Of a stretch of DNA of 64,000 nt, positions 1-64,000 are shown one piece after another. The position numbers were made by a program, and so were the translations under genes. Position 1 is the first letter of the stretch. Every line of letters starts with the position of its first letter. The notes beneath the pieces were generated by a model. That model was not told where the DNA came from and searched no databases. It worked only from the letters and a program-made list of their open reading frames with translations. The stretch covers positions 2,912,001 to 2,976,000 of the forward strand of contig OZ242005.1 of assembly GCA_965204725.1 (NCBI GenBank), read 5' to 3'. Origin of the DNA: Candidatus Latescibacterota bacterium. Lineage in GTDB: Bacteria > Latescibacterota > UBA2968 > UBA8231.

Positions 1-1325
1 CCTCCCATGTTCGTCGGCGCACTCTGGCGGGCGAGGATGCGGCTGTTGGCGTACTTGCCTATCTGTTTGAGCGTCTTAGGCCGCAACTGGCCCGTCCACT
101 TAACTTCCACCGGCCAAAAACGACCGTCCTTTATATATGCGATATCCACTTCACCCTCGCCTTTGATATAGTAAGTGGGATAGTGCCGGCCATAATGAGC
201 AACGGCGCAGGCTTCCACTAGAGGGCCGGTGCGCTCCGGGTCGGCGAGCAGGGGGCGCACCTGTGCGGTGAAAGGATCACTTGCCTCGTGCAGCCAGCTT
301 TGCACCGCGTGGAAAATGAAGGGATCGCAAAAGCTAATTTTGCGCGCCTTTTTCGGCGCACCGGCCAGCTTGTCCTCGCGCAAGGCTGGTTGGACGCGGA
401 GGACGTCCATAGAGGCGAGCAGGGCGATATAGTCGCTCACCGTAGCGGGATGGTCTATGCTCAGGGTGCGGGCTAAGGAGTTATAGGTGGTCTGGGTGCC
501 GTAGCAGCGGACAACAGCGGCCAGCACTTCGCCCAAATAGTGTTCCTGCTTGCCGCGCTTGAGCACATCGCCGCGTATCCAGTCGCTGTACGTGGCGAAG
601 GTGGCCGGGAGGATGCGGTCGTGGCGGGCCATATCGTTAATGGCAGTGAGAAAGCCGCCGTGGACTAGATAGGCGAGAAATTCCTCGCGCAGGACTTGCT
701 CGGTCTCTTCGGGCAGCGGCGATCTAGGCTGCGCTAACTGTAGCAACTCTGGGCCGCTCAGCGAACGCTTTAGCCCTACGGCCGCGGCAAAGCTCAAGGG
801 ATGGAGGTGAAAGTCAACGGTCGCGGCTTGCCCCCGGCGGCCGGGAAACCGCATGCGGGCCTCTTGGATGACCGCCGTATCCGAGCCGGTCGCAATGAGC
901 ACGACGCCTTCGAGCAAGCCGGCATCGGCGAGATACTTAATCCCCTTGTCCCAACCGGCGATATAGGTCACTTCGTCGAGCAGGATATAGCGCCGGCCCT
1001 CGGTCGGCATGGCTCGCTGGACGGTCGATACCAAGCGCACCAGCGAGTGGTGATCGTCGATGAGTTCGCCGGTGAAAAAGCGCAGCCGGGCCGGGTCGAG
1101 GCCGGTTGCAAGCAAGTCGGCCATCCACTGCTTGAGCAGGGTCGTTTTGCCAATCTGGCGGCCCCCACCCACCGTGTAAATGCCCGGCTGGGTGCGCGGC
1201 AGGCGGTCGAGGAGGGGAAAGCGATAGATTAGGGGCAGCGCGCGCAGGCGTCTGAGGTGCGGGTCCAGTTTGGAAAAGGCACCGTCGAGATGGGTATTGT
1301 GAATTTGGAATTCTTCTAAGTTCAT
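1..1325 (-). CDS. AAA+ ATP-binding protein (AAA_14/DUF4143 type), runs off the left edge
   Basis: Missing from the ORF track because there is no stop in the window. Manual translation from ATG 1325 gives MNLEEFQIHN..., Walker A GGRQIGKTT, Walker B ILLDEV, ATGS, and a C-terminal EVDIAY...PVEVKW nuclease-like motif. Confidence 0.85.
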   Translation of the reverse strand, partial: MNLEEFQIHNTHLDGAFSKLDPHLRRLRALPLIYRFPLLDRLPRTQPGIYTVGGGRQIGKTTLLKQWMADLLATGLDPARLRFFTGELIDDHHSLVRLVSTVQRAMPTEGRRYILLDEVTYIAGWDKGIKYLADAGLLEGVVLIATGSDTAVIQEARMRFPGRRGQAATVDFHLHPLSFAAAVGLKRSLSGPELLQLAQPRSPLPEETEQVLREEFLAYLVHGGFLTAINDMARHDRILPATFATYSDWIRGDVLKRGKQEHYLGEVLAAVVRCYGTQTTYNSLARTLSIDHPATVSDYIALLASMDVLRVQPALREDKLAGAPKKARKISFCDPFIFHAVQSWLHEASDPFTAQVRPLLADPERTGPLVEACAVAHYGRHYPTYYIKGEGEVDIAYIKDGRFWPVEVKWTGQLRPKTLKQIGKYANSRILARQSAPTNMG

Positions 1326-1529
1326 TAAATATGTATGGTTACGTTTATTGCGAAAATTTAGTCAATCGGCTCTGAATAAACTTAGGCAACGCAAATCAAT
1401 GGCGCAATTTTGCACATTCCCCGCCTTTCTCAGAAGCGGTCTGGAAATTCTGATGGAGTGCCGTTGGGTTTGTGATTCGTCTAACCTATCTTTAACGCCT
1501 TACTACACGACACCAGCCGCTCGCCTTCC

Positions 1530-1623
1530 AAGGATCGAGGGCATCTTGCCCTCGTCGAGGGTGGGACGCCCTCGATCCCGGATGCAACGGGAGCCGTAGA
1601 AAAAGTAAGTGTCGCGTACTTAG
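1530..1623. repeat. Palindromic REP-like dispersed repeat, copy 1
   Basis: AAGGATCGAGGGCATCTTGCCCTCGTCGAGGGTGGGACGCCCTCGATCCCGGA...GTGTCGCGTACTTAG; near-identical copy at 54132-54212. Confidence 0.85.
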
Positions 1624-1672
1624 CTTTAACGCTTAATTGCTGCCCTTCGACCTGCAAGGACGAAAGACCCCG

Positions 1673-2902
1673 ATGACCCTTCTCGAACCTCTCTTCGCTG
1701 GCTTGGGCCAGCTCCGGGCGCACAAGCTGCGCTCGCTGCTGACGCTGTTGGGCATTGTCATTGGCGTGGCGGCCATCATCGCCGTGGTGTCGCTCGGAGA
1801 AGGGCTGCGTCGCCAAGTGATCTCCCAGTTCATCTTCAGCGGCGGCGCGGGCATGATCCGGGTGGAGCCGCCGCGCCAGTGGGTGCGCAAGGATGGCCGC
1901 TGGGTCCGTCGCCCGTGGCAGGAGTACCTGACCGAGGCCGACATGGCGGCCATGCAGCGGGAAATCGACGAGCTACACGCCCTCGTGCCCGAGGTGCAAG
2001 GCAATGCCTCGCTACAGCGCGGCAAGACCACCGTGCAGGCGAGCTATACGGGCACTTCGGATGCGTTCAACGAGGGCTTCAACTGGCCCTTGACCAGCGG
2101 CCGGCCCCTGAGCGCGTTAGACTTGCGCCTCGCCCGCAAGGTCTGCCTGCTCGGCCACGACGTGCGTAAAGACCTCTTTCAGGAAGCCGATCCGCTGGGC
2201 GAGGAGATCAAGCTCAACGGCGACCGCTACGTGGTCGTGGGCGTGCTCGCCGAGCGCGTCCGCTTTGGCCAAAGTGAGGGCAATCGCGTGTTGGTCCCAT
2301 ACACCACGGCTCAAAAGCGGCTCAACGGCGAGGATCACTTCTCAGAGCTCACGCTTTTCGTGGAGGATTTGGACGCTGTCGAGCGGGTCATCGAAGCGGT
2401 GCGCCGCGTTCTCCGGCGACGCCACGAGCACGGCGACGCCTTTGAGGTAGAAACCAGCCAAGGGCAGATAGACAACGCCAACGAGTTCTTCCGCGTCCTG
2501 CAGCAAGTGGGCGGTGGGATTGCCGGGATTTCGCTGTTGGTCGGCGGCATTGGCATTATGAACATCTTGCTGGTGTCGGTGGCCGAGCGCACCCGCGAGA
2601 TCGGCATCCGCAAGGCCCTCGGCGCCAAGCCGCGCCACATCCTCGGCCAGTTCCTCGCCGAGGCCGTAGTCTTGAGCATGGTCGGCGGTCTGTTGGGCAT
2701 CCTCAGCGGCTTGGGTTTGGGCTTGGGGGCGGCCTTCATTATTCAGCAGCTCGCGCCCGGCTCGCCTTTTACCAGCATTGTCTCGGCTGAGTCCGTGCTC
2801 TGGGCCGTCGGCTTTTCATCGGCTGTCGGCATCTTTTTCGGCGTCTATCCCGCCTTTCGCGCGGCCCGGCTCGATCCGGTAGAGGCGTTGCGCCGCACGT
2901 GA
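1673..2902 (+). CDS. ABC transporter permease, MacB/FtsX family
   Basis: [43 protein letters not shown] and YPAFRAARLDPVEALR motifs; ATG 1673 chosen as start. Confidence 0.93.
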   Translation: MTLLEPLFAGLGQLRAHKLRSLLTLLGIVIGVAAIIAVVSLGEGLRRQVISQFIFSGGAGMIRVEPPRQWVRKDGRWVRRPWQEYLTEADMAAMQREIDELHALVPEVQGNASLQRGKTTVQASYTGTSDAFNEGFNWPLTSGRPLSALDLRLARKVCLLGHDVRKDLFQEADPLGEEIKLNGDRYVVVGVLAERVRFGQSEGNRVLVPYTTAQKRLNGEDHFSELTLFVEDLDAVERVIEAVRRVLRRRHEHGDAFEVETSQGQIDNANEFFRVLQQVGGGIAGISLLVGGIGIMNILLVSVAERTREIGIRKALGAKPRHILGQFLAEAVVLSMVGGLLGILSGLGLGLGAAFIIQQLAPGSPFTSIVSAESVLWAVGFSSAVGIFFGVYPAFRAARLDPVEALRRT

Positions 2903-4122
2903 TCTTCCTCGAAGCCATCCGCATTGCCCTCGGGCAAATATGGGTCAACAAACTGCGCACGGCCCTGACCCTGCTGGGCATGATGATTGGGGTCGGCGCG
3001 GTCGTCGGCATCGTGTCCATTGGCGAGGGGATGCGGCAGTTTGTCATCGACGAGTTCGGCAAGCTGGGCGGGGCGCAGTTCGTGATGGTCTCGCCGCAAT
3101 ACATGCATCTCAAGGACGGCCGCTGGGTCCCCAATCCTCGCTATAAGCCCTTGACCATGGACGACCTGCACGTGGTTGAGCAAGCCTCCGACCGCTTAGC
3201 CGCGGTCCTGCCCTCTATGACGCACGGGGCCGATCTGCGCTATCGCAAGGCCAGCTACCAGAGCCGGGCGGCCGGGACCTTGCCCGAGTTCGCCGCGGTG
3301 TACAATTGGCAGGTCGCCGCGGGCCGCTTCCTAATCAACGACGACTTAGACAAGGTGCGCCGGGTCTGCGTGATTGGGGAAAAGGTGCGCGAGGAGGTGT
3401 TTGGCTTGGCCCCCTTCTTGGGACGCGAGCTCAAGCTCAACGGCCAGCGCTTTACGGTCGTCGGCCTGATGGAGGACCGCCAGACCTTTGGCGAGGACTG
3501 GGGCGATCAAGTGCTGGTGCCGGTGACGACAGCCCAGCGCCGTCTCGCCGGCAACAAGTTCATCCAAGCCTTGGTAGCCCACGCCAAGGAGCCCGAAGAC
3601 GTGCCTCACATTACCGTTGCCATTGAAGAGGCCCTCAAAAAGCACCACGGCCCGGAGGCTGGCTATCAGATCTTCAGCGGCCGCAGCATCTTAGAGCAGG
3701 TCGAGCAGATCATTTTGCTGTTGAAGTTGGTCGTGGGTGGGATTGCCGGGATTTCGCTGTTGGTCGGCGGCATTGGCATTATGAACATCTTGCTGGTGTC
3801 GGTGGCCGAGCGCACCCGCGAGATTGGCATCCGCAAGGCCCTCGGCGCCAAGCCGGTGACGCTACTGTGGCAATTCGTGATAGAGGCGATGGCCCTGAGC
3901 TTGACCGGGGGCGTGCTCGGGGTGGCGGCGGGCTACGGGTTGGGCGAGGGCATTGCGCGCGTCATCTCCCACTACAGCGAATTGAACTTTCCCAGCATTG
4001 TCTCGCCGGAGGCCACGCTGCTGGTGCTGGCCTTGTCCATCGCGATTGGTCTTTTCTTTGGCATCTATCCGGCGGCCCGCGCCTCGCGGCTCGACCCGGT
4101 GGATGCTTTGCGCTCGGAGTGA
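2899..4122 (+). CDS. ABC transporter permease, MacB/FtsX family (paralog)
   Basis: Same MacB motifs; GTGA overlap with the upstream gene. Confidence 0.93.
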
Positions 4123-4126
4123 TCTC

Positions 4127-4807
<681 letters not shown>

Positions 4808-4835
4808 TAGCCCGAGGAGCCGCATCCGCTGCTAA

Positions 4836-4864
4836 TTGACGCAATTTTTGCGTTCTACTACTCT
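4836..4864 (+). promoter_or_regulatory. sigma70-like promoter of the 4904 gene
   Basis: TTGACG-17 bp-TACTCT; a diverged copy lies at 5856-5884. Confidence 0.55.
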
Positions 4865-4903
4865 TGCATAGAACATCCTCAGTTTAGCAAAAGGAATACC
4901 ACC

Positions 4904-5794
4904 ATGTTCGTCGTCCGTGCATTCGCGTCCATCGCCCTCGTCTTTCTTCCCCTCTCGGCTACAGCTCAGATTACCCTCTCTCCCGACGATTTACGCCTGC
5001 CCTTGGGCATGACTTGGGAACAAGAAATCGCCACAGCCCAAGGCAGCCTAGAAGACTCCGAATTCAACATCGGCACTACTGGTGCCGACCAATCCTTCGA
5101 CCTGACTAGCGTCCTCGCCAACAGTACGTCCATCCGCGCTCGCAGTTCGGTCATCCCGCTGGAGCAGGCCCCCAATGCCGCTCGCTTCCCCGACGCGGAT
5201 TACGCCGTCCACAACATTGTGACCGCGCCCAACGCCACCGGCACCCTTGAAGAGTTCGAGACGTACGACTATTTCCAGCGCAGTGCCGCAGGCGATGTTC
5301 TCGTCGGGAGCGAAGGACCGGCCGGACAAGTCCCCTTCCCGACTATCGATGTAGAAACGCCTTGGCCGCTGGAATTCGGCAAAAACTGGATGGTCGAAAA
5401 TCTCTCCTTGGACGAGACTATAGCACCGGGGCTAACACGTTCCGGCCTGCACGATTATCAATACGTCGTTGATGCATGGGGAGAGATTCGGCTACCAGCG
5501 GGCACCTTTGAGTGTCTGCGCCTCCACCAGACTGGCTCTGGCGTCGTTACCTTCACGGGCGACGCTCACCTCGAGTCGTTGGGCGAAGTGACAGCCGAGA
5601 TAGACGCCTATGTTTGGTATGCCCGCGGGATTGGCACCGTCGCCATAGTCGTAGAGACGAGGCAGACTTTCGCCAGCGGCAACATCCCGCCGACTACGAC
5701 CACTCAAGTCGCCCGCCTCACTGAGATATCCAGCCCGGCCAGCGCGATAGCCGCCACGAGTTGGGGAGCCTTCAAGCAAAAGTTCGCCGAATAG
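4904..5794 (+). CDS. Secreted hypothetical protein with C-terminal SWG-type motif
   Basis: Signal peptide (..ATA-Q); VDAWGEIRLPAGTFECLRL and WYARGIG motifs; ends ATSWGAFKQKF; AAGGA RBS. Confidence 0.75.
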   Translation: MFVVRAFASIALVFLPLSATAQITLSPDDLRLPLGMTWEQEIATAQGSLEDSEFNIGTTGADQSFDLTSVLANSTSIRARSSVIPLEQAPNAARFPDADYAVHNIVTAPNATGTLEEFETYDYFQRSAAGDVLVGSEGPAGQVPFPTIDVETPWPLEFGKNWMVENLSLDETIAPGLTRSGLHDYQYVVDAWGEIRLPAGTFECLRLHQTGSGVVTFTGDAHLESLGEVTAEIDAYVWYARGIGTVAIVVETRQTFASGNIPPTTTTQVARLTEISSPASAIAATSWGAFKQKFAE

Positions 5795-5815
5795 ATTGAT
5801 TTACTGCCACTTGGT
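5661..5815 (+). repeat. Direct repeat, copy 1 (tail of 4904 gene plus tail of the vapC-like gene)
   Basis: ~155 bp matching 6683-6834. Confidence 0.95.
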
Positions 5816-5855
5816 GTCGAGCAAGTACTCCTCTTATTGTTAGTAATCTCCTTCG

Positions 5856-5884
5856 TTGACACAATTTTCGCGTTTCACTATTCT
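5856..5884 (+). promoter_or_regulatory. sigma70-like promoter upstream of the RHH-PIN module
   Basis: TTGACA-17 bp-TATTCT; homologous to 4836-4864. Confidence 0.6.
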
Positions 5885-5959
5885 TGCGTTACAGAGACCA
5901 TGACGAACCACTCTCGGTCTTTGTTGTCAACTATATGCTGCGAATACTGGAGGTCTGGC

Positions 5960-6202
5960 ATGAAGAACATCACTATCACTCTACCCGAGGATGTCGCCCG
6001 GTGGCTGCGGGTCAAAGCTGCCGAGAACGAGCGCAGTGTCTCCAAATGGCTGGCCGAACTGCTGGAAAGTATGAAGCGTCAGGAAGACGAGTATGAGGTC
6101 GCAATGAAGCGCTACTTGGCGATGAAGCCACGCGAGATCAACTGGCCGCAGGGCCGCAGGCCGACGCGCGAGGAATTGTATGACCGTCCCGGTCTTCGTT
6201 GA
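5960..6202 (+). CDS. RHH/CopG-type antitoxin
   Basis: MKNITITLPEDVARWLRVKAAENERSVSKWLAELL; GGAGG RBS; overlaps the PIN gene. Confidence 0.85.
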   Translation: MKNITITLPEDVARWLRVKAAENERSVSKWLAELLESMKRQEDEYEVAMKRYLAMKPREINWPQGRRPTREELYDRPGLR

Positions 6203-6644
6203 CACGAATATCTTCGTTTACCGCCACGACAGCTCGGACCCGTCAAAGCAGGCTTGCGCCGAGCAATGGATCAGACTGCTCGCGCACAATCGCTCTGGTC
6301 GGCTGAGTTTTCAGGTACTTCAAGAACTCTACGTGAGTCTCACGCACGAACGGCGGCTGAATTTCGGTCGGTCAGAGGCCCAAGAGATCATCAAGGTACT
6401 CACAGCGTGGCAACCGGTAGCCGCTGACCTCGCGATGCTGAACCGAGCTTGGGTCTTGCAGGATCGCTTTCCCTTGTCTTGGTGGGATGCGCTCATCGTC
6501 GCCGCCGCGCAGACCTGCGAGTGCAGGGTTTTGCTGACCGAGGACCTGCAAGACGGTCAAGAGTTCGGCGCGGTTCGGGTGGTCAATCCGTTTGCCTCGC
6601 CGGACCGAACGCCGGAAGAGATACTGGCAGCTTTGGCGTCGTGA
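6180..6644 (+). CDS. PIN-domain toxin (VapC-like)
   Basis: VFVDTNIFVY, QVLQEL, SWWDALIVAAA, LLTEDLQDG. Confidence 0.92.
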   Translation: MTVPVFVDTNIFVYRHDSSDPSKQACAEQWIRLLAHNRSGRLSFQVLQELYVSLTHERRLNFGRSEAQEIIKVLTAWQPVAADLAMLNRAWVLQDRFPLSWWDALIVAAAQTCECRVLLTEDLQDGQEFGAVRVVNPFASPDRTPEEILAALAS

Positions 6645-6682
6645 GCGTTTGATTGTCGCACGGCCTCGTTCCCGTGTCGTCG

Positions 6683-6834
6683 GGCAGACTTTCGCCAGCG
6701 GCAACATCGCACCAACTACGACCACTCAAGTCGCCCGCCTCACTGAGATGCCCAGCCCGGCCAGCGCGATAGCCGCCACGAGTTGAGGAGCCTTCAAGCA
6801 AAAGTTCGCCGAATAGATTTTACTGCCACTTGGT
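6683..6834 (+). repeat. Direct repeat, copy 2 (dead tail of the 4904 gene)
   Basis: Matches 5661-5815; the SWG Trp codon has become TGA. Confidence 0.95.
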
Positions 6835-7218
6835 TTGCACGTGTGGATAGGAGCGCAGCCGTTGGTCGGCGCTGATTAGCACTAGATTATGTACCCGCGC
6901 TGTGGCGACGATCATTTGGTCGGCTGGGTCTTTGTGGAAGGGACTCGGCAAATGCGCCGATTCGAGGGCTATATCCACCGTAAGGGGCAAAAGTTCTATA
7001 AACGGGGCTTGGGTGGCGCACTCAACCCACTGACGCACAGGCATAGATAAATGCAAGTGCCCCTTGGACTCTTTTTTCGCCACTTCCCAAGGACTGATCG
7101 CCGCTAGCCCAAAGGGCAAGTGATCCGGCTCCAGCAGCACCTCCCTGATCGGGGCGGGCAGCTTTTCCGGTGCCTCCAAGGCCCAGAGCCACGCATTGGT
7201 ATCGAGCAAGTACTTCAC
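6820..7218 (-). CDS. vapC: PIN-domain toxin VapC
   Basis: VKYLLDTNAWLW, ISPWEVA, HKDPADQMIVATA; GTG start overlaps the antitoxin stop. Confidence 0.9.
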   Translation of the reverse strand: MKYLLDTNAWLWALEAPEKLPAPIREVLLEPDHLPFGLAAISPWEVAKKESKGHLHLSMPVRQWVECATQAPFIELLPLTVDIALESAHLPSPFHKDPADQMIVATARVHNLVLISADQRLRSYPHVQTKWQ

Positions 7219-7454
7219 TGGCAGGTTTCCCAATCATCTTCGCCGAGCGGTTCATCCCAACCGGGCTGGTACGCGACCGTATCTCGGAGCGAGCCGAAGA
7301 AGGATTGGGGGTCGGGTTTGGTCTCCGGCTCAGGGGGGACGACCTGCGCTATGACTTTGCCGCGATTGGTCAACTCCACGGTTTTGTATTTGGTGCCGAC
7401 TTCGCGCACGACTTGGGTGCATTTGGCTTTGAACTCGCTGATGGGCATCCGCAT
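7215..7454 (-). CDS. Phd/YefM family antitoxin
   Basis: ISEFKAKCTQVVREV...LTNRGKVIAQVVP. Confidence 0.9.
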   Translation of the reverse strand: MRMPISEFKAKCTQVVREVGTKYKTVELTNRGKVIAQVVPPEPETKPDPQSFFGSLRDTVAYQPGWDEPLGEDDWETCQ

Positions 7455-7540
7455 GGCCTCAACTCCTGACTATATAGTCATTTTATATGACTATATTAAA
7501 CGGCACACCGCCTGTTGTCAATAATCTCCGCAGTGCCCCG

Positions 7541-8824
7541 CTACACCCCCGCCGGTGCTGGCCCCCCCGTCGCCCAATCCAACAGCTCGACAGTATGCAC
7601 GACCGGCACCTCAGCGCGGGCGGCGATTTGCTCCATGCAGCCGATGTTGCCCGCCGCTACGATCTGCGGCGCAACGCTAGCGATGTGCTCCACTTTGCGC
7701 GCTTGCAGCTTTTGCGCCAAATGGGGGCGCAGCATGTTATAAGTGCCCGCACTGCCGCAGCAGATATGCCCCTCGGGTACCTCAACAACCTCAAAGCCCG
7801 CTGCCCTCAGCAGGTGCCGCGGCGGCTCGGTGATGTGCAGGCCGTGTTGGAGCGAACAGGCGTCGTGATAGGCCACCCGCAGAGCCGGCGCGTGACGAGC
7901 CTCGCCCAACCCCAACTGCGCCACCACCTCAGAAACATCCCGCACTCGCTCCACCACCGCTTTGGCCTTGTCGGCCCACTGGGAGTCGTGGCGGAAGATG
8001 TGATCGTATTCCTTGATCGCCGTGCCGCACCCCGACGTGTTGAGCACAATCGCGTCTAAGCCGCCCGTTTCTAGCTCGCGATGCCAAACCGCAATGGCGC
8101 GCTGCATCAGTTCGCGGCTGTGCCGACGCTCTCCTAGGTGGAACGTCAGCGCACCGCAACAGCCCAGGTCCGGCGGAATGACCACCTCAGCCCCCAGCCG
8201 CGTCAGCAGCCGCACGGTCGCATCGTTGATCTGCGGCCCCAACACCCGTTGGACGCACCCGGTGAGCAGGGCCACGCGCAGCCGCGCCGTGCCCTCGGCT
8301 GGCACGACCCCGGGCCGAGCTACTGCCGCCGGGCGCGGCAACCGCTTGGGTGCCATGGCCAACAGCGGTCGCAGAGCGCGGGGCAGCAGGCCGGAGAACG
8401 CACGGCCCACGCCAGCCATTTTGAGCGCCCAGCGCGTGCGGCCGGGATAGGGCAACAGCCGCGTCAGCAGGGCGCGCAGCAAGCGGTCCGCCAGAGGCCG
8501 CTTGACGAGCTGGTCCAGCCGCGGCCGGGCCGTTTCCAAGAGGCGCGAATAATCCACGCCGCTCGGGCAGGTGGTCTCGCACGCGAGGCAGCCGAGGCAG
8601 TTGTCGATGTGCTCAACCGTCTGCTGGCTCGGGGGGACGTCCTCTTCGAGAACGCTTTTGATGAGGTAAATGCGGCCGCGCGGGCCTTCGAGTTCATTGC
8701 CGGTGAGCAAATAGGTGGGGCAGGTGGCGTTGCAAAAGCCGCAGTGGACGCAGGCGCGCAAGACCTTTTCGGACGCTGCAACCTCCGGGTCTTGCAGCAA
8801 ATGTGGGGGAATGACCGTGCGCAT
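7541..8824 (-). CDS. glcF: Glycolate oxidase iron-sulfur subunit
   Basis: CVHCGFCNATCPTY, CLGCLACETTCPSGV, two CCG domains (CCGAL, CCGSAGTYN). Confidence 0.95.
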   Translation of the reverse strand: MRTVIPPHLLQDPEVAASEKVLRACVHCGFCNATCPTYLLTGNELEGPRGRIYLIKSVLEEDVPPSQQTVEHIDNCLGCLACETTCPSGVDYSRLLETARPRLDQLVKRPLADRLLRALLTRLLPYPGRTRWALKMAGVGRAFSGLLPRALRPLLAMAPKRLPRPAAVARPGVVPAEGTARLRVALLTGCVQRVLGPQINDATVRLLTRLGAEVVIPPDLGCCGALTFHLGERRHSRELMQRAIAVWHRELETGGLDAIVLNTSGCGTAIKEYDHIFRHDSQWADKAKAVVERVRDVSEVVAQLGLGEARHAPALRVAYHDACSLQHGLHITEPPRHLLRAAGFEVVEVPEGHICCGSAGTYNMLRPHLAQKLQARKVEHIASVAPQIVAAGNIGCMEQIAARAEVPVVHTVELLDWATGGPAPAGV

Positions 8825-9291
8825 TACAGTTCGTCCCGCAGCCAGCGCGACAGGGCCTTGTCGGGCGCACTAATCTCCGCGAGCGAGGTGTAGTAATAGG
8901 CTTCCCAGCCGTCTTGCGGCAGGCCGGTGAACAGCATCAGGTTCAGGGGGTAGTTTTCCGAATCCGTGCAGCGGCGGAAGTCGTCGCGAAACAGGAAGGT
9001 CGGCTTGCCGAGGGCAATGGCCGCCCCCAGCTCGACCATCACCCCTTCGTCCGGGGGCGTCCCGTTGACAATGGCGAAGATCGCGTCGGCCTCAACCACG
9101 TCGCGCAAGTCTGCTTGGCCGACCGCATAGGCCCAGCCCGGCGCGGAAAAATCAACTTGGTTGTTGCGGGCAAAAGGCTCCCAGACTTCGGCCCCCAAGG
9201 CCCCTAACGCGGCGACAAACTGCGGCAAGAGCCGCTCCTTCCAATGAGGCGAGAATCCATAAGGACTAGCGAGATAGAGGGTCTTTTTCAT
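8824..9291 (-). CDS. Nucleoside 2-deoxyribosyltransferase family protein
   Basis: LYLASPYGF, PDEGVMVELGAAIALGKP, LNLML. Confidence 0.9.
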   Translation of the reverse strand: MKKTLYLASPYGFSPHWKERLLPQFVAALGALGAEVWEPFARNNQVDFSAPGWAYAVGQADLRDVVEADAIFAIVNGTPPDEGVMVELGAAIALGKPTFLFRDDFRRCTDSENYPLNLMLFTGLPQDGWEAYYYTSLAEISAPDKALSRWLRDEL

Positions 9292-9384
9292 ATTCAACTC
9301 CAGCGTTGTGTATTATATGCTCTATATTCTGTAATATAGGCAGGGCAACGCAAATCTCTTACCTACAAAACGAGACGTCACCGC

Positions 9385-10419
9385 ATGGAAAAGCCAACCT
9401 TCATCCTCCGCGAAAACATCCCCCTCGCTTCCCTCACCACCATGGGCCTCGGCGGCCCGGCGCGCTATTTCGCCGAGTGTACCACGCTACCTGATATGCG
9501 CACCTGCTTGATGTGGGCGCTGGGCGAGGGCCTGCCCGTGCAAGTGATCGGCGGCGGCAGCAACGTGCTGTTTGCCGACGCGGGCTACCGCGGCTTGGTG
9601 CTCAAAATGGGCTTCACCGGCATGACCTTCTCCGGCGATACCGTTGAGGTCGCGGCGGGCGAGGACTGGGACGGCTTTGTGCAGTGCTGCGTGGAGCGCG
9701 GCTTGGCCGGCGTCGAATGTCTTTCGGGCATCCCCGGGTCGGTGGGTGGGACGCCCATCCAAAACGTGGGTGCTTATGGCCAAGAAGTAAAAGACACCAT
9801 CGTGGAAGTGCGCGCCCTCGACCGGCTGACCCTGTCGGAAACCTCGTTTGCCCCGGCCGAATGCGACTTTGCCTACCGTCAGAGCCGCTTTAAGGGGGCC
9901 AACGGCGAGCGCTTTATCGTGACCTCGGTGACGTATCGCTTGGATCCCAGCGGCCAGCCGCAAATCCGCTACCCCGAGCTGCGCCGGCACCTAACCGACG
10001 CCCAGCCGACCTTAGCCGCAGTGCGCGACGCAGTGCTCGGGCTCCGCCGCAGCAAGTCCATGGTCATCGACCCGCAAGACCCCAACTCCCGCTCGGTCGG
10101 CTCTTTCTTCCTCAACCCAGTCGTCAGCGCGGCCGCTTTTGCCGCCTTGCAGGACCGCTATCCGAGTGTCCCGCACTTTCCCGATGCGGCTGGCGTCAAA
10201 GTCCCGGCCGCTTGGCTCGTGGAGCAAGCGGGGTTTCACAAGGGGCTGCAAAGGGGCGGGATTGGCATTTCAGAGCGGCACGCGCTGGCCTTAGTCAATC
10301 GCGGCGGCACGACCCGCCAAGTCCTCGCCTTGGCCGGTGAAATTCGGGATGCGGTCGAGCAAACCTTTGGCATCCGGCTGGTGCAGGAGCCGGTGTTGGC
10401 GGAGGAGCCTCGGCCGTGA
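9385..10419 (+). CDS. murB: UDP-N-acetylenolpyruvoylglucosamine reductase
   Basis: IGGGSNVL, SGIPGSVGGTPIQNVGAYGQE, FAYRQSRFK, SVGSFFLNP, HALALVN. Confidence 0.95.
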   Translation: MEKPTFILRENIPLASLTTMGLGGPARYFAECTTLPDMRTCLMWALGEGLPVQVIGGGSNVLFADAGYRGLVLKMGFTGMTFSGDTVEVAAGEDWDGFVQCCVERGLAGVECLSGIPGSVGGTPIQNVGAYGQEVKDTIVEVRALDRLTLSETSFAPAECDFAYRQSRFKGANGERFIVTSVTYRLDPSGQPQIRYPELRRHLTDAQPTLAAVRDAVLGLRRSKSMVIDPQDPNSRSVGSFFLNPVVSAAAFAALQDRYPSVPHFPDAAGVKVPAAWLVEQAGFHKGLQRGGIGISERHALALVNRGGTTRQVLALAGEIRDAVEQTFGIRLVQEPVLAEEPRP

Positions 10420-12935
10420 ACGAGGCAACCGCTCGTCGCAAGATCGACCGGCTGCTCGAAAACGCGGGGTGGCGCTTCTTCGACAGCGACGACGGGCGAG
10501 CCAATATCCGCTTGGAAGCGCAGGTCGCCCTCCAGCGCGACGACCTCGACCGCTTGGGCGACGATTTCGAGCGTTCCGGCCGAGGGTTCGTCGATTTCCT
10601 GCTCCTCGACGACCGGGGCTTTCCGTTCATCGTGTTGGAGGCCAAGTCCGAGGCCAAAGACCCCCTCGTCGGCAAGGAGCAGGCCCGCCGCTATGCCCGC
10701 TCGCTAGACTGCCGCTTCGTCCTCCTCTCCAACGGCAACCTGCACTACTTCTGGGACTTAGAGCGCGGCAACCCGCATATCATCACCGCGTTTCCAACGC
10801 CGGACTCGGTGGAAGGATACAAACAGATCGTTCCCAACCCGCAGCGTCTGATCGATGAACAGGTTGGTGCCGACTACATCGCCCTCACGCAGCGGCCCAA
10901 CTATGCGGCCGAGGCCGGGTGGCGCGACGAGGCCGAGCGACCCGGCTACATCGAGACGCACGGGCTGCGCTTTTTGCGCGACTATCAGGTCCGAGCGATC
11001 CATCGTTTGCAGCGGGCCGTCCGCGACGGGCGCGACCGCTTCCTGTTCGAGATGGCGACCGGCACCGGCAAGACGCTGGTGGCCGCGGCCGTCATCAAGC
11101 TGTTTCTCCGCACTGGCAACGCCCGCCGCGTCCTCTTCTTGGTCGATCGGTTGGAGCTGGAAGACCAAGCGGCGCGCAAGTCCTTCGTCCCGTACTTGAC
11201 TCCCGACTTCGACGCAGTCATCTACAAGGAAAAACGCGACGACTGGCGTCGGGCACACATCGTGGTGTCCACCGTTCAGTCACTGCTGTTCAATAACAAG
11301 TACCAAGCGCAGTTTTCGCCCACGGATTTCGACTTGGTGATTTCGGACGAGGCGCACCGCTCCATCAGCGGCAACGCCCGCGCCGTATTCGATTACTTCG
11401 TCGGCTACAAGCTGGGGCTGACGGCTACGCCCCGCGACTTTCTCAGAGGCATCCAAGCGACCGACCCGCGTGCGGTGGAGCGCCGGTTGCTGCTCGACAC
11501 CTACCGCACCTTTGGCTGCGAGCGGGGCGAGCCGACGTTTCGCTACTCCCTGCTCGACGGGGTGCGCGATGGGCATCTGGTCAATCCTCGGGTCATTGAC
11601 GCACGCACCGAGGTGACCACCCAACTGCTCGCCGCCGAGGGCTTTGTGGTGTCTTTCACCGATGACGAAGGCGAGCAACAAGCGGAGGCGTTCAAACGAC
11701 GCGATTTCGAGCGGGCGTTCTTCTCGGAAGCCACCAACGCGGTCTTTTGCCGGACCTTCCTAGAGAATGCGCTCCGCGATCCGATTAGCGGGGAGGTCGG
11801 CAAATCCATCGTCTTCGCCGTGAGCCAGACCCACGCGGCCAAGCTAACGCAGCTATTCAACCAGATCGCCGACCGCATGTTTCCGGGCCGGTATCAGTCG
11901 GACTTTGCAGTGCAAGTCACGTCGCACGTTGCGGACGCCCAGCAATTCGCGGTCAACTTTGCCAACAACAACCTCTTGGGGGCTGGCAACTTCATGCGTG
12001 AGTACCGGACGAGCAAGGCGCGGGTCTGCGTAACCGTCGGCATGATGACCACCGGCTACGACTGCACAGACATTCTCAATTTGGGCCTGTTCAGGCCGAT
12101 ATTCTCGCCGACCGACTTCGTCCAGATCAAGGGGCGCGGCACGCGCAAACACAACTTCCTCGACCTTATGATCGGGCACCGCACCACCGGCGACGCCGCG
12201 CCAGAAAAGACCACCTTCAAGCTGTTCGACTTCTTCGGCAACTGCCAATACTTCGAGACCGAGTTCAACTACGACGAGGTATTGGAACTGCCGCGGTTGC
12301 GCGATAGAAGCGGCGAGCGAGGGGACGAGCCAAGGCCGGTTGTATATGCTGGCCCCTACGAGCACTTGGGGAGCGACTTTCTCTCGACGATTGAGCAAGC
12401 GCAGATCGGGGCCGAGGGGATGAGAATTGACCGGATGTTTTTCGACCGCTTTGCCGACGAGGTGCGCGAAAACGACTTCATTGCCCAAGCCGTTGAAGCG
12501 GGCCAATGGGATCGCGCCATTGACTATGTAAATCGAGAAGTCTTTGACCAGCCCGAGGAGTACTACACCCTCTCCAAGCTGCGCCAAGCCGCGGCCGTGG
12601 ATCGCCGCGTGAGCTTGCGCGAGATACTGGAGAAGGTCTTTGACCTCATCCCGCGTTTTAAGTCGAGAGACGAGTTGCTCGAAGAGGAGTTCGCCAAATT
12701 CGTGGCGGATTACAAGCCCGACGAAGCGGCGTCTGTCGCGGCGATTCGGGCGTACTTCAAGGCGTATCTGACCAGCGGCCGAACCCGAGACATCATTGAG
12801 AACCGGACCTTCACCGAACTGGCGACCAATCCGGCCTTTTCCTCCCGCGACTTTCGCGCCGTGCCGGTGCCATACCGCGCCCTCGTTCCCGAGTATGTCA
12901 AGGATTACGTGTCTCTGAATCAGTTCGCCGTTTAG
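10416..12935 (+). CDS. hsdR: Type I restriction subunit HsdR (EcoAI/EcoEI-like)
   Basis: N-terminal D...LEAK nuclease motif, MATGTGKT, DEAHRS, GLTATP, TTGYD, QIKGRGTR. Confidence 0.92.
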   Translation: MNEATARRKIDRLLENAGWRFFDSDDGRANIRLEAQVALQRDDLDRLGDDFERSGRGFVDFLLLDDRGFPFIVLEAKSEAKDPLVGKEQARRYARSLDCRFVLLSNGNLHYFWDLERGNPHIITAFPTPDSVEGYKQIVPNPQRLIDEQVGADYIALTQRPNYAAEAGWRDEAERPGYIETHGLRFLRDYQVRAIHRLQRAVRDGRDRFLFEMATGTGKTLVAAAVIKLFLRTGNARRVLFLVDRLELEDQAARKSFVPYLTPDFDAVIYKEKRDDWRRAHIVVSTVQSLLFNNKYQAQFSPTDFDLVISDEAHRSISGNARAVFDYFVGYKLGLTATPRDFLRGIQATDPRAVERRLLLDTYRTFGCERGEPTFRYSLLDGVRDGHLVNPRVIDARTEVTTQLLAAEGFVVSFTDDEGEQQAEAFKRRDFERAFFSEATNAVFCRTFLENALRDPISGEVGKSIVFAVSQTHAAKLTQLFNQIADRMFPGRYQSDFAVQVTSHVADAQQFAVNFANNNLLGAGNFMREYRTSKARVCVTVGMMTTGYDCTDILNLGLFRPIFSPTDFVQIKGRGTRKHNFLDLMIGHRTTGDAAPEKTTFKLFDFFGNCQYFETEFNYDEVLELPRLRDRSGERGDEPRPVVYAGPYEHLGSDFLSTIEQAQIGAEGMRIDRMFFDRFADEVRENDFIAQAVEAGQWDRAIDYVNREVFDQPEEYYTLSKLRQAAAVDRRVSLREILEKVFDLIPRFKSRDELLEEEFAKFVADYKPDEAASVAAIRAYFKAYLTSGRTRDIIENRTFTELATNPAFSSRDFRAVPVPYRALVPEYVKDYVSLNQFAV

Positions 12936-13007
12936 GAACCGCTATTCACGCATTTATCCAGAAAAACCGTGAATGGAACCCATTTTTCGCGGTCTATTCA
13001 CGGATAT

Positions 13008-13036
13008 TTGACAATATAGCGTGAATACGATACCAT
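13008..13036 (+). promoter_or_regulatory. sigma70-like promoter of fic with an upstream inverted repeat
   Basis: TTGACA-17 bp-TACCAT ending 6 bp before ATG 13043; CCGTGAAT...ATTCACGG inverted repeat at ~12967-13003. Confidence 0.55.
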
Positions 13037-13042
13037 AACGAT

Positions 13043-13933
13043 ATGGCGACTACGCAGCCGATAAGAAACCGCATCCAGGGGCTGAAGCGGGCGTACGATG
13101 CCTTGCGCCGAGGCAAGGAATCGCTGCTGTCGATGATCGACGAAGTGGAGATACCAGAGCATGTGTACAACTCGAACGCGATTGAGAATTCAACTCTTAC
13201 GCTCGAGGAGACAGAGCGAGTCCTGTTGGAGCAGATGTTGTCCCGAAATGTGTCTGTGCGGGAATTATTTGAGGCGAAAAATCTAGCCCGCGTCACAGAA
13301 TACAAACGGGCTAAAGTTAAAGATAGCGAGCTGAACAAAGACCTGATACTGCTCTTACATAGGATGCTCATCGGCGGCATTAACGATGCCATCGCCGGTC
13401 GCTTTCGCCAGCAGGGGGAATACGTGCGGGTGGGTACTCATATCGCGCCGGCACCCGAACATGTAGAGCGCATGATAGACGACATTCTCATCGAGTATTC
13501 CAGCGATCTCAGCACCTATTTCCTCGATAAAATTGCCCGATTTCACTTGGATTTTGAGGGCATCCATCCCTTTTGCGACGGCAATGGTCGCTTGGGGCGG
13601 GTTCTCATCAATTTTCAACTCCTCCAGCACGGGCTGCCGTGCCTTATTATTCGCAACTCGGAAAAGGAGCGGTACTATCAGGCGTTTAGGAGCTATGAGA
13701 ACCGCCAAACGACTCGGGCGATGGAAGAGATTTTGGCGTTAGGGCTCGTGGAGGCGCTACACAAGCGGTTGGGTTATTTACAGGGGGAGGCCATTATCCG
13801 GCTATCAGACTATATCAAGCAGCATGGCCTCTCAGCACCGATGGTCACGAACGCCGCCCGTCGCCAGACTATCCCCGCTTTTCGCGAGAAGGGAGTGTGG
13901 AAAATCGGGGCGGAATTCGCGTACCGGAGCTAG
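13043..13933 (+). CDS. Fic family protein
   Basis: SNAIENS inhibitory-helix-like motif and HPFCDGNGRLGR Fic motif. Confidence 0.95.
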   Translation: MATTQPIRNRIQGLKRAYDALRRGKESLLSMIDEVEIPEHVYNSNAIENSTLTLEETERVLLEQMLSRNVSVRELFEAKNLARVTEYKRAKVKDSELNKDLILLLHRMLIGGINDAIAGRFRQQGEYVRVGTHIAPAPEHVERMIDDILIEYSSDLSTYFLDKIARFHLDFEGIHPFCDGNGRLGRVLINFQLLQHGLPCLIIRNSEKERYYQAFRSYENRQTTRAMEEILALGLVEALHKRLGYLQGEAIIRLSDYIKQHGLSAPMVTNAARRQTIPAFREKGVWKIGAEFAYRS

Positions 13934-13934
13934 T

Positions 13935-13989
13935 ATGCTCGACACTGCGACCAAACGCCGCATTGACACGACCCGCGACATCCTCGTCG
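13935..13989 (+). pseudogene. 5' stub of hsdM (MLDTATKRRIDTTRDILV)
   Basis: ~55 bp copy of 14484-14538; the two copies flank HicBA. Confidence 0.9.
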
Positions 13990-14032
13990 CTGAACCAGTT
14001 CGTGGCAGGGTCTAACTCAAACGAGAGGTGGA

Positions 14033-14242
14033 ATGATGAGACAAGTCGTTGTTTATCCCGGCGAAGATGGGTATTGGGTTGCTGAATGTCCCAGCTTGTT
14101 GGGCTGCATCAGTCAAGGAAAAACGAAGCAGGAAGCCATTGCCAACATCAAAGAGGCCATTGAAGGATACGTCGCATCTCTTGAGGAAGACGGACTGCCC
14201 GTTCCCGAAGAACACTTTGAGGCCATGGTCGTGGCCGTATGA
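14033..14242 (+). CDS. hicB: HicB family antitoxin
   Basis: GYWVAECPSLLGCISQGKTKQEAIANIKEAI. Confidence 0.92.
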   Translation: MMRQVVVYPGEDGYWVAECPSLLGCISQGKTKQEAIANIKEAIEGYVASLEEDGLPVPEEHFEAMVVAV

Positions 14243-14460
14243 GTAGTCTGCCGAGAATTTCAGGGCGGAACTGTGCCAGAGCTCTCAGTAAAATTGGATT
14301 TCGCCTGAGACGGCAGCGTGGCAGTCATATAATTTTGCGTCGAGACAATCCTTTCTCTCAGGTCGTTGTTCCCGATCATAAGGAACTGGACAGAGGCACT
14401 TTGCGAAGCATTATCAGACACGTAGAGATCAGTGTAGAAGATTTTGTGAAACTGTTATAG
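14239..14460 (+). CDS. hicA: HicA family toxin
   Basis: RQRGSHIIL...VVVPDHKELDRGTLRSII. Confidence 0.92.
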   Translation: MSSLPRISGRNCARALSKIGFRLRRQRGSHIILRRDNPFSQVVVPDHKELDRGTLRSIIRHVEISVEDFVKLL

Positions 14461-14483
14461 CCGCATTCGACCGGAAAACGACT

Positions 14484-16994
14484 ATGCTCGACACTGCGAC
14501 CAAACGCCGCATTGACACGGCCCGCGACATTCTCGTCGGCAAGGTGCCCGATCCCAAAAGCCAAGTGGAGCAGATCACCATCGCGCTCATCTACAAGTTC
14601 ATGGACGACATCGACGCTGAGAGCGAGGAGTTGGGGGGGCAGCGCACGTTCTTTGCCGGCGAATTTGCCGGCTATGGGTGGGCTAAGCTGATGCGAGCCG
14701 GCTTGGGCGGCCACGAAATGTTGAACCTATACGCCGAGGCCATTGCGCGGCTGCCGGAAAACCCAGGCATGCCGCCGTTGTTCCGCAGCATTTTCAACAA
14801 CGCCTATCTTCCCTACCGCGACCCGGAGACCTTGCGCGCCTTCCTCAAGGTCGTTGACGAGTTTACGTATGATCACAGCGAGCGGCTGGGCGACGCCTTT
14901 GAGTATCTGCTGTCGGTGCTGGGCTCGCAGGGCGACGCCGGGCAGTTTCGCACGCCGCGCCATATCATCGACTTCATGGTCGCCGTCGTTGACCCTCAGA
15001 AAGACCAAACGGTGCTCGATCCGGCCTGCGGCACGGCCGGGTTCTTGATTTCGTCGTACAAGCACATTCTCAAGGCCAACACCGACGCCGAGGGGCACAG
15101 TACGCTGACGCCCGACGAAAAGGGGGCACTCGCGGCCAATTTCAGGGGCTATGACATTTCGCCCGATATGGTGCGGCTGTCGCTGGTGAATCTGTATCTG
15201 CACGGCTTTGTCGAGCCGCATATTGCCGAATACGATACCCTGACCAGCGAGGAGCGCTGGAACGAGTATGCCGACGTGATTTTGGCGAATCCGCCGTTTA
15301 TGTCGCCCAAGGGCGGCATTCGTCCGCACAACCGCTTTTCGGTTCAGTCCAAGCGCAGCGAAGTGCTGTTTGTCGATTACATTGCCGAGCATCTGACGCC
15401 GGCGGGGCGGGCGGGGGTCATCGTGCCGGAGGGCATTATCTTTCAGAGCCAGCGTGCTCACAAGCAGTTGCGGAAGATGCTGGTTGAGGAGTATCTCGTC
15501 GCGGTGGTGTCGTTGCCGGCGGGGGTGTTTCAGCCTTATTCGGGGGTTAAGACGTCTATTCTGCTGCTGGACAGATCGCTTGCGACAAAGACCGAGCACA
15601 TTGCCTTTTTCAAGGTGGAGAACGATGGGTTTGATTTGGGGGCGCAACGGCGGGAGATTGCCGAGAATGATTTGCCGAAGGTGAAGGAGGAGCTTGGCGA
15701 ATACTTGCGCCGTTTGCACATAGGAGAATCCGTGGCAGATTTCGCGCCAACGTTGGGACTGGTCAGTAAAAAAGAAAGAGTTGCAGAGGGTGGGGAATAC
15801 AATCTGAGCGGGGAAAGGTATCGGGAGAGTGGAACAAGGCAGTCTGATTGGCCGGTGGTCTCGTTAGGAGAGCAAGAGATTTTCAGCGTTGAAAGTGGTG
15901 GCACACCTAAATCAGGGGTCAAGGAATACTGGAATGGTGGCGTCCCCTGGATCACGCTGGTTGACTTGCCGACAGGCGATTTCATCACAGAAATTACTGA
16001 CACACAGAGGACGATAAGCGAGAAGGGTTTGCGGAACTCGGCTGCAAAGATGCTTCCTGCCAACTCTGTTGTCGTTTCATCAAGAGCGACCATTGGTCGA
16101 ATCGGTATCAATCGCATACCTCTCGCCACCAACCAAGGCTTCAAAAATGTCGTCATCAAGGATATAAATAGGGCAATTCCTGAATACGTTGCATTGGCAT
16201 TGACGAAATTGGTGCCGACAATGCAAGCCCAAGCCAGCGGCTCAACTTACAAAGAAATTATCAAGTCAAGGTTCAGTGAACTACGCATCCCTTTGCCGAC
16301 ACTGGAAGTCCAGCGAGAAATCGTCGCGGAGATTGAGGGCTATCAGCAGGTGATAGAGGGGGCGCGGGCGGTGGTCGAGAACTATCGGCCGCATATTGCG
16401 ATTGATCCACAGTGGCCGATGGTGGCGATTGGAAAAACCTGTATTGTGAATCCGCGAAAATCAGAACTCGCCGGACTCGATGAGTCAACGACTGTTTCAT
16501 TCGTACCTATGGCAGATATGGACGAAGGTACAATGTATTTTGCCCCAAAGGATTGCAAATGCCTGAAAGAGGTTGGTTCCAGCTATACCTATTTCAAGGA
16601 CGATGACGTGCTGATTGCAAAAGTGACGCCGTGTTTTGAAAACGGCAAAGCGGGAATTGCAAAAGGCTTGAGTAATGGAATCGGCTTCGGCTCAAGCGAG
16701 TTCTATGTTTTGAGGCCGTCGGAGGCCGCGCTTCCCGAATGGATTTTCCTATGCGTAGCCACGCCAGCCTTCCGTGCATGGGCGACGCCCCGAATGACAG
16801 GAACCGGCGGCTTGCAACGAGTTCCGAGGTCAGTGATAGAAAATTACAAAATCCCTCTGCCATCATTGACAATACAACAAGCCATCGTCACCGAGATCGA
16901 AGTGGAGCAATCTCTCGTTGTTGCCAACCGGGAGTTGATGGAGCGGATGGAGGAGAAGATTCGGACGGCGATTGGGCGGGTGTGGAACGGTTAA
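14484..16994 (+). CDS. Type I HsdM-HsdS fusion, allele A
   Basis: GQFRTPRHI, DPACGTAGFL, NPPF; two TRDs bounded by IPLP..QREIVAEIE and IPLP..QQAIVTEIE conserved regions. Confidence 0.93.
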   Translation: MLDTATKRRIDTARDILVGKVPDPKSQVEQITIALIYKFMDDIDAESEELGGQRTFFAGEFAGYGWAKLMRAGLGGHEMLNLYAEAIARLPENPGMPPLFRSIFNNAYLPYRDPETLRAFLKVVDEFTYDHSERLGDAFEYLLSVLGSQGDAGQFRTPRHIIDFMVAVVDPQKDQTVLDPACGTAGFLISSYKHILKANTDAEGHSTLTPDEKGALAANFRGYDISPDMVRLSLVNLYLHGFVEPHIAEYDTLTSEERWNEYADVILANPPFMSPKGGIRPHNRFSVQSKRSEVLFVDYIAEHLTPAGRAGVIVPEGIIFQSQRAHKQLRKMLVEEYLVAVVSLPAGVFQPYSGVKTSILLLDRSLATKTEHIAFFKVENDGFDLGAQRREIAENDLPKVKEELGEYLRRLHIGESVADFAPTLGLVSKKERVAEGGEYNLSGERYRESGTRQSDWPVVSLGEQEIFSVESGGTPKSGVKEYWNGGVPWITLVDLPTGDFITEITDTQRTISEKGLRNSAAKMLPANSVVVSSRATIGRIGINRIPLATNQGFKNVVIKDINRAIPEYVALALTKLVPTMQAQASGSTYKEIIKSRFSELRIPLPTLEVQREIVAEIEGYQQVIEGARAVVENYRPHIAIDPQWPMVAIGKTCIVNPRKSELAGLDESTTVSFVPMADMDEGTMYFAPKDCKCLKEVGSSYTYFKDDDVLIAKVTPCFENGKAGIAKGLSNGIGFGSSEFYVLRPSEAALPEWIFLCVATPAFRAWATPRMTGTGGLQRVPRSVIENYKIPLPSLTIQQAIVTEIEVEQSLVVANRELMERMEEKIRTAIGRVWNG

Positions 16995-17096
16995 TCTACC
17001 AAGATAACATAAGATGAATATGTATATTTCTCAAGTATCAGGACGGCAGATTCCGGCAACTCTTGAAATCCTTTTTGGCGAGGTTTCTACAATCAA

Positions 17097-20000
17097 ATGA
17101 GACACATTCCCACATCTTTGTATATTGATACAGAGGTATTCAAGCACCAAGGATTACGTTTGGATACAGACGACTTTAAATCACTGAAGGGCACATTCGT
17201 CAAGGGAGGACTACGTTTATTGATTCCGGCTATGATGGAACGCGAGCTTCTTCGGCATTACCGGAGGCAGGCTGAAGAATGTGCAGACGCAATTCACAAG
17301 GCACAATGGAAGCACCCTATGCCATTCTTGGGAATGTGGACGCCACTATCTGAAAACGAGATTATAGATAAATGTTTCAGCGAGCTTAAATCACAGTGGG
17401 AGCAATTCAAATTACATTTCGTTGTTGAAACACTACCACTTGTTGGGGACATAAACCATGTCGTGGATTGGTATTTTTCGGTTAAGCCACCATTTTCTGA
17501 GAAGAAAAAGAAAGAATTTCCTGATGCCTTTATTTTAAGTGTACTGGAGGCATACCACAATGACCACAAGGCAAACATCGCCGTGGTGAGTGGAGATAAA
17601 GATTTTAGTGAAGCCTGCAAGATTAGACGTTATATATATCATTTTGACAGTCTTAAAGAATACGTCAACATGTTTAAGCCTGAGCTCACTAAAGAGCAGC
17701 ATTTAACCGAGGAGCCTGTCGATCCTACTCAACCGATTGTCACCGAAGACTTGCAGGAACTGAAAGCCATATTAGATCGAGGAATCGATGCTACTCAGAT
17801 TGAGATTGACCGAGTAATAAAATTGTTACAACGTCGAGGTGAAAACTACCGCTATTTCTTCAATAATGCAGATAAGCCGATGTGGCTTCCTCATCTAAGG
17901 ACCAGTGGACTGTTAGATAACATACCGGAAGTTGAACAAACTGAAGATGGAGGTTTAAAGATTCCTTATTGGCCACCGATTTACTATCTCGAGAAAATTT
18001 GTGACTCAGCTCGTGAAGAAGTCTTGACCATATTGGAAGGACTACCTAAAAACACTAACCCACGTGTACTTGAGGGAATTTTGAACATAGTTCTAAAGTC
18101 GGACGATATGAATGACCTGATGCGTCTCTCTGAAAAAGTTCTCGCCTTTATAGATCACTCTCAATGGAGCCATGAGAAAATCATACAACTAGTTGATAGG
18201 CTTTCGCTTATGGACAGACGTTTCATCGGATTTTCAGAACCATTTTTACTCAAGATAATTGAGTTCCAACCCGACCAGCAAGCCGAAGACAAACAGGCCC
18301 GCCGCAGAGCGAATCCCGAAGATTGGACAACTCGACTGGAGCCACAACCACGCTTTAGCGAGTGGGAGTATCATCAGATACTGGAAAAAGGTGTCAAACC
18401 TTTGGCAGAGCGAGAGCCTTACCAAACCGCTCGAATACTGCTTGATGCCACCGCGACCGTGATACGCCTCATGTTCCATCAAGACGATCTTGAAGAGAAC
18501 AGTAGTAATGATTCTACCTTTATTTGGTTTGAGCGTATAAACGAACTTGGCGGTAGCCTCCCAGACTCGAAGAGTATTCTTGTTCACACACTAACGTTCG
18601 CCTGCGAAAAAGTTTACGAGAGAGCACCGGAAACCGTACCGGCATTGGATCAAGTGTTGCGAAACCAGCGTTGGGAAATTTTTACACGCATCCGCCAGCA
18701 TCTTTACGCATTGCATTTAAATGAACAGACTAAGCCTTGGATACGTGAGATGATCCTTGCTCACGAAGATTACGATAAATGGCATCATCGTTTTGAGTTC
18801 CAGCGCATGATTCGCCTGTCGTGCGAAAAATTCGGTGCTGATTTGCTCCCCGAGACCGAAAAGAAGCGAATATTTGAGGCCATCCTTAGCGGCCCATCGG
18901 AACAGAGTTCTCGGGACTGGATGGGAGCTCGTTTTACCCAAGAATTATTTGAAGAATGGAAACGCAATTTTCACAGAATGCAACTAAATCCATTTGCTTC
19001 AGTACTCTTCGGTAAGTACGACGAATACTTCAAAGAGCTAAATGCGGGAGCAGAAAAGTCGATTACGGATGACGACTATACACCTTATGGATTGGAAGAT
19101 ATGGAAGGGAAGAGAGTAGAAGAACGCAGTCCAAAGCCAGCTAAAGAACTGAAGAAAATGTCAGATGAGGAAATCCTTTCGTTCTTGAATGAATGGGAAA
19201 ATGTTGGTCGCGATTCTGATGAGTGGTGGGTACACATCAACTTTGAAGGACTTGCTCAGACATTTCAGGCATTATTCAAAGAAAGTATAATATCAGACGA
19301 ATCACGGCTACATTTTTGGCTCGAAAACCGGAACCAGTTGGAGAGACCTATCTATGTTAAGGCGATAGTGTCTGCTATTCATGAGCAAGTAAAACTCAAG
19401 CAATTTGACAACCTCGGTCAATGGTTTGAACTCTGCGAATGGGTATTGTCCCATCCTGACCAGCCAAAGGAAGAAGGTGTCAATCGTAGCGATGTATCCA
19501 GAGAGCATCCAAGTTGGCAAAGTGCGCGTCGAACGGTGGGTGACTTCGTCGGGATGTGCCTAGAGGAGAATATCAATGTCCCAATCTCAGGGCGTCAGCA
19601 TATCGCCTCTCTGTTGGATAAGCTCTGCACCCAATACGACAGGCGACTAGAGGAGGGTGAGCCTGTTTTTCTGAATCGAGATGACCAACTAAACGAAGCA
19701 CTCAATAATACACGAAGTATGGCACTGGAGCACTTGGTCAGATTCGGTTATTGGATACGCCGCCAGTTGGAGGATGATCAAGCAGCTACACCTGAAGTTT
19801 TTACCATCCTTGAAAAACGGCTCGGTTCAGAATGCGAGTACGCACTGACGCTGCCTGAATATGCCTTCCTTGGACTGAATTACGGTCGTATCTATGGTTT
19901 GGATAGAGAGTGGGCGATTCGGCATAAGAATGATCTTCTTCCGCAGGAGAAACTACCGGCATGGACGGAAGCCTTTGGAAATTTCCTTCGGTATAATCGG

Positions 20001-20687
20001 CCATACAAACAGATCTTTGATATTGTCCGAGACGACATTGAATTCGCACTTGAGAACATTGACAAATTCAAGACGAACAGTGCAAATACTCTCGGCGAAC
20101 ACTTATTTACCTACTATCTATGGAAAGTTTATCCACTTACAGGAGACAGTAGCTTACTGGAAAAATTTTACGAAAAGACCAAGAAAGACAAAGAGCGATG
20201 GTCTCACTTGTTTTATTATGTGGGCCGCCGTTTGAAAGACAGCGGTAAGCAACTGGAAGCAGACCTTAAGCAGAGAATTATCGACTTTTTCGACTGGCGT
20301 TTTGAGAGAAAGGAACCATCTGAACTTAAAGAGTTTACGTTTTGGCTGGAAGCAGAGTGCTTGGACGCCGAGTGGCGTCTGACTTCGTTATCGAAAGTCC
20401 TCGATATAAACGAATTAAAGAATAGAAAAACATACACGCAGATAAGTGCCCTACGAGAGATGGTTGAGGATCATACTACCCTAGTCGTAGAGTGCTTTGC
20501 CAAATTGACTGAGATCGATAATGAGAATGACGGGAACTTTTATATCCGTATCCCAACCGATAAAGCGAAACCTATCCTCCGAGCAGGATTAAACAGCAGC
20601 GATGACACGGTACGAGCAAATGCCGAACGGGCTCGCGAGAACCTACTTCGATGCGGACGCTTTGATTTTTTGGACATGGAAGGATAA
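17097..20687 (+). CDS. Large protein with an N-terminal PIN-like (DUF4935-type) domain; candidate defence protein
   Basis: YIDTEVF, FPDAFI and VVSGDKDF acidic PIN motifs, then ~1000 aa of apparently helical sequence; low GC. Confidence 0.75.
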   Translation: MRHIPTSLYIDTEVFKHQGLRLDTDDFKSLKGTFVKGGLRLLIPAMMERELLRHYRRQAEECADAIHKAQWKHPMPFLGMWTPLSENEIIDKCFSELKSQWEQFKLHFVVETLPLVGDINHVVDWYFSVKPPFSEKKKKEFPDAFILSVLEAYHNDHKANIAVVSGDKDFSEACKIRRYIYHFDSLKEYVNMFKPELTKEQHLTEEPVDPTQPIVTEDLQELKAILDRGIDATQIEIDRVIKLLQRRGENYRYFFNNADKPMWLPHLRTSGLLDNIPEVEQTEDGGLKIPYWPPIYYLEKICDSAREEVLTILEGLPKNTNPRVLEGILNIVLKSDDMNDLMRLSEKVLAFIDHSQWSHEKIIQLVDRLSLMDRRFIGFSEPFLLKIIEFQPDQQAEDKQARRRANPEDWTTRLEPQPRFSEWEYHQILEKGVKPLAEREPYQTARILLDATATVIRLMFHQDDLEENSSNDSTFIWFERINELGGSLPDSKSILVHTLTFACEKVYERAPETVPALDQVLRNQRWEIFTRIRQHLYALHLNEQTKPWIREMILAHEDYDKWHHRFEFQRMIRLSCEKFGADLLPETEKKRIFEAILSGPSEQSSRDWMGARFTQELFEEWKRNFHRMQLNPFASVLFGKYDEYFKELNAGAEKSITDDDYTPYGLEDMEGKRVEERSPKPAKELKKMSDEEILSFLNEWENVGRDSDEWWVHINFEGLAQTFQALFKESIISDESRLHFWLENRNQLERPIYVKAIVSAIHEQVKLKQFDNLGQWFELCEWVLSHPDQPKEEGVNRSDVSREHPSWQSARRTVGDFVGMCLEENINVPISGRQHIASLLDKLCTQYDRRLEEGEPVFLNRDDQLNEALNNTRSMALEHLVRFGYWIRRQLEDDQAATPEVFTILEKRLGSECEYALTLPEYAFLGLNYGRIYGLDREWAIRHKNDLLPQEKLPAWTEAFGNFLRYNRPYKQIFDIVRDDIEFALENIDKFKTNSANTLGEHLFTYYLWKVYPLTGDSSLLEKFYEKTKKDKERWSHLFYYVGRRLKDSGKQLEADLKQRIIDFFDWRFERKEPSELKEFTFWLEAECLDAEWRLTSLSKVLDINELKNRKTYTQISALREMVEDHTTLVVECFAKLTEIDNENDGNFYIRIPTDKAKPILRAGLNSSDDTVRANAERARENLLRCGRFDFLDMEG

Positions 20688-20749
20688 ACCATCTGTTTGG
20701 CTACTGAACCGTGGGCAAGGAGAAGCAAATGAATAACCGCAAAGAGACC

Positions 20750-20950
20750 ATGATGAGGTACAAAATTGCCCTTCACCAATCTGACGAAGGCTACAGTGTG
20801 TCGATCCCCGGCTTTCCGGGCTGTTGGTCCGAGGGAAGAACAGAAGAAGAAGCCCTCGTTAATATCGAAGCCGCCATTCGAGAATATCTCAGCGTAGTAG
20901 AAGACCTTTTGAAGGATGCCGAAGTCCGAGAAATCGAACTGGCTGTATAA
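20750..20950 (+). CDS. hicB: HicB family antitoxin
   Basis: GYSVSIPGFPGCWSEGRTEEEALVNIEAAI. Confidence 0.9.
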   Translation: MMRYKIALHQSDEGYSVSIPGFPGCWSEGRTEEEALVNIEAAIREYLSVVEDLLKDAEVREIELAV

Positions 20951-20952
20951 AC

Positions 20953-21165
20953 ATGCCCAAGATTCCGGGCGTCAATCATCTTAACGCGGTGCGAGCTTTG
21001 GAAAAAGCAGGCTTTCGCATTGCACGTCAGGGCAAGCACATCGTCATGACGGATGGAGTGCGTATTCTGACTGTTCCAAGAAACAACCCTGTTAATGCCT
21101 TTACTATGGGGGGTATTGTAAGAGACGCAGGATTAACCGTTGAAGAATTCCGTGATCTTTTGTGA
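20953..21165 (+). CDS. hicA: HicA family toxin
   Basis: LEKAGFRIARQGKHIVM...TVPRNNPVNAFTMGGIVRDAGL. Confidence 0.9.
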   Translation: MPKIPGVNHLNAVRALEKAGFRIARQGKHIVMTDGVRILTVPRNNPVNAFTMGGIVRDAGLTVEEFRDLL

Positions 21166-21269
21166 TGGAACGTGTTGATGTGTGAAAGAATTTATCAGAG
21201 GTTCTGGTGGTGGAGAGGTTCGTACTCGATCCGTATCCACCGCGAGATAAGTGATAGGATATTGCGTAA

Positions 21270-21430
21270 ATGAATTGGCCGATCCGAAAGAGGTGCTCCC
21301 ATGAAATCCATATCCTTGCAGATCACCTATCGAAAGGGCAAGCCCTTCGCGGCTTATCAGCGGAGTTAGAGCCACTCAGAGCGGCCTAACTGTTCTTCTC
21401 ACCTCTGCGGTGGGTCTGCGGTACTCATGC
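21270..21430 (+). pseudogene. Collapsed DUF4258/DUF2283-type TA remnant, copy 1
   Basis: MNWP fused to PKEVLP*, then MKSISLQITYRKGKPFAAY fused to SAELEPLRAA*; homologous to 22597-22807. Confidence 0.7.
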
Positions 21431-21486
21431 ACAGATAGATGGGGTGTTCTTCGTAGATAAGCTCATCGCGGTCACACGATTCTGGC

Positions 21487-21515
21487 TTGACCTCTGGTCG
21501 GGAATATACTATACT
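21487..21515 (+). promoter_or_regulatory. sigma70-like promoter
   Basis: TTGACC-17 bp-TATACT upstream of the DUF5131 gene. Confidence 0.6.
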
Positions 21516-21632
21516 TATGTTCAGTTATTTATTGCGAACCGGAGGGATGCTACGCAGATTGCCAAGCGTATGCTGATTTGCGCGTAACATCCGCTAGTCA
21601 GTAAATGCAGAATGGACACGGGAGCCGACGGC

Positions 21633-22469
21633 ATGTCTCGCAAAAGCACCATTGAATGGACCAACAGCACTTGGAACCCGGTCACCGGTTGCACAAAGGT
21701 GAGTGCGGGATGCGACCATTGCTATGCCGAACGCCTTTCCGAGCGTTTTCGCGGCGTCAAGGGCCATCCTTTTGAGACCGGCTTTGATCTCACCCTGCGG
21801 CCCGAGCGTATCAAGCAACCCTTGCGCTGGCGGCGTCCACAACTCGTCTTCGTCAATTCGATGAGCGATCTTTTTCACAAGAACATTCCCACCGAGTACA
21901 TCGCCCGCGTATTCGACACAATGGAACGCGCCGATTGGCACATCTATCAGGTGCTAACCAAGCGCAGTTCGCTGATGCGCGATTTCGTCCATCAGCACTA
22001 CCGGGGACAAGCCGCGCCCCCGCATATCTGGCTCGGCGTCTCGATTGAAAACGCCGCGGCCATGACGCGCCTGCGACACTTGAAACAGACCAACGCCTCT
22101 GTGCGCTTCGTCTCGTTCGAGCCGCTGCTCGGCCCCCTCGGCGCGGTAAATTTGGAGGGCATTCACTGGATCATCGCCGGCGGCGAGAGTGGGCCGGGTG
22201 TGCGTCCGATGCAAATAGAGTGGGTGCGCGCCTTACGCGATCAGTGCCAAGCCCAGCGCGTCGCCTTCTTCTTTAAGCAGTGGGGTGGGCGCACCCCCAA
22301 AACAGGCGGCAATACGCTCGACGGACGCCAATGGTTGGAATATCCGCGAGTGGAATCTGAGCAGCAACTTGGCATGCCGTTACAAGTGGCTGGAGTACCA
22401 AAAGACGATGCAAACGATGTGCCCGACGTTGGCCCTTGGGCGAGGGAGAAACTGAGGCGTGTTCAGTAG
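21633..22469 (+). CDS. Phage Gp37/Gp68 (DUF5131) three-Cys protein, reading through into a TcmP-like stub
   Basis: STIEWTNSTWNPVTGCTKVSAGCDHCYAE, FVNSMSDLFH, SFEPLLG, GGESG, FFFKQWGG; tail DVGPWAREKL. Confidence 0.92.
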   Translation: MSRKSTIEWTNSTWNPVTGCTKVSAGCDHCYAERLSERFRGVKGHPFETGFDLTLRPERIKQPLRWRRPQLVFVNSMSDLFHKNIPTEYIARVFDTMERADWHIYQVLTKRSSLMRDFVHQHYRGQAAPPHIWLGVSIENAAAMTRLRHLKQTNASVRFVSFEPLLGPLGAVNLEGIHWIIAGGESGPGVRPMQIEWVRALRDQCQAQRVAFFFKQWGGRTPKTGGNTLDGRQWLEYPRVESEQQLGMPLQVAGVPKDDANDVPDVGPWAREKLRRVQ

Positions 22470-22807
22470 AATCAAGTGCGACACGTTGCTTTTATCGACG
22501 GTTCACGGCACAGAGAAAACCCTGCTTGAGCTTGGCGCGTAGTTGTCGAGCTCGATCTAGACGACGAGCCTCTTGCCATTGTAACCGCATATCCGCAAGA
22601 GGTGCTCCCATGAAATCCATATCCTTGCAGATCACCTATCGAAAGGGCAAGCCCCTCGCGGCTTATATTCACCTCGCTTCCAATAGATGAAATCCAGCGC
22701 GTTTTTGAACTTCTAGGTCTCGATAAACCGGCATCAGCGGAGTTAGAGCCACTCAGAGCGGCCTAACTGTTCTTCTCACCTCTGCGGTGGTTGTGCGGTG
22801 CTCATGC
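22470..22807 (+). pseudogene. Degraded DUF4258/DUF2283-type TA remnant, copy 2
   Basis: WRVVVELDLDDEPLAIVTAYPQEVLP*, then MKSISLQITYRKGKPLAAYIHL ... DEIQRVFELLGLDKPASAELEPLRAA* with an internal deletion. Confidence 0.7.
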
Positions 22808-22873
22808 TTCGGGCGGCGATTGGACGTGTCGAAGGGGAGGGGGAATAGGCTAAAAGCCAAGCGGGCAAGGCTG

Positions 22874-22902
22874 TTGACAACCGACAGTGCTTCGGATAAA
22901 TT
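22874..22902 (+). promoter_or_regulatory. sigma70-like promoter
   Basis: TTGACA-17 bp-TAAATT upstream of the 23001 ORF. Confidence 0.5.
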
Positions 22903-23000
22903 GATCTCACATGGACTGCAACAGAGTATCCTATCCGCAGAGCAGGATCTTAAAGGCATGTCTGTTTTTTAGCGGTTTAACCAATTAGGAGGTAGCCGTC

Positions 23001-23201
23001 ATGTGTGACAGGACTAAAAAAGAAAAAACCTCAGATGATTATCTGAAAACTTTGGAGCGGGTCAAAAAGCAATACCAGCAGTATGTGGAAATCAGTGACC
23101 TTTATACCTTGCCGATTCAGCAAGAGGAGGAGCCGATACAATATCAGCCTCCTAGCTTGGAAAATCCCCTGACGACAAATACAACTAGTATCCGTCAATA
23201 A
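23001..23201 (+). CDS. Small hypothetical protein, co-transcribed with the SDH/ClpP protease
   Basis: Strong AGGAGGT RBS; 66 aa; ends 12 bp before the next ATG. Confidence 0.65.
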   Translation: MCDRTKKEKTSDDYLKTLERVKKQYQQYVEISDLYTLPIQQEEEPIQYQPPSLENPLTTNTTSIRQ

Positions 23202-23213
23202 AACGGAGTGAAT

Positions 23214-24194
23214 ATGGCTTCTTGGAGTGAACTCCTGAGCGCATTGCATGCTCATGCTCAGAACGACCCTAATTGGCTTGATAAAAAACTGCAAGAGCAT
23301 TTGACCACTATCTCAACGCATCGCAAGAATGCTACCGTTATCTTCTACGCATCGGGTTTTTTGCAAAAGGCCGCCGATAATGTGCTCATTGACAGAGAAG
23401 ATATTAACGGGTTCATGAACGCGCTTTACAAAGCACAAAAAAATAAAAATCTCACATTGATACTTCATACTCCTGGCGGAGACCCGAACGCCGTTGAAAG
23501 CATCGTTGAGTACCTACATTCAAAGTTTGATTATATTGAAGTAATCGTACCTTATCTAGCAATGTCTGGCGGCGCGATGATAAGTCTGGCAAGCAATCTT
23601 TTGATACTCGGCAAACAGGGCCAACTGGGACCTATTGACCCTCAGCTAGTCACTGGCAACAAAACGCACTCAGCGAGGGCGATCCAAGAAGGGTTTAGCA
23701 AGGCGAAAGAGGATATTGAAAACGACACGAGATTAGCACATCTTTGGGCACCCATTTTACAAAATATGGGACCTTCACTGGTTTTGGAAGCGGATAAAGC
23801 TTTGTCGTACAGTAAAGAATTGGTCGTCAACTGGCTCAATAAAAGGATGTTCAAGGATATAGATAAGAAAAAAAGAAAAAAGAGAGCGGATACCATTGCA
23901 GCCTATTTTAACGCTGAACGTACCTCTGGTCATGACCAAATTCATGTTCATGGTCAAAGAATTGGAGTGACAAAACTTAAAGAGCTCGGGATCAAGCTGG
24001 AACTTCTTGAAGATGACCAGTCATTACAAAATGATGTTTTGACTGCATACCACTTGATGACCTTGATTTTTGAGATGACACCTTCCTTAAAAATCATCGC
24101 CAGTGATGCAGGAAAAATGTGGGTTAAACAAGAACAGCAAGTTCTTGTTCCAGCCTCCCTGCCTACCCCTCAACCCCCCCTCAACAATCCTTAA
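23214..24194 (+). CDS. SDH family ClpP-fold serine protease
   Basis: LILHTPGGD, AMSGGAMISL, LGPIDPQ, HGQRI. Confidence 0.88.
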   Translation: MASWSELLSALHAHAQNDPNWLDKKLQEHLTTISTHRKNATVIFYASGFLQKAADNVLIDREDINGFMNALYKAQKNKNLTLILHTPGGDPNAVESIVEYLHSKFDYIEVIVPYLAMSGGAMISLASNLLILGKQGQLGPIDPQLVTGNKTHSARAIQEGFSKAKEDIENDTRLAHLWAPILQNMGPSLVLEADKALSYSKELVVNWLNKRMFKDIDKKKRKKRADTIAAYFNAERTSGHDQIHVHGQRIGVTKLKELGIKLELLEDDQSLQNDVLTAYHLMTLIFEMTPSLKIIASDAGKMWVKQEQQVLVPASLPTPQPPLNNP

Positions 24195-24207
24195 ACTCAT
24201 AGGGCGA

Positions 24208-24269
24208 GCGCATCCCCAAAACGGGCGGCAATACACTCGACGGACGCCAATGGTTGGAATATCCGCGAG
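24208..24269 (+). repeat. Duplicate of the DUF5131 gene tail
   Basis: 62 bp matching 22289-22350 with 3 mismatches. Confidence 0.92.
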
Positions 24270-24311
24270 CGCAACGCACCCAACAACTCTGTGCTGAAGA
24301 AAAGGAAGGCA

Positions 24312-24384
24312 TGTCATGCTGACGAAGCATCTTTGACCATTATGCTGACACTAAAACGAGATTCTTCGACTCCGCTCAGAATGA
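24312..24384. repeat. Degenerate palindromic MITE/REP-like element
   Basis: TGTCATGCTGA..CGAAGCATCT ... GAGATTCTTCGACTCCGCTCAGAATGA, resembling the GTCATTCTGAGC..GAAGAATCT repeat family. Confidence 0.55.
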
Positions 24385-24464
24385 TTTACAAACGACGGCG
24401 ACCTCCGCTCGCCACAGTATGAAAAATAATCTGGAGCATTCAACAGACGCGAGGAGACAAAGCC

Positions 24465-25508
24465 ATGTTGAAACGTTTGCAAATACAGAATTTCCGCGGC
24501 TTCAACGCGCTCGAAATCGACCAATTGAGCGGCATCAACCTCATTGCTGGCAAAAACAATTCTGGCAAGACCAGCTTACTGGAAGCAGTTTTTCTGCTGT
24601 CTGGAGGCGGAAACGCGCAACTGGCTGTAAATGCCAATGTCATTCGCGGCATAGAAAAAGATGGCGTTTCGGTGAGGGATTTCTTCTGGAAGCAGCTCTT
24701 CTTCAATCTTGATATGGAACAGTCCATTAAAATTGAAGGGGAGTATAAGTCGCATGGTCAATTCGCCTTGGAAATCGCATCGGAGCAACAGCCCACCACT
24801 GAAATTACTCTTGATAGTACGGACGGATCTTCGGCGACGAACCTTTTTGACGAACGCTCTCTCATATTCCAGTATAGCGATCCTTCTGATCAAAAAATTA
24901 AAAGCCATATACGTTTTAAGGGACAAAAGCTCGAGGTTCAGCAGCCCGCTATAAATGTCCCGTTTATTGCGGCAATTCTCTTGTCTCGAGGTAGAAATAT
25001 CCATGAAGATGCCAAGAGGCTGGGAATGTTGAAAAAGAAAAAACAGGGCGATCTGCTCTTAAAAGCACTACAAGTTGTCGAGCCGAAGCTACAGAGCATT
25101 GAGGACAGCTTCGCCAGCGGCACCCCCATGATCTGGGGAGATATCGGGTTGTCCGAACTAGTGCCACTGCCAGCAATGGGCGAAGGCATGACCCAGCTAG
25201 CTCGGCTGGTTTTGGCCATAGCTACCGTACCGAACGGCGTCGTTTTGGTAGATGAGGTTGAAAACGGCATTCACCACTCCGTACTGCCCGATGTCTGGCG
25301 AGCCATCGACGAAGCGGCCAAGCAGTTCCACACGCAGATATTTGCAACCACGCACAGTTTTGAGTGCATAGAAGCAGCCCATCAAGCTCTCGGCCCTGAC
25401 GGCTTTCGCCTACACCGGCTTGAAGCCCGCGATGCGGAAAATCGCTGTGTTACCTTTAAGCCAAATGGAATCAGCGCCGCGCTTCGACACAATCTTGAGG
25501 TGCGCTAG
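24465..25508 (+). CDS. AAA_15/AAA_21 ABC-type ATPase
   Basis: IQNFRGF, GKNNSGKTSLLEA, MGEG, LVDEVENGIH, ATTHS. Confidence 0.92.
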   Translation: MLKRLQIQNFRGFNALEIDQLSGINLIAGKNNSGKTSLLEAVFLLSGGGNAQLAVNANVIRGIEKDGVSVRDFFWKQLFFNLDMEQSIKIEGEYKSHGQFALEIASEQQPTTEITLDSTDGSSATNLFDERSLIFQYSDPSDQKIKSHIRFKGQKLEVQQPAINVPFIAAILLSRGRNIHEDAKRLGMLKKKKQGDLLLKALQVVEPKLQSIEDSFASGTPMIWGDIGLSELVPLPAMGEGMTQLARLVLAIATVPNGVVLVDEVENGIHHSVLPDVWRAIDEAAKQFHTQIFATTHSFECIEAAHQALGPDGFRLHRLEARDAENRCVTFKPNGISAALRHNLEVR

Positions 25509-25510
25509 AT

Positions 25511-26137
25511 ATGCCGCAACCAGCAGCAATCAAATCGGCGACCCAACTTCTCGTTGAGGGCAATGATCAGCGCAATTTCTTCGAGGCATTTACCCGTCAT
25601 CTTTCGATCTCCAATGTCCAGATTCAGAACTTTGGCGGGGTCAACGAACTGCGCGATTTCCTAGAGGGACTCGTGAGCGCGACCGGATTTCGTGAAACCG
25701 TCCAGAGTATCGGCATCGTTCGAGATGCGGAAACGTCCGCCAGAGGAGCGTTCCAAAGCGTTCAGTCGGCACTGAGCAATGCCGCCCTGCCCGCGCCGAA
25801 CAGACCCGCAGAACGCACTGGCACCAGTCCGGCGGTAACAGTGCTGATACTGCCCGGCGATGATCGCCAAGGGATGCTTGAGACGCTACTGTGCGAGAGC
25901 TTTGCGGCTACGCCGGTGGAGGACTGCATCGACGACTTTTTCAAGTGTGTCGAATCTTTGCCGGACATGTCCATCGACAGACCCGACAAGGCCCGTGCCC
26001 ATGCCTACCTGACCACAAAGCCCAATCCTCATTTTTCCGTCGGTGTGGCAGCAAAGAACGACTACTGGGATTTGGATCACAGCGTCTTCAGCCCGGTCCG
26101 CGATTTTCTACAAACGATAGCTGCAAGTGCTCCGTGA
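25511..26137 (+). CDS. DUF3226-like TOPRIM-fold partner of the ATPase
   Basis: LLVEGNDQ, IVRDAE, GMLETL, DKARAHAYL. Confidence 0.8.
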   Translation: MPQPAAIKSATQLLVEGNDQRNFFEAFTRHLSISNVQIQNFGGVNELRDFLEGLVSATGFRETVQSIGIVRDAETSARGAFQSVQSALSNAALPAPNRPAERTGTSPAVTVLILPGDDRQGMLETLLCESFAATPVEDCIDDFFKCVESLPDMSIDRPDKARAHAYLTTKPNPHFSVGVAAKNDYWDLDHSVFSPVRDFLQTIAASAP

Positions 26138-26182
26138 ACGGCCATAGGAGGGACAGAATCGGCCGGAAGCTCCGCTGAACGG

Positions 26183-26929
26183 TCAAGGGACCAAAGGCTT
26201 AAAATCCTCGCTGCTCATTGGTTCGTACTCATCCCAACGGCCATACATCTCAATCAGTACGCGTTGCTTCAACAGGATGGTCTGAGGATTAACCCGCACC
26301 ACTTTCGCCCCGAATTTACCAGGTCCTTCGGCCATCGCCGCAACCAGATCTGCCACCAAGTAACGCGGCGCCCACCCGATCGTACAGTAGTCCACTGTCT
26401 GAAGCTGCACGGCCAACCCGGTCGCCGGATTGGTCAACTCCAGTGTGACATACAGTTTTTCTTCCTGCTCTAAACGATCAAGTCGATCTTTAGCCGCATC
26501 ATTGATATGTCGCCAGCCATGCAGAAAGAACCGGCAAGAGAAACTCCCGGTATCGTCTTTCTCGATCTTTGGAAAAACCTCATAAGCGTCCGTTACGCGG
26601 CGGCCTCCGTTGGTGGACAGAATCTCAATGGGATCAGCTTCCTCGGTCAGATCAAGCCTGCGAAGATAATCGGTAAAGTCCGGCCTTGCCCGATTCATAA
26701 CCCGATTTTGGAATAGCGGAAACAGTTCCACAGACCGATAATCTCGGTTCAAATCGGGAAAATCGATCAACGGAGGAAACCCCACTTCCTTTTTTGCTCG
26801 CTCTGCGCCGCCAATGTAACGGAAGCGATAGAGCGAACGCTCGACATCAGCATCTAGCTGACCTACCGGGAACCATGCCTTACTAGGCTTGTGGTCCTGC
26901 CAAGCTAGAAATAAAGTTCTCGTGCTCAT
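26183..26929 (-). CDS. HIRAN-domain protein with HipA coupling-like N-terminus
   Basis: LFLAWQ..WFPVGQL, ELFPLFQNRV, GGRRVTD, FFLHGWRH, IGWAPRYL. Confidence 0.8.
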   Translation of the reverse strand: MSTRTLFLAWQDHKPSKAWFPVGQLDADVERSLYRFRYIGGAERAKKEVGFPPLIDFPDLNRDYRSVELFPLFQNRVMNRARPDFTDYLRRLDLTEEADPIEILSTNGGRRVTDAYEVFPKIEKDDTGSFSCRFFLHGWRHINDAAKDRLDRLEQEEKLYVTLELTNPATGLAVQLQTVDYCTIGWAPRYLVADLVAAMAEGPGKFGAKVVRVNPQTILLKQRVLIEMYGRWDEYEPMSSEDFKPLVP

Positions 26930-27819
26930 CGAATAAGCTCCTGCAATTGTTTGAGGTTATGGCACATCAGCGCAATCGCGAATTTTTTGGCTGAAGAGGA
27001 CATCCAATCACTAGGTACGCGGTTTACGAGGTTATCCACAGATCGCTCGTCCAATTTTTTGAGTTTCATCAGCGCGAAAAAGAAAAGTTTAGGGTATTTG
27101 CAAGTAGCCCGCTGTACCAACTCCAGTGGGCTACAACCGTATCGATCGTCCTCCGACCAGTAAATCGCGCCGCGTCCTTTTTTAACATAGTCACCTATGC
27201 GATCCTCCGCCAGTATCCTATCACGTCGCGTATCTTGAAGCTCCCGACCCAACGATGAGGCGTGGTCGAACGATGGTGCCACGAACCCTTCCCAGCGGTC
27301 GTCCTTTTGCTCCCGTAGTATGCCCCAATTCTCGTGATGGCGATCCGTGTTACCAATCAACGCATCTAGGACCACGTACTCTGCAAGGCGACACTTCTCC
27401 TGTTCTGCATCTTCAGACTCTACAAAAACACGGTCTATTGTCTGCCAGATATTCGCCAAAGTATGGCTTGACTGATAATATTCTCGCCTGTGATCGTAAC
27501 CATGGACAGCTCTTGCCAAGATCTGATTGCCGTGGATCAATTCCTGACCCTCTTGTGCGAACGATTTCGTCACAGATCCTTTATCCTCTTCAAATACCGC
27601 CAATTCCACCCTCGCATGTAGAATCTCTAGTACGGCCGCGACCTCGGCGACAATTTTTTCCGCCCAGTGCTCCCCTGTATTACAGCGGGGGTATTTGAAG
27701 AGCCAATCTCCTTCTTCCGTCTTCGGATGGAGATACCAGAACTTATCTTTGCTCCCCATATCCTCGGACTCTCTGATCGATTCTCTCTTTACCTCAACGA
27801 TTGGGTATAGGTCAGACAT
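26926..27819 (-). CDS. HipA-like kinase
   Basis: GSKDKFW, LFKYPR, GEHWAEK, DALIGNTDRHHENWG, APSFDHASSLG. Confidence 0.9.
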   Translation of the reverse strand: MSDLYPIVEVKRESIRESEDMGSKDKFWYLHPKTEEGDWLFKYPRCNTGEHWAEKIVAEVAAVLEILHARVELAVFEEDKGSVTKSFAQEGQELIHGNQILARAVHGYDHRREYYQSSHTLANIWQTIDRVFVESEDAEQEKCRLAEYVVLDALIGNTDRHHENWGILREQKDDRWEGFVAPSFDHASSLGRELQDTRRDRILAEDRIGDYVKKGRGAIYWSEDDRYGCSPLELVQRATCKYPKLFFFALMKLKKLDERSVDNLVNRVPSDWMSSSAKKFAIALMCHNLKQLQELIR

Positions 27820-27866
27820 AGCAATAACTTCGCGTCCTCAGTTCCAAGTCGCCATCGCTTCCCCAA

Positions 27867-28493
27867 TCAGGCCATCGGCCTCTGCGACAAGTCCAGTTCC
27901 GCGGAATCACGGGCGGGCGCAAGCTCCGCTCCCGGCCTAGACGGTTCCATGAACGTAATGGCCTCGTAGAAGTCGTCTAACGCGACAAATACGCCGTTTT
28001 CTTGCGCCCATCGGCGCATCCGCTGGTTGCAAGAATGCGCCCACGACAGGATTTCCACCCGCCAACCGCGCTTGTGCATGCGCTCCAACGTGCTGTGAAA
28101 ACCCGCGCCTTCGAGATAGCCGGCACCATCGCCTGTCAGCAACACCACAATGCCGGGGTCGCCGTTGTAATCCAGAGCATCTTCCAACATCCGTAGCTGC
28201 AATACCCGGTCGGGCATTTCCTGTTCGCCGCGCCCAGAGTCGCCGCGGTCAAACAGTCGGACTTCTATGCCCTTGCTTTCCATTCGATTCCACAACTGGC
28301 GCATTTCCGGCGGCACGGAGCCGGTGGCCAGTGCCTTTTTCAGCGGGCGATCGGCGTGTGCTAGACGCAGTATATTGTCAAAGTTGACCCGCACACGGTA
28401 ACGGGCATTAGCCCCTTCTCGTCGTTCTTCGGCCAGCCGCTGGGCCTCGTGGAAGATGTTGGAGTTGTCCCAATAAATGAAAACGCGGTTCAT
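27867..28493 (-). CDS. NYN-domain (PIN-like) protein
   Basis: IYWDNSNIF, VLLTGDG, GWRVEILSW. Confidence 0.88.
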   Translation of the reverse strand: MNRVFIYWDNSNIFHEAQRLAEERREGANARYRVRVNFDNILRLAHADRPLKKALATGSVPPEMRQLWNRMESKGIEVRLFDRGDSGRGEQEMPDRVLQLRMLEDALDYNGDPGIVVLLTGDGAGYLEGAGFHSTLERMHKRGWRVEILSWAHSCNQRMRRWAQENGVFVALDDFYEAITFMEPSRPGAELAPARDSAELDLSQRPMA

Positions 28494-28506
28494 GTCGGAT
28501 TGCCTC

Positions 28507-29780
28507 CTACCAGTAGCGCAGCGCGTCCGCGAAAATCGCCGCTAGCTCCTCGGCGTCGGCCGGGCGCGGCGAGAGCTTGGTCACTCGGTGCTGCGGCAGC
28601 GTGCCCTCGACCAGCACCGAGATGTGCTGGGGCCGTAGCCGAGCGCACTGAGGCCGTTGGGCGCACCGAGCAGGCGCATCAGCGCGACGATGCGGTCGGC
28701 CAAAATCGCGCCCGCGTCTTCGTCTTTCGCTCCGCTGCAATCGGCCCCCAAGACCGCCGCGGCCCGCAGATGCCGCTGAGGGCTGGCCGGCGCGGTAAAG
28801 CGAAAAACAGCCGGCGCGTTGACGATAACGGCAAACCCGTGCGGCACCAGCGGGTAATCAACCGCGTATCCGGCCGGCACATAGCCTTCCACCATGCCAG
28901 CCACCGGATAGGACATGCCGTGCGGCAAGTGAACGCCGGCGTTGCCAAAACCAATGCCGGCGAGGGCCGCGGCCAAGCTCATCGCGTTGCGGGCCTCGTC
29001 GTCGCTGGGGTCGGCCACGGCGCGGGGCAGAAACCGCGCCACCAACCGCAAAGCCTCCAACGCCCACAAGTCGCTGATGGGATTGGAGCCTTGGTAGGCC
29101 GGTCGCAGTTGGGGCCGGTCGGGGCGGGGGCGCTGGTCAAACGGCAGGGCCGTGTAGGACTCCAAGGCATGAGAGAGCACATCGAGGCCGGTTGAAGCGG
29201 CCACCTGCGGCGGCATGGAGCGCGTGTTGTCTGGATCGACGATCCCCAAAGTCGGGCGCATGTAGCGGTGCGCCATGCCGGTCTTGGCCTTCATCGCGAG
29301 AAAATCGAAAATCGCCACGCCCGTCGTCTCGCTGCCGGTGCCAGCGGTGGTGGGAACGGCGATTAGCGGCTTGAGCGGGCCGGGCACGGGCGCACCCCGG
29401 CCAATCGGTGCGTTGACATATTCGAGGAAATCGGCCGGATGGGTGGTGTACACATTAGCCGCTTTGGCCGTGTCGATCACCGACCCGCCGCCGACCGCGA
29501 CGAACCCGTCAAACCCTTGTTGGGCATACGCAATCGCCGCCTTGAACGAGGCGTCGGTCGGCTCCACGCGCACTTGGTCGAACAGCGCGTACTCGACGCC
29601 GGCCTCCGCAATGGCCGCCAAGGCCGTCTGCACCGGCGCTTGCGCGCACAAATTTGGATCGGTCAATACCAAGACCCGCTTCAGCCCCCAGTCCTTTAGA
29701 TCCATGCCGATCTCCTGAGTAGTGCCCGGGCCGAAGCGGATGTTGGAGGTGGCGATTTCGTAAGCCGTGTCAAAAATCAT
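28507..29780 (-). CDS. Hydroxyacid-oxoacid transhydrogenase / Fe-ADH, frameshifted near the 3' end
   Basis: GGGSVIDTAK, PTTAGTGSETT, FGNAGVHLPHGMSY; the natural C-terminus (GTLPQHRVTKLSP...ALRYW*) is in another frame from ~28630. Confidence 0.88.
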
Positions 29781-29854
29781 GGCGTCGTCCTTTAATTTAA
29801 GGCGGGGAATATAGGGTTGACGCGAGGCGAGAGGCAAGGTCTATTAAAAGAGCT

Positions 29855-30298
29855 TTGACAGAGGAGATCGTCGTGGTTGAACGAGCAGGTATGACGCCCG
29901 AGGACGTGGAGGAAGGGCCGCGATTGGCCTTGGATTTTGGCAAGCTGCAACGGGCGGTGGCCGGGGGCGAGGGCTTGGTGCCGGTGGCGGTGCAGGACGC
30001 AGACAGCGGCGAGGTGCTAATCGTGGCGTACGCCAATGAAGAGGCCCTCAACTATGCGCGGCGCACGGGCGTGGCCGCGTTTTGGAGCACGTCGCGCAAC
30101 GAGCTGTGGGTGAAGGGCGCGACCTCGGGCAACGTGCTCGAACTGGTCGAAATCCGCGTCAACTGCGAGCAAAATTCGCTGCTGTATCGCGTCCGACCCA
30201 AAGCAGGGGGGGCCTGCCACACCCGGGACGCAGCCGGGCGGGCGCGGTCGGGGTGCTATTATCGGCGACTCGTGGGAGACTGGCTCGAACCCGTTTGA
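29855..30298 (+). CDS. hisI: Phosphoribosyl-AMP cyclohydrolase
   Basis: GLVPVAVQD, WSTSRNELWVKGATSG, NCEQNSLL, GACHT, CYYR. Confidence 0.9.
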   Translation: MTEEIVVVERAGMTPEDVEEGPRLALDFGKLQRAVAGGEGLVPVAVQDADSGEVLIVAYANEEALNYARRTGVAAFWSTSRNELWVKGATSGNVLELVEIRVNCEQNSLLYRVRPKAGGACHTRDAAGRARSGCYYRRLVGDWLEPV

Positions 30299-30364
30299 AT
30301 CGTATTTTTTTACCGTCACCGGAGGACTAGGCCATGCCAATCCACTGTATCGAAATATAGTGAA

Positions 30365-30500
30365 CCGGCTATCAGACTATATCAAGCAGCATGGCCTCTC
30401 AGCACCGATGGTCACGAACGCCGCCCGTCGCCAGACTATTCCCGCTTTTCGCGAGAAGGGAGTGTGGAAAATCGGGGCGGAATTCGCGTACCGGAGCTAG
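30365..30500 (+). pseudogene. Duplicated 3' end of the fic gene
   Basis: Near-identical to 13798-13933. Confidence 0.95.
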
Positions 30501-30501
30501 T

Positions 30502-32937
30502 ATGCTCGACACCGCGACCAAACGCCGCATTGACACGGCCCGCGACATCCTCGTCGGCAAGGTGCCCGATCCCAAAAGCCAAGTGGAGCAGATTACCATC
30601 GCGCTCATCTACAAGTTTATGGACGACATCGACGCCGAGAGCGAGGAGTTGGGGGGGCAGCGCACGTTCTTTGCCGGCGAATTTGCCGGCTATGGATGGG
30701 CTAAGCTGATGCGGGCCGGCTTGGGCGGCCACGAAATGTTGAACCTATACGCCGAGGCCATTGCGCGGCTGCCGGAAAACCCAGGCATGCCGCCGTTGTT
30801 CCGCAGCATTTTCAACAACGCTTACCTTCCCTACCGCGACCCGGAGACCTTGCGCGCCTTCCTCAAGGTCATCGACGAGTTTACGTATGATCACAGCGAG
30901 CGGCTGGGCGATGCCTTTGAGTATCTGCTGTCGGTGCTGGGCTCGCAGGGCGACGCCGGGCAGTTTCGCACGCCGCGCCATATCATCGACTTCATGGTCG
31001 CTGTGATTGACCCTCAGAAAGACCAAACGGTGCTCGATCCGGCCTGTGGCACGGCCGGGTTCTTGATTTCGTCGTACAAGCACATTCTCAAGGCCAATAC
31101 CGACGCCGAGGGGCACAGTGTGCTGACGCCTGACGAAAAGGGGGCACTCGCGGCCAATTTCAGGGGCTATGACATTTCGCCCGATATGGTGCGGCTGTCG
31201 TTGGTGAATCTGTATCTGCACGGCTTTGTCGAGCCGCATATTGCCGAATACGATACCCTGACCAGCGAGGAGCGCTGGAACGAGTATGCCGACGTGATTT
31301 TGGCGAATCCGCCGTTTATGTCGCCCAAGGGCGGGATTCGCCCGCACAACCGCTTCTCGGTTCAGTCCAAGCGCAGCGAAGTGCTGTTTGTCGATTACAT
31401 TGCCGAACATCTGACGCCTGCGGGGCGGGCGGGTGTCATCGTGCCAGAGGGCATTATCTTTCAGAGCCAGCGTGCTCACAAGCAGTTGCGGAAGATGCTG
31501 GTCGAGGAGTATCTCGTCGCGGTGGTGTCGCTGCCGGCGGGGGTGTTTCAGCCTTATTCGGGGGTTAAGACGTCTATTCTGCTGCTGGACAGATCGCTTG
31601 CGACAAAGGCCGAGCACATTGCCTTTTTCAAGGTGGAGAACGATGGGTTTGATTTGGGGGCGCAGCGGCGGGAGATTGCCGAGAATGACTTGCCGACGGT
31701 GAAGGAGGAGCTTGGCGAATACTTGCGCCGTTTGCACACAGGAGAATCCGTGGCAGATTTCGCGCCAACGTTGGGACTGGTCAGTAAAAAAGAAAGAGTT
31801 GCAGAGGGTGGGGAATACAATCTGAGCGGGGAAAGGTATCGGGAGAGTGGAACAAGGCAGTCTGATTGGCCGGTGGTCTCGTTAGGAGAGCAAGAGATTT
31901 TCAGCGTTGAAAGTGGTGGCACACCTAAATCAGGGGTCAAGGAATACTGGAATGGTGGCGTCCCCTGGATCACGCTGGTTGACTTGCCGACAGGCGATTT
32001 CATCACAGAAATTACCGACACACAGAGGACGATAAGCGAGAAGGGTTTGCGGAACTCGGCTGCAAAGATGCTTCCTGCCAACTCTGTTGTTGTTTCATCA
32101 AGAGCGACCATTGGTCGAATCGGTATCAATCGCATACCTCTCGCCACCAACCAAGGCTTCAAAAATGTCGTTATCAAGGATATAAATAGGGCAATTCCTG
32201 AATACGTTGCATTGGCATTGACGAAATTGGTGCCGACAATGCAAGCCCAAGCCAGCGGATCAACTTACAAAGAAATTATCAAGTCAAGGTTCAGTGAACT
32301 ACGCATCCCTTTGCCGACACTGGAAGTCCAGAGAGAAATCGTGGCGGAGATTGAGGGCTATCAGCGGGTGATAGAGGGGGCGCGGGCGGTGGTGGAGAAC
32401 TGGCAGCCGCATATTGCGATTGATCCTGAGTGGCCGATGGTGGCGTTGGGAGAAGTCATCTCTTTGGAATACGGAAAACCACTCAAAGCCGAAAATCGAA
32501 TTGAAGGACCATATCCGGTATATGGATCAAATGGAATCGTCGGTTATCACAATGAATGTTTGATTGAGGGACCAGCCATCATTGTGGGGCGAAAAGGTTC
32601 TGCGGGTGCCGTCAATTTTTGCGAGACGCCGTGTTACCCAATAGATACGACGTTCTTTGTCCGTATCAGAGAGCAACAGCAGCTTGATGTCCGATTTTGC
32701 TACTATCAGATGCTTGAGCTTGAGTTGGACAAGGTAAATGTCCAGTCTGGTGTTCCGGGTCTAAATCGGAACGATGCGTACCTCAAAACGATAGCCGTCC
32801 CACCTCTCGAAACCCAGCAAGCCCTCGTCGCTGAGATTGCGGCAGAGCAGGCGTTGGTGGATGGCAGCCGGGAGTTGATCGAGCGATTCGAGGAGAAGAT
32901 ACGCGATGCGGTGGGGCGGGTGTGGGAGGAGGAATAG
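30502..32937 (+). CDS. Type I HsdM-HsdS fusion, allele B
   Basis: Near-identical to 14484-16427 (MTase plus TRD1); different TRD2 (LEYGKPLK...GPYPVYGSNGIVG, GRKGSAG, VPGLNRN). Confidence 0.93.
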   Translation: MLDTATKRRIDTARDILVGKVPDPKSQVEQITIALIYKFMDDIDAESEELGGQRTFFAGEFAGYGWAKLMRAGLGGHEMLNLYAEAIARLPENPGMPPLFRSIFNNAYLPYRDPETLRAFLKVIDEFTYDHSERLGDAFEYLLSVLGSQGDAGQFRTPRHIIDFMVAVIDPQKDQTVLDPACGTAGFLISSYKHILKANTDAEGHSVLTPDEKGALAANFRGYDISPDMVRLSLVNLYLHGFVEPHIAEYDTLTSEERWNEYADVILANPPFMSPKGGIRPHNRFSVQSKRSEVLFVDYIAEHLTPAGRAGVIVPEGIIFQSQRAHKQLRKMLVEEYLVAVVSLPAGVFQPYSGVKTSILLLDRSLATKAEHIAFFKVENDGFDLGAQRREIAENDLPTVKEELGEYLRRLHTGESVADFAPTLGLVSKKERVAEGGEYNLSGERYRESGTRQSDWPVVSLGEQEIFSVESGGTPKSGVKEYWNGGVPWITLVDLPTGDFITEITDTQRTISEKGLRNSAAKMLPANSVVVSSRATIGRIGINRIPLATNQGFKNVVIKDINRAIPEYVALALTKLVPTMQAQASGSTYKEIIKSRFSELRIPLPTLEVQREIVAEIEGYQRVIEGARAVVENWQPHIAIDPEWPMVALGEVISLEYGKPLKAENRIEGPYPVYGSNGIVGYHNECLIEGPAIIVGRKGSAGAVNFCETPCYPIDTTFFVRIREQQQLDVRFCYYQMLELELDKVNVQSGVPGLNRNDAYLKTIAVPPLETQQALVAEIAAEQALVDGSRELIERFEEKIRDAVGRVWEEE

Positions 32938-32961
32938 ACTAAAAGCTGAGCGGAAAGTTTA

Positions 32962-33691
32962 TCAGTTCGGTTGATGGTGTTTTGGCAGGTGTTTTTGAAT
33001 CTCTTGGAAAATCTCACGCATACCACTCGGCAGATCTTGGCATATCAACGGCTCGGATTTCTCCAACAACCGACATATTCTATAGCGGTCACATAGGATA
33101 CAGTTGACGGTACGTGACCGGTCTTCCCGCCATTCTGTGAGGTTGATGCGCGGGATGGGCATTTAATTTTTTTGCCAATGCCGGAATGGCCTCTGTATCG
33201 GACCATCCAAGACTTTTTCTATCCCCGCTGTTTTGACTGAACAGAAAAATCTCTGCCCAACCGGGAAACAACGCCTGCATCGCCTCTTTGCACAGATTTT
33301 CAAACTGCACCCTCAAAGTCTGTCGCAAAGAGCGAATAATCCGATTGTGGCACGAACAAGCCAGCAAGAACAGATACGACAAATAGTGTTTCTCGGACGT
33401 CTGAGGTGCAAACTGCACTTCGCCATCATCTTGCATGAAGGGATAGATTCTCCCCAACCATAAGGCGCGGTTTTTGATAAGATCCATAGCATCTTCAATA
33501 GCATCTTCAAACTGCTCGCCTTGTAAAAAATTATCCTCTTCCTCTGAAAAAATCTCTCTTTGAACTGCGTCAAATTCTGCGCGTGTGAAATGACCGTCGT
33601 ATTCGTTATTCAGTGCGACGGTCAACTCGATGCAGTCGGCTAAATCAACGACATCTTTAACTATCTCTTGACTCCAAGGAAAATCAATCAT
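32962..33691 (-). pseudogene. Third gene of the Dcm-ParB module, frameshifted or internally deleted
   Basis: ORF 33089-33691 (LADCIEL..YPF..YLFLL..FENLC) continues in another frame 32962-33162 (ILCDRYRICRLL). Confidence 0.65.
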
Positions 33692-33724
33692 CGTGAATCC
33701 ACTTTTAAGTGGTTGATTGTGTCA

Positions 33725-34831
33725 TCAAGCATGTCCATTTTTTAAGCGATTGATTGTGTCATCAAGCATGTTCATTGCTTCTTGGACACTCTCCACTGCC
33801 TCTTGGTCATCTGCCTCTTGGTCATCGGACGATAGGGAGTATAGATTTAAGTTTGCTTGTTTAAGATGATCTTTTGCTTGCTCAAGATGATCTATGGCTA
33901 AGGTTATATCTTGTAAAAATACCTCCCTGTTATCTATTGTAGCACTATAAGCACTGTCCAATGACGCACCTTGCCGGAGCTTTTTCAGTGCATCCGGATT
34001 TTCTATTACCGCATTCAATTTGGGAATGTTTCGAGACTCGCCGAGACGTGTAGAACCCTGACTATCTTTTTTGAACATCCACTCCGTGAGTTCTTTAAGG
34101 GGTTCTTTCTTTAAGGATTTTGGATTGGCAATGGGGTGTGGCGCTCTACTGTCTCCCTGTCTGACGCCAACAAATGACGCGATTCCCGCGTTTGCGATAG
34201 CCGTATAGAACGTGCCAAACCGAAAACTTCCTTCGTTTAGATCGTCAATACCAAAAAAGTCGCGTTTCGCAATGGCTTCGTACGCCGCCAAAGCATCTAG
34301 ATTACGCCGGACTGCATCGCGCCTGCTGCCGATCTCACGAGCAACTTCCCGACAGCGTTCCTTCGGTTCGCCCGATGCTTGCTCGAACAACGATTTCAAG
34401 TATCGTGCCTTTGCCAAAGGATCCCATCGTTGGACCCCAGAAATATGGCGAAAGCCCAGATATTGCAGGGCATCATATCTTGAGTTGACTATAAACGCTG
34501 GAATATCGGTCGGCTTGTTTTTAGCTTCTTCTGACGCTCCTGTAATGCTTTTACGGTTGCTCGCCAATCTCGGGTTTTGCAACAGTTTCAATGCTACCAG
34601 CCTGCGGTTGCCCTCCAAGACTGTGTATTTGCCGTTTTCAGCAGACGTTACGACGATGGCTTCGCCCTGGAAAAACCCGTTCTCCCCGATTGAGATCATC
34701 AAGTCCGCAATGCCGGTTTTTGTCGCCAAATACTCGATAATGGCGCTTTCTTCTGTTCCTACTGTAGTCGGCAGACGCGGATTTTGCTTGTCGAATTCGA
34801 GATCGTCAATATTGAGTGTCTTAAAATTCAT
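33725..34831 (-). CDS. ParB/Srx N-terminal domain protein
   Basis: FDKQNPRL, SIGENGF, VLEGNRRLVALK, HISGVQRWDPLAKARY. Confidence 0.85.
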   Translation of the reverse strand: MNFKTLNIDDLEFDKQNPRLPTTVGTEESAIIEYLATKTGIADLMISIGENGFFQGEAIVVTSAENGKYTVLEGNRRLVALKLLQNPRLASNRKSITGASEEAKNKPTDIPAFIVNSRYDALQYLGFRHISGVQRWDPLAKARYLKSLFEQASGEPKERCREVAREIGSRRDAVRRNLDALAAYEAIAKRDFFGIDDLNEGSFRFGTFYTAIANAGIASFVGVRQGDSRAPHPIANPKSLKKEPLKELTEWMFKKDSQGSTRLGESRNIPKLNAVIENPDALKKLRQGASLDSAYSATIDNREVFLQDITLAIDHLEQAKDHLKQANLNLYSLSSDDQEADDQEAVESVQEAMNMLDDTINRLKNGHA

Positions 34832-35853
34832 GAGAACACCTCTCCCGGTAGGGCTTCAAAAATTTGTCGAAAGATCATCGGCGGCACGGCATTGCCAATG
34901 ACCTTGTATTTACTCATCAATCCCGTCGTGTCTGGAAACTCCCAATTACCGAGGTCTTGAAGAACTGCTGCTTCTTTGTACGAAAGCCGGCGGGCTTTTT
35001 TCGGATCTCCTTGGAAAATCCATTTATCTCTGCCTATCTTTTTTAGCGGCGGGCTCATTGGGTGCAACTGCATGTGGCGTGCGTTTGCGAGTATTGTTTT
35101 GCTTGGCTCATCCCATCTGCGATAGCGGTCACGGGAGAGATAATACCAATGAAAATCCTGATTAAAAAATTCGCCTTCAGGCCATTCTTCCTTCAAGTCT
35201 CCTAAGAAATCCCGCTGTGTTTTCACCGGTTTCAATCCCGGTCCGTGTGTGGGTTTTGGAAACTCGTATTTTACGCCGAAATCTGAGCGAATACCGACGA
35301 TAAAAATCCGTCGTCTTTCTTGCGCCAGACCATACTGTGCGGCATTGATGAAGTCCCAGTTGACGCGGTATCCAGCCAAACGGAAACGGACGAGTTGTGC
35401 ATTTAAAAAATGCCGATTGTTACTCCTCGCCATGCCAGATACGTTTTCTACAATAAAGACTTTGGGACGGATCTTTCGTAGGGCGCGATCAAATTCGCGG
35501 TAAAGTCTATTGATTTTGCGCCCAGCATCACGCGCTCCGCCTTGACAATAGCCTTGGCAAGGATAGCATCCCGCTAAAACATCCGCTGACGGAAAGGCTT
35601 TGATTTGATCAACGCTATCGGTCTTGAAATCAGTCTCGGGGAGATTGGCTTCATAGACCTCTTTGGCATAGGCCAGAATATCGTTTGCCATCAGAATCTC
35701 GCAGCCTGCATCAATCAGCCCTTTATCGGAACCTCCGCATCCGGTAAAAAGAGAAACCGTTTTCAACGCGCACCTTTGAATGTTTCTACCAAGGATGCCT
35801 GTATTCAGGGTTTGGGATGACATGCTGCTATTCAGGCTGCCTTTATTCAGCAT
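34828..35853 (-). CDS. DNA (cytosine-5)-methyltransferase
   Basis: LFTGCGG, YPCQG, ENV, QERRRIF, IGNAVPP. Confidence 0.95.
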   Translation of the reverse strand: MLNKGSLNSSMSSQTLNTGILGRNIQRCALKTVSLFTGCGGSDKGLIDAGCEILMANDILAYAKEVYEANLPETDFKTDSVDQIKAFPSADVLAGCYPCQGYCQGGARDAGRKINRLYREFDRALRKIRPKVFIVENVSGMARSNNRHFLNAQLVRFRLAGYRVNWDFINAAQYGLAQERRRIFIVGIRSDFGVKYEFPKPTHGPGLKPVKTQRDFLGDLKEEWPEGEFFNQDFHWYYLSRDRYRRWDEPSKTILANARHMQLHPMSPPLKKIGRDKWIFQGDPKKARRLSYKEAAVLQDLGNWEFPDTTGLMSKYKVIGNAVPPMIFRQIFEALPGEVFS

Positions 35854-35969
35854 AGCCTTATCCTTTTTTGCCGAGCAACTGGTAGGTAACGCTTAATTAT
35901 ACAATAATACATACAAAAGGAAAACCGCCGAGTCGCCGCCAACCGCGGCTGAACGGATAGCGCAAACGC

Positions 35970-36215
35970 TCCAAGCCACCATCGCTTCCCCAATCAGGCC
36001 ATCGGCCTCTGCGACAAGCCGATCTCCTTGGTGGTGCCTAGGCCGAAGCGGATTTCGTAAGCCGTGTCAAAAATCATGGCGTCGTCCTTTCGGGCGGGGA
36101 ATATAGGGTTGACGCGAAGGGAGAGGCAAAGTCTATTAAAAGAGCTTTGACAGGGACTGGCTCGAACCCGTTTGAATCGTATTTTTTTACCGCCACCGGA
36201 GGACTAGGCCATGGC
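35970..36215. pseudogene. Collapsed ghost of NYN-ADH-hisI (27845-30336)
   Basis: Colinear fragments matching 27845-27891, 29707-29861 and 30278-30336 are joined directly. Confidence 0.9.
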
Positions 36216-36738
36216 CAATGCCGTGATTGTCGTTGACATGCAGAACGGCTTTATGCGTTCAGACGGGGCGCTCTACTGCGGGGATCAAGCGCGGGCGATC
36301 ATCCCGCGCATCGCCGCACGGGTCGAGCGCGAACAGGCCGCTGGGGCCGCGCTTTTTTTTACTCAAGACAGCCACACCGCCAGCGACCGCGAGTTTGAGA
36401 TGTTTCCGCCCCACTGCATCGAAGGCAGCGAGGAAGAGCGCATCATCGCCGAGTTGGCGCCATTGGCCCAAGACGCGCAGATTGTCAAGAAGCGGCGCTA
36501 CAGTGCCTTTTTCGAGACCGAACTGGCCGCGATGTTGGCCGCGCTGGCACCGGACAAGGTCGTGGTCATGGGCGATTGCACGGACATTTGCGTCCTGCAC
36601 ACCGTGGCCGGGCTGCGCAATCGCGACTATGCAGTCAAGGTCCCGGCCGATTGCGTCGCCAGCTTTGATCCCCAACAACACGAATGGGCCTTGGGGCACC
36701 TAGAGAAAATCCTCGGGGCCGAGGTGACGAACCGCTGA
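36211..36738 (+). CDS. pncA: Nicotinamidase / isochorismatase family cysteine hydrolase
   Basis: VVDMQNGF, QDSH, FPPHC, KRRYSAF, CTDICV; GGAGG RBS; directly upstream of pncB. Confidence 0.85.
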   Translation: MANAVIVVDMQNGFMRSDGALYCGDQARAIIPRIAARVEREQAAGAALFFTQDSHTASDREFEMFPPHCIEGSEEERIIAELAPLAQDAQIVKKRRYSAFFETELAAMLAALAPDKVVVMGDCTDICVLHTVAGLRNRDYAVKVPADCVASFDPQQHEWALGHLEKILGAEVTNR

Positions 36739-37458
36739 TGGCAGAGCGCGACCTATACGCGCCCTCGGCGGCTACGCTGGCGGGCGACAACGCGGACATT
36801 TACTTCCGCCGCAGTTGCGACATCCTCGCGGCCGAGCAGCTCAATCCGGTCGTGGCGATGGAGGTGTTTGCCCGGCAGCGCGCCCTGCTGTGCGGCTTGC
36901 GCGAGGCGCAGGCCCTCTTGCGGCAGGTGCTCGGCCCAGAGGCCGAGGTGTGGAGCTTGGACGAAGGGGATTGGATCGAGCCGCACGAAGTCGTATTGCG
37001 GATTTGCGCGCCGTACCGGCAGTTCGGGCTGTACGAGACCGCGCTGCTGGGAATGCTCAGCAGCGAGACCGGGTGGGCCACGGCGGCCGCAGAATGCGTG
37101 GCGGCCGCCGACGGAGTCCCGATCGTCAGCTTCGGTGCGCGGCACGTCCACCCGGAGGTCAGCGCCCGGATGGAATACGCGGCCATCGTCGGAGGGTGCG
37201 CCGGATGCGCCACCCCGCGCGGGGCCGCCCTCGCCGGCATTGAGGCAACCGGGACCATGCCGCACGCCTTGATCTTGTGCCTCGGCGACACGCTCAAGGC
37301 CGTCGAGGCTTTTGACCGCCACATCGACGCCGAGGTCGAGCGCATCGCGCTGGTTGACACCTTTAGGGACGAAGCCGAAGAGAGCCTGCGGTTGGCCGCG
37401 GCCTTGGGCGAGAGGCTATGGGGGGTGCGGCTAGACACCCCCAGCGAGCGCGGCGGCG
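36738..37458 (+). pseudogene. pncB: Nicotinate phosphoribosyltransferase, N-terminal part (interrupted)
   Basis: ADIYF, LYETALLG, SFGARHVHP, GTMPHA, LVDTF, GVRLDTPSERGG, then an abrupt change to foreign sequence. Confidence 0.9.
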
Positions 37459-37505
37459 GGTTGGTTTGTATTTTGGTTTCTCACAGGTCATACTCCTGTC
37501 GATAC

Positions 37506-37551
37506 GGGCTGATACCGAAACCTTGGCTGAGGTGGTATCGGCCCTTTTTTT
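37506..37551 (+). terminator. Intrinsic terminator-like hairpin
   Basis: GGGCTGATACC...GGTATCGGCCC followed by a T7 tract. Confidence 0.65.
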
Positions 37552-37883
37552 GTTTGGGCGGCTGGTTGGTTCTGTTGGGGAGGTGCCTCGGCGCGGTCGG
37601 GGAGGGGATGAGTGACCATTCCGCCAATTTGCGGAATGGTTCTGGTGCCTCGGCGCGGTCGAGGAGGTGCTCGCGCTGGCCTCGTGGCACCAAGTATAGC
37701 CGTCTTTGTCGCGGACGGCAAACGGCGGGCTACCATATCTTGTGGTCGGTGGTGGTTTTGGCGGCGCGGTTGGCGACCACAAGATGTAGTGGTTCGGGGT
37801 CGTTATTGAAAAAACGGCATAATTATCAATTTTTTGTGGTTGGTCTGTATTTGGTTAGTGGGCAAGGCTTATAAAAGTTAGCT

Positions 37884-38414
37884 ATGGAGGGTATTATCGT
37901 GGCTAAGAAGGGGAAGGGTAAGAATAGGACCAAGAAGGACAAGAAGGCGTGGGATGGCCCGTTTTTAGCGGATCCGTGTTGGGATCGGTATGATCCGACG
38001 AAGGCGCGGTTGTTGTTGTTGCCGCGGTCGGCGGCTAGGGATGGGGGTGCGGCGGCTACGGCGACTCGGTGGGATTGGGCGTTTGATCCGTACTGCACGT
38101 TGCGGATCTATCTGGGTTCGTCTTTTCAGCGGCAGGTGGAGGCGGTGTCGGAACAGATGGGTAAGGAGCCTGCGGAGGTGATTCGCCCTGCGGCGTTGGC
38201 TACTATCGCGTTGTGTTTGGCGGAGGAGTATCGGGAGGGTCGTGCTTCGGCTGGGGGTAGTTTCATGGCTTCTCAGTGGATGCAGTTGGTGGGTCATGAT
38301 CTGTCGCCCGATGAGGGACAAGTCTATATGGAGCTGGCGGCGAGCTACTTGAGCGGTCAAGGCGGTCAAGGTGCAGGCCCGGAGGAGGATGCAGGCCCGG
38401 AGGAGGACGGCTAG
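37884..38414 (+). CDS. Hypothetical protein of the element
   Basis: 176 aa ORF; basic N-terminus; ends in an 18-bp tandem repeat (AGPEED x2). Confidence 0.6.
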   Translation: MEGIIVAKKGKGKNRTKKDKKAWDGPFLADPCWDRYDPTKARLLLLPRSAARDGGAAATATRWDWAFDPYCTLRIYLGSSFQRQVEAVSEQMGKEPAEVIRPAALATIALCLAEEYREGRASAGGSFMASQWMQLVGHDLSPDEGQVYMELAASYLSGQGGQGAGPEEDAGPEEDG

Positions 38415-38849
38415 GCAGGCCCTTGCCATCTTCGGCTTGACACCGGACCTTTAGGATGCTCGGAGACACCGAGCACTATGAAGAACAGACAGGCTGCTGC
38501 GCGGCTGGTTCGTGCATCTTCAAACCTCCTGTGCGGCTGGTTGCGCGGCGGCTTGATAAACTGAAATTGGCAGTACGAATAGCTCTGGTAAGGAGGGGCT
38601 ATTTACCGCGGTACTTGCACCGTGGGGCGTTCAGCGCGAGGTTGATTGTTGCGCTGAGACTTTTAACTCTGTTATGCGCCGGGGCTATCAGACACTCATT
38701 ACGACCTATGGTTGTGGGTGTCTGATGGCTTCGGTTTTTTTTGTGCTGTGGCCGTGACCGCGGCCATGGTCGATGGGGGCTTGGAACCTTGCGGCGGATC
38801 GGGTCATTCGGCTGTGAACCGATTGGCGTAGGCACGGGTATTTAGAGAG

Positions 38850-40367
38850 ATGAAGGCGACTGATCTAATCGAGTGGATCGAGACTTCGTTGAAGCTGGTG
38901 AGCGGCTTTAGGGCGGGGCAACCGTTTAAGCTGCTTACTTGGCAGCGGCAGTTTTTGCGGGGTGCCTTTAAGCGGGGTGTCTATCGGTCTGCGCTCTCTA
39001 TTGCGCGGGGCCCGGGTAAGACGAGCCTAATGGGCGCGGTGGCTTCGGCGGCGTTGGCTGGTCCTCTTCGTCAAGCGCGTGGCGAGGTGCTACTGGTCGC
39101 CAGTTCGCTAGAGCAGGCGCGGATACTGTTTCAAGGTACGGTGTCTTTTTTGCAGCCTACGATGGCGAAGGATCCGTCTCAGTGGCGTCTTACAGACAAC
39201 CAACAGCGGGCGATTTTAGAGCATCGGCCTAGCGGTTCGCGTGTGCTCGCGGTGGCGAGTGATCCGCGGCGGGCGCATGGCAAGCGGCCTAGTTTGGTGT
39301 TGTGCGATGAGGGTGCTCAGTGGCCGGTCGCTACGGCGGATAAGATGTACGCGGCGTTGAATACGGCGTTGGGTAAGGTGTCGGATAGTCGGTTGATCGC
39401 GGTTGGTACGCGACCCGAAGATCAAAGTCATTGGTTTCAGCGGCTGCTTGAGGATGCTGATTTTTCGATGTGCTATGCGGCGGATTCGGATGACGATCCG
39501 CTTTCGGAGGCTACTTGGGTCAAGGCGTGTCCTCAGCTCAAGCAGTTGCCGCACTTGCATCGGATGGTTCGGCGGGAGGCTGAGGATGCTCGGCGCGATC
39601 CTGCGCTCATGGCCCAGTTTCGTGCTTTGCGGTGCAATATGGGTGTCTCTGATAGCCCTATTTTGCCTTTGTGTACGGTCGAGGAGTGGCAGGGTGCTGA
39701 GGATGTCTATGGCGCGGCCAAGCGCGAGGGTCCGATGTATTGGGGTTTGGATTTGGGGGCTACGGCGGCCATGTGCGGTATAGGTTCGTATTGGCCTGTG
39801 TCGGGTCGCTTAGAGGGGTTGGGTGCGTTCCCGGGCAAACCGTCTATTGAGGCGCGGGAGCGCGGCGATGGGGTCAAGTCGGGTCTGTATCAGGCGATGG
39901 TTGATCGAGGGGAATTATTGGTTCTAGGGAACAAAGTGGTTTTAGTGCATGACTTTTTAGGCCGCGCGGAGTCTGTGTTCGGCGGTCGGCCTGTGCGGAT
40001 CGCTTGTGATCGGTGGCGTTTGGGCGAGTTAGAGGATGCGCTCAAGGAGTTGGGTTGGTCAGAGGTACGAATAGAAAAACGGGGGATGGGGTATAAAGAC
40101 GGCGGTACGGATGTGAGGACATTCAAGAATGCTTTTTTATCGGGCAAGGTGCTCCCGGTCCCTTCGCTGTTGCTGCGGTCGGCGGTGGGTGAGACGCGGT
40201 TGGTATCGGATCCTGCGGGTAATCAGAAGATCGCGAAGAAGGCCGAGGGGGGTCGTAGGCGGGGCGGTCGGGATGATCCTGCGGTCGGGTCTGTGCTGGC
40301 GGTGAGCATGGCCGAGCGGGTGCCTGTACCTGTGAAGCCCGTGTTGGTGCATGTCCCGTTTAGGTGA
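38850..40367 (+). CDS. Terminase large subunit (Terminase_1 type)
   Basis: LLTWQR, SIARGPGKTS Walker A, ASSLEQAR, VLCDE Walker B, GLDLG, CDRWR, DPAGNQK, RDDPAV. Confidence 0.92.
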   Translation: MKATDLIEWIETSLKLVSGFRAGQPFKLLTWQRQFLRGAFKRGVYRSALSIARGPGKTSLMGAVASAALAGPLRQARGEVLLVASSLEQARILFQGTVSFLQPTMAKDPSQWRLTDNQQRAILEHRPSGSRVLAVASDPRRAHGKRPSLVLCDEGAQWPVATADKMYAALNTALGKVSDSRLIAVGTRPEDQSHWFQRLLEDADFSMCYAADSDDDPLSEATWVKACPQLKQLPHLHRMVRREAEDARRDPALMAQFRALRCNMGVSDSPILPLCTVEEWQGAEDVYGAAKREGPMYWGLDLGATAAMCGIGSYWPVSGRLEGLGAFPGKPSIEARERGDGVKSGLYQAMVDRGELLVLGNKVVLVHDFLGRAESVFGGRPVRIACDRWRLGELEDALKELGWSEVRIEKRGMGYKDGGTDVRTFKNAFLSGKVLPVPSLLLRSAVGETRLVSDPAGNQKIAKKAEGGRRRGGRDDPAVGSVLAVSMAERVPVPVKPVLVHVPFR

Positions 40368-40373
40368 GGGTCG

Positions 40374-40697
40374 ATGAGTTCTCTTGCAGAGCGTCAAGCG
40401 GTCTATGGGACTCGTAAATGGCGGTCTTTACGCGCCCTGACCCTTAAAAAGGCTGGTTATTTGTGCCAGTGCGCGGAGTGTCGGGCGCACGGGCTTACGA
40501 AGGCTGCGGAGCTGGTCCACCATGTCACGGCGTGGCAGCATGTAGCGGAGCACGAACGTATGCAGTGGGCATTTGATCCAGAGAATCTTATGGCGGTGAG
40601 TCGGGATTGTCATGCTCGACTACACGCTAAGCACGATGAGTCGGCCAAGGACGTGCATGAGCGCGGTTGGGATCGGCTAGTCAAGCAAACCATGTAG
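40374..40697 (+). CDS. Terminase-associated HNH endonuclease
   Basis: YGTRKWRSLR..CQCAEC..AELVHHV..NLMAVSRDCHARLH. Confidence 0.9.
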   Translation: MSSLAERQAVYGTRKWRSLRALTLKKAGYLCQCAECRAHGLTKAAELVHHVTAWQHVAEHERMQWAFDPENLMAVSRDCHARLHAKHDESAKDVHERGWDRLVKQTM

Positions 40698-40708
40698 GAG
40701 TTTTGATC

Positions 40709-41968
40709 ATGACCAAGAGTATGAAATTAGCACTTCGGTTGTCGGAGTGTCGCCAGCGGCTCAACGAACTGCTTGAGGTCGAGGAATTGACCGATGAGCA
40801 GCGCAGCGAGCTTTCGGCGTTGACGCAAGAGGTGCAAAAAACGGAGCCTGAGTATCGGGCCGCGGTCGTGGCGGAGGATCGGTCTGAGGACCTTGAGACA
40901 CGCGATGACGGCGAGGGTGCTGAGTACCGTGCATTAGTTGAGCGCAGCGAGCTGGGCGCATTTATCACGGAGGCTGTGAGCGGCCGCGCGGTCGTAGGTG
41001 CAGAGGCTGAGCTTCGTAGCGCAGTCTTTGGGGATGCGGCTAGGGACGGCTTGGTGCCGTGGGAGATGCTGCTACCCAGAGAGCAAGAGGAGGAGCGGGT
41101 CGATGTGGCCACTTCGTACTCCAGCGATGTGCAGCAAAATCAGCAAACGATTATCGAGCGGGTGTTTGCTCAGTCGAGTGCTCGGTGGCTAGGGGTGGAT
41201 ATGCCTAGCGTACCGATAGGCGATGTTTCGTACCCTGTGTTTGAATCGGGTGATACGCCGACCTTGGTGGCCAAGGGTGGGGCGCACGATGCGGGCGAGG
41301 CTGTGATCACGGCCAAGACGTTGGAACCCGTGCGGCTGCAAGCGCGATACTTGTTTAGTCAAGTGGATGCCATGCGGCTTAGGGGGTTGGAAAACGCATT
41401 GCGGTCGGATGTGAGGATGGCGCTGGCGACTGAGCTGGACAATTTCGTGCTGAATGGCAACGGGACTTCGCCTCAGTGGTCGGGCTTGTACGATGACGCG
41501 GCCAGCACGGGCATTGTAGCGGCGGCCAACGCGGATGCGGTGGCGACCTACGATGACGCGGCTCAGTTGGCGGCCAAGGGGATCGATGGCAAACACGCGG
41601 CTTCGGCTATGGATGTGAAACTGTTATGGAATGTCGAGGGGTTACAGTTTGTCCATGGTCTGTTTAAGGACCAACCATTATAGCGCGGCGGATTATCTGC
41701 GTGAGAATAGCGGCGGTATTCGGGCCTCGGATCATGCGCCGGCGAAGGCGAGCAAACGGGTCAAGATCGGGTCAAGATTCTGTTGGCGCGTATGGGTATC
41801 ATGGGCGGGAACAGTGTGTGTCCTGTCTGGCAGAACCTTGAGATTTTGAGGGATCCGTACTCGGCCAGTGCTACGAATCAGGTTTCATTGACTGCGGTAG
41901 CGTTTCATTCTTTCTCGGTGCTGCGACCTGGGGCCTATCGGATCGAGAATTTGCAGATCGATGCGTAG
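40709..41968 (+). CDS. HK97-type major capsid protein, frameshifted near the 3' end
   Basis: Coiled-coil delta domain and LDNFVLNGNGTSPQWSGL; frame breaks at ~41680 and ~41770; the C-terminal ILRDPYSASATNQVSLTA...LRP is in the 41783-41968 frame. Confidence 0.85.
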
Positions 41969-41982
41969 AGAGGAGGTTTCTC

Positions 41983-42537
41983 ATGCAGGAGCTTCTTGAG
42001 CATCGCTTTATCGCGGGGATCGAATGGCGAGCGACACCCGATGGCGTGGTAGTCGAGGGGGTTGCGGTGCCGTATCGCACACCGACAGATATAGGCGGTC
42101 TATTTACAGAGCGCATCGAGGCGGGATCGTTTGGCGATGTTGCCGCGGCGGATGTGATCGCGAATGTGCAGCATCGGCGGGATCGCCCGTTGGCTCGTAC
42201 TGGACCATCGGGCGGTCTGGTGCTGTCGGATGGCCCTGAATCGCTGAGGGCGCGGTTGGTGCTCCCTGATACGACTGAGGGGCGCGACTGTGCGGTGCTG
42301 GTTCGTCAAGGCGTCTTACGCGGCTTTAGCATCGAGTTTTCGGTGAGGGATGGTGGCGAGACATGGACCGACACGGTGCGGTCTATTTCGGCGGCTGAGT
42401 TGCGCGGTCTGGCTTTAGTGGATCGCCCTGCCTATTCGGATGCTGAGATCGCTATACGTGCCAAGACCGTTAAACGGGGCAAGACTGCTAAATCGCTTGA
42501 GGGCGTCCCAGATCGGCGTAGGAGGGCGTGGCTATGA
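41983..42537 (+). CDS. HK97 family prohead protease
   Basis: EGVAVPY, FTERIEAGSF, NVQH..PLART, GFSIEF, LVDRPAY. Confidence 0.92.
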   Translation: MQELLEHRFIAGIEWRATPDGVVVEGVAVPYRTPTDIGGLFTERIEAGSFGDVAAADVIANVQHRRDRPLARTGPSGGLVLSDGPESLRARLVLPDTTEGRDCAVLVRQGVLRGFSIEFSVRDGGETWTDTVRSISAAELRGLALVDRPAYSDAEIAIRAKTVKRGKTAKSLEGVPDRRRRAWL

Positions 42538-43599
42538 TCGGGTATCCTGCGGTCTTGGCTAGGGCTTCGTACGGCGGAGAGCGGCGAAAGCGCGACCGTT
42601 TCTGGCGGAGGTGACCCTGAATGAATGCAGGATTGGCTACGCACTCGGTCGATTGCTTCGTCTGCGTTGCCCGAGGAACACTTCGCGGTCGAGGCTTCGG
42701 CTGGCTTGGTGTCGCGGGCTTTCGGTATCGCGGAGGTGTCGCCAGCGGTCCCGGGTTTGGATTCTGCTATGCTGTCGATGATCGGTCGCTCTCTGATACG
42801 CCGTGGTGAATCGCTGTGGTTGATCGAGGTGGATCCGCAGTCGGGTGTGTCGTTGATCCCTGCATCGAGCTATGACTTGGATGGCGGGGATCGGCCTGCG
42901 AGCTGGCGGTATCGGCTGGACTTACAGGGGCCTAGTCGATTGCGTACGGTACGGCGCGGCTACGAGGAGGTGCTGCACGTGCGGATCAACGCGGATGCTG
43001 CGCGGCCGTGGAAGGGTCAAGCGCCGTGGACGGCGGCGAAGCTGTCGGTCAATGTGTTGGCTCAGTTAGAAAAGTCGCTGTCGTTAGAGACGAAGATCAC
43101 CCCTGCACGGATTGTGCCCTATCCCTATCACGATCAAGAGCAAGTGACGAACTTGCGGGATGGGTTAGAGCATGGGGGCTACTTGACGGTGGCCACGGCG
43201 CAAGGGGGTATGGACGCACCGTATCCCTCTAGCTCGTTAGAGCCGCGGTCGATTGGCCCTGAGCCTTCGGATGCGTTGGTACGGCTACGGCAACAGATGG
43301 TGTCTGAGTTGTTCGGGTGCTGCGGTTGTCCACAAGAGCTATTTGGTCTTGAGGGCGGCGAGGGGAACTCGGCGCGTGAGGCCCTTCGTAGATGGCTGCA
43401 CTCTACGTTGCTACCGTGGGGGGACGTGGTGAGTCAAGAATTATCTCGTAAGCTGGATCGGCAAATCTCGTTGTCGTTTGATCGTCTTATGGCGGGGGAC
43501 ATTGCTTCTCGCGCTCGGAGCTACATGCAGTTAGTGAGCGCGGGTATGGACCTTGCGAAGGCGGCGGCCTTGACTGGTTTGTTGGTGCAGGACGACTAG
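42534..43599 (+). CDS. HK97-type portal protein, N-terminus disrupted
   Basis: SLIRRGES, EVLHVR, PWKG, FGCCGCPQELFG, WLHSTLLPW, ELSRKL; a GILRSWLGLR N-terminal stretch precedes an in-frame TGA at 42622. Confidence 0.82.
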
Positions 43600-43685
43600 G
43601 GGGCCTTGCGCGGATGGGCGCACTGCCTTATTGTCTTTTTAGTTCAGCGCCGAACTAATCGCCTTCCCGCGATTAAATCCACTGT

Positions 43686-43712
43686 GGGGGCCAACTGCCC
43701 AAGTTGGCCCCC
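43686..43712. terminator. GC-rich hairpin downstream of the portal gene
   Basis: GGGGGCCAACT-GCCCA-AGTTGGCCCCC, 11-bp stem; no clear T tract. Confidence 0.5.
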
Positions 43713-43812
43713 GAAATTAAGTGGTTCGGCGCACGGTGTGATTGTGGAGTCGAACCGTAGAACTTGGGCACAGTGTTTTTAATCAACCCGGGGTGGGAGG
43801 AAAGGCGATGAC

Positions 43813-44121
43813 GTGGAAAATTCTACGCAGCATTCTACGCAGCACAATTCAGAAGCACAGCACGATATAGTCTCAGACCCTTCGGCGGATTCTGCCGCGG
43901 CGTTTCGCACACTCGAGTCGGCTATGGTGGACGCCAATATGACGGCTACAAAGCTACGTGCTCAGCACGAGGCTTTGAAGGCTGAGGTAGAGGATTTGAA
44001 GGCTCGTTTATTGAAGCAAGACAAGTTGTATAAGTCTGCTATTGACTTGGCCAATGAACGGGCTGCGATTTTGAGGGCTGAGAATAGAGATCTAAGGGAG
44101 TGGGTTAGTGCTCTTCCTTAA
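43813..44121 (+). CDS. Small coiled-coil hypothetical protein
   Basis: GGAGG upstream; heptad pattern; 12-bp tandem repeat near the start. Confidence 0.6.
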   Translation: MENSTQHSTQHNSEAQHDIVSDPSADSAAAFRTLESAMVDANMTATKLRAQHEALKAEVEDLKARLLKQDKLYKSAIDLANERAAILRAENRDLREWVSALP

Positions 44122-44279
44122 AAATTGGCACCGTGCCCTATCTGAGCATAAGGCTAGGTGCTGACAGTGGCCATGACTGGAACCACTATAAAAACTCGAA
44201 GGTCCGCATCGCACAGCGTTAAGGAGCACCCGATTGAGTTCGGCGGGTTATTAGTCGTTCCAGTGCGGGATAAAAAACA

Positions 44280-44554
44280 ATGCCAATAACCATCATATCC
44301 ATCATTGAAATTTTAATCTCAATTATGATCTCAATGGTCAGGATGGGGCGGTTTGCCGGACACCGTTGGGGCTGCAATGCGATGCGTCGCGCAGTTACCA
44401 AAAAGTCCCGGCCAGGCATTGTTTTAGGTGAACAAATGATTTTCAATCTTTATACATTATATATGTATTTTTCGGGTTTGTCCAATGCCAATAACCATCA
44501 TATCCATCATTGAAATTTTAATCGTCAATTATAATTCTAATGGTCAGGATGGGG
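44280..44554. repeat. Two ~70-bp AT-rich direct repeats, 205-bp period
   Basis: ATGCCAATAACCATCATATCCATCATTGAAATTTTAATC...AATGGTCAGGATGGGG at 44280-44348 and 44485-44554. Confidence 0.9.
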
Positions 44555-44701
44555 TTTTTGGCAGGCGGTATATAGGTATTTGGCGGCGCGTGGCAAGGCG
44601 CGGCAAGGCATGGCCCTGCGATGCGCAAAACTCTATAAATCCAACCAAATTTGTCTCAATTTATAAGCCTGCAAGGCGCGGCATGGCGATGGTCTTAAAT
44701 A

Positions 44702-44729
44702 CGCAAATCAGTAAATTTACTGATTTGCG
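44702..44729. repeat. Perfect 28-bp palindrome
   Basis: CGCAAATCAGTAAA|TTTACTGATTTGCG with no loop. Confidence 0.95.
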
Positions 44730-44827
44730 GAAATAAGGTGCGGTATGGCGCGGCCCTGCCCTGCCTTAGCACTGAGAGACCGATGCAGGCACGTTTTGGT
44801 TTGTGCGGAAATAAGGTGCGGGCATAG

Positions 44828-44864
44828 CAACGCCCCGTCACCGGCAAGCGGCAACGGGGCGTTG
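44828..44864. terminator. Hairpin downstream of the LRR gene
   Basis: CAACGCCCCGT...ACGGGGCGTTG, 11-bp stem. Confidence 0.5.
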
Positions 44865-44900
44865 GGCGTCCTCTACTCAGAGGACGATCTACTGCATGGG

Positions 44901-45749
44901 CTATTGACTGCGATGGATCGTTACGCCAATGTTTATCAAGTATTGGATATGGTCGTCGCTTGAAATTAATTCGCCATCTAGCCCAGTGGACCAAGCAATG
45001 TTCAGATTTCTTAGGTGCAAAATTCTCAAGGCGTCCAGACAAGCGAGCGGCTTGAAATTCGTAATACCCCGGTTGGCACTTATGTTCAGATTTTCCAACT
45101 TGGTCAGCTTTTCCAAAAAAGAAATATCCGTAAGGCTGGTCCCGTTCACCTTTAGCCTAGTCAAGTCGGTCATGTCGGCGACCAACCCGCTTATTTGAGC
45201 GTCACCAAGTTGTCGGTTGGAACCTACCGACAACACTTTCAACTTGGTCAGAGTTTTCAAGGAAGAAACATCCGTAAGGCCACTTTGGTACAAGAGCAAC
45301 GTTTCCAAGTTTTCCAGACCGGCCAAAGGAGTTACATCCTCAATGCTGTTGCCGCTTAGGCTCAGATATTCCAAGCCGGTCAGACCGGCCAAAGGCGCTA
45401 CACTCGTAATGCTGTTAACCCTTAAGATCAGAGTGTCCAAGTTGGTAGCGTGCTGAAGGCCGCGCAAACTCGTAATCCCTTTGTTGCTAGCGTCAAGCAC
45501 CCGTAGGCTATCCATGTCCGCTTCTGTTGGAACCAACGGGGCATGAATGCCTAGTTTCAACATAACCGCGTCCCTTAGCTTGGTGTCGCCAAAGTCAACG
45601 TCGCGCGAAACAGTAAACGTCCCTGTGGACGTTGCCGTGCCATCGTCCGTCACGGCTTTGTTTGAAGGGCTAAAGGCCGAGGAGTCGGACGAGCACCCGA
45701 TCCACACGGCGGCGAGGCCCGACAGGGCGAACCTAAGTAGGTTTTTCAT
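44901..45749 (-). CDS. Internalin-like leucine-rich repeat lipoprotein
   Basis: Lipobox VWIG-C; cap DFGDTKLRDAV; 22-aa LRRs (LAGLTGLEYLSLSGNSIEDVTP); AAGGAG RBS. Confidence 0.92.
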   Translation of the reverse strand: MKNLLRFALSGLAAVWIGCSSDSSAFSPSNKAVTDDGTATSTGTFTVSRDVDFGDTKLRDAVMLKLGIHAPLVPTEADMDSLRVLDASNKGITSLRGLQHATNLDTLILRVNSITSVAPLAGLTGLEYLSLSGNSIEDVTPLAGLENLETLLLYQSGLTDVSSLKTLTKLKVLSVGSNRQLGDAQISGLVADMTDLTRLKVNGTSLTDISFLEKLTKLENLNISANRGITNFKPLACLDALRILHLRNLNIAWSTGLDGELISSDDHIQYLINIGVTIHRSQ

Positions 45750-45844
45750 GGTTTTCTCCTTTTAGGTTAGGCTGTGGTGAATCCACGGCCTCATTGAAGC
45801 GGACAAGGTAGTCTATGAGCATTAAAGGGTCAAGGTCAAGGCGG

Positions 45845-46574
45845 TCATTCGATTTGGTGCTGTGGATGGTCTTTATTGGGTGCTCGACTAGGCGAAATTG
45901 TGCGAATTGTGCCTTTTGTGGCTTTCCAATGGGTTTTGAGTTCGGCGATCACGTCAATTTCGGTATGGTTCGGCAATTTACTAGGGGGGGTTTGCTCATT
46001 CTCACTAGGAATCTCTGTGCTAGGTACAACCAACAGATAGTAAATTGCCGCGGCGATGGCGTAGGATGGTTTGGCGGCCCTGCATGGCTTGGCCTTGCCC
46101 TGCCCTTGCGATGCTTTGGCGGCCCTGCGTTTCTCTTTGATCACTGCGAAGGGGGTAGCGAGGTAGTCTCGTATTCTTCTTTCGGATCGGTCGATGATCT
46201 TGAGTATTTGTTCGCGGCTATCTCCTGCGCGGTCGAGGATGTGTGCGCGGTAGGCGAGGTCGATGGCGTTGTTGCCGCGGCTGATTCGGCTGTTTTTGGC
46301 ACCGTCGGCTTTTTGCTCGTTGGTCAATCGCATCCCGAGGGGGAGGTTGTCTCGGCGCATGTAGTTGAATTGGCGATTGACCCAGTGGGCTACGATGAAC
46401 CCTGCGGCTTCCTCAGAGCAATAGACGCCGCGGTGTTTGGCGAGCTGGAGGAACTCGTTGTGGTGAGGCTGTTGTGCAGGTCGGCGGCGCCGTGGGGGTG
46501 CTTGACCCAATGGCGGCATGTGTAGAGGGTGTCTTTGGCTCTGTCGCGCATCTCTTTTTTGAGGTCGGCGAAGT
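45845..46574 (-). pseudogene. C-terminal fragment of a Rep-like protein with HTH, cut at the element edge
   Basis: QKADGAKNSRISR...AGDSREQILKIIDRSERRIRDYL resembles the HTH end of ColE2-type replicases; no start inside the element; apparent frameshift near 46460. Confidence 0.45.
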
Positions 46575-46616
46575 CCGGGGCTTACTGAAAACCCCCGGCT
46601 CAAGCGATTACGCTAA
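46575..46616 (+). pseudogene. pncB: pncB C-terminal tail
   Basis: PGLTENPRLKRLR*, a typical end for this NAPRTase subfamily, followed by the AGGAGG RBS of the next operon gene. Confidence 0.75.
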
Positions 46617-46628
46617 CAGGAGGATGGT

Positions 46629-47753
46629 ATGAGATACGATTTTGGCAGTGGATGCACAGACCCCAGCTCGTTTCCAACCGAGGCACTGGCCGAGGCGGCG
46701 AGCGCGGCCGTGCGCGCACTCGGCGCGAAGCTGGTGCGCTATCCCGGCGACATGGGCCACCAAGGCTTGCGCGAGCTCATGGCCGTGCGCGAGTCGCGGC
46801 GCGAGGGCATTGACGTGTCCGCCGATCACATCGCGCTGATGAACGGCTCCATGCAGGCTGTTACGCTGGTAGCCGAGGCGCTGATGGAAGGGCCGGGCGA
46901 CGTGATCGTCACCGAGGAATTGACCTATTCTGGGACGATTGGCGCGTACAAGCGATTGGGGGCCGAGTTGGTCGGAGTGCCGCTCGACGAGCAGGGCATG
47001 CGCGTCGATGCGCTGGCCGACGTCTTGGCCAGCTTGCACCGCAAGGGCACCCGGCCGCGCTTTATCTACACTTTGGCGACCTACCAAAACCCCACCGCCG
47101 CAGTCATGCCGCGGTCGCGCCGCCTAGAGCTGCTCGAAGTGGCTCGCTACTACGAGGCCATTGTGGTGGAGGACAACTGCTATGGCGACGTGCATTTTGA
47201 GGGGCCGCAAGAGCCGGCACTCTACGCGCTCGACGACAGCCCCAACGTCCTGTACATCGGCTCGCTGTCCAAAATTTTAGGCCCCGGGGTGCGATTGGGC
47301 TATCTGCTGGCCCGGCCGCCCATGCTGGAGCGGATCCTCGACCGCCGCTACGACGGGGGCAACAGCCTGCTGGCCGCGGCGAGCTGCGAGGCCCTGTTCC
47401 GCGACCGGCTCTGGCAGCACTTGGCCGAGACCAACGCCATCCTCCGCGAAAAGCGCGACGCCGTCTTGGCCGGTCTCGCAGCCAACGCCGGCGATCTATG
47501 CACGTGGTCGCGGCCTGTGGGCGGCATGTTCACTTGGATCGAGTTTTCCGAAGCGGTGGATCGCGATCGCCTCATGGCCTTGTGCGCCGAGCGCGGCATT
47601 GTGGTGGCGCGGGGGCAGGGCTTTCACATCCGGCGCGAGGACGTGCCGGCCATCCGCCTCGCCTTTGGCTTTGCCTCGCTGGAGGCCTGCCGCCAAGGCG
47701 TGCCCCTGTTGGCCGAGTGCATCCACGAGGCGCAGGTCCCCGTAATGGTCTGA
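46629..47753 (+). CDS. PLP-dependent aminotransferase class I/II (ARO8/MocR-like)
   Basis: YQNPT, EDNCY, GSLSKILGPGVRLGY, GGMF. Confidence 0.92.
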   Translation: MRYDFGSGCTDPSSFPTEALAEAASAAVRALGAKLVRYPGDMGHQGLRELMAVRESRREGIDVSADHIALMNGSMQAVTLVAEALMEGPGDVIVTEELTYSGTIGAYKRLGAELVGVPLDEQGMRVDALADVLASLHRKGTRPRFIYTLATYQNPTAAVMPRSRRLELLEVARYYEAIVVEDNCYGDVHFEGPQEPALYALDDSPNVLYIGSLSKILGPGVRLGYLLARPPMLERILDRRYDGGNSLLAAASCEALFRDRLWQHLAETNAILREKRDAVLAGLAANAGDLCTWSRPVGGMFTWIEFSEAVDRDRLMALCAERGIVVARGQGFHIRREDVPAIRLAFGFASLEACRQGVPLLAECIHEAQVPVMV

Positions 47754-49648
47754 TGGGCCTGCCCGAAATCGCCTTGGTCCAGCTAGCGGTCAAGCCCGGG
47801 CGACCCGACCTGAACGCGGAGCGGATGCTGGCCTTTATCGAGCAGGCGCGGGCGGCGGGCGCGGAGATCGTGGTCTTTTCCGAGCTGTGCATCAGCGGCT
47901 ATATCCTCGGCGACTTGTGGGAGATAGACGCTTACGTCGAGGACTTTGCCGCGTACAGCGACGAGATTTGCCAAGCTAGCACGGGGTTGACCGTGGTCTT
48001 TGGCAACGTGGCGATAGACCCCGTCCACAAGGGCCAAGATGGCCGGCGGCGCAAGTACAACGCCGTCTATGTGTGCTCCAACGGCGCGTACGTGGTGCGC
48101 GACGCCGTGCCCGCCGGGCTGCCCTGCGGCGTCCACCCCAAAACCCTGCATCCCAACTACCGATTCTTCGACGACGACCGGCACTTCTTCTCGCTGCGCC
48201 ACCTCGCGGAAGCAGAGGGCCGGCCGCTGGAGGACTGGCTGCATCCGTACCGGGTGCGGCTCAGGGACGGGCGGGCCTTTGGCTTTGGCGTGCAACTGTG
48301 CGAGGACATCTGGTGCGAGGACTACTGCCGCAGTGGCCGGCCCCTCGACACGCTCGCGCTGTATCACCGCCGCCGCGCTGAGGCCGTATTTAACCTCTCG
48401 GCCTCGCCCTTTACTTGGCAGAAAAGCGACAAGCGCAACCGCGTGGTGCGCCAAAGACTAGCGCACTCACCCCTGCCGTTTTTCTACGTCAACCAAGTCG
48501 GGGCGCAAAACAATGGCAAGAACATCATTGTATTTGACGGCGACAGCACCGCGTACGCGGCCACTGGATCCATTGTGTGCCGCGCTCGCCCGTGGCGGGA
48601 ACAACTCGTGCTCACCAGCCGCGCCGAGGTCGCACCGCCCCAAAGCGAAGTCGAAGCCCAGTACGCCGGCCTTCTCGCTGGGTTGCGGCACTTGGACGAC
48701 GTGCGCGGCGCGGAGAGCAAGTTCCTCATTGCGACGAGCGGCGGCGTGGACTCCAGCGTGGTCTGCTGTCTGCTGGAGCGCGCCTTTGGCCCCGAGCGCG
48801 TGTTCGCGCTCAACATGCCGACGCGCTTCAACGCCGCCGTCACCCAAGACAACGCCCGCTCGCTGTGCGCCGCGCTGGGCGTTGATTACCTTTGCTGCCC
48901 GATTGAATCGCTGTACCAAGCCGTAGCGGCCCTCGTGCAAGGCGCGGAATTTTCCGCCGGCCAAGGCGAGTACACTCAATTGGTAGATGAGAACGTGCAG
49001 GCGCGCATCCGCTTTGCCGATGTGCTTTCCGGCTTGGCGGCCAAATACGGACTCGTGTTCACGTCCAACGGCAACAAGACCGAGGTCGCTTTGGGCTATG
49101 CCACGCTCTACGGCGATGTCAGCGGCGCGGTCGCGCCGATTGCCGACCTGTACAAGGTGCAAGTCTTTGCGCTGGCGCGCTTTCTCAACGAAGAAATCTA
49201 TGGCCGCCCCGTGGTGCCGGAGAATTTGCTCGATGGCTCGGTGGTGCCCAGCGCCGAGCTGTCGGAGGCGCAAGACGTGACGCAGGGCTTGGGCGATCCG
49301 ATCAAGTATGGCTACCACGACGCCGTGCTACAGCAGTTCATCGAATACCGGCGGCACAGCAGCGATCTGTTGCAGTGGTTTATCGACGGCGTGCTGCTAG
49401 AGCGGCTGGGGTGGGACGATGCGGCGCGCTTTCGGGCGTACTTTCCAGACGCGCACCGTTGGATCGAAGACCTCGAATGGGTGGAGCACCAAGTGCGGAC
49501 CAACTACTTTAAGCGGATTCAAGCACCGCCGGTCATCGTCTTGAGCAAGCGCGCCTTTGGCTTTGATTTGCGCGAGACCCAACAGCCTTTCTACGCGCCG
49601 CGCCGCTGCGAACAGCTAAAGGCCGAGGCCCTGAAGGTGCAAATTTGA
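47753..49648 (+). CDS. nadE: Glutamine-dependent NAD+ synthetase
   Basis: CN-hydrolase domain (FSELCISGY, CEDIW) plus SGGVDS, ENVQARIR, NKTE..GYATLYGD, PSAEL. Confidence 0.95.
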   Translation: MGLPEIALVQLAVKPGRPDLNAERMLAFIEQARAAGAEIVVFSELCISGYILGDLWEIDAYVEDFAAYSDEICQASTGLTVVFGNVAIDPVHKGQDGRRRKYNAVYVCSNGAYVVRDAVPAGLPCGVHPKTLHPNYRFFDDDRHFFSLRHLAEAEGRPLEDWLHPYRVRLRDGRAFGFGVQLCEDIWCEDYCRSGRPLDTLALYHRRRAEAVFNLSASPFTWQKSDKRNRVVRQRLAHSPLPFFYVNQVGAQNNGKNIIVFDGDSTAYAATGSIVCRARPWREQLVLTSRAEVAPPQSEVEAQYAGLLAGLRHLDDVRGAESKFLIATSGGVDSSVVCCLLERAFGPERVFALNMPTRFNAAVTQDNARSLCAALGVDYLCCPIESLYQAVAALVQGAEFSAGQGEYTQLVDENVQARIRFADVLSGLAAKYGLVFTSNGNKTEVALGYATLYGDVSGAVAPIADLYKVQVFALARFLNEEIYGRPVVPENLLDGSVVPSAELSEAQDVTQGLGDPIKYGYHDAVLQQFIEYRRHSSDLLQWFIDGVLLERLGWDDAARFRAYFPDAHRWIEDLEWVEHQVRTNYFKRIQAPPVIVLSKRAFGFDLRETQQPFYAPRRCEQLKAEALKVQI

Positions 49649-49695
49649 ACGAGACCCGGAACCACGAACCAACAGCCTCCAAAGGAGCTTGTATT

Positions 49696-51297
49696 ATGAC
49701 CGACCCTATTCTGCTCACCGACGAGCAGATGCGCGAGTTTATAGTCAATGGCTATCTGGTCTTTGAGCCGACCGTGCCCGAGGGGACGCACGAAGCGTGC
49801 TATGAGCAGCTCAATCAAATCATCGACTCGGAGCTAAACCCGGGCAACAATGTCCTGCCGCGGGTGCCGGCCATGCGCCACGTGCTCAACTCGCCCCAAG
49901 TGCGCGGGGCACTCATCAGCGTCTTAGGCCCGAACTACTTGGAGCATCCGCACCGCTACTGCCACTCCCTCAAGCCCGAGGAGGACGCCGTGCCCGCGCC
50001 CGAGGCCGAGGCAAGGCTGCGCCGCAACTGCCATCAGGATGGGTACACGCCCATGGGCCATCCGCGCCAGCACTACCTGCGCTATGCGCGCATCATGTAT
50101 TACCCGCAGGATTCGCCGGTCGAACTGGGGCCGACACACGTGATCCCGGGTACGCAGTTCAATCGCGGGCTGACCGACGAGGACCGGGCGCGCGCCTTGC
50201 CACTGGCCGGCCGGGCCGGTACGGTGTCCCTGACGCACTTCGACGTGGGCCACGCGGCCGGCGTCAGCCTGCTGCCGATGCGCCGGCACATGATCAAGTT
50301 CATCTACATGCGGGCCTCCGAGCCGACGGCCCCGACTTGGGACTGCCACAGTACGCACTGGCAAAAGCCCCAGCGCATTGAGCCGCCCTACGATCTGGAA
50401 CTGGCTTGGGCGCACACTTGGGACTGGCTCTGCGGCCAGCGGGACCGCTACGCGAGCTGGCCTCAAGCCGCTGGGGACGTGGCGGCCCTCATCGCCCAGC
50501 TCGACCCAAGCGTGGATCTGGCGCAGCGGCTTGCCGCGGCCCAGCAGTTGGCTGGCGCTGATGCGGCTGCGGCCGTGCCAACGCTCGTCGAGTGCTTGGG
50601 CACCGATCACCAAGCCATGCGCACGGCTGCGACCTACGCGCTGGGCGCGATCGGCGCACCGGCGGTCGAGCCGTTGGCCCAAGCCTTGCGCGAGGCCGGG
50701 CGCGAGGCCGACCAACACGAGGCCCCGCCCGCTTGGAACGAGGGCGCGACGAACATGGAAGACGCGGCGCAAGCCCTAGCGGCCGTTGGCGCGCCGGCGG
50801 TCGAGGCACTCTGTGCATTGTTGGCGGACGAAAGCGAGTGGACGCGCGTCAACGCCGCCTTTGCCCTCGGGGAGATGGATTCGCATGCGGTGGCCGCCGT
50901 CCCGGCGCTGACGAGGACCCTCCAAGACAGCTCACACCGCTTGGTGCGCACGGCTCTGGTCGCTCTCGGCAATATCGCGCAGGGCGTACCTGTAGAAGCC
51001 TTGGGGAACATGCTCTCGGCCGACCATCCAGACTGGCGAGAGGAAGCTGTCCGCCGCTGGGTCCCCCGCGATCAGGTGCGGACCAACGCCGCGATAGCCT
51101 GCGCCCAGCTCGGCCAAGCCGCCGCTCCGTTAGAACCCCAGCTCTTCAGGGCACTCGACGACCCCTGCGGCCACGTGGGCGCATTCGCGCTTAGTGCCCT
51201 GCAACAGCTTGGCTCGCCCACAGCCAAGCAAGCCGCAATGGACTACCTCTACTCGCAACGCTGGGATGCGGCTATCGACGGCGAGCGACAGTTTTAA
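49696..51297 (+). CDS. Phytanoyl-CoA dioxygenase-like domain fused to HEAT repeats
   Basis: HQDG, YYPQD, GPTHVIPG; repeated R..AA.ALG HEAT motifs; AAGGAG RBS. Confidence 0.85.
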   Translation: MTDPILLTDEQMREFIVNGYLVFEPTVPEGTHEACYEQLNQIIDSELNPGNNVLPRVPAMRHVLNSPQVRGALISVLGPNYLEHPHRYCHSLKPEEDAVPAPEAEARLRRNCHQDGYTPMGHPRQHYLRYARIMYYPQDSPVELGPTHVIPGTQFNRGLTDEDRARALPLAGRAGTVSLTHFDVGHAAGVSLLPMRRHMIKFIYMRASEPTAPTWDCHSTHWQKPQRIEPPYDLELAWAHTWDWLCGQRDRYASWPQAAGDVAALIAQLDPSVDLAQRLAAAQQLAGADAAAAVPTLVECLGTDHQAMRTAATYALGAIGAPAVEPLAQALREAGREADQHEAPPAWNEGATNMEDAAQALAAVGAPAVEALCALLADESEWTRVNAAFALGEMDSHAVAAVPALTRTLQDSSHRLVRTALVALGNIAQGVPVEALGNMLSADHPDWREEAVRRWVPRDQVRTNAAIACAQLGQAAAPLEPQLFRALDDPCGHVGAFALSALQQLGSPTAKQAAMDYLYSQRWDAAIDGERQF

Positions 51298-52211
51298 TGT
51301 CCACTGCCCACATCACCCGCGCCCTCTCCACAATGGACGAGCCTTTTGTGCGCTACAAGATCCGCCTCAACGTCTCGACTCGCCCGCCCAGCGAGCGCGA
51401 GATTCGCATTCTCCGGGCCGAGATCCGCGAGTCGGTTTTGGTCCGAACCCTCTTGGCCGAGTTGGATGCTGCTGGCCGCATTCCCCTCCGGCCGAGCCAC
51501 CGCTGGCGCGGCGTCCATTGGGTGCTCTACATGCTGGCCGACCTAGGCTCCGCGCCCCGCGACGAGAGCCTCTGGGGCCTGCGCGACCAAGTGTGCGAGT
51601 GGCTTTTAGACCCCAATCGCCCCGAGCCGGTCTGCGGCGCGATTGAGGGCAATGCGCTGTATTACTTGCTCTTCCTCGAGATCGACGATGGCCGCGCCGA
51701 CGCCTTGGCCCAGCGCCTCGCGGGCCGCTTGCCCAAGGCATTGGGCCGCAGTCCGGCTGCCTTCGGCCAAGCGCTCACGGCCCTGCGCGGCCTCGCCCTG
51801 CACACCCGCCTCCGTGCCAACCGCGCTTCCGGCGAGGCAGCCGCCCGCCTCGCCGAGCACTTGCTCGCCCACCGCCTCTACCAAAAGCCCGATGGCCGCC
51901 CCTTGAGCGCGGACTGCGCCTCGTTGCACTATCCCTGCTACGAGCACTGCGACTTCCTCTTTGGCCTCAAGGTTATGGTCGAAACCGGCCAGATCGCCGA
52001 TGCGCGTTGCCGCGCTGCGCTCGACCTGCTCAAGTCGAAACAACTCGCCGACGGCGCGTTCCCAGCTGAGCGCAAACACTACCGAGTCGGGCGCGTCGGC
52101 AAGGGCGACGACTCCCTCGTTGATTGGGGGCGGCCCAACCGCCGCCGGCCCAACCTCCACGTCACCTGCGACGCGCTCGGCGTGCTCCACGCTGCGGGCG
52201 AGCGGTTTTGA
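51297..52211 (+). CDS. Hypothetical protein, prenyltransferase/terpene-cyclase-like fold
   Basis: WRGVHW, LHYPCY, ALDLLKSKQLADGAFPAE (QW-like motif). Confidence 0.6.
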   Translation: MSTAHITRALSTMDEPFVRYKIRLNVSTRPPSEREIRILRAEIRESVLVRTLLAELDAAGRIPLRPSHRWRGVHWVLYMLADLGSAPRDESLWGLRDQVCEWLLDPNRPEPVCGAIEGNALYYLLFLEIDDGRADALAQRLAGRLPKALGRSPAAFGQALTALRGLALHTRLRANRASGEAAARLAEHLLAHRLYQKPDGRPLSADCASLHYPCYEHCDFLFGLKVMVETGQIADARCRAALDLLKSKQLADGAFPAERKHYRVGRVGKGDDSLVDWGRPNRRRPNLHVTCDALGVLHAAGERF

Positions 52212-53182
52212 ACACCGCCGCAAAGATGCGCGCTCTGCCGTTGTTTTTCGCCCTCGCTCTTGCGGGCTGCTATGCGGCCGCGCTCTCGCCCGACCCCTTG
52301 GGCCACTTTGTTGCGCGCACCGATCACCTCCACCGCCTAGAGCCGCTCGGCGAGCGCATATTGCACGGGGCCGCGCTCAGTCTTGGGCCGCTGGCCCCCG
52401 AAGAGCAGACGCGCCCGCTCGTCTATGCTGTGTACTACGAGCTCCACGACCTGCCCTACGACTGGCATCTGACCTTGCTCTCGCATCTGGACCAGCACGT
52501 CGGCTACGGGCTTCCGCAGATTGACCTCGGTTTTAACGCGGCCGGCCAGCCCTACGAGGCGGCCATTGCCGCGGGCGAGCTCGACGAGGCGATTGAGCGG
52601 CTCTGCTGGGGGTTGCAGCAGCTAGGCCGCCCGGTCCTGTTGAGGTTGGGCTATGCGTTCAACAGCTCTTGGCGCGCCTACGAGGCGACGAGCTACATCG
52701 AGGCTTGGCAGCGGCTGGCGCAAACGCTGCGAGGGCGCTGGGGCTTGGATAATGTCGCGCTGATCTGGACGCATAAGGCCGACGGTCGTCCCGATTACTT
52801 GGCGTACTATCCGGGGGATGAGTACGTCGATTGGTGGTCCATTGACGTGACCGCGCCGCACACCCTGCGCCGCAGCCGCGCTTTTATCGAGGCGGCGCAG
52901 GAGCGCGGCTACCCGGTGCTCGTCGGCGTGGTCACGCCAACGACCGCGGACCTGAGCCGGGCCGAGCAGGCGTGGCCCCATTGGTTCATCCCCTTCCTCC
53001 GCTTTTTGCGCCACCATCCCAACATCAAGGCATTTACTTATATAGATTGGGATTGGTCACAGGCGCAGCGCTTTGTTGATCCCGTGCTCTTTGCCCGCTA
53101 CCGCAGCGAGTTGGCGCACCCGATTTACCAACACTCGGCCTCGCCCGCCGAGTTGCGCTGGCACTTAAACGTCAATCCCTAG
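52208..53182 (+). CDS. GH26-like glycoside hydrolase fold lipoprotein
   Basis: PVLLRLGYAFN, NVALIW, YYPGDEYVDWWSID; lipobox LAGC; start uncertain. Confidence 0.75.
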   Translation: MNTAAKMRALPLFFALALAGCYAAALSPDPLGHFVARTDHLHRLEPLGERILHGAALSLGPLAPEEQTRPLVYAVYYELHDLPYDWHLTLLSHLDQHVGYGLPQIDLGFNAAGQPYEAAIAAGELDEAIERLCWGLQQLGRPVLLRLGYAFNSSWRAYEATSYIEAWQRLAQTLRGRWGLDNVALIWTHKADGRPDYLAYYPGDEYVDWWSIDVTAPHTLRRSRAFIEAAQERGYPVLVGVVTPTTADLSRAEQAWPHWFIPFLRFLRHHPNIKAFTYIDWDWSQAQRFVDPVLFARYRSELAHPIYQHSASPAELRWHLNVNP

Positions 53183-53204
53183 CTTTAGAGAAAGGACGCA
53201 TCCG

Positions 53205-54083
53205 ATGGATACAGTCGATGTTCACGTTCACGTCTTTGACCGGCCGAGCGAGCGATTCCCCCGCGAGCTGAGCAGCCTCGCCCCGGCCGACCGCTCCTGC
53301 CCGATAGAGGCCCTCATAGCCGACATGGATGCTTCGGGCATCGACCGCGCCGTGCTGATCGAAATGAACGGCACCCAAATTGAGCAACACGCCTATGTCG
53401 CGCATTGCGTGCGGACGTGGCCCGAGTGCTTTACCGCGACCGGCCTGATCGACGCAAACGATCCAGACCCGCCCGCTCGCCTGCGTGCGCTCGTCGCCGC
53501 GACCGGCATTGAGGGGATCCGGCTGGGGGCGTTGGGCGATCCGGCTGCCCAGCGGGCCGAGGACCTGTCCACGTACGCGCTCTTTGAGTGTGCCGCCGAG
53601 CTGGGGCTCAACATCAACATCTACACCGGTGGGGCTCAGTTTCCCTGCATCGCACTGCTGGCCGCGGCTTTTCCCAGCGTGAACATTTCCCTCGACCATC
53701 TCGGCGTGATGCCAACCACGCCCGGCGGACCAGACCAGTGGGGTCGTCCCCGCTTTGACGCCGAGCCGCTGCCACCGGCCAACTATCCGCAGATGCTGGC
53801 GCTCGCTCGATTTCCCAACGTCTATGTCAAAATCTCCGGGGAGTACGCGTTTTCCAAGCAGCCTTGGCCCTACGCGGACATGCGGCCCATGGTCGAGGAC
53901 GTGTATCGGGCCTACGGCGCAGACCGCATGATGTGGTGTACGGATTCGCCGTGGATTGTGGTCGAGCCGGGATACCAAAAGCTGGTGGATTTACTCGACT
54001 GTCACCTGCCGGATATTTCCGCCGCGGAAAAAGAGATGATCATGGGCGGGACGGCGCTGAAGCTGTGGTTTAAGGAGGGCTAG
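53205..54083 (+). CDS. Amidohydrolase_2 family protein
   Basis: DVHVHVF, LDHLG, NVYVKISG, MWCTDSPW. Confidence 0.9.
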   Translation: MDTVDVHVHVFDRPSERFPRELSSLAPADRSCPIEALIADMDASGIDRAVLIEMNGTQIEQHAYVAHCVRTWPECFTATGLIDANDPDPPARLRALVAATGIEGIRLGALGDPAAQRAEDLSTYALFECAAELGLNINIYTGGAQFPCIALLAAAFPSVNISLDHLGVMPTTPGGPDQWGRPRFDAEPLPPANYPQMLALARFPNVYVKISGEYAFSKQPWPYADMRPMVEDVYRAYGADRMMWCTDSPWIVVEPGYQKLVDLLDCHLPDISAAEKEMIMGGTALKLWFKEG

Positions 54084-54131
54084 GGGATGGCTCTGAAGAA
54101 GTCTCAACAGGTGGGTTTTCAGACAGCCTCT

Positions 54132-54212
54132 AAGGATCGAGGGCATCTTGCCCTCGTCGAGGGCGGGACGCCCTCGATCCCGGACGTAGCACAGTAGGTG
54201 TCGCGTACTTAG
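54132..54212. repeat. Palindromic REP-like dispersed repeat, copy 2
   Basis: Matches 1530-1623. Confidence 0.85.
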
Positions 54213-54276
54213 ATCGTTTAGTATAACTCAAAAAGGTTCTGCTCTGGCAAAAACGACGACAGCGCGGCGCGATTTC

Positions 54277-55053
54277 TCCGTCGCCGTAACCACCACCTCG
54301 CGCCCCCGGCCCCAAGAGTGTGCGACCGCCCGCGGCCTCGCGACCGCAACCGGCTGCCCCTACGTGCCCCGGGGCCAAGACGCGCTCGCCCAAACCGCTG
54401 GCCGCGCTGGCTGCACCGGCCTACTCGTGGTCGAGCGCACTGATCTTTCTCTGTGGGTTGCCGGGCGGCGTTTCCGCTACCATCCCAACATGGCCAAGCT
54501 GCGCGTGTTGGCCTTGCGACAACGCAAAAGGGATGCCCTAATCGCCGCTATGGAGATCGCCCCGGGAGAAAGCGTCCTCGACTGCACCTGCGGACTGGGG
54601 GCCGACGCCATCGTCGCCTCTTGGGTGGTTCGCCCGGCGGGCCGCGTGCGCGCCCTCGAAGCCTCGCCCCTGTTGGCCCTGCTAGTTGAGCGCGGCATGG
54701 CCTCCTGTGTGCTCGACGACCCGCCCGACCTCGTCCCGGCCATGCGCCGCGTCGAGGTTTGCTGCGCCGACTTTGCCCGCTATCTGCGCGACGAAGCCGA
54801 CAACACTTGGGATGTCGTGTACTTCGATCCCATGTTCACGGAGACCATTGCCGGCTCCGAGGGACTAAATTTGGTCCGCTGCTTGGCCGAGGAGGGCGGC
54901 CCTTCCCCGGCCGACCTAGACCAAGCCCGCCGCGTCGCTCGCCGCCGAGTGGTAATGAAGGATCGCCGGCCCGGCCACGCGCTCACCCACCTTGGTTTTG
55001 CCAAAGTCGAGGAAGGCCGCCGCGTCTGCTACGGCGCACTCCCCGCTTGGTAG
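54277..55053 (+). CDS. RsmJ-like class I SAM methyltransferase, N-terminal frameshift
   Basis: YHPNMA, VLDCTCGLGADA, VVYFDPMF, RRVVMK; an upstream VAVTTTSRP segment is out of frame at ~54326; start unresolved. Confidence 0.8.
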   Translation, partial: SVAVTTTSRPRPQECATARGLATATGCPYVPRGQDALAQTAGRAGCTGLLVVERTDLSLWVAGRRFRYHPNMAKLRVLALRQRKRDALIAAMEIAPGESVLDCTCGLGADAIVASWVVRPAGRVRALEASPLLALLVERGMASCVLDDPPDLVPAMRRVEVCCADFARYLRDEADNTWDVVYFDPMFTETIAGSEGLNLVRCLAEEGGPSPADLDQARRVARRRVVMKDRRPGHALTHLGFAKVEEGRRVCYGALPAW

Positions 55054-55080
55054 CTGTCCATAAGATGAAAGGAACGGATC

Positions 55081-55845
55081 GTGGAGCTATCCTGTTGTGC
55101 TTGGGCCTTGACCGGCCCGGAAGAAGACGCCCTTACTGCGCTGGCCGCTATCGGCTTCCGCTCCATTGACGTGCAGGCCAAGACCTTTGTCGGCCCCACA
55201 GCGCGAGCGCGCATCGACGACCTCGGCCTGTCGGTCTCCTGCCTCGCGCTGTCTTTTAACATGGAAGACGGTGCGGCTCTCGACGGCACGACAGCCGCTG
55301 CCCGACAAGCCGCCCTCGACCACTGCCGAGAAGCCCTCGACCACGCCGCCGCCCTCGGCGCCCGCACCGCGTACGTAGTCCCGGGAATCGATGCGGCCGC
55401 GCTGCCCCAGTTTGGCGAGGCCCTAAGACACGTGGCAGACTTCGCAGCCGAGCGGGCGATCCGCGTCGGGATTGAACACTTCCCCGGTAAGGCACTGCCG
55501 ACCGCGACCGGGACCTTAGAGTACCTGTCTCACCTGAATCACCCCAACCTCTACTTGCTCCTCGACACCGGGCATCTACAGATCGCTAGGGAAGACCCGG
55601 CCGCGGTCATCGCTGCGGCCGGAGACCGGCTCGGGTACGTGCATCTAGACGACAACGACGGGGAGGCCGACTTGCACTGGCCCCTGCTGGCGGGTGTGCT
55701 GACTGAGGAAGCGCTCGCCGCGACTTTCGCCGCCCTCGCTCTAAGTCCGTACGACGGCCCGGCGAGCATTGAGCTCAGCTCCCAACTTCCCACCCCCAGG
55801 GCCGCCTTGGCCCAAAGCCGCGCTTGCGCCTTGCAATGCGGCTAA
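55081..55845 (+). CDS. Sugar phosphate isomerase/epimerase (AP endonuclease 2 TIM barrel)
   Basis: GIEH, LDTGH, VHLDDNDG..DLH, SIEL. Confidence 0.88.
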   Translation: MELSCCAWALTGPEEDALTALAAIGFRSIDVQAKTFVGPTARARIDDLGLSVSCLALSFNMEDGAALDGTTAAARQAALDHCREALDHAAALGARTAYVVPGIDAAALPQFGEALRHVADFAAERAIRVGIEHFPGKALPTATGTLEYLSHLNHPNLYLLLDTGHLQIAREDPAAVIAAAGDRLGYVHLDDNDGEADLHWPLLAGVLTEEALAATFAALALSPYDGPASIELSSQLPTPRAALAQSRACALQCG

Positions 55846-55868
55846 CCGAGCAAAGTAGAAAGTAGATC

Positions 55869-57596
55869 ATGCCCATCCTGCTTTTAGTTGCCTTGGCCTT
55901 CATCGCCTGCACTGGCGAAGAGGGCGGATACGTTCTCAAAAAGGTGCCGCGCAACCGGACTTTGATCATGGATTGTCCCGAGGCCAATACCTGTGCCGGC
56001 CAGATTAAAGATTACAACTCCTTCAACCCCTTCATCCCGGGCAGCATCTCGCGGATCGGGTTCAACTTCCTGTACGAGCCGCTCTACTTCTTCAATGCCT
56101 ACGAGGAAAATTCCGCGCTAATGCCTTGGATCGCCGAGAGCCACCGCTTCAACGAGGATTACACCGAGCTGGAGGTCAAAATCCGTCCAGGCGTCGAGTG
56201 GAGCGACGGCCAGCCGTGGTCGGCGCACGACTTGGCCTTTACCATCAACATGCTCGTGGAGCACGCCCCCCAGCTCGTGTACTCGACGGATATGGCGACT
56301 TGGGTCAAAGAGGCGGTCGCCCTCGACAGCCTGACGGCGCGCATCACCCTCAAGGAGCCCAATCCGCGCTTCCTCTTCAGCTACTTCGTCCACAGCGGCG
56401 ACCAAGGCGTCCCCATCGTGCCCAAGCATATCTGGGCGGGCAAAGACCCCCTGACTTTTGCCAACTTCGACCTGCAAAAAGGCTGGCCGGTTGTGACCGG
56501 CCCCTATCATATTGCGCGCTCGGAGCCGGCCCAACGGATCTGGGATCGGCGCGAGGGCTGGTGGGCGGAGAAACTCGGCTTTCAGGAACCGCCGCAGGTC
56601 GAGCGGCTGATTTACCTGACCTACATGGAGGAGCACAAGCGCGTCCAAAACCTGATCGCCAACAACATCGACACCTGCTTGGAGCTGCGCCCGGCCAACA
56701 TGGTTTCCCTATTGGAGCGCAATCGCAACATCACGACTTGGACTGGCCGCGAGCCGCCGTATAGCTACATCACTTGGTGGCCCATATCGCTGGGGTTCAA
56801 CGGGCTAGAAGCCCCTTGGTCCGATCCCGCGATGCGCCGCGCGGTCAACTACGCCATTGACCGCGAGCGGCTCGTGACCATCGGCTGGCAAAACTCAGGG
56901 GCATGGACCCTGCTGCCCTTACCCGATCTCCCGCAGATGCAGCGGTATTTTGCCCTCGCCGAGGATTTGGTCGCCGAGCACCAAGTCGGCGTCTTCGACT
57001 TGGCAAAGAGCGCGGAGATACTCGCCGGCAAAGGCTACATGCACAACGGGGTTTTCTGGGAAAAGGACGGGCAACCTCTGCGCATGGTCATCGACATCTT
57101 CTCGCACTTTCAGGACCTGACGCCGGTGCTCATCGCCCAGCTCAAAAAGGCCGGCATCGACGCCTCCTTCCGCATGACCTCAGACTTTTCTACGCGCCTA
57201 CGCCAAGGCACGGCTCGCACCTACCTAATTGGCAATTTCAGCTCCATGCGCGACCCCTATTTTGTCCTGCGCCAGTACCAAAGCCGCTTTGTCCAGCCCA
57301 CGGGCGAACCGGCCGACATGCCTTGGCGTTGGCAAAACCCGGCTTACGACGCGCTGATCGACCAGATGGGCCAAACTCCGGCGGACGCCCCGGCGATGGA
57401 CGAGCTCTACCGCAAGGCCATGGACATCTGGCTTGCCGAATTGCCCTCCATTCCCCTCGTCCAGTGGCCGCACCGCATCCCGCACAACGAGACCTATTGG
57501 ACCAACTGGCCCAGCGCGGAAAACTCCTACATCAACAGCGCGTACTGGAGCCGCACTTGGCTTTTGGTGCTCTTGAACTTGCGGCCGCAGCGGTGA
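55869..57596 (+). CDS. ABC transporter substrate-binding lipoprotein, family 5
   Basis: Lipobox FIAC; LYEPL, IRPGVEWSDG, TGPY, MRRAVNYAIDR. Confidence 0.92.
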   Translation: MPILLLVALAFIACTGEEGGYVLKKVPRNRTLIMDCPEANTCAGQIKDYNSFNPFIPGSISRIGFNFLYEPLYFFNAYEENSALMPWIAESHRFNEDYTELEVKIRPGVEWSDGQPWSAHDLAFTINMLVEHAPQLVYSTDMATWVKEAVALDSLTARITLKEPNPRFLFSYFVHSGDQGVPIVPKHIWAGKDPLTFANFDLQKGWPVVTGPYHIARSEPAQRIWDRREGWWAEKLGFQEPPQVERLIYLTYMEEHKRVQNLIANNIDTCLELRPANMVSLLERNRNITTWTGREPPYSYITWWPISLGFNGLEAPWSDPAMRRAVNYAIDRERLVTIGWQNSGAWTLLPLPDLPQMQRYFALAEDLVAEHQVGVFDLAKSAEILAGKGYMHNGVFWEKDGQPLRMVIDIFSHFQDLTPVLIAQLKKAGIDASFRMTSDFSTRLRQGTARTYLIGNFSSMRDPYFVLRQYQSRFVQPTGEPADMPWRWQNPAYDALIDQMGQTPADAPAMDELYRKAMDIWLAELPSIPLVQWPHRIPHNETYWTNWPSAENSYINSAYWSRTWLLVLLNLRPQR

Positions 57597-57600
57597 TGGG

Positions 57601-58896
57601 TTACAAGAGCCGTCCCTCTTTTTGCAGAATATCTCCGGCAATCGCGTAGGTCGTTCCGTGCATGGCAATGACGACGAGGCCGATTCCGGCCGCGAGGTAG
57701 CCCCCGAGATACAAGTTGGGTACGTCAATCGACTCGTAGTTGTGGGCGTGGGTCTGTGCTTGATCCACTTGGAATCGGTAGTTGTCGCGCATGGGCGTTA
57801 GGGTCAGCGGCGCAAAGCCCTGCAAGATCGAATAGTCGGCCGTGCCGCCGATTTCCTTGATCACGTGATCGACCTCCACCGCTTGGTCGCCCTCGGACGT
57901 TTTCAGCCCGACTCGGCCATCCTCGGCGATCTGGGTCACCTCGGTGTGATACAAGGTTTTGAGCCGGGATGAGCGGCTTTCGAGGATTTCGGCGATGCGC
58001 TGGTAATAAGGCAACCCGTGGCGGCTGTCGTTGATTAGCTGCCAATGGACCGCTGGCCCTTGGCGCATGGCGTAGTACACCTGCTTGCCAGCGTCGTGCA
58101 ATTCGGTCGCGGCCCAATCGCCCGAGCGCCCGCCGCCAACGACGAGCACCCGCTCGCCGGGGAAGTCTTCGGGCTTGTCGTAGTGCGCGGTGGCAAAAGG
58201 ATAGGTCTCCCCCTCAACACCCAGCGACCGCAATCGACCGCGCTGGCCGGTTGCTAAGACCAAGTACTTACAGGTGTAGCGCTGCTCAACGCCCGTTTGC
58301 ACGTGCCGACTGGTGAGTTGAAAGCCCCTTTCGTGCGGTTCAATCCGCTCGACCTCCTCAAAGGTGCGAATGCGCTCCGCCACCTCAAAGCGCTCGGGCA
58401 CTCGGTGATAGTATTCGATCAAGTCGGTCTTGAGGATTAGGGCATTGACGTCTAAGGCGCGCCCGACTTCTGCGGCGTACTGGGCCAGCGGATAAAAGGC
58501 GAACTCCATCCACTGCCCCGGCGACAAGGTCAGCAGGTTGTGCGGTGCTCGGTTCCACAACCCGCCGACCGGCTCGCGGCTGATGAGCAGGGCGTCCAAC
58601 GGCTCGCCGCGCCGAAAGTCCATGGCGACTTGGTCCAGTTCCTCAAAAAGCTGGCGCGGGTGGTGCAGCGTGCGAAAGAGGTCAACGGGCTTGATGCCGC
58701 TCTGCACGAGCTGGCGCGTATCCAGCCCCAACAGCGAGCGGTCGAACTGCTGCAAGTACCCGGCGAGCGGCGCGTAGCGCACGGCAAACATCCGGCTGTT
58801 GCGGAAGAAAGGATGCCAGCCGCCCAAGACCACGGCGAGGGGTAGGCCCGCTGGCCCCCCGCCGACGATGATGACGGTGTGGTGTTCTGTGCTCAT
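57601..58896 (-). CDS. FAD/NAD(P)-dependent oxidoreductase (Pyr_redox_3-like)
   Basis: GGGPAG, VLATG, VVGGGRSG. Confidence 0.88.
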   Translation of the reverse strand: MSTEHHTVIIVGGGPAGLPLAVVLGGWHPFFRNSRMFAVRYAPLAGYLQQFDRSLLGLDTRQLVQSGIKPVDLFRTLHHPRQLFEELDQVAMDFRRGEPLDALLISREPVGGLWNRAPHNLLTLSPGQWMEFAFYPLAQYAAEVGRALDVNALILKTDLIEYYHRVPERFEVAERIRTFEEVERIEPHERGFQLTSRHVQTGVEQRYTCKYLVLATGQRGRLRSLGVEGETYPFATAHYDKPEDFPGERVLVVGGGRSGDWAATELHDAGKQVYYAMRQGPAVHWQLINDSRHGLPYYQRIAEILESRSSRLKTLYHTEVTQIAEDGRVGLKTSEGDQAVEVDHVIKEIGGTADYSILQGFAPLTLTPMRDNYRFQVDQAQTHAHNYESIDVPNLYLGGYLAAGIGLVVIAMHGTTYAIAGDILQKEGRLL

Positions 58897-59093
58897 CTCA
58901 TCTCGGTTGTTTCAGTCGTTTCAATCAAAGGCATTACCAGCTTACCAGCAGCACAACGAGCACGACGAAGGCAACGACAGCGAGGGCGGTACGGATTGAC
59001 GAGCGCGGGGCATGCGGGGTGCTCCCCGAGGCGATGAGCGGATAGAGTGACGCGCACCGAGTCGCGTGTACCAGGTGCGCGTATAGACAAGGA

Positions 59094-59531
59094 TTAGGGC
59101 TGGCTCAGATCGGTAGGCTCGTCGGGAGCAACAGGCGCGGCTTGAGCAACGGGCGCGGCCGGAGCGACCGGCGTAGCTTGCGGCCACTTGTGTACAGCCA
59201 GACCCCCCGCCGCCAGACCAATAGTAACCAGAATACCGATAACCCAACAAAAAATCGTGGATTGCTGACGCATATCATCCTTTATCTCGGCGCGCAAATC
59301 TTTCACCGCCGTATCCAATGCGCCACGCATCTCCTTGACCGCCTCATTCGTCATAAGACGCATCTCAGCAATCACCTGGTCAAACCGAGCCTCCACCTTC
59401 TCAAACCGAGCCTCCACCTTCTCAAACCGGGGTTCTAAGATGGCGCCGATCAATTCGATTTGCTCCTTGCTAAGGGTCGTGGAGCCTTGCCCGCGCTCTT
59501 GCTCTTGACCCTCTGTGCGTTGCTCGCTCAT
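59094..59531 (-). CDS. Coiled-coil protein with a C-terminal TM segment (DUF1640/Bdr-like)
   Basis: FEKVEAR tandem heptads, KDLRAEIK, WVIGILVTIGL. Confidence 0.7.
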   Translation of the reverse strand: MSEQRTEGQEQERGQGSTTLSKEQIELIGAILEPRFEKVEARFEKVEARFDQVIAEMRLMTNEAVKEMRGALDTAVKDLRAEIKDDMRQQSTIFCWVIGILVTIGLAAGGLAVHKWPQATPVAPAAPVAQAAPVAPDEPTDLSQP

Positions 59532-59684
59532 AGCTCGTCCCCCGATGGGAATAGTGAATATATAATACAAACTCCTCGTAAGAGGTAAAAACTGCCAAAA
59601 AAAAGGCCGACACCCGAAACCCATCGAGTGCCGACCTTGACCTAAACTACCAACGAATAAGACAGACAGACCTACTCGTCATCG

Positions 59685-60926
59685 TCACAGCGAGTCAAAA
59701 TACGCCACCACGTCCGTATGACCCCGACGCGCCGCCAAGGCCCGAGCCGTCTCGCCGCCGTTGTCCGTAGCCGTGACGCTCGCCCCCTGACCCACCAAAT
59801 ACTTGACCACCGCCAAACGACCCCAAAACGCCGCAGTGTGCAGTACCGTCCTGCCCCGTTGATCCCTAGTCGTGAAGCTCACCCCTTGACTCACCAGATA
59901 CTTGACCACCGCCAAACGACCCCCCAGTGCCGCAATGGCCAGAGCCGTAGAGCCGATACTGCTCGTAGCCGTGGTGCTCGCTCCCGCACCCACGAGATAC
60001 TTCACTACCTCCAAATGACCACGGTACGACGCCTTATGCAGAGGCGTCCCGCCGCCGTCGTCCGTAGCATTCACATTCGCTCCCGCACCCACCAAATACT
60101 TGACCACCGCCAGTTGACCACCAAACGCCGCATAGTGCAGAGGCGTATGGTCGCTTGGGTCGGTAGCCTCAAGAGACATACCTGACTGTACGAATAGCTG
60201 GGCAATGTCTAATTCGCCCCTCTGAGCCGCCCTAAGAAAAACAACAACCGTATAGGTGATACCCCTCCGCTCCAATTCAGCCAGCGCTCGTTCGGACGAC
60301 TTCAAATAGTCCGCAATCGCCGTATTACCCACCGTCACCGCCACAGACCAAGCGGTCGTACGCTGGTCATAGCCCACCGCGAGCACATCCGCGCCCGACT
60401 CCACGAGAAAACGAACCACCGACAAGTTGTTCGCTATGCCCGCCGCATTCATCAACACCGTAAAGCCGTCCTCATCACGGGCCTCGAGATTCGCACCCGC
60501 TCCCACTAAGAACTGAACCACCGACAAATGACCACCATACGCCGCCTCATACAACGCCGTCCAACCTAATTCGTCATCCGCCTCCTCAAGAGACATACCC
60601 GCCGCCACAAACAACTTCACGGTCGCCAAATCCCCCGACTGAGCCGCCAAACGAAACGCCGCGCCCGTATAGGCGATACCCTGCGAATCCAACTCCGCCT
60701 TCGCTTGTTCGGGCGTCAACGATTCGTCCGTAGCAACCTTCGCCGCCGACACCGACAAACCCGCACCCGCCACCGCCGATGCGCCATCCAGCGCGACGGG
60801 CTGGGCCGCTGTTGCGCTCTCGATCTCAGCCGACGGTGCGCCCGCAGGCCCCACAGGTTTCGGGTCCTTGCCACAACCGGCCACGATGACCGACAGACAT
60901 ACGAATACTCCGAATAATGCTTTCAA
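59685..60926 (-). CDS. Ankyrin-repeat lipoprotein
   Basis: Lipobox VAG-C; multiple GxTPLHxAA..G.L.VVKYLV..GA repeats; AAGGAG RBS before a TTG start. Confidence 0.95.
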   Translation of the reverse strand: MKALFGVFVCLSVIVAGCGKDPKPVGPAGAPSAEIESATAAQPVALDGASAVAGAGLSVSAAKVATDESLTPEQAKAELDSQGIAYTGAAFRLAAQSGDLATVKLFVAAGMSLEEADDELGWTALYEAAYGGHLSVVQFLVGAGANLEARDEDGFTVLMNAAGIANNLSVVRFLVESGADVLAVGYDQRTTAWSVAVTVGNTAIADYLKSSERALAELERRGITYTVVVFLRAAQRGELDIAQLFVQSGMSLEATDPSDHTPLHYAAFGGQLAVVKYLVGAGANVNATDDGGGTPLHKASYRGHLEVVKYLVGAGASTTATSSIGSTALAIAALGGRLAVVKYLVSQGVSFTTRDQRGRTVLHTAAFWGRLAVVKYLVGQGASVTATDNGGETARALAARRGHTDVVAYFDSL

Positions 60927-60998
60927 TTAGATGCTCTCCTTGAGAGTATGGTGAAAGGTAAAACGACTACGCGCCTATTGAAAACCAACAGCCCAATA

Positions 60999-61027
60999 CG
61001 GGTCATCCCCGCGGGCGCGGGGAACTG
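60999..61027 (-). CRISPR. Solitary type I-E CRISPR repeat unit (no array, no cas genes)
   Basis: Minus strand CAGTTCCCCGCGCCCGCGGGGATGACCCG, 25/29 identical to the E. coli I-E repeat GAGTTCCCCGCGCCAGCGGGGATAAACCG; 7-bp stem intact. Confidence 0.8.
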
Positions 61028-61198
61028 AGGCGCGCCTTCATTAAGCTATGCCCCCCGGCAGATAGCGTCAATCCCTACCGCGAACACGAACACTCAGCCC
61101 TGCATGTCCAATTCGCCGCGGTAAAACGGCCCGCCAACGACTCGCATACCGAGCGCGGCCACAACCCGCGCACCCCCCCTCAACCCGTGACCGCGGCC

Positions 61199-61295
61199 CC
61201 TAGTCGAGCACCCCCATCCAGCCGCCTAGTCGAGCACCCGCGTACCGAATTTTCGCCCGATTCGCACAAAAGCCACAATTCGCACAAAAGCCACC
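61199..61295. repeat. Iteron-like repeats
   Basis: CCTAGTCGAGCACCC x2 (61199, 61225) and ATTCGCACAAAAGCCAC x2 (61260, 61278). Confidence 0.85.
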
Positions 61296-61312
61296 AAGCC
61301 TACCCATCAAAT

Positions 61313-61495
61313 CTAGTCGCTGGGATCGAAGTCCGTATCCGGCACATTCGACACAAAACCAATCGACTCCGGCCCCTCGCCCGGCTCCACGTCCCCACCA
61401 ACCAGAGACTCCAACCGATCTATGCGAGCCTCCAACCGTTCCACCGCCGCCCGTAAACCACGAACCTCAGCCAACAACTCATCATACTCAGACAT
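61313..61495 (-). CDS. Small coiled-coil hypothetical protein
   Basis: MSEYDELLAEVRGLRAAVERLEARIDRLESL; G-rich RBS. Confidence 0.55.
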   Translation of the reverse strand: MSEYDELLAEVRGLRAAVERLEARIDRLESLVGGDVEPGEGPESIGFVSNVPDTDFDPSD

Positions 61496-61604
61496 CACAC
61501 CCCCCTTAGAAATGAGTGAACAAAAAAACCAGTCCGCCGCGACACCCAAGACACCTAACCAGTCCAACCCAGCCGTCCGCGCAAGCGACAGCAAGAGAGA
61601 TAGC

Positions 61605-62069
61605 CTACCCGCCCTGCGACTCCAAGTACTCCACTACCGCCGTATGACCCCCCTCTTGGGCGAAGTCTTTGGCTGTCCAGCAGTAGTCGTAGGTGGCCCC
61701 TACGCGGGCCCCGATACCCACCAGAACCTGCAAAAACGTATTGCTACTGTCGACCTTAGCGTTTATATCCGCACCCTGCTCTACTAAAAAACGAACTACC
61801 GACAAATGACCACCATACGCCGCCTCGTGCAAAGTCGTAAAGCCGAGGATGCCCTCGGTGTCAACCGACATGCCCGCCCGCACAAACAGTTTGACAACCA
61901 CCAAGTCACCACTCGCAGCCGCATTATTAAAAGACATAGCCGTATAGTCGATACCCAGATCCGCCAACGCAAAACGTGCCTCCGCCGGCGTCAGACGCTC
62001 GTCCTTGTCCCCCTCATCCCCGCCACACCCCAACGACAAGCCAAACAAGACCAAGACCAAACAACGCAT
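61605..62069 (-). CDS. Short ankyrin-repeat lipoprotein
   Basis: Lipobox SLG-C; TLHEAAYGGHLSVVRFLVEQGADIN; paralog of 59685-60926. Confidence 0.9.
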   Translation of the reverse strand: MRCLVLVLFGLSLGCGGDEGDKDERLTPAEARFALADLGIDYTAMSFNNAAASGDLVVVKLFVRAGMSVDTEGILGFTTLHEAAYGGHLSVVRFLVEQGADINAKVDSSNTFLQVLVGIGARVGATYDYCWTAKDFAQEGGHTAVVEYLESQGG

Positions 62070-62163
62070 AGAAAATCTCCCCGGGTATGAAGTGATCAGT
62101 GAATTATTGCCACAAAACGCACCATTCGCACCCGAACCGCCGTAACCCCTCTATTCAAAGTTC

Positions 62164-62445
62164 TTAATCAACCGTCTCGTGCTTGACCGCCCACGCCAAC
62201 GCGACAACCCAACCTATAAAAGTCCAACCCAAGAAGATGTTGAGCACTAAGATCGAACCAAAATTCTTCTTCTTGCGCCCGACTATGCTCGGCAAGAAAT
62301 AAAGCACAATACTGAACATAAACCCCAACAACGTTAATATCGCTACGACACCCTCCATCGCCGGATCGCCCGCCATCGAATCATAACTGGCCGAAGCCGA
62401 CCCCAGCACCGCGGCAACCAAGACCAACAGCAACCAACGCATCAT
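62164..62445 (-). CDS. Superinfection immunity protein (T4 Imm-like)
   Basis: LYFLPSIV...ILVLNIFLGWTFIGWVVALAWA; GGAGG RBS. Confidence 0.9.
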   Translation of the reverse strand: MMRWLLLVLVAAVLGSASASYDSMAGDPAMEGVVAILTLLGFMFSIVLYFLPSIVGRKKKNFGSILVLNIFLGWTFIGWVVALAWAVKHETVD

Positions 62446-62476
62446 CAACCTCCGTGAAAGATTTATAAGCCTTTGG

Positions 62477-62528
62477 CGCACAAAATGCACAAAACGCACA
62501 AAACGCACAAAACGCACAAAACGCACAA
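62477..62528. repeat. 9-bp tandem repeat (CGCACAAAA), about 6 copies
   Basis: Seen directly, just upstream of the imm gene. Confidence 0.95.
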
Positions 62529-62653
62529 TCAGGGCCGCTGAAAGATCACGCGCCAACCCCGATTGCGGCCCCCCATCGACCGCGGCCGCACTCAACGATT
62601 ACTGGATCAGAGACCAGACCGCCCACCCCAACGCCGCGCATCACCCCGCCCCC

Positions 62654-63010
62654 TCAGCCCAACGCAACAGCAACGCATGACGCGCCGCCCGCGGACCCGC
62701 CCGCACTATGCAGTTTCCTTGCCACGTGCCAATAACTCGCCATCACTCGGCCCCCGGCATAGGACAGCTCGCTTAATCCGTCGGGCGATTGCTCCAGCAT
62801 ATCCATCAGCACCTCCGTCAAAAGCACCTCGTGCAAATGCCAATGCACACCGTCCGAATCTTTGAACCGCTGAAGATACTTGCGCGGCGGCATATCGTCT
62901 GCCGTCAAGCCCGGTAAAGGCGTCACCGGCCGCTCGCGCTTCAAAGCCCCCCAAAACCGCGCTTTGCGGTCGAGATGGGCGATGGCCTTATCCAAACGCG
63001 GCGTTTTCAT
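62654..63010 (-). CDS. Hypothetical protein of the island
   Basis: MKTPRLDKAIAHLDRKARFWG...; ~118 aa. Confidence 0.5.
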   Translation of the reverse strand: MKTPRLDKAIAHLDRKARFWGALKRERPVTPLPGLTADDMPPRKYLQRFKDSDGVHWHLHEVLLTEVLMDMLEQSPDGLSELSYAGGRVMASYWHVARKLHSAGGSAGGASCVAVALG

Positions 63011-63096
63011 ACGAAGCCCCGCGAAATCGGCTCCAGACGTATTTGACGGCCATGAAAACCAGCCCCCACGCCGTGAAAATGAAGGGCGAGTGTCGC

Positions 63097-64000
63097 CTAC
63101 GGCACCTCCTGCCGCACGGCGGTCATGTCCCCGAACGGATCCGGCTCCCGCAACCGGGCGCGAGCCTCCTCGTCGCCCTTGAGATACCAGTCGAACCACG
63201 CCCGCGCATACCAGTCGCGGATTACGTGGGGCAAATACACTTCGCCAGCATCGCCGACCATGTCCCAGCCCAACTGAGTGTAAGGCGTCCCGGGTGCTCC
63301 CGGCGGCCCCAAGGCGCGCTCGCCCGTGGGCTTGCGGATGCGCTCCGGGGTTTGGCCAAAGGGCAATTCGCCGCGCTGGAATTTCGGCCACGGGAAGAGC
63401 CGCGCAAAGTCCTCGGCCAAGGTGAAGTGATCCGTGTCGCGCACAATCGCCAGTACGCGGTCCGAGGTGGCGCGCCGCCAAGCACTCAACGCTACGGGCT
63501 GGGGATTCTCCATGCGTTCGGGCACAGCGCGTTCCGGGGCCAAGGGGAATGCCTCAGCCGGGTCGCCCCCGGCCCGCGCCACGGCCACCTGAAACAGGCT
63601 GACGAACACGTTTTGCACAAAATCGTCCTCGTCGCCGATCAGCAGCAACAGGGGCTTGCGGCTGCCCACCGGCAGGCCCTCCTCGGTTTTGCCCGCGCCG
63701 TACATCTCCTCGGGCGTCCACGCGAAGGGCGGAGCGTTGTTCAGGCCCATGGCCGCGCGGATGCCGGGCAGGTGGTTGGCCGCCAACTGCGCCGTCATCG
63801 ATCCGAGCGAGTGCCCGGCAAGGCCGACGCGCTCGCCGTCGAGGCGTCCGTTGAGCAGCCCGCACAGATCACGAGCGGCACTGGTGGCTCCCATCGAGGC
63901 GAGCCCAGTCCGGCAGGTGGCTTCGCCCGCGCCGAGCAGGCGCACGGTGTGTAGCACCAGCCCCACATCAGACACGCGCTGGCGAAACAGGTTGCGCATC
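63097..64000 (-). CDS. Alpha/beta hydrolase, runs off the right edge
   Basis: VGLAGHSLG nucleophile elbow, LLLIGDED, TDHF. Confidence 0.85.
   Translation of the reverse strand, partial: MRNLFRQRVSDVGLVLHTVRLLGAGEATCRTGLASMGATSAARDLCGLLNGRLDGERVGLAGHSLGSMTAQLAANHLPGIRAAMGLNNAPPFAWTPEEMYGAGKTEEGLPVGSRKPLLLLIGDEDDFVQNVFVSLFQVAVARAGGDPAEAFPLAPERAVPERMENPQPVALSAWRRATSDRVLAIVRDTDHFTLAEDFARLFPWPKFQRGELPFGQTPERIRKPTGERALGPPGAPGTPYTQLGWDMVGDAGEVYLPHVIRDWYARAWFDWYLKGDEEARARLREPDPFGDMTAVRQEVP

Follow-up and report, generated by a model that had tools for sequence, protein, structure and literature searches.

The 64,000-nucleotide stretch of DNA analysed here (the window) carries a 9116-bp insertion (island 1) that is probably what remains of a capsid-forming phage satellite of ~10 kb, now immobile. 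An LRR lipoprotein gene would be its surviving accessory cargo, and two ankyrin lipoprotein genes from a second island would stem from a common mobile pool. The earlier note had proposed that a satellite may spread these three proteins among symbionts. This reading is partly supported, as a historical and lineage-specific one: in its favour stand the LRR gene inside a satellite remnant, the linkage of LRR genes to terL and a related element with an ankyrin gene (L198), whereas the ankyrin island lacks head genes, the window copy is immobile, the LRR cassette deviates in composition and such cargo is rare in relatives. Since the LRR gene lies inside a worn-out satellite remnant, such satellites may have delivered these genes.

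The head module of island 1 and its decay

Island 1 was delimited by synteny. In three closed genomes of the same genus, the sequences matching 36153-37458 and 46575-51295 are only ~237 bp apart, and relatives match the pncB-like side at 90-93% identity only up to ~37458. The insertion took the place of 237 bp of pncB, the Pfam QRPTase_N/C match of the remaining fragment stopping at residue 236, and its left junction is spanned by contigs from runs of three studies. The syntenic core also includes a HEAT-repeat gene (49645-51297). The features of the region are as follows.

36684..37458, + strand: 5' part of a pncB-like gene (nicotinate/quinolinate phosphoribosyltransferase-like), its last ~237 bp gone and the island in their place
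37459..46574, no strand: island 1, a 9116-bp insertion interpreted as the remnant of a capsid-forming satellite
37884..38414, + strand: 176-aa ORF with the second-strongest third-position G/T bias of the genome (keto3 rank 2/3895); no family match in Pfam or PHROGs
38850..40367, + strand: terminase large subunit (TerL), 505 aa, intact (phrog_9, 2.6e-59)
40374..40697, + strand: HNH endonuclease (Pfam HNH; phrog_144 at 1e-13)
40709..41965, + strand: HK97-fold major capsid gene, disrupted (Pfam Phage_capsid and homology to a 417-aa paralogue)
41983..42537, + strand: prohead serine protease, S78 (Pfam Peptidase_S78, 1e-19)
42625..43599, + strand: portal protein (Pfam Phage_portal, 1.9e-18)
43813..44121, + strand: 102-aa coiled-coil ORF, the final skewed gene ahead of the LRR cassette (keto3 rank 17); no family match in Pfam and PHROGs searches
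44278..44736, no strand: two tandem copies of a ~205-bp unit in the unskewed cassette (repeat families D4 and D5)
44901..45749, - strand: LRR lipoprotein, 282 aa (Pfam LRR_4, 6e-26; lipobox ...VWIGC, then SSD)
45750..46574, no strand: skewed right end of island 1 (GC skew 0.23, AT skew -0.32); no gene identified, neither long ORF having a Pfam or PHROG match

According to Pfam and PHROGs, island 1 holds a tail-less head module in the order terL-HNH-capsid-protease-portal, the HNH endonuclease being a packaging partner in HK97-type modules. The same searches revealed no tail or holin genes in the 9.1 kb of the island and no integrase, alpA or replication gene in 37459-46574. TerL has 295 homologues, with a top identity of 74%, and the portal aligns with residues ~41-356 of related portals. 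The capsid gene is clearly damaged: homology to the 417-aa paralogue (51% identical) spans 40709-41965, ~100 nt are out of frame, with stops at 41681 (TAG), 41702 (TGA) and 41708 (TAG), an 11-nt tandem duplication lies beyond the out-of-frame stretch, and the Pfam Phage_capsid match of the 338-aa ORF is limited to profile positions 9-159. Neither an att-like direct repeat flanking the island nor an att duplication was found, and no tRNA was found in the window.

With no integrase, alpA or replication gene and with a broken capsid, the window copy is a relic, incapable of moving on its own. Its intact TerL, HNH, protease and portal genes could fit a satellite that is still active and mobilised in trans, by the integrase of another copy or by a helper phage. 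This is hardly to be expected, given the broken capsid gene, the partly deleted target gene and the lack of visible att repeats, and given that the genome's two further head-module copies are likewise fragmentary (two TGA stops interrupt terL in L001) and that no convincing excision joint appeared in public runs. One candidate joint (X1, 37159>46250) was rejected as a repeat artefact, with a short side of 22 letters and a position off the synteny breakpoints. In a further observation (X2), contig depth was unequal between the flanks and the island, contig depths being unable to rank parts.

The chromosomal position of the cluster and its missing integrase also recall a gene transfer agent (GTA), that is, a domesticated head cluster maintained by the host. 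Alphaproteobacterial GTAs include tail genes, are vertically conserved and are kept intact. The window cluster, in contrast, is tail-less, broken and strain-specific: of 31 same-genus genomes a single one has it, the other 30 all lacking a TerL relative above 32% identity, and it replaced part of a host gene. A GTA-like origin is therefore very improbable.

A family of tail-less elements of ~10 kb

The relatives of island 1 are elements of ~10 kb in which int, alpA and replication genes accompany the same head module, with the family gene order int-alpA-rep-terL-(HNH)-capsid-protease-portal. The MAGs that host them span nine phyla, and many of these MAGs bear names that refer to sponges. Among the 80 best genome loci, blastp detected the capsid in 75, the portal in 72, an integrase in 50 and alpA in 31, and Pfam adds further integrase cases. 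Replication-type domains in these relatives comprise D5_N/DUF5906, AAA_25, PF03090 and PriCT, and their connector or adaptor proteins include an Ad1 adaptor (L120), a gp6-like (L015) and a gp10-like (L016) protein, and phrog_490; no connector or adaptor was recognised in the window island. As for terS, the ORFs upstream of terL in the window lack Pfam and PHROG matches, and no conserved family appears at this position across 72 relatives.

No tail tube, tape measure, baseplate, fibre or holin families were seen in the relatives' ORFs examined, which comprised 150 non-core ORFs from 18 loci (Pfam), 59 ORFs (PHROGs) and 56 ORFs from six viral contigs. The sole tail-named match was a weak one to the tail-terminator phrog_123 in L171, whose PHROG category is 'connector'. 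The term 'satellite-like', used in the earlier note, fits island 1 because the insertion holds a head/packaging module only and its relatives are ~10 kb long, integrase-bearing and tail-less.

It could be argued that island 1 descends from a complete tailed prophage that was stripped of its tail, lysis and lysogeny modules by deletion, since this copy is clearly decayed and head modules alone cannot tell a phage from a satellite. The relatives make this improbable. Those with an integrase measure only ~10 kb from integrase to portal, L198 is bounded by att sites at 10.1 kb, and many homologues lie on contigs of 9-10 kb (contigs of 8.5-10.6 kb hold 34 of the 119 non-self TerL homologues among the matches listed). 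Moreover, the identity of TerL to any of 50,697 phage records does not exceed 27%.

The closest relatives of TerL (55-74%) occur solely on ENA/Logan contigs, and a scan of JGI metagenomes found none above 49% identity. Neither TerL nor the paralogous capsid, each scanned singly against IMG/VR, gave a match, and alignment queries were used instead. When the non-core parts of both islands were compared by blastx with the proteins of 80 viral loci, no match was obtained. In the papers searched for sponge satellites or gene transfer agents, no description of this tail-less element family was found.

Repeat lipoproteins and their possible link to satellites

The ankyrin genes are located in island 2, which, like island 1, is missing from the closed same-genus genomes compared and is strain-specific. 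Relatives match 57587-58896 and then end, and in G012 homology restarts at the equivalent of 65314. No packaging genes were detected in this island with Pfam or PHROGs. Its features are the following.

58897..64000, no strand: island 2, a strain-specific stretch whose locus is variable, extending past the window to ~65313
59094..59624, - strand: 176-aa coiled-coil protein, membrane helix at its C terminus; three further ankyrin islets have a paralogue
59685..60926, - strand: 413-aa ankyrin lipoprotein carrying the cap module twice (Ank_4 at 7e-57; keto3 rank 15)
61313..61594, - strand: small coiled-coil ORF, 93 aa, from the ORF list; Pfam match weak only
61605..62069, - strand: 154-aa ankyrin lipoprotein carrying the cap module once (Ank_4 at 2e-12; keto3 rank 21)
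62164..62595, - strand: membrane protein with a superinfection-immunity domain (Pfam Imm_superinfect 5e-14; phrog_1039 7e-20)
62654..63481, - strand: 275-aa ORF that matched no family; it shares a paralogous segment with another ankyrin islet (tblastn, C1:2560167-2560415, 83 aa at 76% identity)

Pfam confirmed the LRR and ankyrin assignments of the earlier note, with Ank_4 at 188.5 and 47.6 bits and LRR_4 at 90.3 bits (gathering cut-offs 22.7 and 27). The lipoboxes that it had read were also recovered: all three N-termini fit a PROSITE-like rule, which accepts 119 of 4177 crude ORF calls of the genome (2.8%). The lipobox is conserved in 4/4 LRR paralogues, in four ankyrin paralogues and in 12 of 13 homologues fetched from other metagenome contigs, the exception being P0245, and the genome (G000) encodes LspA and Lgt (PF01252 and PF01790, above cut-offs). 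The three proteins would be lipid-anchored and may be exposed at the surface, with a possible role towards a eukaryotic host. A motif search bore out the cap module described as occurring three times in the two ankyrin proteins (two copies plus one). Nine copies exist genome-wide, every one in an ankyrin gene and with 46-78% identity to the first; eight of the nine lie where a terL match is absent, and a motif search of IMG/VR did not find the cap.

The same note had placed all three genes within two skewed islands, which holds only in part. The skew is real: 37.5-44.1 kb and 45.75-46.6 kb show a GC skew of ~+0.25 and an AT skew of ~-0.14 to -0.32, against a genome-wide standard deviation of GC skew of 0.078 (2-kb windows), and the ankyrin stretch (59-62.6 kb) shows the mirrored skew. 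The LRR gene itself, however, is unskewed. Its stretch (44.1-45.75 kb) has a lower GC content (0.49) and a skew of 0.03, flanked by skewed DNA, and the composition of the gene is that of the background (keto3 rank 860/3895). The head genes of the window and the cap-type ankyrin genes, by third-position G/T bias, all rank at or above position 54 of 3895, and extreme usage of G/T-ending codons is also found in a Ser/Thr kinase and in a superinfection-immunity gene. These rare codons, common to the ankyrin family and the head genes of island 1, point to a common mobile gene pool. Strand-specific C-to-T hypermutation was rejected as the cause of the skew, G3 being raised along with T3.

The linkage of LRR genes to head modules is consistent within this genome. 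The LRR gene of the window is located within the inserted DNA of island 1, and LRR genes adjoin terL in 3/3 head-module copies, with paralogues in both other remnants; L001 and L002 have contiguous DNA from the 3' end of terL through the LRR gene in common (85% and 78% identity). Outside this genome, an intact element of 10.1 kb (L198), whose ends at a tRNA-Met gene are marked by a 13-nt direct repeat, carries an ankyrin gene between portal and attR, in the same slot and orientation as the LRR gene of the window (downstream of portal, reverse). L198 shows that a related element can carry an ankyrin gene, but a survey of 240 related loci (3.1 Mb) found an ankyrin gene nearby in only two, L198 alone holding it within the element, and an LRR gene in none, and Pfam detected no ANK, LRR or TPR domains among the non-core ORFs of 18 related loci. 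The closest homologues of the LRR protein (66-78% identical) and of the ankyrins (55-59%) are on contigs of 81-157 kb, and no TerL-bearing contig among the matches listed has the same length as one of these. Within the same genus the top LRR match is 50% identical; 168 genomes of the phylum yielded no match at E <=1e-45 except in G027, and none was found in 50 genomes holding TerL relatives.

These data leave some room for an incidental link, according to which LRR and ankyrin genes are ordinary accessory genes, evolving fast, that duplicate and settle wherever the chromosome is plastic, remnants of dead mobile elements included, and are not borne by satellites. Several observations would fit: the background composition of the LRR cassette within a strongly skewed island, a free-standing LRR cassette (92% identity to that of L001) whose locus lacks head genes, the absence of packaging genes from most ankyrin islets, the 238 of 240 related elements without such a gene, and the HEAT-repeat gene in the syntenic core. 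This explanation is nevertheless considered unlikely, though by no means negligible. The same terL-LRR junction in two diverged copies, together with the 3/3 adjacency, is hard to obtain by independent landing, the rare codon signature recurs in ankyrin and head genes alike, the ankyrin gene of L198 lies within att sites, and close relatives of the LRR gene are missing from the phylum.

In the satellite explanation that we favour, the family elements, which combine integrase, AlpA-type regulator and replication protein with HK97-type head machinery (TerL, HNH, capsid, protease, portal, small connectors) and in which no tail or lysis genes were seen, would take the tails required for movement from a helper phage. 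In the window copy, the integrase end is gone, as are 237 bp of the target gene, and the capsid gene is broken, but the LRR lipoprotein gene survives intact in the accessory slot past portal, in reverse orientation. The satellite, not a later local insertion, would have brought this gene in, although the cassette could have been inserted after the death of the element. The two ankyrin genes, in a second strain-specific island, represent an island-borne family with a cap module in common.

Comparison with known systems and significance

The family resembles the capsid-forming satellites known as cf-PICIs, for which PMC10085698 gives a SatelliteFinder model of eleven core components and a catalogue in Enterobacteria and Firmicutes. 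As compared with that description, the likeness extends to a size of ~10 kb, a tyrosine integrase with a P4-type arm domain, AlpA, a primase/replication gene, TerL, HNH, an HK97-type capsid, a prohead protease, a portal and head-tail adaptor/connector proteins, with distal accessory genes and with no tail tube, tape measure, baseplate, fibre or holin seen. The family differs in that terS was not identified, TerL reaches at most 27% identity to the phage records searched, and the hosts are MAGs of nine phyla beyond Enterobacteria and Firmicutes. The window island itself retains TerL, HNH, capsid (disrupted), prohead protease and portal (5/5), and none of integrase, AlpA/MerR and primase-replicase; at least five of the eleven core components of that model are missing.

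Ankyphages from sponge viromes offer a second comparison. According to bioRxiv 10.1101/608950, their ANKp protein lowers phagocytosis and inflammatory signalling in mouse cells, and both cases involve mobile phage-derived DNA with secreted ankyrins (predicted ones here) in symbiont communities. In that paper, ankyphages have a P22-type coat protein, are treated as phages and encode ankyrins with plain signal peptides, the word 'lipoprotein' not being used; here, the element is tail-less and head-only, the ankyrins have lipoboxes, and their genes in the window do not adjoin head genes. With phage morons and the accessory genes of PICIs and SaPIs, the LRR gene shares a compositionally distinct reverse cassette, with a terminator-like hairpin, at the end of a structural operon; the cargo differs, being a eukaryote-like repeat lipoprotein here and toxin, resistance or defence genes there.

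Eukaryote-like repeat proteins characterise the symbionts of animals, and their spread between unrelated bacteria is poorly understood. Capsid-forming satellites package only themselves, and in model systems they can use the tails of different phages. A broader proposal, which we put forward tentatively and regard as rather doubtful in its full extent, is that capsid-forming satellites of ~10 kb circulate in at least nine phyla of sponge-type symbiont communities and that at least one lineage has served as a vehicle for eukaryote-like lipoproteins, the vehicle decaying and the cargo being kept. G/T-ending codons would then mark one mobile pool, with a replication or mutation history apart from that of the host and of other satellites. 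If capsid-forming satellites do move repeat proteins, gene sharing across phyla would be explained. Independently of the cargo question, this family of tail-less elements is large, spans nine phyla and provides concrete loci for satellite biology outside Enterobacteria and Firmicutes.

Predicted repeat lipoproteins and strain-specific insertions

The window, ~60% GC, is a stretch of chromosome with many defence and toxin-antitoxin genes. Pfam identifies the LRR protein and the two ankyrin proteins of the earlier note:

44901-45749, minus strand, LRR protein of 282 aa
59685-60926, minus strand, ankyrin protein of 413 aa
61605-62069, minus strand, ankyrin protein of 154 aa

As that note had proposed, all three are predicted lipoproteins. 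At their N-termini a short charged segment leads into a hydrophobic one and then a lipobox cysteine, and a PROSITE-like lipobox rule selected 3/3 of them versus 119 of the 4177 crude ORF calls of the genome. The lipobox is kept in the four LRR paralogues (4/4), in four ankyrin paralogues and in 12 of the 13 homologues examined from other contigs, and the source genome encodes Lgt and LspA. The cap module described as common to the ankyrin proteins was confirmed with a relaxed motif: the 5.4-Mb genome has nine matches, all nine within ankyrin genes and three of them in the two window proteins (46-78% identity to the first copy). A HEAT/Armadillo-repeat protein of 550 aa is encoded at 49645-51297, in the core syntenic with relatives, indicating that eukaryote-like repeat genes are not all island-borne here.

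In three closed same-genus genomes, collinearity with the window breaks off at 37458 and returns at 46575; the equivalent positions are separated there by only ~237 bp, the 3' terminus of a pncB-like gene. Island 1 is therefore an insertion of 9116 bp that took the place of this gene end. No target duplication was found at its ends, and no tRNA was found in the window. Its left junction is bridged, with zero differences, by contigs from runs of three studies, and is thus not an assembly artefact. Further right, homology with same-genus relatives ends at 58896 and one relative resumes at the equivalent of 65314, so that island 2 represents strain-specific DNA at a variable locus. All three genes lie inside strain-specific islands, although the LRR gene itself is unskewed, contrary to the earlier description. 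A third strain-specific insertion (30300-36150), missing from three same-genus genomes, holds restriction-modification genes (a fused type I methylase/specificity gene and a C5 cytosine methylase) and two genes matching phage families only (phrog_3694 and phrog_3984). To the right of the window, a short repeat of ~57 nt + ~146 nt (G000:C1:2976947-2977151; about 947-1151 of locus L014), with more than 100 genomic copies at 80-100% identity, resembles a MITE or REP element.

A decayed head module and its family

Island 1 encodes TerL, HNH, an HK97-type capsid, an S78 protease and a portal, and neither Pfam nor PHROGs revealed tail, lysis, integrase or replication genes in it. The window copy, devoid of the integrase, alpA and replication end, is a relic that cannot act as a live vehicle. 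Deletion of that end also removed 237 bp of the host pncB-like gene. The capsid gene aligns along its whole length with a 417-aa paralogue, and at 41660-41790 ~100 nt of it are shifted out of frame, the main frame being interrupted by TAG, TGA and TAG; the end of this stretch lies close to an 11-nt tandem duplication, so that the frame is recovered downstream. These look like two real lesions, not a single sequencing error. Two other head-module remnants are present in the genome, and TerL proteins above 32% identity were not found in any of the 30 other genomes of the genus.

Other head-module remnants in the source genome
L001: terL fragment with two TGA stops, LRR gene, HNH, intact capsid gene, protease fragment
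L002: terL C-terminal fragment, with an LRR gene on one flank and an ankyrin gene on the other

TerL homologues number 295 at E 1e-10 or better, and 34 of the 119 non-self matches listed lie on contigs of 8.5-10.6 kb. The nearest TerL relatives, 55-74% identical, come from contigs of about 8.9-10 kb, 22.6 kb and 25.5 kb. An alignment-based scan retrieved 517 relatives in IMG/VR and at least 346 in species-representative genomes (members include L120-L199 from genome contigs, L015-L094 from IMG/VR, and L208-L226). The family gene order is int-alpA-rep-terL-(HNH)-capsid-protease-portal, spanning ~10 kb from integrase to portal; among the best 80 of the at least 346 genome loci, a capsid is found in 75, a portal in 72, an integrase in 50 and alpA in 31. 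Locus L198 (6881-16978) is an intact member of 10.1 kb, inserted at a tRNA-Met gene whose 3' end is repeated directly, over 13 nt, at both element ends.

Pfam analysis of 150 non-core ORFs from 18 loci revealed replication proteins, HNH, transposases and assorted accessory genes, and PHROGs analysis of 59 ORFs from relatives gave similar gene kinds plus an Ad1 adaptor. No tail tube, tape measure, baseplate, fibre or holin family was seen in either set, and six viral contigs presented a similar picture. The sole tail-named match is a weak one to a tail terminator (phrog_123, PHROG category "connector") in L171, one of the related loci.

The family occurs in MAGs of nine phyla, frequently in multiple copies per genome. 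In a quick maximum-likelihood tree built from 78 TerL sequences, 22 phylum-label changes are required versus a minimum of 8, and some well-supported sister pairs join different phyla; because many of the loci are on closed chromosomes, binning error cannot account for all of this mixing. The branch leading to the window TerL is long, and the weakly supported pairing of this protein with L198 may be an artefact. Against 50,697 phage records, the best TerL identity is 27% or less. The record titles of several loci name presumed sponge-associated taxa, such as Ca. Spongiisociaceae and Ca. Palauibacter rhopaloidicola. No description of these ~10 kb elements was found in the paper library searched: on sponge phage satellites it gave one review, and none of the gene-transfer-agent papers listed concerns sponge symbionts, as judged by titles and abstract openings. 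Annotations of this kind could exist in supplementary files.

Lipoprotein genes as possible satellite cargo

The earlier note had regarded the three lipoproteins as cargo of satellite-like DNA, an interpretation that is partly supported. In this genome satellite-derived DNA repeatedly holds an LRR lipoprotein gene, but the window copy is no longer a live vehicle. The LRR gene of the window is part of the inserted DNA and has skewed DNA of the element type on either side; it lies downstream of the portal and in reverse orientation, a position and orientation matched by the ankyrin gene of L198. LRR paralogues also adjoin terL in both L001 and L002, which share a contiguous stretch of the terL 3' end and the LRR gene (DNA identity of 85% and 78%), meaning that this junction is older than their divergence. 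A further point in favour is that the gene has no close relative in the 168 phylum genomes (best match, 50% identical). Against the cargo reading, the LRR cassette has background composition, unlike the surrounding element; a solo LRR lipoprotein cassette (G000:C1:3471518-3472345; L012:5518-6345), with no head genes near it, matches the L001 copy at 92% identity over 1.3 kb; none of 240 related loci (3.1 Mb) has an LRR gene; and the best outside homologues (66-78% identical) are on contigs of 89-146 kb. Next to the LRR gene's 3' end, a ~205-bp AT-rich unit occurs twice in tandem (44278-44736), the two copies sharing a 41-nt core of 100% identity, and a perfect-spacing palindrome is present at 44694-44737.

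In the case of the ankyrins, a relative (L198) does carry such a gene, but island 2 has no packaging genes and is not a satellite. It encodes, in order, a coiled-coil membrane protein, an ankyrin, a small coiled-coil ORF, an ankyrin, a superinfection-immunity-domain protein and an ORF of no family, and some of these genes are found again, in part, at four further islets. Three observations link the ankyrins to the satellite, all of them indirect: codon usage, the cap-type ankyrin gene directly adjoining the terL fragment in L002, and the L198 ankyrin gene, which lies inside the att sites, between portal and attR, and has no signal peptide. On the other side, eight of the nine cap modules have no terL at their sites, the motif was not found in IMG/VR, and the best ankyrin homologues (55-59% identical) are on contigs of up to 157 kb. 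Five contig sizes (14035, 13474, 42302, 219840 and 831728), two of them ~14 kb, are common to the homologues listed for LRR and for ankyrin, which is only a hint that both gene kinds are neighbours, and travel together, in other organisms; none of these sizes is among the TerL matches listed.

The codon evidence comes from ranking 3895 genes of at least 100 aa by third-position G/T bias. About 30 genes genome-wide exhibit an extreme preference for G- or T-ending codons (C3 ~0.10-0.24 vs ~0.3-0.5 in genes of background composition). In the window they lie at 37884-44121 and 59094-62595, and the set comprises the window head genes, the cap-type ankyrins, a Ser/Thr kinase (C1:2554630-2555424) and an immunity-domain protein, among others.

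Ranks by third-position G/T bias (of 3895 genes)
Island 1: ORF 37884-38414, 2; terL, 5; HNH, 23; capsid, 54; protease, 32; portal, 22; coiled-coil ORF 43813-44121, 17
Island 2: ankyrins, 15 and 21; neighbouring immunity-domain gene, 8; coiled-coil gene, 26
Elsewhere: eight other ankyrin genes (5/8 with the cap module), 1 to 28

The bias is missing from related satellites (mean GC skew of 0.067 over 71 loci vs 0.246 in the window copy), from the L001 and L002 copies and from the LRR genes, so the signature marks one gene pool, and neither the family nor the host. Simple C-to-T deamination fails to account for it, since G3 is raised besides T3.

Relation to known satellites and phages

Sponge ankyphages, found as contigs with a P22-type coat, are described as encoding signal-peptide ankyrins that reduce phagocytosis in mouse cells (bioRxiv 10.1101/608950). 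The architecture of the present family is that of capsid-forming PICIs (cf-PICIs) as defined in PMC10085698, with the difference that no small terminase was recognised among the ORFs upstream of terL, either in the window or in relatives. The expectation that related satellites would carry this kind of cargo holds for the ankyrin of L198 but for no LRR gene in the 240 loci, and across the sampled members of the family cargo of this type is rare. The present case can be placed among putative cf-PICI-like satellites with eukaryote-like lipoprotein cargo.

Follow-up and report, generated by a model that had tools for sequence, protein, structure and literature searches.

Why does a genome without cas genes carry one intact type I-E CRISPR repeat upstream of an ankyrin lipoprotein gene, and what does the sequence that follows this repeat resemble? 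The repeat is located in a 64,000-nt stretch of the genome of a Candidatus Latescibacterota bacterium (contig OZ242005.1, positions 2,912,001–2,976,000; the whole stretch is called the window below, and positions are those of the window unless a genome position is given). The original prediction described the repeat as a solitary unit in phage-like cargo and proposed three roles for it: an RNA anti-CRISPR, a guide of a mini-array, or a Cas6 site that couples ankyrin expression to the CRISPR status of the host. The host genome (G000) comprises 5.43 Mb in two contigs and is estimated to be 94% complete.

Identity of the solitary sequence as a type I-E CRISPR repeat

The repeat (CAGTTCCCCGCGCCCGCGGGGATGACCCG, 29 nt) occupies positions 60999–61027 on the minus strand, as originally claimed. 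It contains a stem-loop (61023–61006, minus strand) with the stem CCCCGC/GCGGGG and the loop GCCC, and its last 8 nt (ATGACCCG, 61006–60999, minus strand) are the counterpart of the crRNA 5′ handle. The claimed intact stem and 8-nt handle are thus both present, and the sequence has the features of the type I-E repeat family, namely a length of 29 nt, a stem, a tetraloop, and an 8-nt 3′ part. Chance is ruled out for the repeat itself because (i) its 27-nt core is identical to the array repeats of Sulfidibacter corallicola (28 copies, locus L091) and to those of an alphaproteobacterial MAG (4 copies, locus L057), from which the whole repeat differs by 2 edits, both at the first two bases; (ii) with up to 3 mismatches allowed, the window contains this single copy, and none of 100 shuffles contained one; (iii) annotated CRISPR features were matched by the stretch in 4572 of 5426 Escherichia coli genomes, mostly at 80–90% identity; and (iv) the repeat hairpin is present in the predicted fold of the ankyrin leader. 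The predicted identity of 25/29 to the E. coli I-E repeat is compatible with this identity range. The sequence at 60999–61027 therefore belongs to the type I-E CRISPR repeats.

When one handle position was left free, the core was found at 101 places in public genomes, and almost all of these are arrays. Nine public loci had a single match, and these were rejected as solitary repeats because 8 of them carry further repeats and the ninth lies at a contig end. A search of Rfam with the site gave no match above noise.

The host genome contains a look-alike, a dispersed REP-like palindrome (CTGGATTCCCGC-N4-GCGGGAATGAC) that is found at 121 sites and resembles I-E repeats through its GC-rich hairpin in a TTCCC..GGGAATGAC-like frame. 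The frame TTCCC..GC....GCGGG.ATGAC is common to the REP-like sites and the repeat, and one REP-like site is located at the right edge of the genomic block described below (G000:C1:2977066–2977086, just outside the window). The repeat might accordingly be read as a divergent copy of this palindrome that is not derived from CRISPR, a reading that we consider extremely unlikely. The range of the REP family was set at 0–4 edits from its consensus, which covers 101 of the 111 oriented copies, and the other 10 copies lie at 5–8 edits. The repeat, which lacks the CTGGA head and the REP-family flanks, is 11 edits from the REP consensus and no closer than 8 edits to any of the 111 copies, compared with 2 edits from the array repeats, and was therefore rejected as a member of the REP family.

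The repeat stands alone in a genome without CRISPR-Cas

The 5.43-Mb genome contains no other 29-mer that comes within 7 substitutions of the repeat or of either of two repeats taken from the genus. The site is thus not a CRISPR array in the sense of at least 2 repeats with a spacing of ~61 bp: there is no further copy genome-wide, and the flanks are at chance level. The original prediction had noted a very weak second copy (about 14/29) at 61065–61093 on the minus strand. This stretch is identical to the repeat at 12 of 29 positions, a value equalled by 98% of 3000 random 100-nt stretches of the genome, and gapped alignments between the repeat and both of its 100-nt flanks scored at or below the median of random stretches. 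A second repeat at this position was therefore rejected as chance likeness, and the mini-array guide fell with it. The site is not a collapsed array or an assembly artefact either, because an independently assembled Logan contig of 1875 nt, which probably derives from the same sample as the genome, bridges positions 60642–61700 without a single difference and with a depth equal to that of the flanks.

Profile searches of the genome for Cas1, Cse1, and Cas6e returned no match. Among 14 control genomes, the Cse1 and Cas6e profiles matched Thermus only, so that their negative results are weak alone; therefore, the genome was also searched by tblastn with all ORFs of at least 120 aa from the cas loci of two congeners, among which Pfam identified Cas3, Cse1, Cse2, Cas7, Cas5, Cas6e, and Cas1. 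This search revealed no cas gene and one weak helicase-like stretch. A k-mer spacing scan of the genome revealed no CRISPR-like array, and its 16 repeat clusters are coding tandem repeats judging by their first 70 nt. The absence of cas genes and of an array, originally noted for the window, thus extends to the whole genome by all three approaches; a missed cas locus is unlikely yet possible because the genome is estimated to be 94% complete.

A lack of I-E systems in the host lineage had been named in advance as a reason to abandon the anti-CRISPR idea. Such a lack applies to the host genome, but not to its genus: Cse1 is present in 8 of 30 congeners, together with long I-E arrays. The proposed Cas6 site, through which the CRISPR status of the host would control ankyrin expression, has to be given up, since such control is impossible in a genome without cas genes.

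The repeat lies between paralogous modules in a species-specific block

The end of the repeat is 72 nt upstream of the TTG start codon (60926) of the ankyrin lipoprotein gene and on the same strand, in agreement with the original prediction. This gene and its 41-nt leader (59685–60967, minus strand) comprise a coding sequence of 413 aa with an AAGGAG ribosome-binding site (RBS) and the lipobox VAGC. The intergenic region around the repeat is 386 bp long. On one side, the leader and the signal peptide of the ankyrin gene (60821–60967) have a paralogue with 77% identity at G000:C1:1928865–1929008. On the other side, an upstream module (61094–61287, minus strand), which contains two internal direct repeats and possibly carries a promoter, has a paralogue with 79% identity at G000:C1:1260243–1260410, and the latter is followed by a paralogue of the gene for the 176-aa coiled-coil/TM protein. 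Between these two modules, a 126-bp segment (60968–61093, minus strand) without a paralogue contains the repeat, at its middle, and the tail that follows it. The repeat unit is missing from the paralogues of both modules. The repeat is thus outside the conserved regulatory sequence of the ankyrin cassette, because the 126-bp segment has no paralogue.

This arrangement bears on a reading in which the repeat is a Cas-independent hairpin in the 5′ leader of an ankyrin–176-aa operon mRNA, where it would act in cis on stability, attenuation, or translation. The hairpin is on the coding strand close to the start codon, is located downstream of a possible promoter module that precedes a paralogous gene elsewhere, and folds in prediction. 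Nevertheless, the paralogous leader at C1:1928865–1929008 and the module–gene junction at C1:1260243 work without this hairpin, the fold of the ankyrin leader is unremarkable (z = −0.25), and a cis-acting hairpin would leave the exact repeat identity and the CreR-like tail described below unexplained. We regard the cis-acting reading as improbable. Neither a promoter nor a terminator was predicted on the repeat strand; a promoter-like sequence seen by eye (TTGACG, 17 nt, TAGCTT; 61071–61043) scored below the threshold of the prediction tool and was not counted.

The repeat unit and the ankyrin gene are part of a block of 4.2 kb (58897–63090), all genes of which are on the minus strand. The block includes the 176-aa coiled-coil/TM gene, the 413-aa ankyrin gene, the repeat unit, a 93-aa ORF, a 154-aa ankyrin gene, and an Imm_superinfect ORF, and is bordered by a conserved oxidoreductase gene on one side and a 599-aa hydrolase gene on the other. 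DNA homology with five congeners ends at 58896 and restarts at 65314. The hydrolase gene is common to G053 and G038 only, the closest relatives for this region, and because these two genomes share only the hydrolase gene, the block specific to the host genome is delimited as 58897–63090. The site of the block is filled by unrelated DNA in 7 relatives (G051, G043, G046, G054, G042, G053, and G038). The GC content of the block is 60.2%, compared with 64.3% and 62.9% in its flanks. The 93-aa ORF (61313–61594, minus strand) is a small acidic coiled-coil ORF of 93 aa as listed, or of 60 aa from an internal ATG. It has no paralogue in the genome; one relative (P0001, 88%) was found on a 2310-bp ENA contig, and no relatives of its protein were found in metagenome contigs.

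The Imm gene that had been placed near the repeat corresponds to an ORF with an Imm_superinfect/phrog_1039 match (62164–62595, minus strand). This single match favours the description of the block as phage-like cargo, against which stands the lack of any mobility gene: searches of the block and its immediate surroundings with Pfam, PHROGs, and PADLOC yielded no gene for an integrase, a transposase, or a phage structural protein, no replication gene was found there, and the block ends carry no direct (att-like) repeats. The description is therefore weakly founded.

The repeat unit has no orthologue in the 75 other genomes of the family; the original prediction had treated a lack of conservation in related elements as evidence against itself. 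The pattern of the repeat–tail junction had 0 matches in metagenome contigs, and viral contigs, phages, and plasmids contained nothing past the bare repeat. A relic at a syntenic cas site was likewise rejected, since the flanks of the G054 CRISPR-Cas locus map to G000:C1:2778920–2779111, 194 kb from the repeat.

Relatives of the host contain a CreR-type circuit in their I-E loci

CreR (Cas-regulating RNA) is a small RNA that directs Cascade to its own promoter. In the I-E loci of the relatives, a CreR-type unit is located between cas3 and cse1. The unit has two repeats, the first of them degenerate and overlapping the stop codon of cas3, with a psiS of 21 nt (for example, TAGTATGCTGTCGGCTAACGT) between them. 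Downstream of the unit is a promoter (TTGACA, 17 nt, TAGAGT), which was also called by the promoter-prediction tool, and 3′ of its −10 box the order is the three bases ATG, a site matching psiS, the RBS, and cse1. This layout was found in 6 loci (in G054, G042, G043, G033, G051, and one of the two loci of G035), and the ATG precedes the promoter site in 6 of 6. The psiS sequences of the CreR hosts match their own promoter sites at 13–14 of 16 positions; in G054 the mismatches are at positions 6, 12, and 15 of the first 16 and also at position 18. In G051 and G033, psiS and its target co-vary. No second site was found in the G046 genome for its TATTG-type psiS, and no clear target was found for the in-operon mini-array of the relatives (between cas7 and cas5). 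The CreR of Salmonella I-E systems has the same arrangement and a psiS that likewise begins with TAG, according to the accessible text of its description (bioRxiv 10.1101/2023.03.10.532045). As judged from its sequence and order, the cas3–cse1 unit of the relatives is the CreR arrangement of these Salmonella systems.

The tail of the solitary repeat resembles psiS and its target

The 16 nt directly 3′ of the handle of the solitary repeat (TATTGGGCTGTTGGTT, 60998–60983, minus strand) form a guide-like (psiS-like) tail. The likeness fades beyond position 16; the equivalent of the 21-nt psiS would be 60978–60998. A comparison of the region 60967–60998 with cas promoters, suggested in the original prediction, revealed that the tail matches the cse1-promoter target of the relatives at 13 of 16 positions in G054, G042, G043, and G035b, in register and beside the conserved ATG; the promoter sites of the two remaining CreR loci are matched at 11/16 and 10/16. 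The matching positions in the four loci are 1, 2, 4, and 7–16, and the mismatches are at 3, 5, and 6; the host itself has no cas target. Over positions 7–16 the tail matches the target in these relatives at 10 of 10 positions, compared with 8 of 10 for their own psiS. The tail and the psiS sequences of the congeners are equal at 9–12 of the first 16 positions and differ at positions 3 and 5, with the longest common run at positions 6–11 or 7–11. The unit of G046 has a TATTG start in common with the tail. In a local alignment of the whole region, the best match was psiR plus psiS, in register: the repeat and tail are identical to psiR and psiS at 28 of 37 positions in G054, G042, G043, and G035b and at 28 of 35 in G033.

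The sequences that follow genuine repeats served as a control, which comprised every distinct sequence after an I-E repeat in the arrays examined (374 from the family and 1774 from other bacteria). None of these 2148 spacer starts reached 12/16, and the maxima were 11 in the family and 10 in the other bacteria. The match came from a scan of ~75 kb of cas and array loci, in which shuffled queries average 0.37 matches at ≥13/16. Because 0.37 matches are thus expected by chance, we place the weight on the position of the match, its register, and the spacer control. A handle-plus-psiS pattern was searched in 168 genomes of a phylum sample, where it matched the CreR units, two array spacers of G051, a coding sequence of G040, and the site in the window, with zero matches in the controls. 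The pattern was derived partly from the sequence of the window, and its match there is therefore not independent. The single matches obtained in G074 and G040 during the conservation searches lie inside coding sequences and were rejected as chance.

Searches for further targets gave the following results. In 76 genomes of the family, no perfect guide target was found near any cas locus, no site with ≤1 mismatch to the guide adjoined a cas locus, and matches were at the control level. The protospacer search that had been suggested for the flanks of the repeat, performed with the 32 nt after and the 37 nt before it, yielded nothing above chance in the genome of the host. In phage and plasmid collections, the query was matched by its bare repeat part only, and the guide pattern had no match in viral contigs.

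These data have to be weighed against a plain origin as a scrap of a former or foreign array, that is to say, one repeat and part of a spacer with a coincidental likeness in the tail. Orphan repeats do occur, the homology is confined to ~45 nt, and the chance expectation of the ~75-kb scan points in the same direction. By contrast, at four loci the match coincides exactly with the CreR target and keeps the register of the handle; real spacer starts never came as close to it; and the site syntenic with the G054 CRISPR-Cas locus is far away in the genome. A random scrap is consequently doubtful, with a low probability in our estimate. Because of the match between tail and target and of the spacer control, we interpret the repeat and ~16 nt of tail as a putative crRNA-like (repeat-plus-guide) unit of the CreR/Cracr kind, and we are highly confident that the sequence relationship of this unit to CreR and its target is solid.

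An inert orphan or an RNA anti-CRISPR

The unit is here most likely stranded and CRISPR-inert because the genome contains no cas genes. To this explanation, an orphan copy that is inert in a Cas-less host, we give an even chance. Overall, the unit is probably a stranded or borrowed regulator or decoy rather than a record of immunity. It probably reached the small species-specific block by recombination or gene transfer. A transcript of the unit in the present host would find nothing to bind and would merely add a GC hairpin to the 5′ leader of the ankyrin lipoprotein transcript. Where I-E proteins are available, Cas6e would be expected to cleave this RNA after the hairpin, giving a product that begins with the handle AUGACCCG and continues with UAUUGGGCUGUUGGUU. 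Carrying this product, Cascade would pair just past the −10 box of the cse1 promoter, beside the ATG. E. coli Cascade is able to function without Cas6e and the 3′ hairpin.

Some features do not sit easily with an inert orphan. Decay would be expected of a neutral relic, but the repeat is intact at every letter of its 27-nt core and the tail fits the target of the relatives better over positions 7–16 than their own psiS does; a recent arrival or selection is therefore indicated. The full repeat and guide are not accompanied by cas3 or cse1 remnants, and the unit thus looks more like a module than a deletion scar. Its location in a species-specific block beside a superinfection-immunity-like gene is compatible with cargo of a mobile element, and since I-E systems exist in 8 of 30 congeners, a partner is available in the gene pool. 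Activity on the known targets is opposed by the mismatches at guide positions 3 and 5; position 6 also mismatches, but every sixth guide base is not read.

The same features are accommodated by an active RNA anti-CRISPR that is carried as cargo and would be useful when the DNA enters I-E-positive relatives. We consider this possible but unlikely. Such an RNA might take either of 2 forms: a Cracr-like mimic of CreR, by which the Cascade of a recipient or rival would repress its own cse1 promoter, or a Racr-like decoy that would sequester Cas6e and Cas7. Both forms are possible. The anti-CRISPR reading is favoured by the guide–target match beside the ATG, by a canonical repeat that is nearer to array repeats than the degenerate psiR of the CreR hosts is, by the presence of the Imm_superinfect gene in the block, and by the occurrence of I-E systems among the congeners. 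In addition, the unit conforms in sequence to solitary repeat units (SRUs) and, as a CreR homologue outside a cas locus, to the definition of Cracr candidates (both described below), among which one described I-E Cracr likewise has a long tail without 3′ processing. Against it stand the block without phage, plasmid, or integrase genes and without att-like repeats, the absence of a copy in viral contigs, phages, and plasmids, and the absence of a perfect target near the cas loci of the 76 family genomes. There is also no second repeat and no predicted promoter or terminator. The host lacks Cas, whereas about 90% of SRU-bearing (pro)viruses are in CRISPR-positive hosts, as given in the accessible text of PMC10651486. 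None of the targets seen is matched at guide positions 3 and 5, and in Salmonella, mutation of the first 3 nt of psiS abolished repression, as the accessible text reports (bioRxiv 10.1101/2023.03.10.532045).

A stronger form of the anti-CRISPR reading would make the unit a working chromosomal RNA weapon, a one-repeat mimic of CreR in the variable block of a Cas-less species. We consider this form rather unlikely. Following transfer of the DNA into an I-E cell or entry of an I-E element, the unit would be transcribed and its RNA cut by Cas6e; Cascade would then be reprogrammed onto its own cse1 promoter, and the incoming or resident DNA would be protected.

The significance of the unit depends on which explanation holds. 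An active unit would represent a minimal anti-CRISPR RNA with a single repeat, and it would offer a natural test case for the tolerance of Cascade repression to seed mismatches. If it were a weapon in the above sense, RNAs of the Cracr type would extend to non-mobile chromosomal cargo and to a single-repeat architecture in an mRNA leader. An inert unit would be a dated fossil that records exchange between CRISPR loci and ordinary cargo of the chromosome. Screens for solitary repeats will catch such orphans, which is a warning for their interpretation.

Comparison with known systems

To our knowledge, CreR autoregulation and its hijacking by Cracr and Racr RNAs were described in 2023–2026, almost entirely in Proteobacteria, Firmicutes, and Actinobacteria. 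The loci of the relatives show that the I-E CreR circuit is also present in a bacterial family unrelated to these groups, and a Cas-less member of this family keeps a perfect repeat with a CreR-like guide outside both a cas locus and any recognisable mobile element.

Orphan CRISPR remnants in cas-less genomes are usually short, degenerate arrays at the former locus. The unit has in common with them a CRISPR repeat without cas genes, and differs in that it is one perfect repeat at a non-syntenic site and has a regulator-like tail.

SRUs are defined as intergenic sequences that match a known repeat over its full length and have no other repeat, whole or partial, within 100 bp, as stated in the accessible text of PMC10651486. 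The unit resembles Racr RNAs and SRUs in this respect: it stands alone between genes, mimics a repeat over its full length, retains the hairpin, and has no partial repeat within 100 bp. According to the same text, the definition of Racrs is based on (pro)viruses and plasmids whose hosts mostly carry the corresponding system, and a Racr does not need a guide (PMC10651486). By contrast, the unit has a CreR-like guide and is associated with no recognisable mobile element, and G000, without Cas1, Cse1, or Cas6e, has no system of the matching subtype. The unit is therefore atypical for Racr/SRU, being off any recognisable virus or plasmid and in a Cas-less host.

The unit resembles CreR in that (i) the 5′ handle derived from its repeat leads into a short putative guide with a partial match to the casA/cse1 promoter of relatives, next to a putative PAM, as the accessible text describes for CreR (bioRxiv 10.1101/2023.03.10.532045), and (ii) it is homologous, in register, to the CreR units in the I-E loci of the relatives. 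It differs from CreR in that (i) it is located in the ankyrin leader of a host without cas genes; (ii) it contains one canonical repeat, whereas CreR has two degenerate ones (psiR–psiS–psiR); and (iii) its guide departs from the known targets at positions 3 and 5. Because it is outside a cas locus, the unit is not a CreR.

Cracr candidates were defined as CreR- or CreA-like units outside CRISPR-Cas loci, and one I-E Cracr was reported with an unprocessed 40-nt tail, as far as the accessible text goes (bioRxiv 10.1101/2024.10.29.618823). The unit is CreR-like, is outside any CRISPR-Cas locus, and has the I-E casA/cse1 promoter as its predicted target. The Cracrs described in that text are on viruses or plasmids and usually lie between two repeat-like sequences (bioRxiv 10.1101/2024.10.29.618823), whereas the unit, known here from its sequence, is chromosomal, has a single repeat, and is located in a block without mobility genes. 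It is therefore not a Cracr as described, because it has one repeat and no recognisable mobile element. On paper, the unit is thus CreR/Cracr-like, while standing outside the strict definitions of CreR, Cracr, and Racr/SRU alike.

CreR-type units and mini-arrays in the I-E loci of related genomes

Judged from its sequence, the interval between cas3 and cse1 in the type I-E loci of related genomes of the same family holds a CreR-type autoregulatory unit (L135 of G054, 11780–11960; L136 of G042, 10320–10500; and likewise L153, L154, L155, and L151). In these relatives, a degenerate repeat lies over the cas3 stop codon and is followed by a 21-nt psiS, the short guide, and then by a second repeat, downstream of which a predicted promoter (TTGACA-17-TAGAGT) leads to an ATG and the psiS-matching site. 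The G054 psiS differs from its site at positions 6, 12, and 15 within the first 16 positions, and psiS and its site co-vary in G051 and G033. G010, which belongs to another genus of the family, also carries a CreR-type unit between cas3 and cse1.

A variant of this unit is found at the cas3 end of G046 (L156, 700–775), where the degenerate repeat is followed by TATTGATCCGTCGG and immediately by the RBS and cse1; neither the second repeat nor the promoter nor the target is present. The G046 genome has no second site for the TATTGATCCGTCGG psiS. This layout suggests recombination between psiS and its target in G046, with loss of the intervening DNA.

A mini-array composed of a repeat, a 32-nt spacer, and a repeat is located within the Cascade operon of the relatives, in the interval between cas7 and cas5 (L135, 8300–8480; L136, 6810–6990; also L006 and L007), and its end directly precedes the cas5 RBS. 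G054, G042, and G043 share a nearly identical spacer, for which no clear target was found in their genomes. To our knowledge, an in-operon CRISPR unit at the cas7-cas5 position has not been described.

Repeat-like sites in phages and a REP-like palindrome family

Six Streptomyces phages, Piccadilly, Ignacio, Vondra, Cumberbatch, Eastland, and HFrancette (OL455886.1, MT451980.1, MT451981.1, MT451982.1, ON392165.1, and ON456341.1), each have a 27-nt, 89% match to the solitary repeat at one or two places in unannotated stretches; these are possible solitary repeat units.

The REP-like palindrome CTGGATTCCCGC-N4-GCGGGAATGAC, the frame of which is similar to that of I-E repeats, occurs at 121 dispersed sites across the source genome, with three flank subfamilies and, in some cases, inverted pairs. 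One copy (C1:2977066–2977086, or 65066–65086 in window numbering) lies just beyond the window. The palindrome is present in 21 of the 31 genomes of the genus, and the source genome is the richest (104 pattern hits). The single Y1_Tnp hit in the source genome (C1:1910658–1910888) falls within a 1217-aa open frame.

The upstream module and the ankyrin lipoprotein gene family

The 194-bp module at 61094–61287 contains two internal direct repeats (GGCTTTTGTGCGAAT and GGGTGCTCGACTAGG, each present twice) and possibly serves as a promoter or operator. Its 79% paralogue (C1:1260243–1260410) is followed by a paralogous copy of the 176-aa coiled-coil/TM gene, and fragments of the module's first direct repeat are also found near other ankyrin clusters (C1:2556193 and C1:2558314). 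The short tandem codon repeat FVRFVRFVRFVHFV (approximately 62480–62530), in the long ORF upstream of the Imm_superinfect domain, also stands at the head of P0001, a 120-aa relative of the small acidic 93-aa ORF, which suggests that the gene order differs in the source of P0001.

In the source genome, genes for periplasmic ankyrin lipoproteins and for 176-aa coiled-coil/TM proteins form a multi-copy family (58897–64896 in window coordinates; C1 around 113, 779, 1260, 1928, 2556, 4092, and 4388 kb). The window copies adjoin a 599-aa lipase-like alpha/beta hydrolase, a layout that we take to be reminiscent of effector-immunity clusters.
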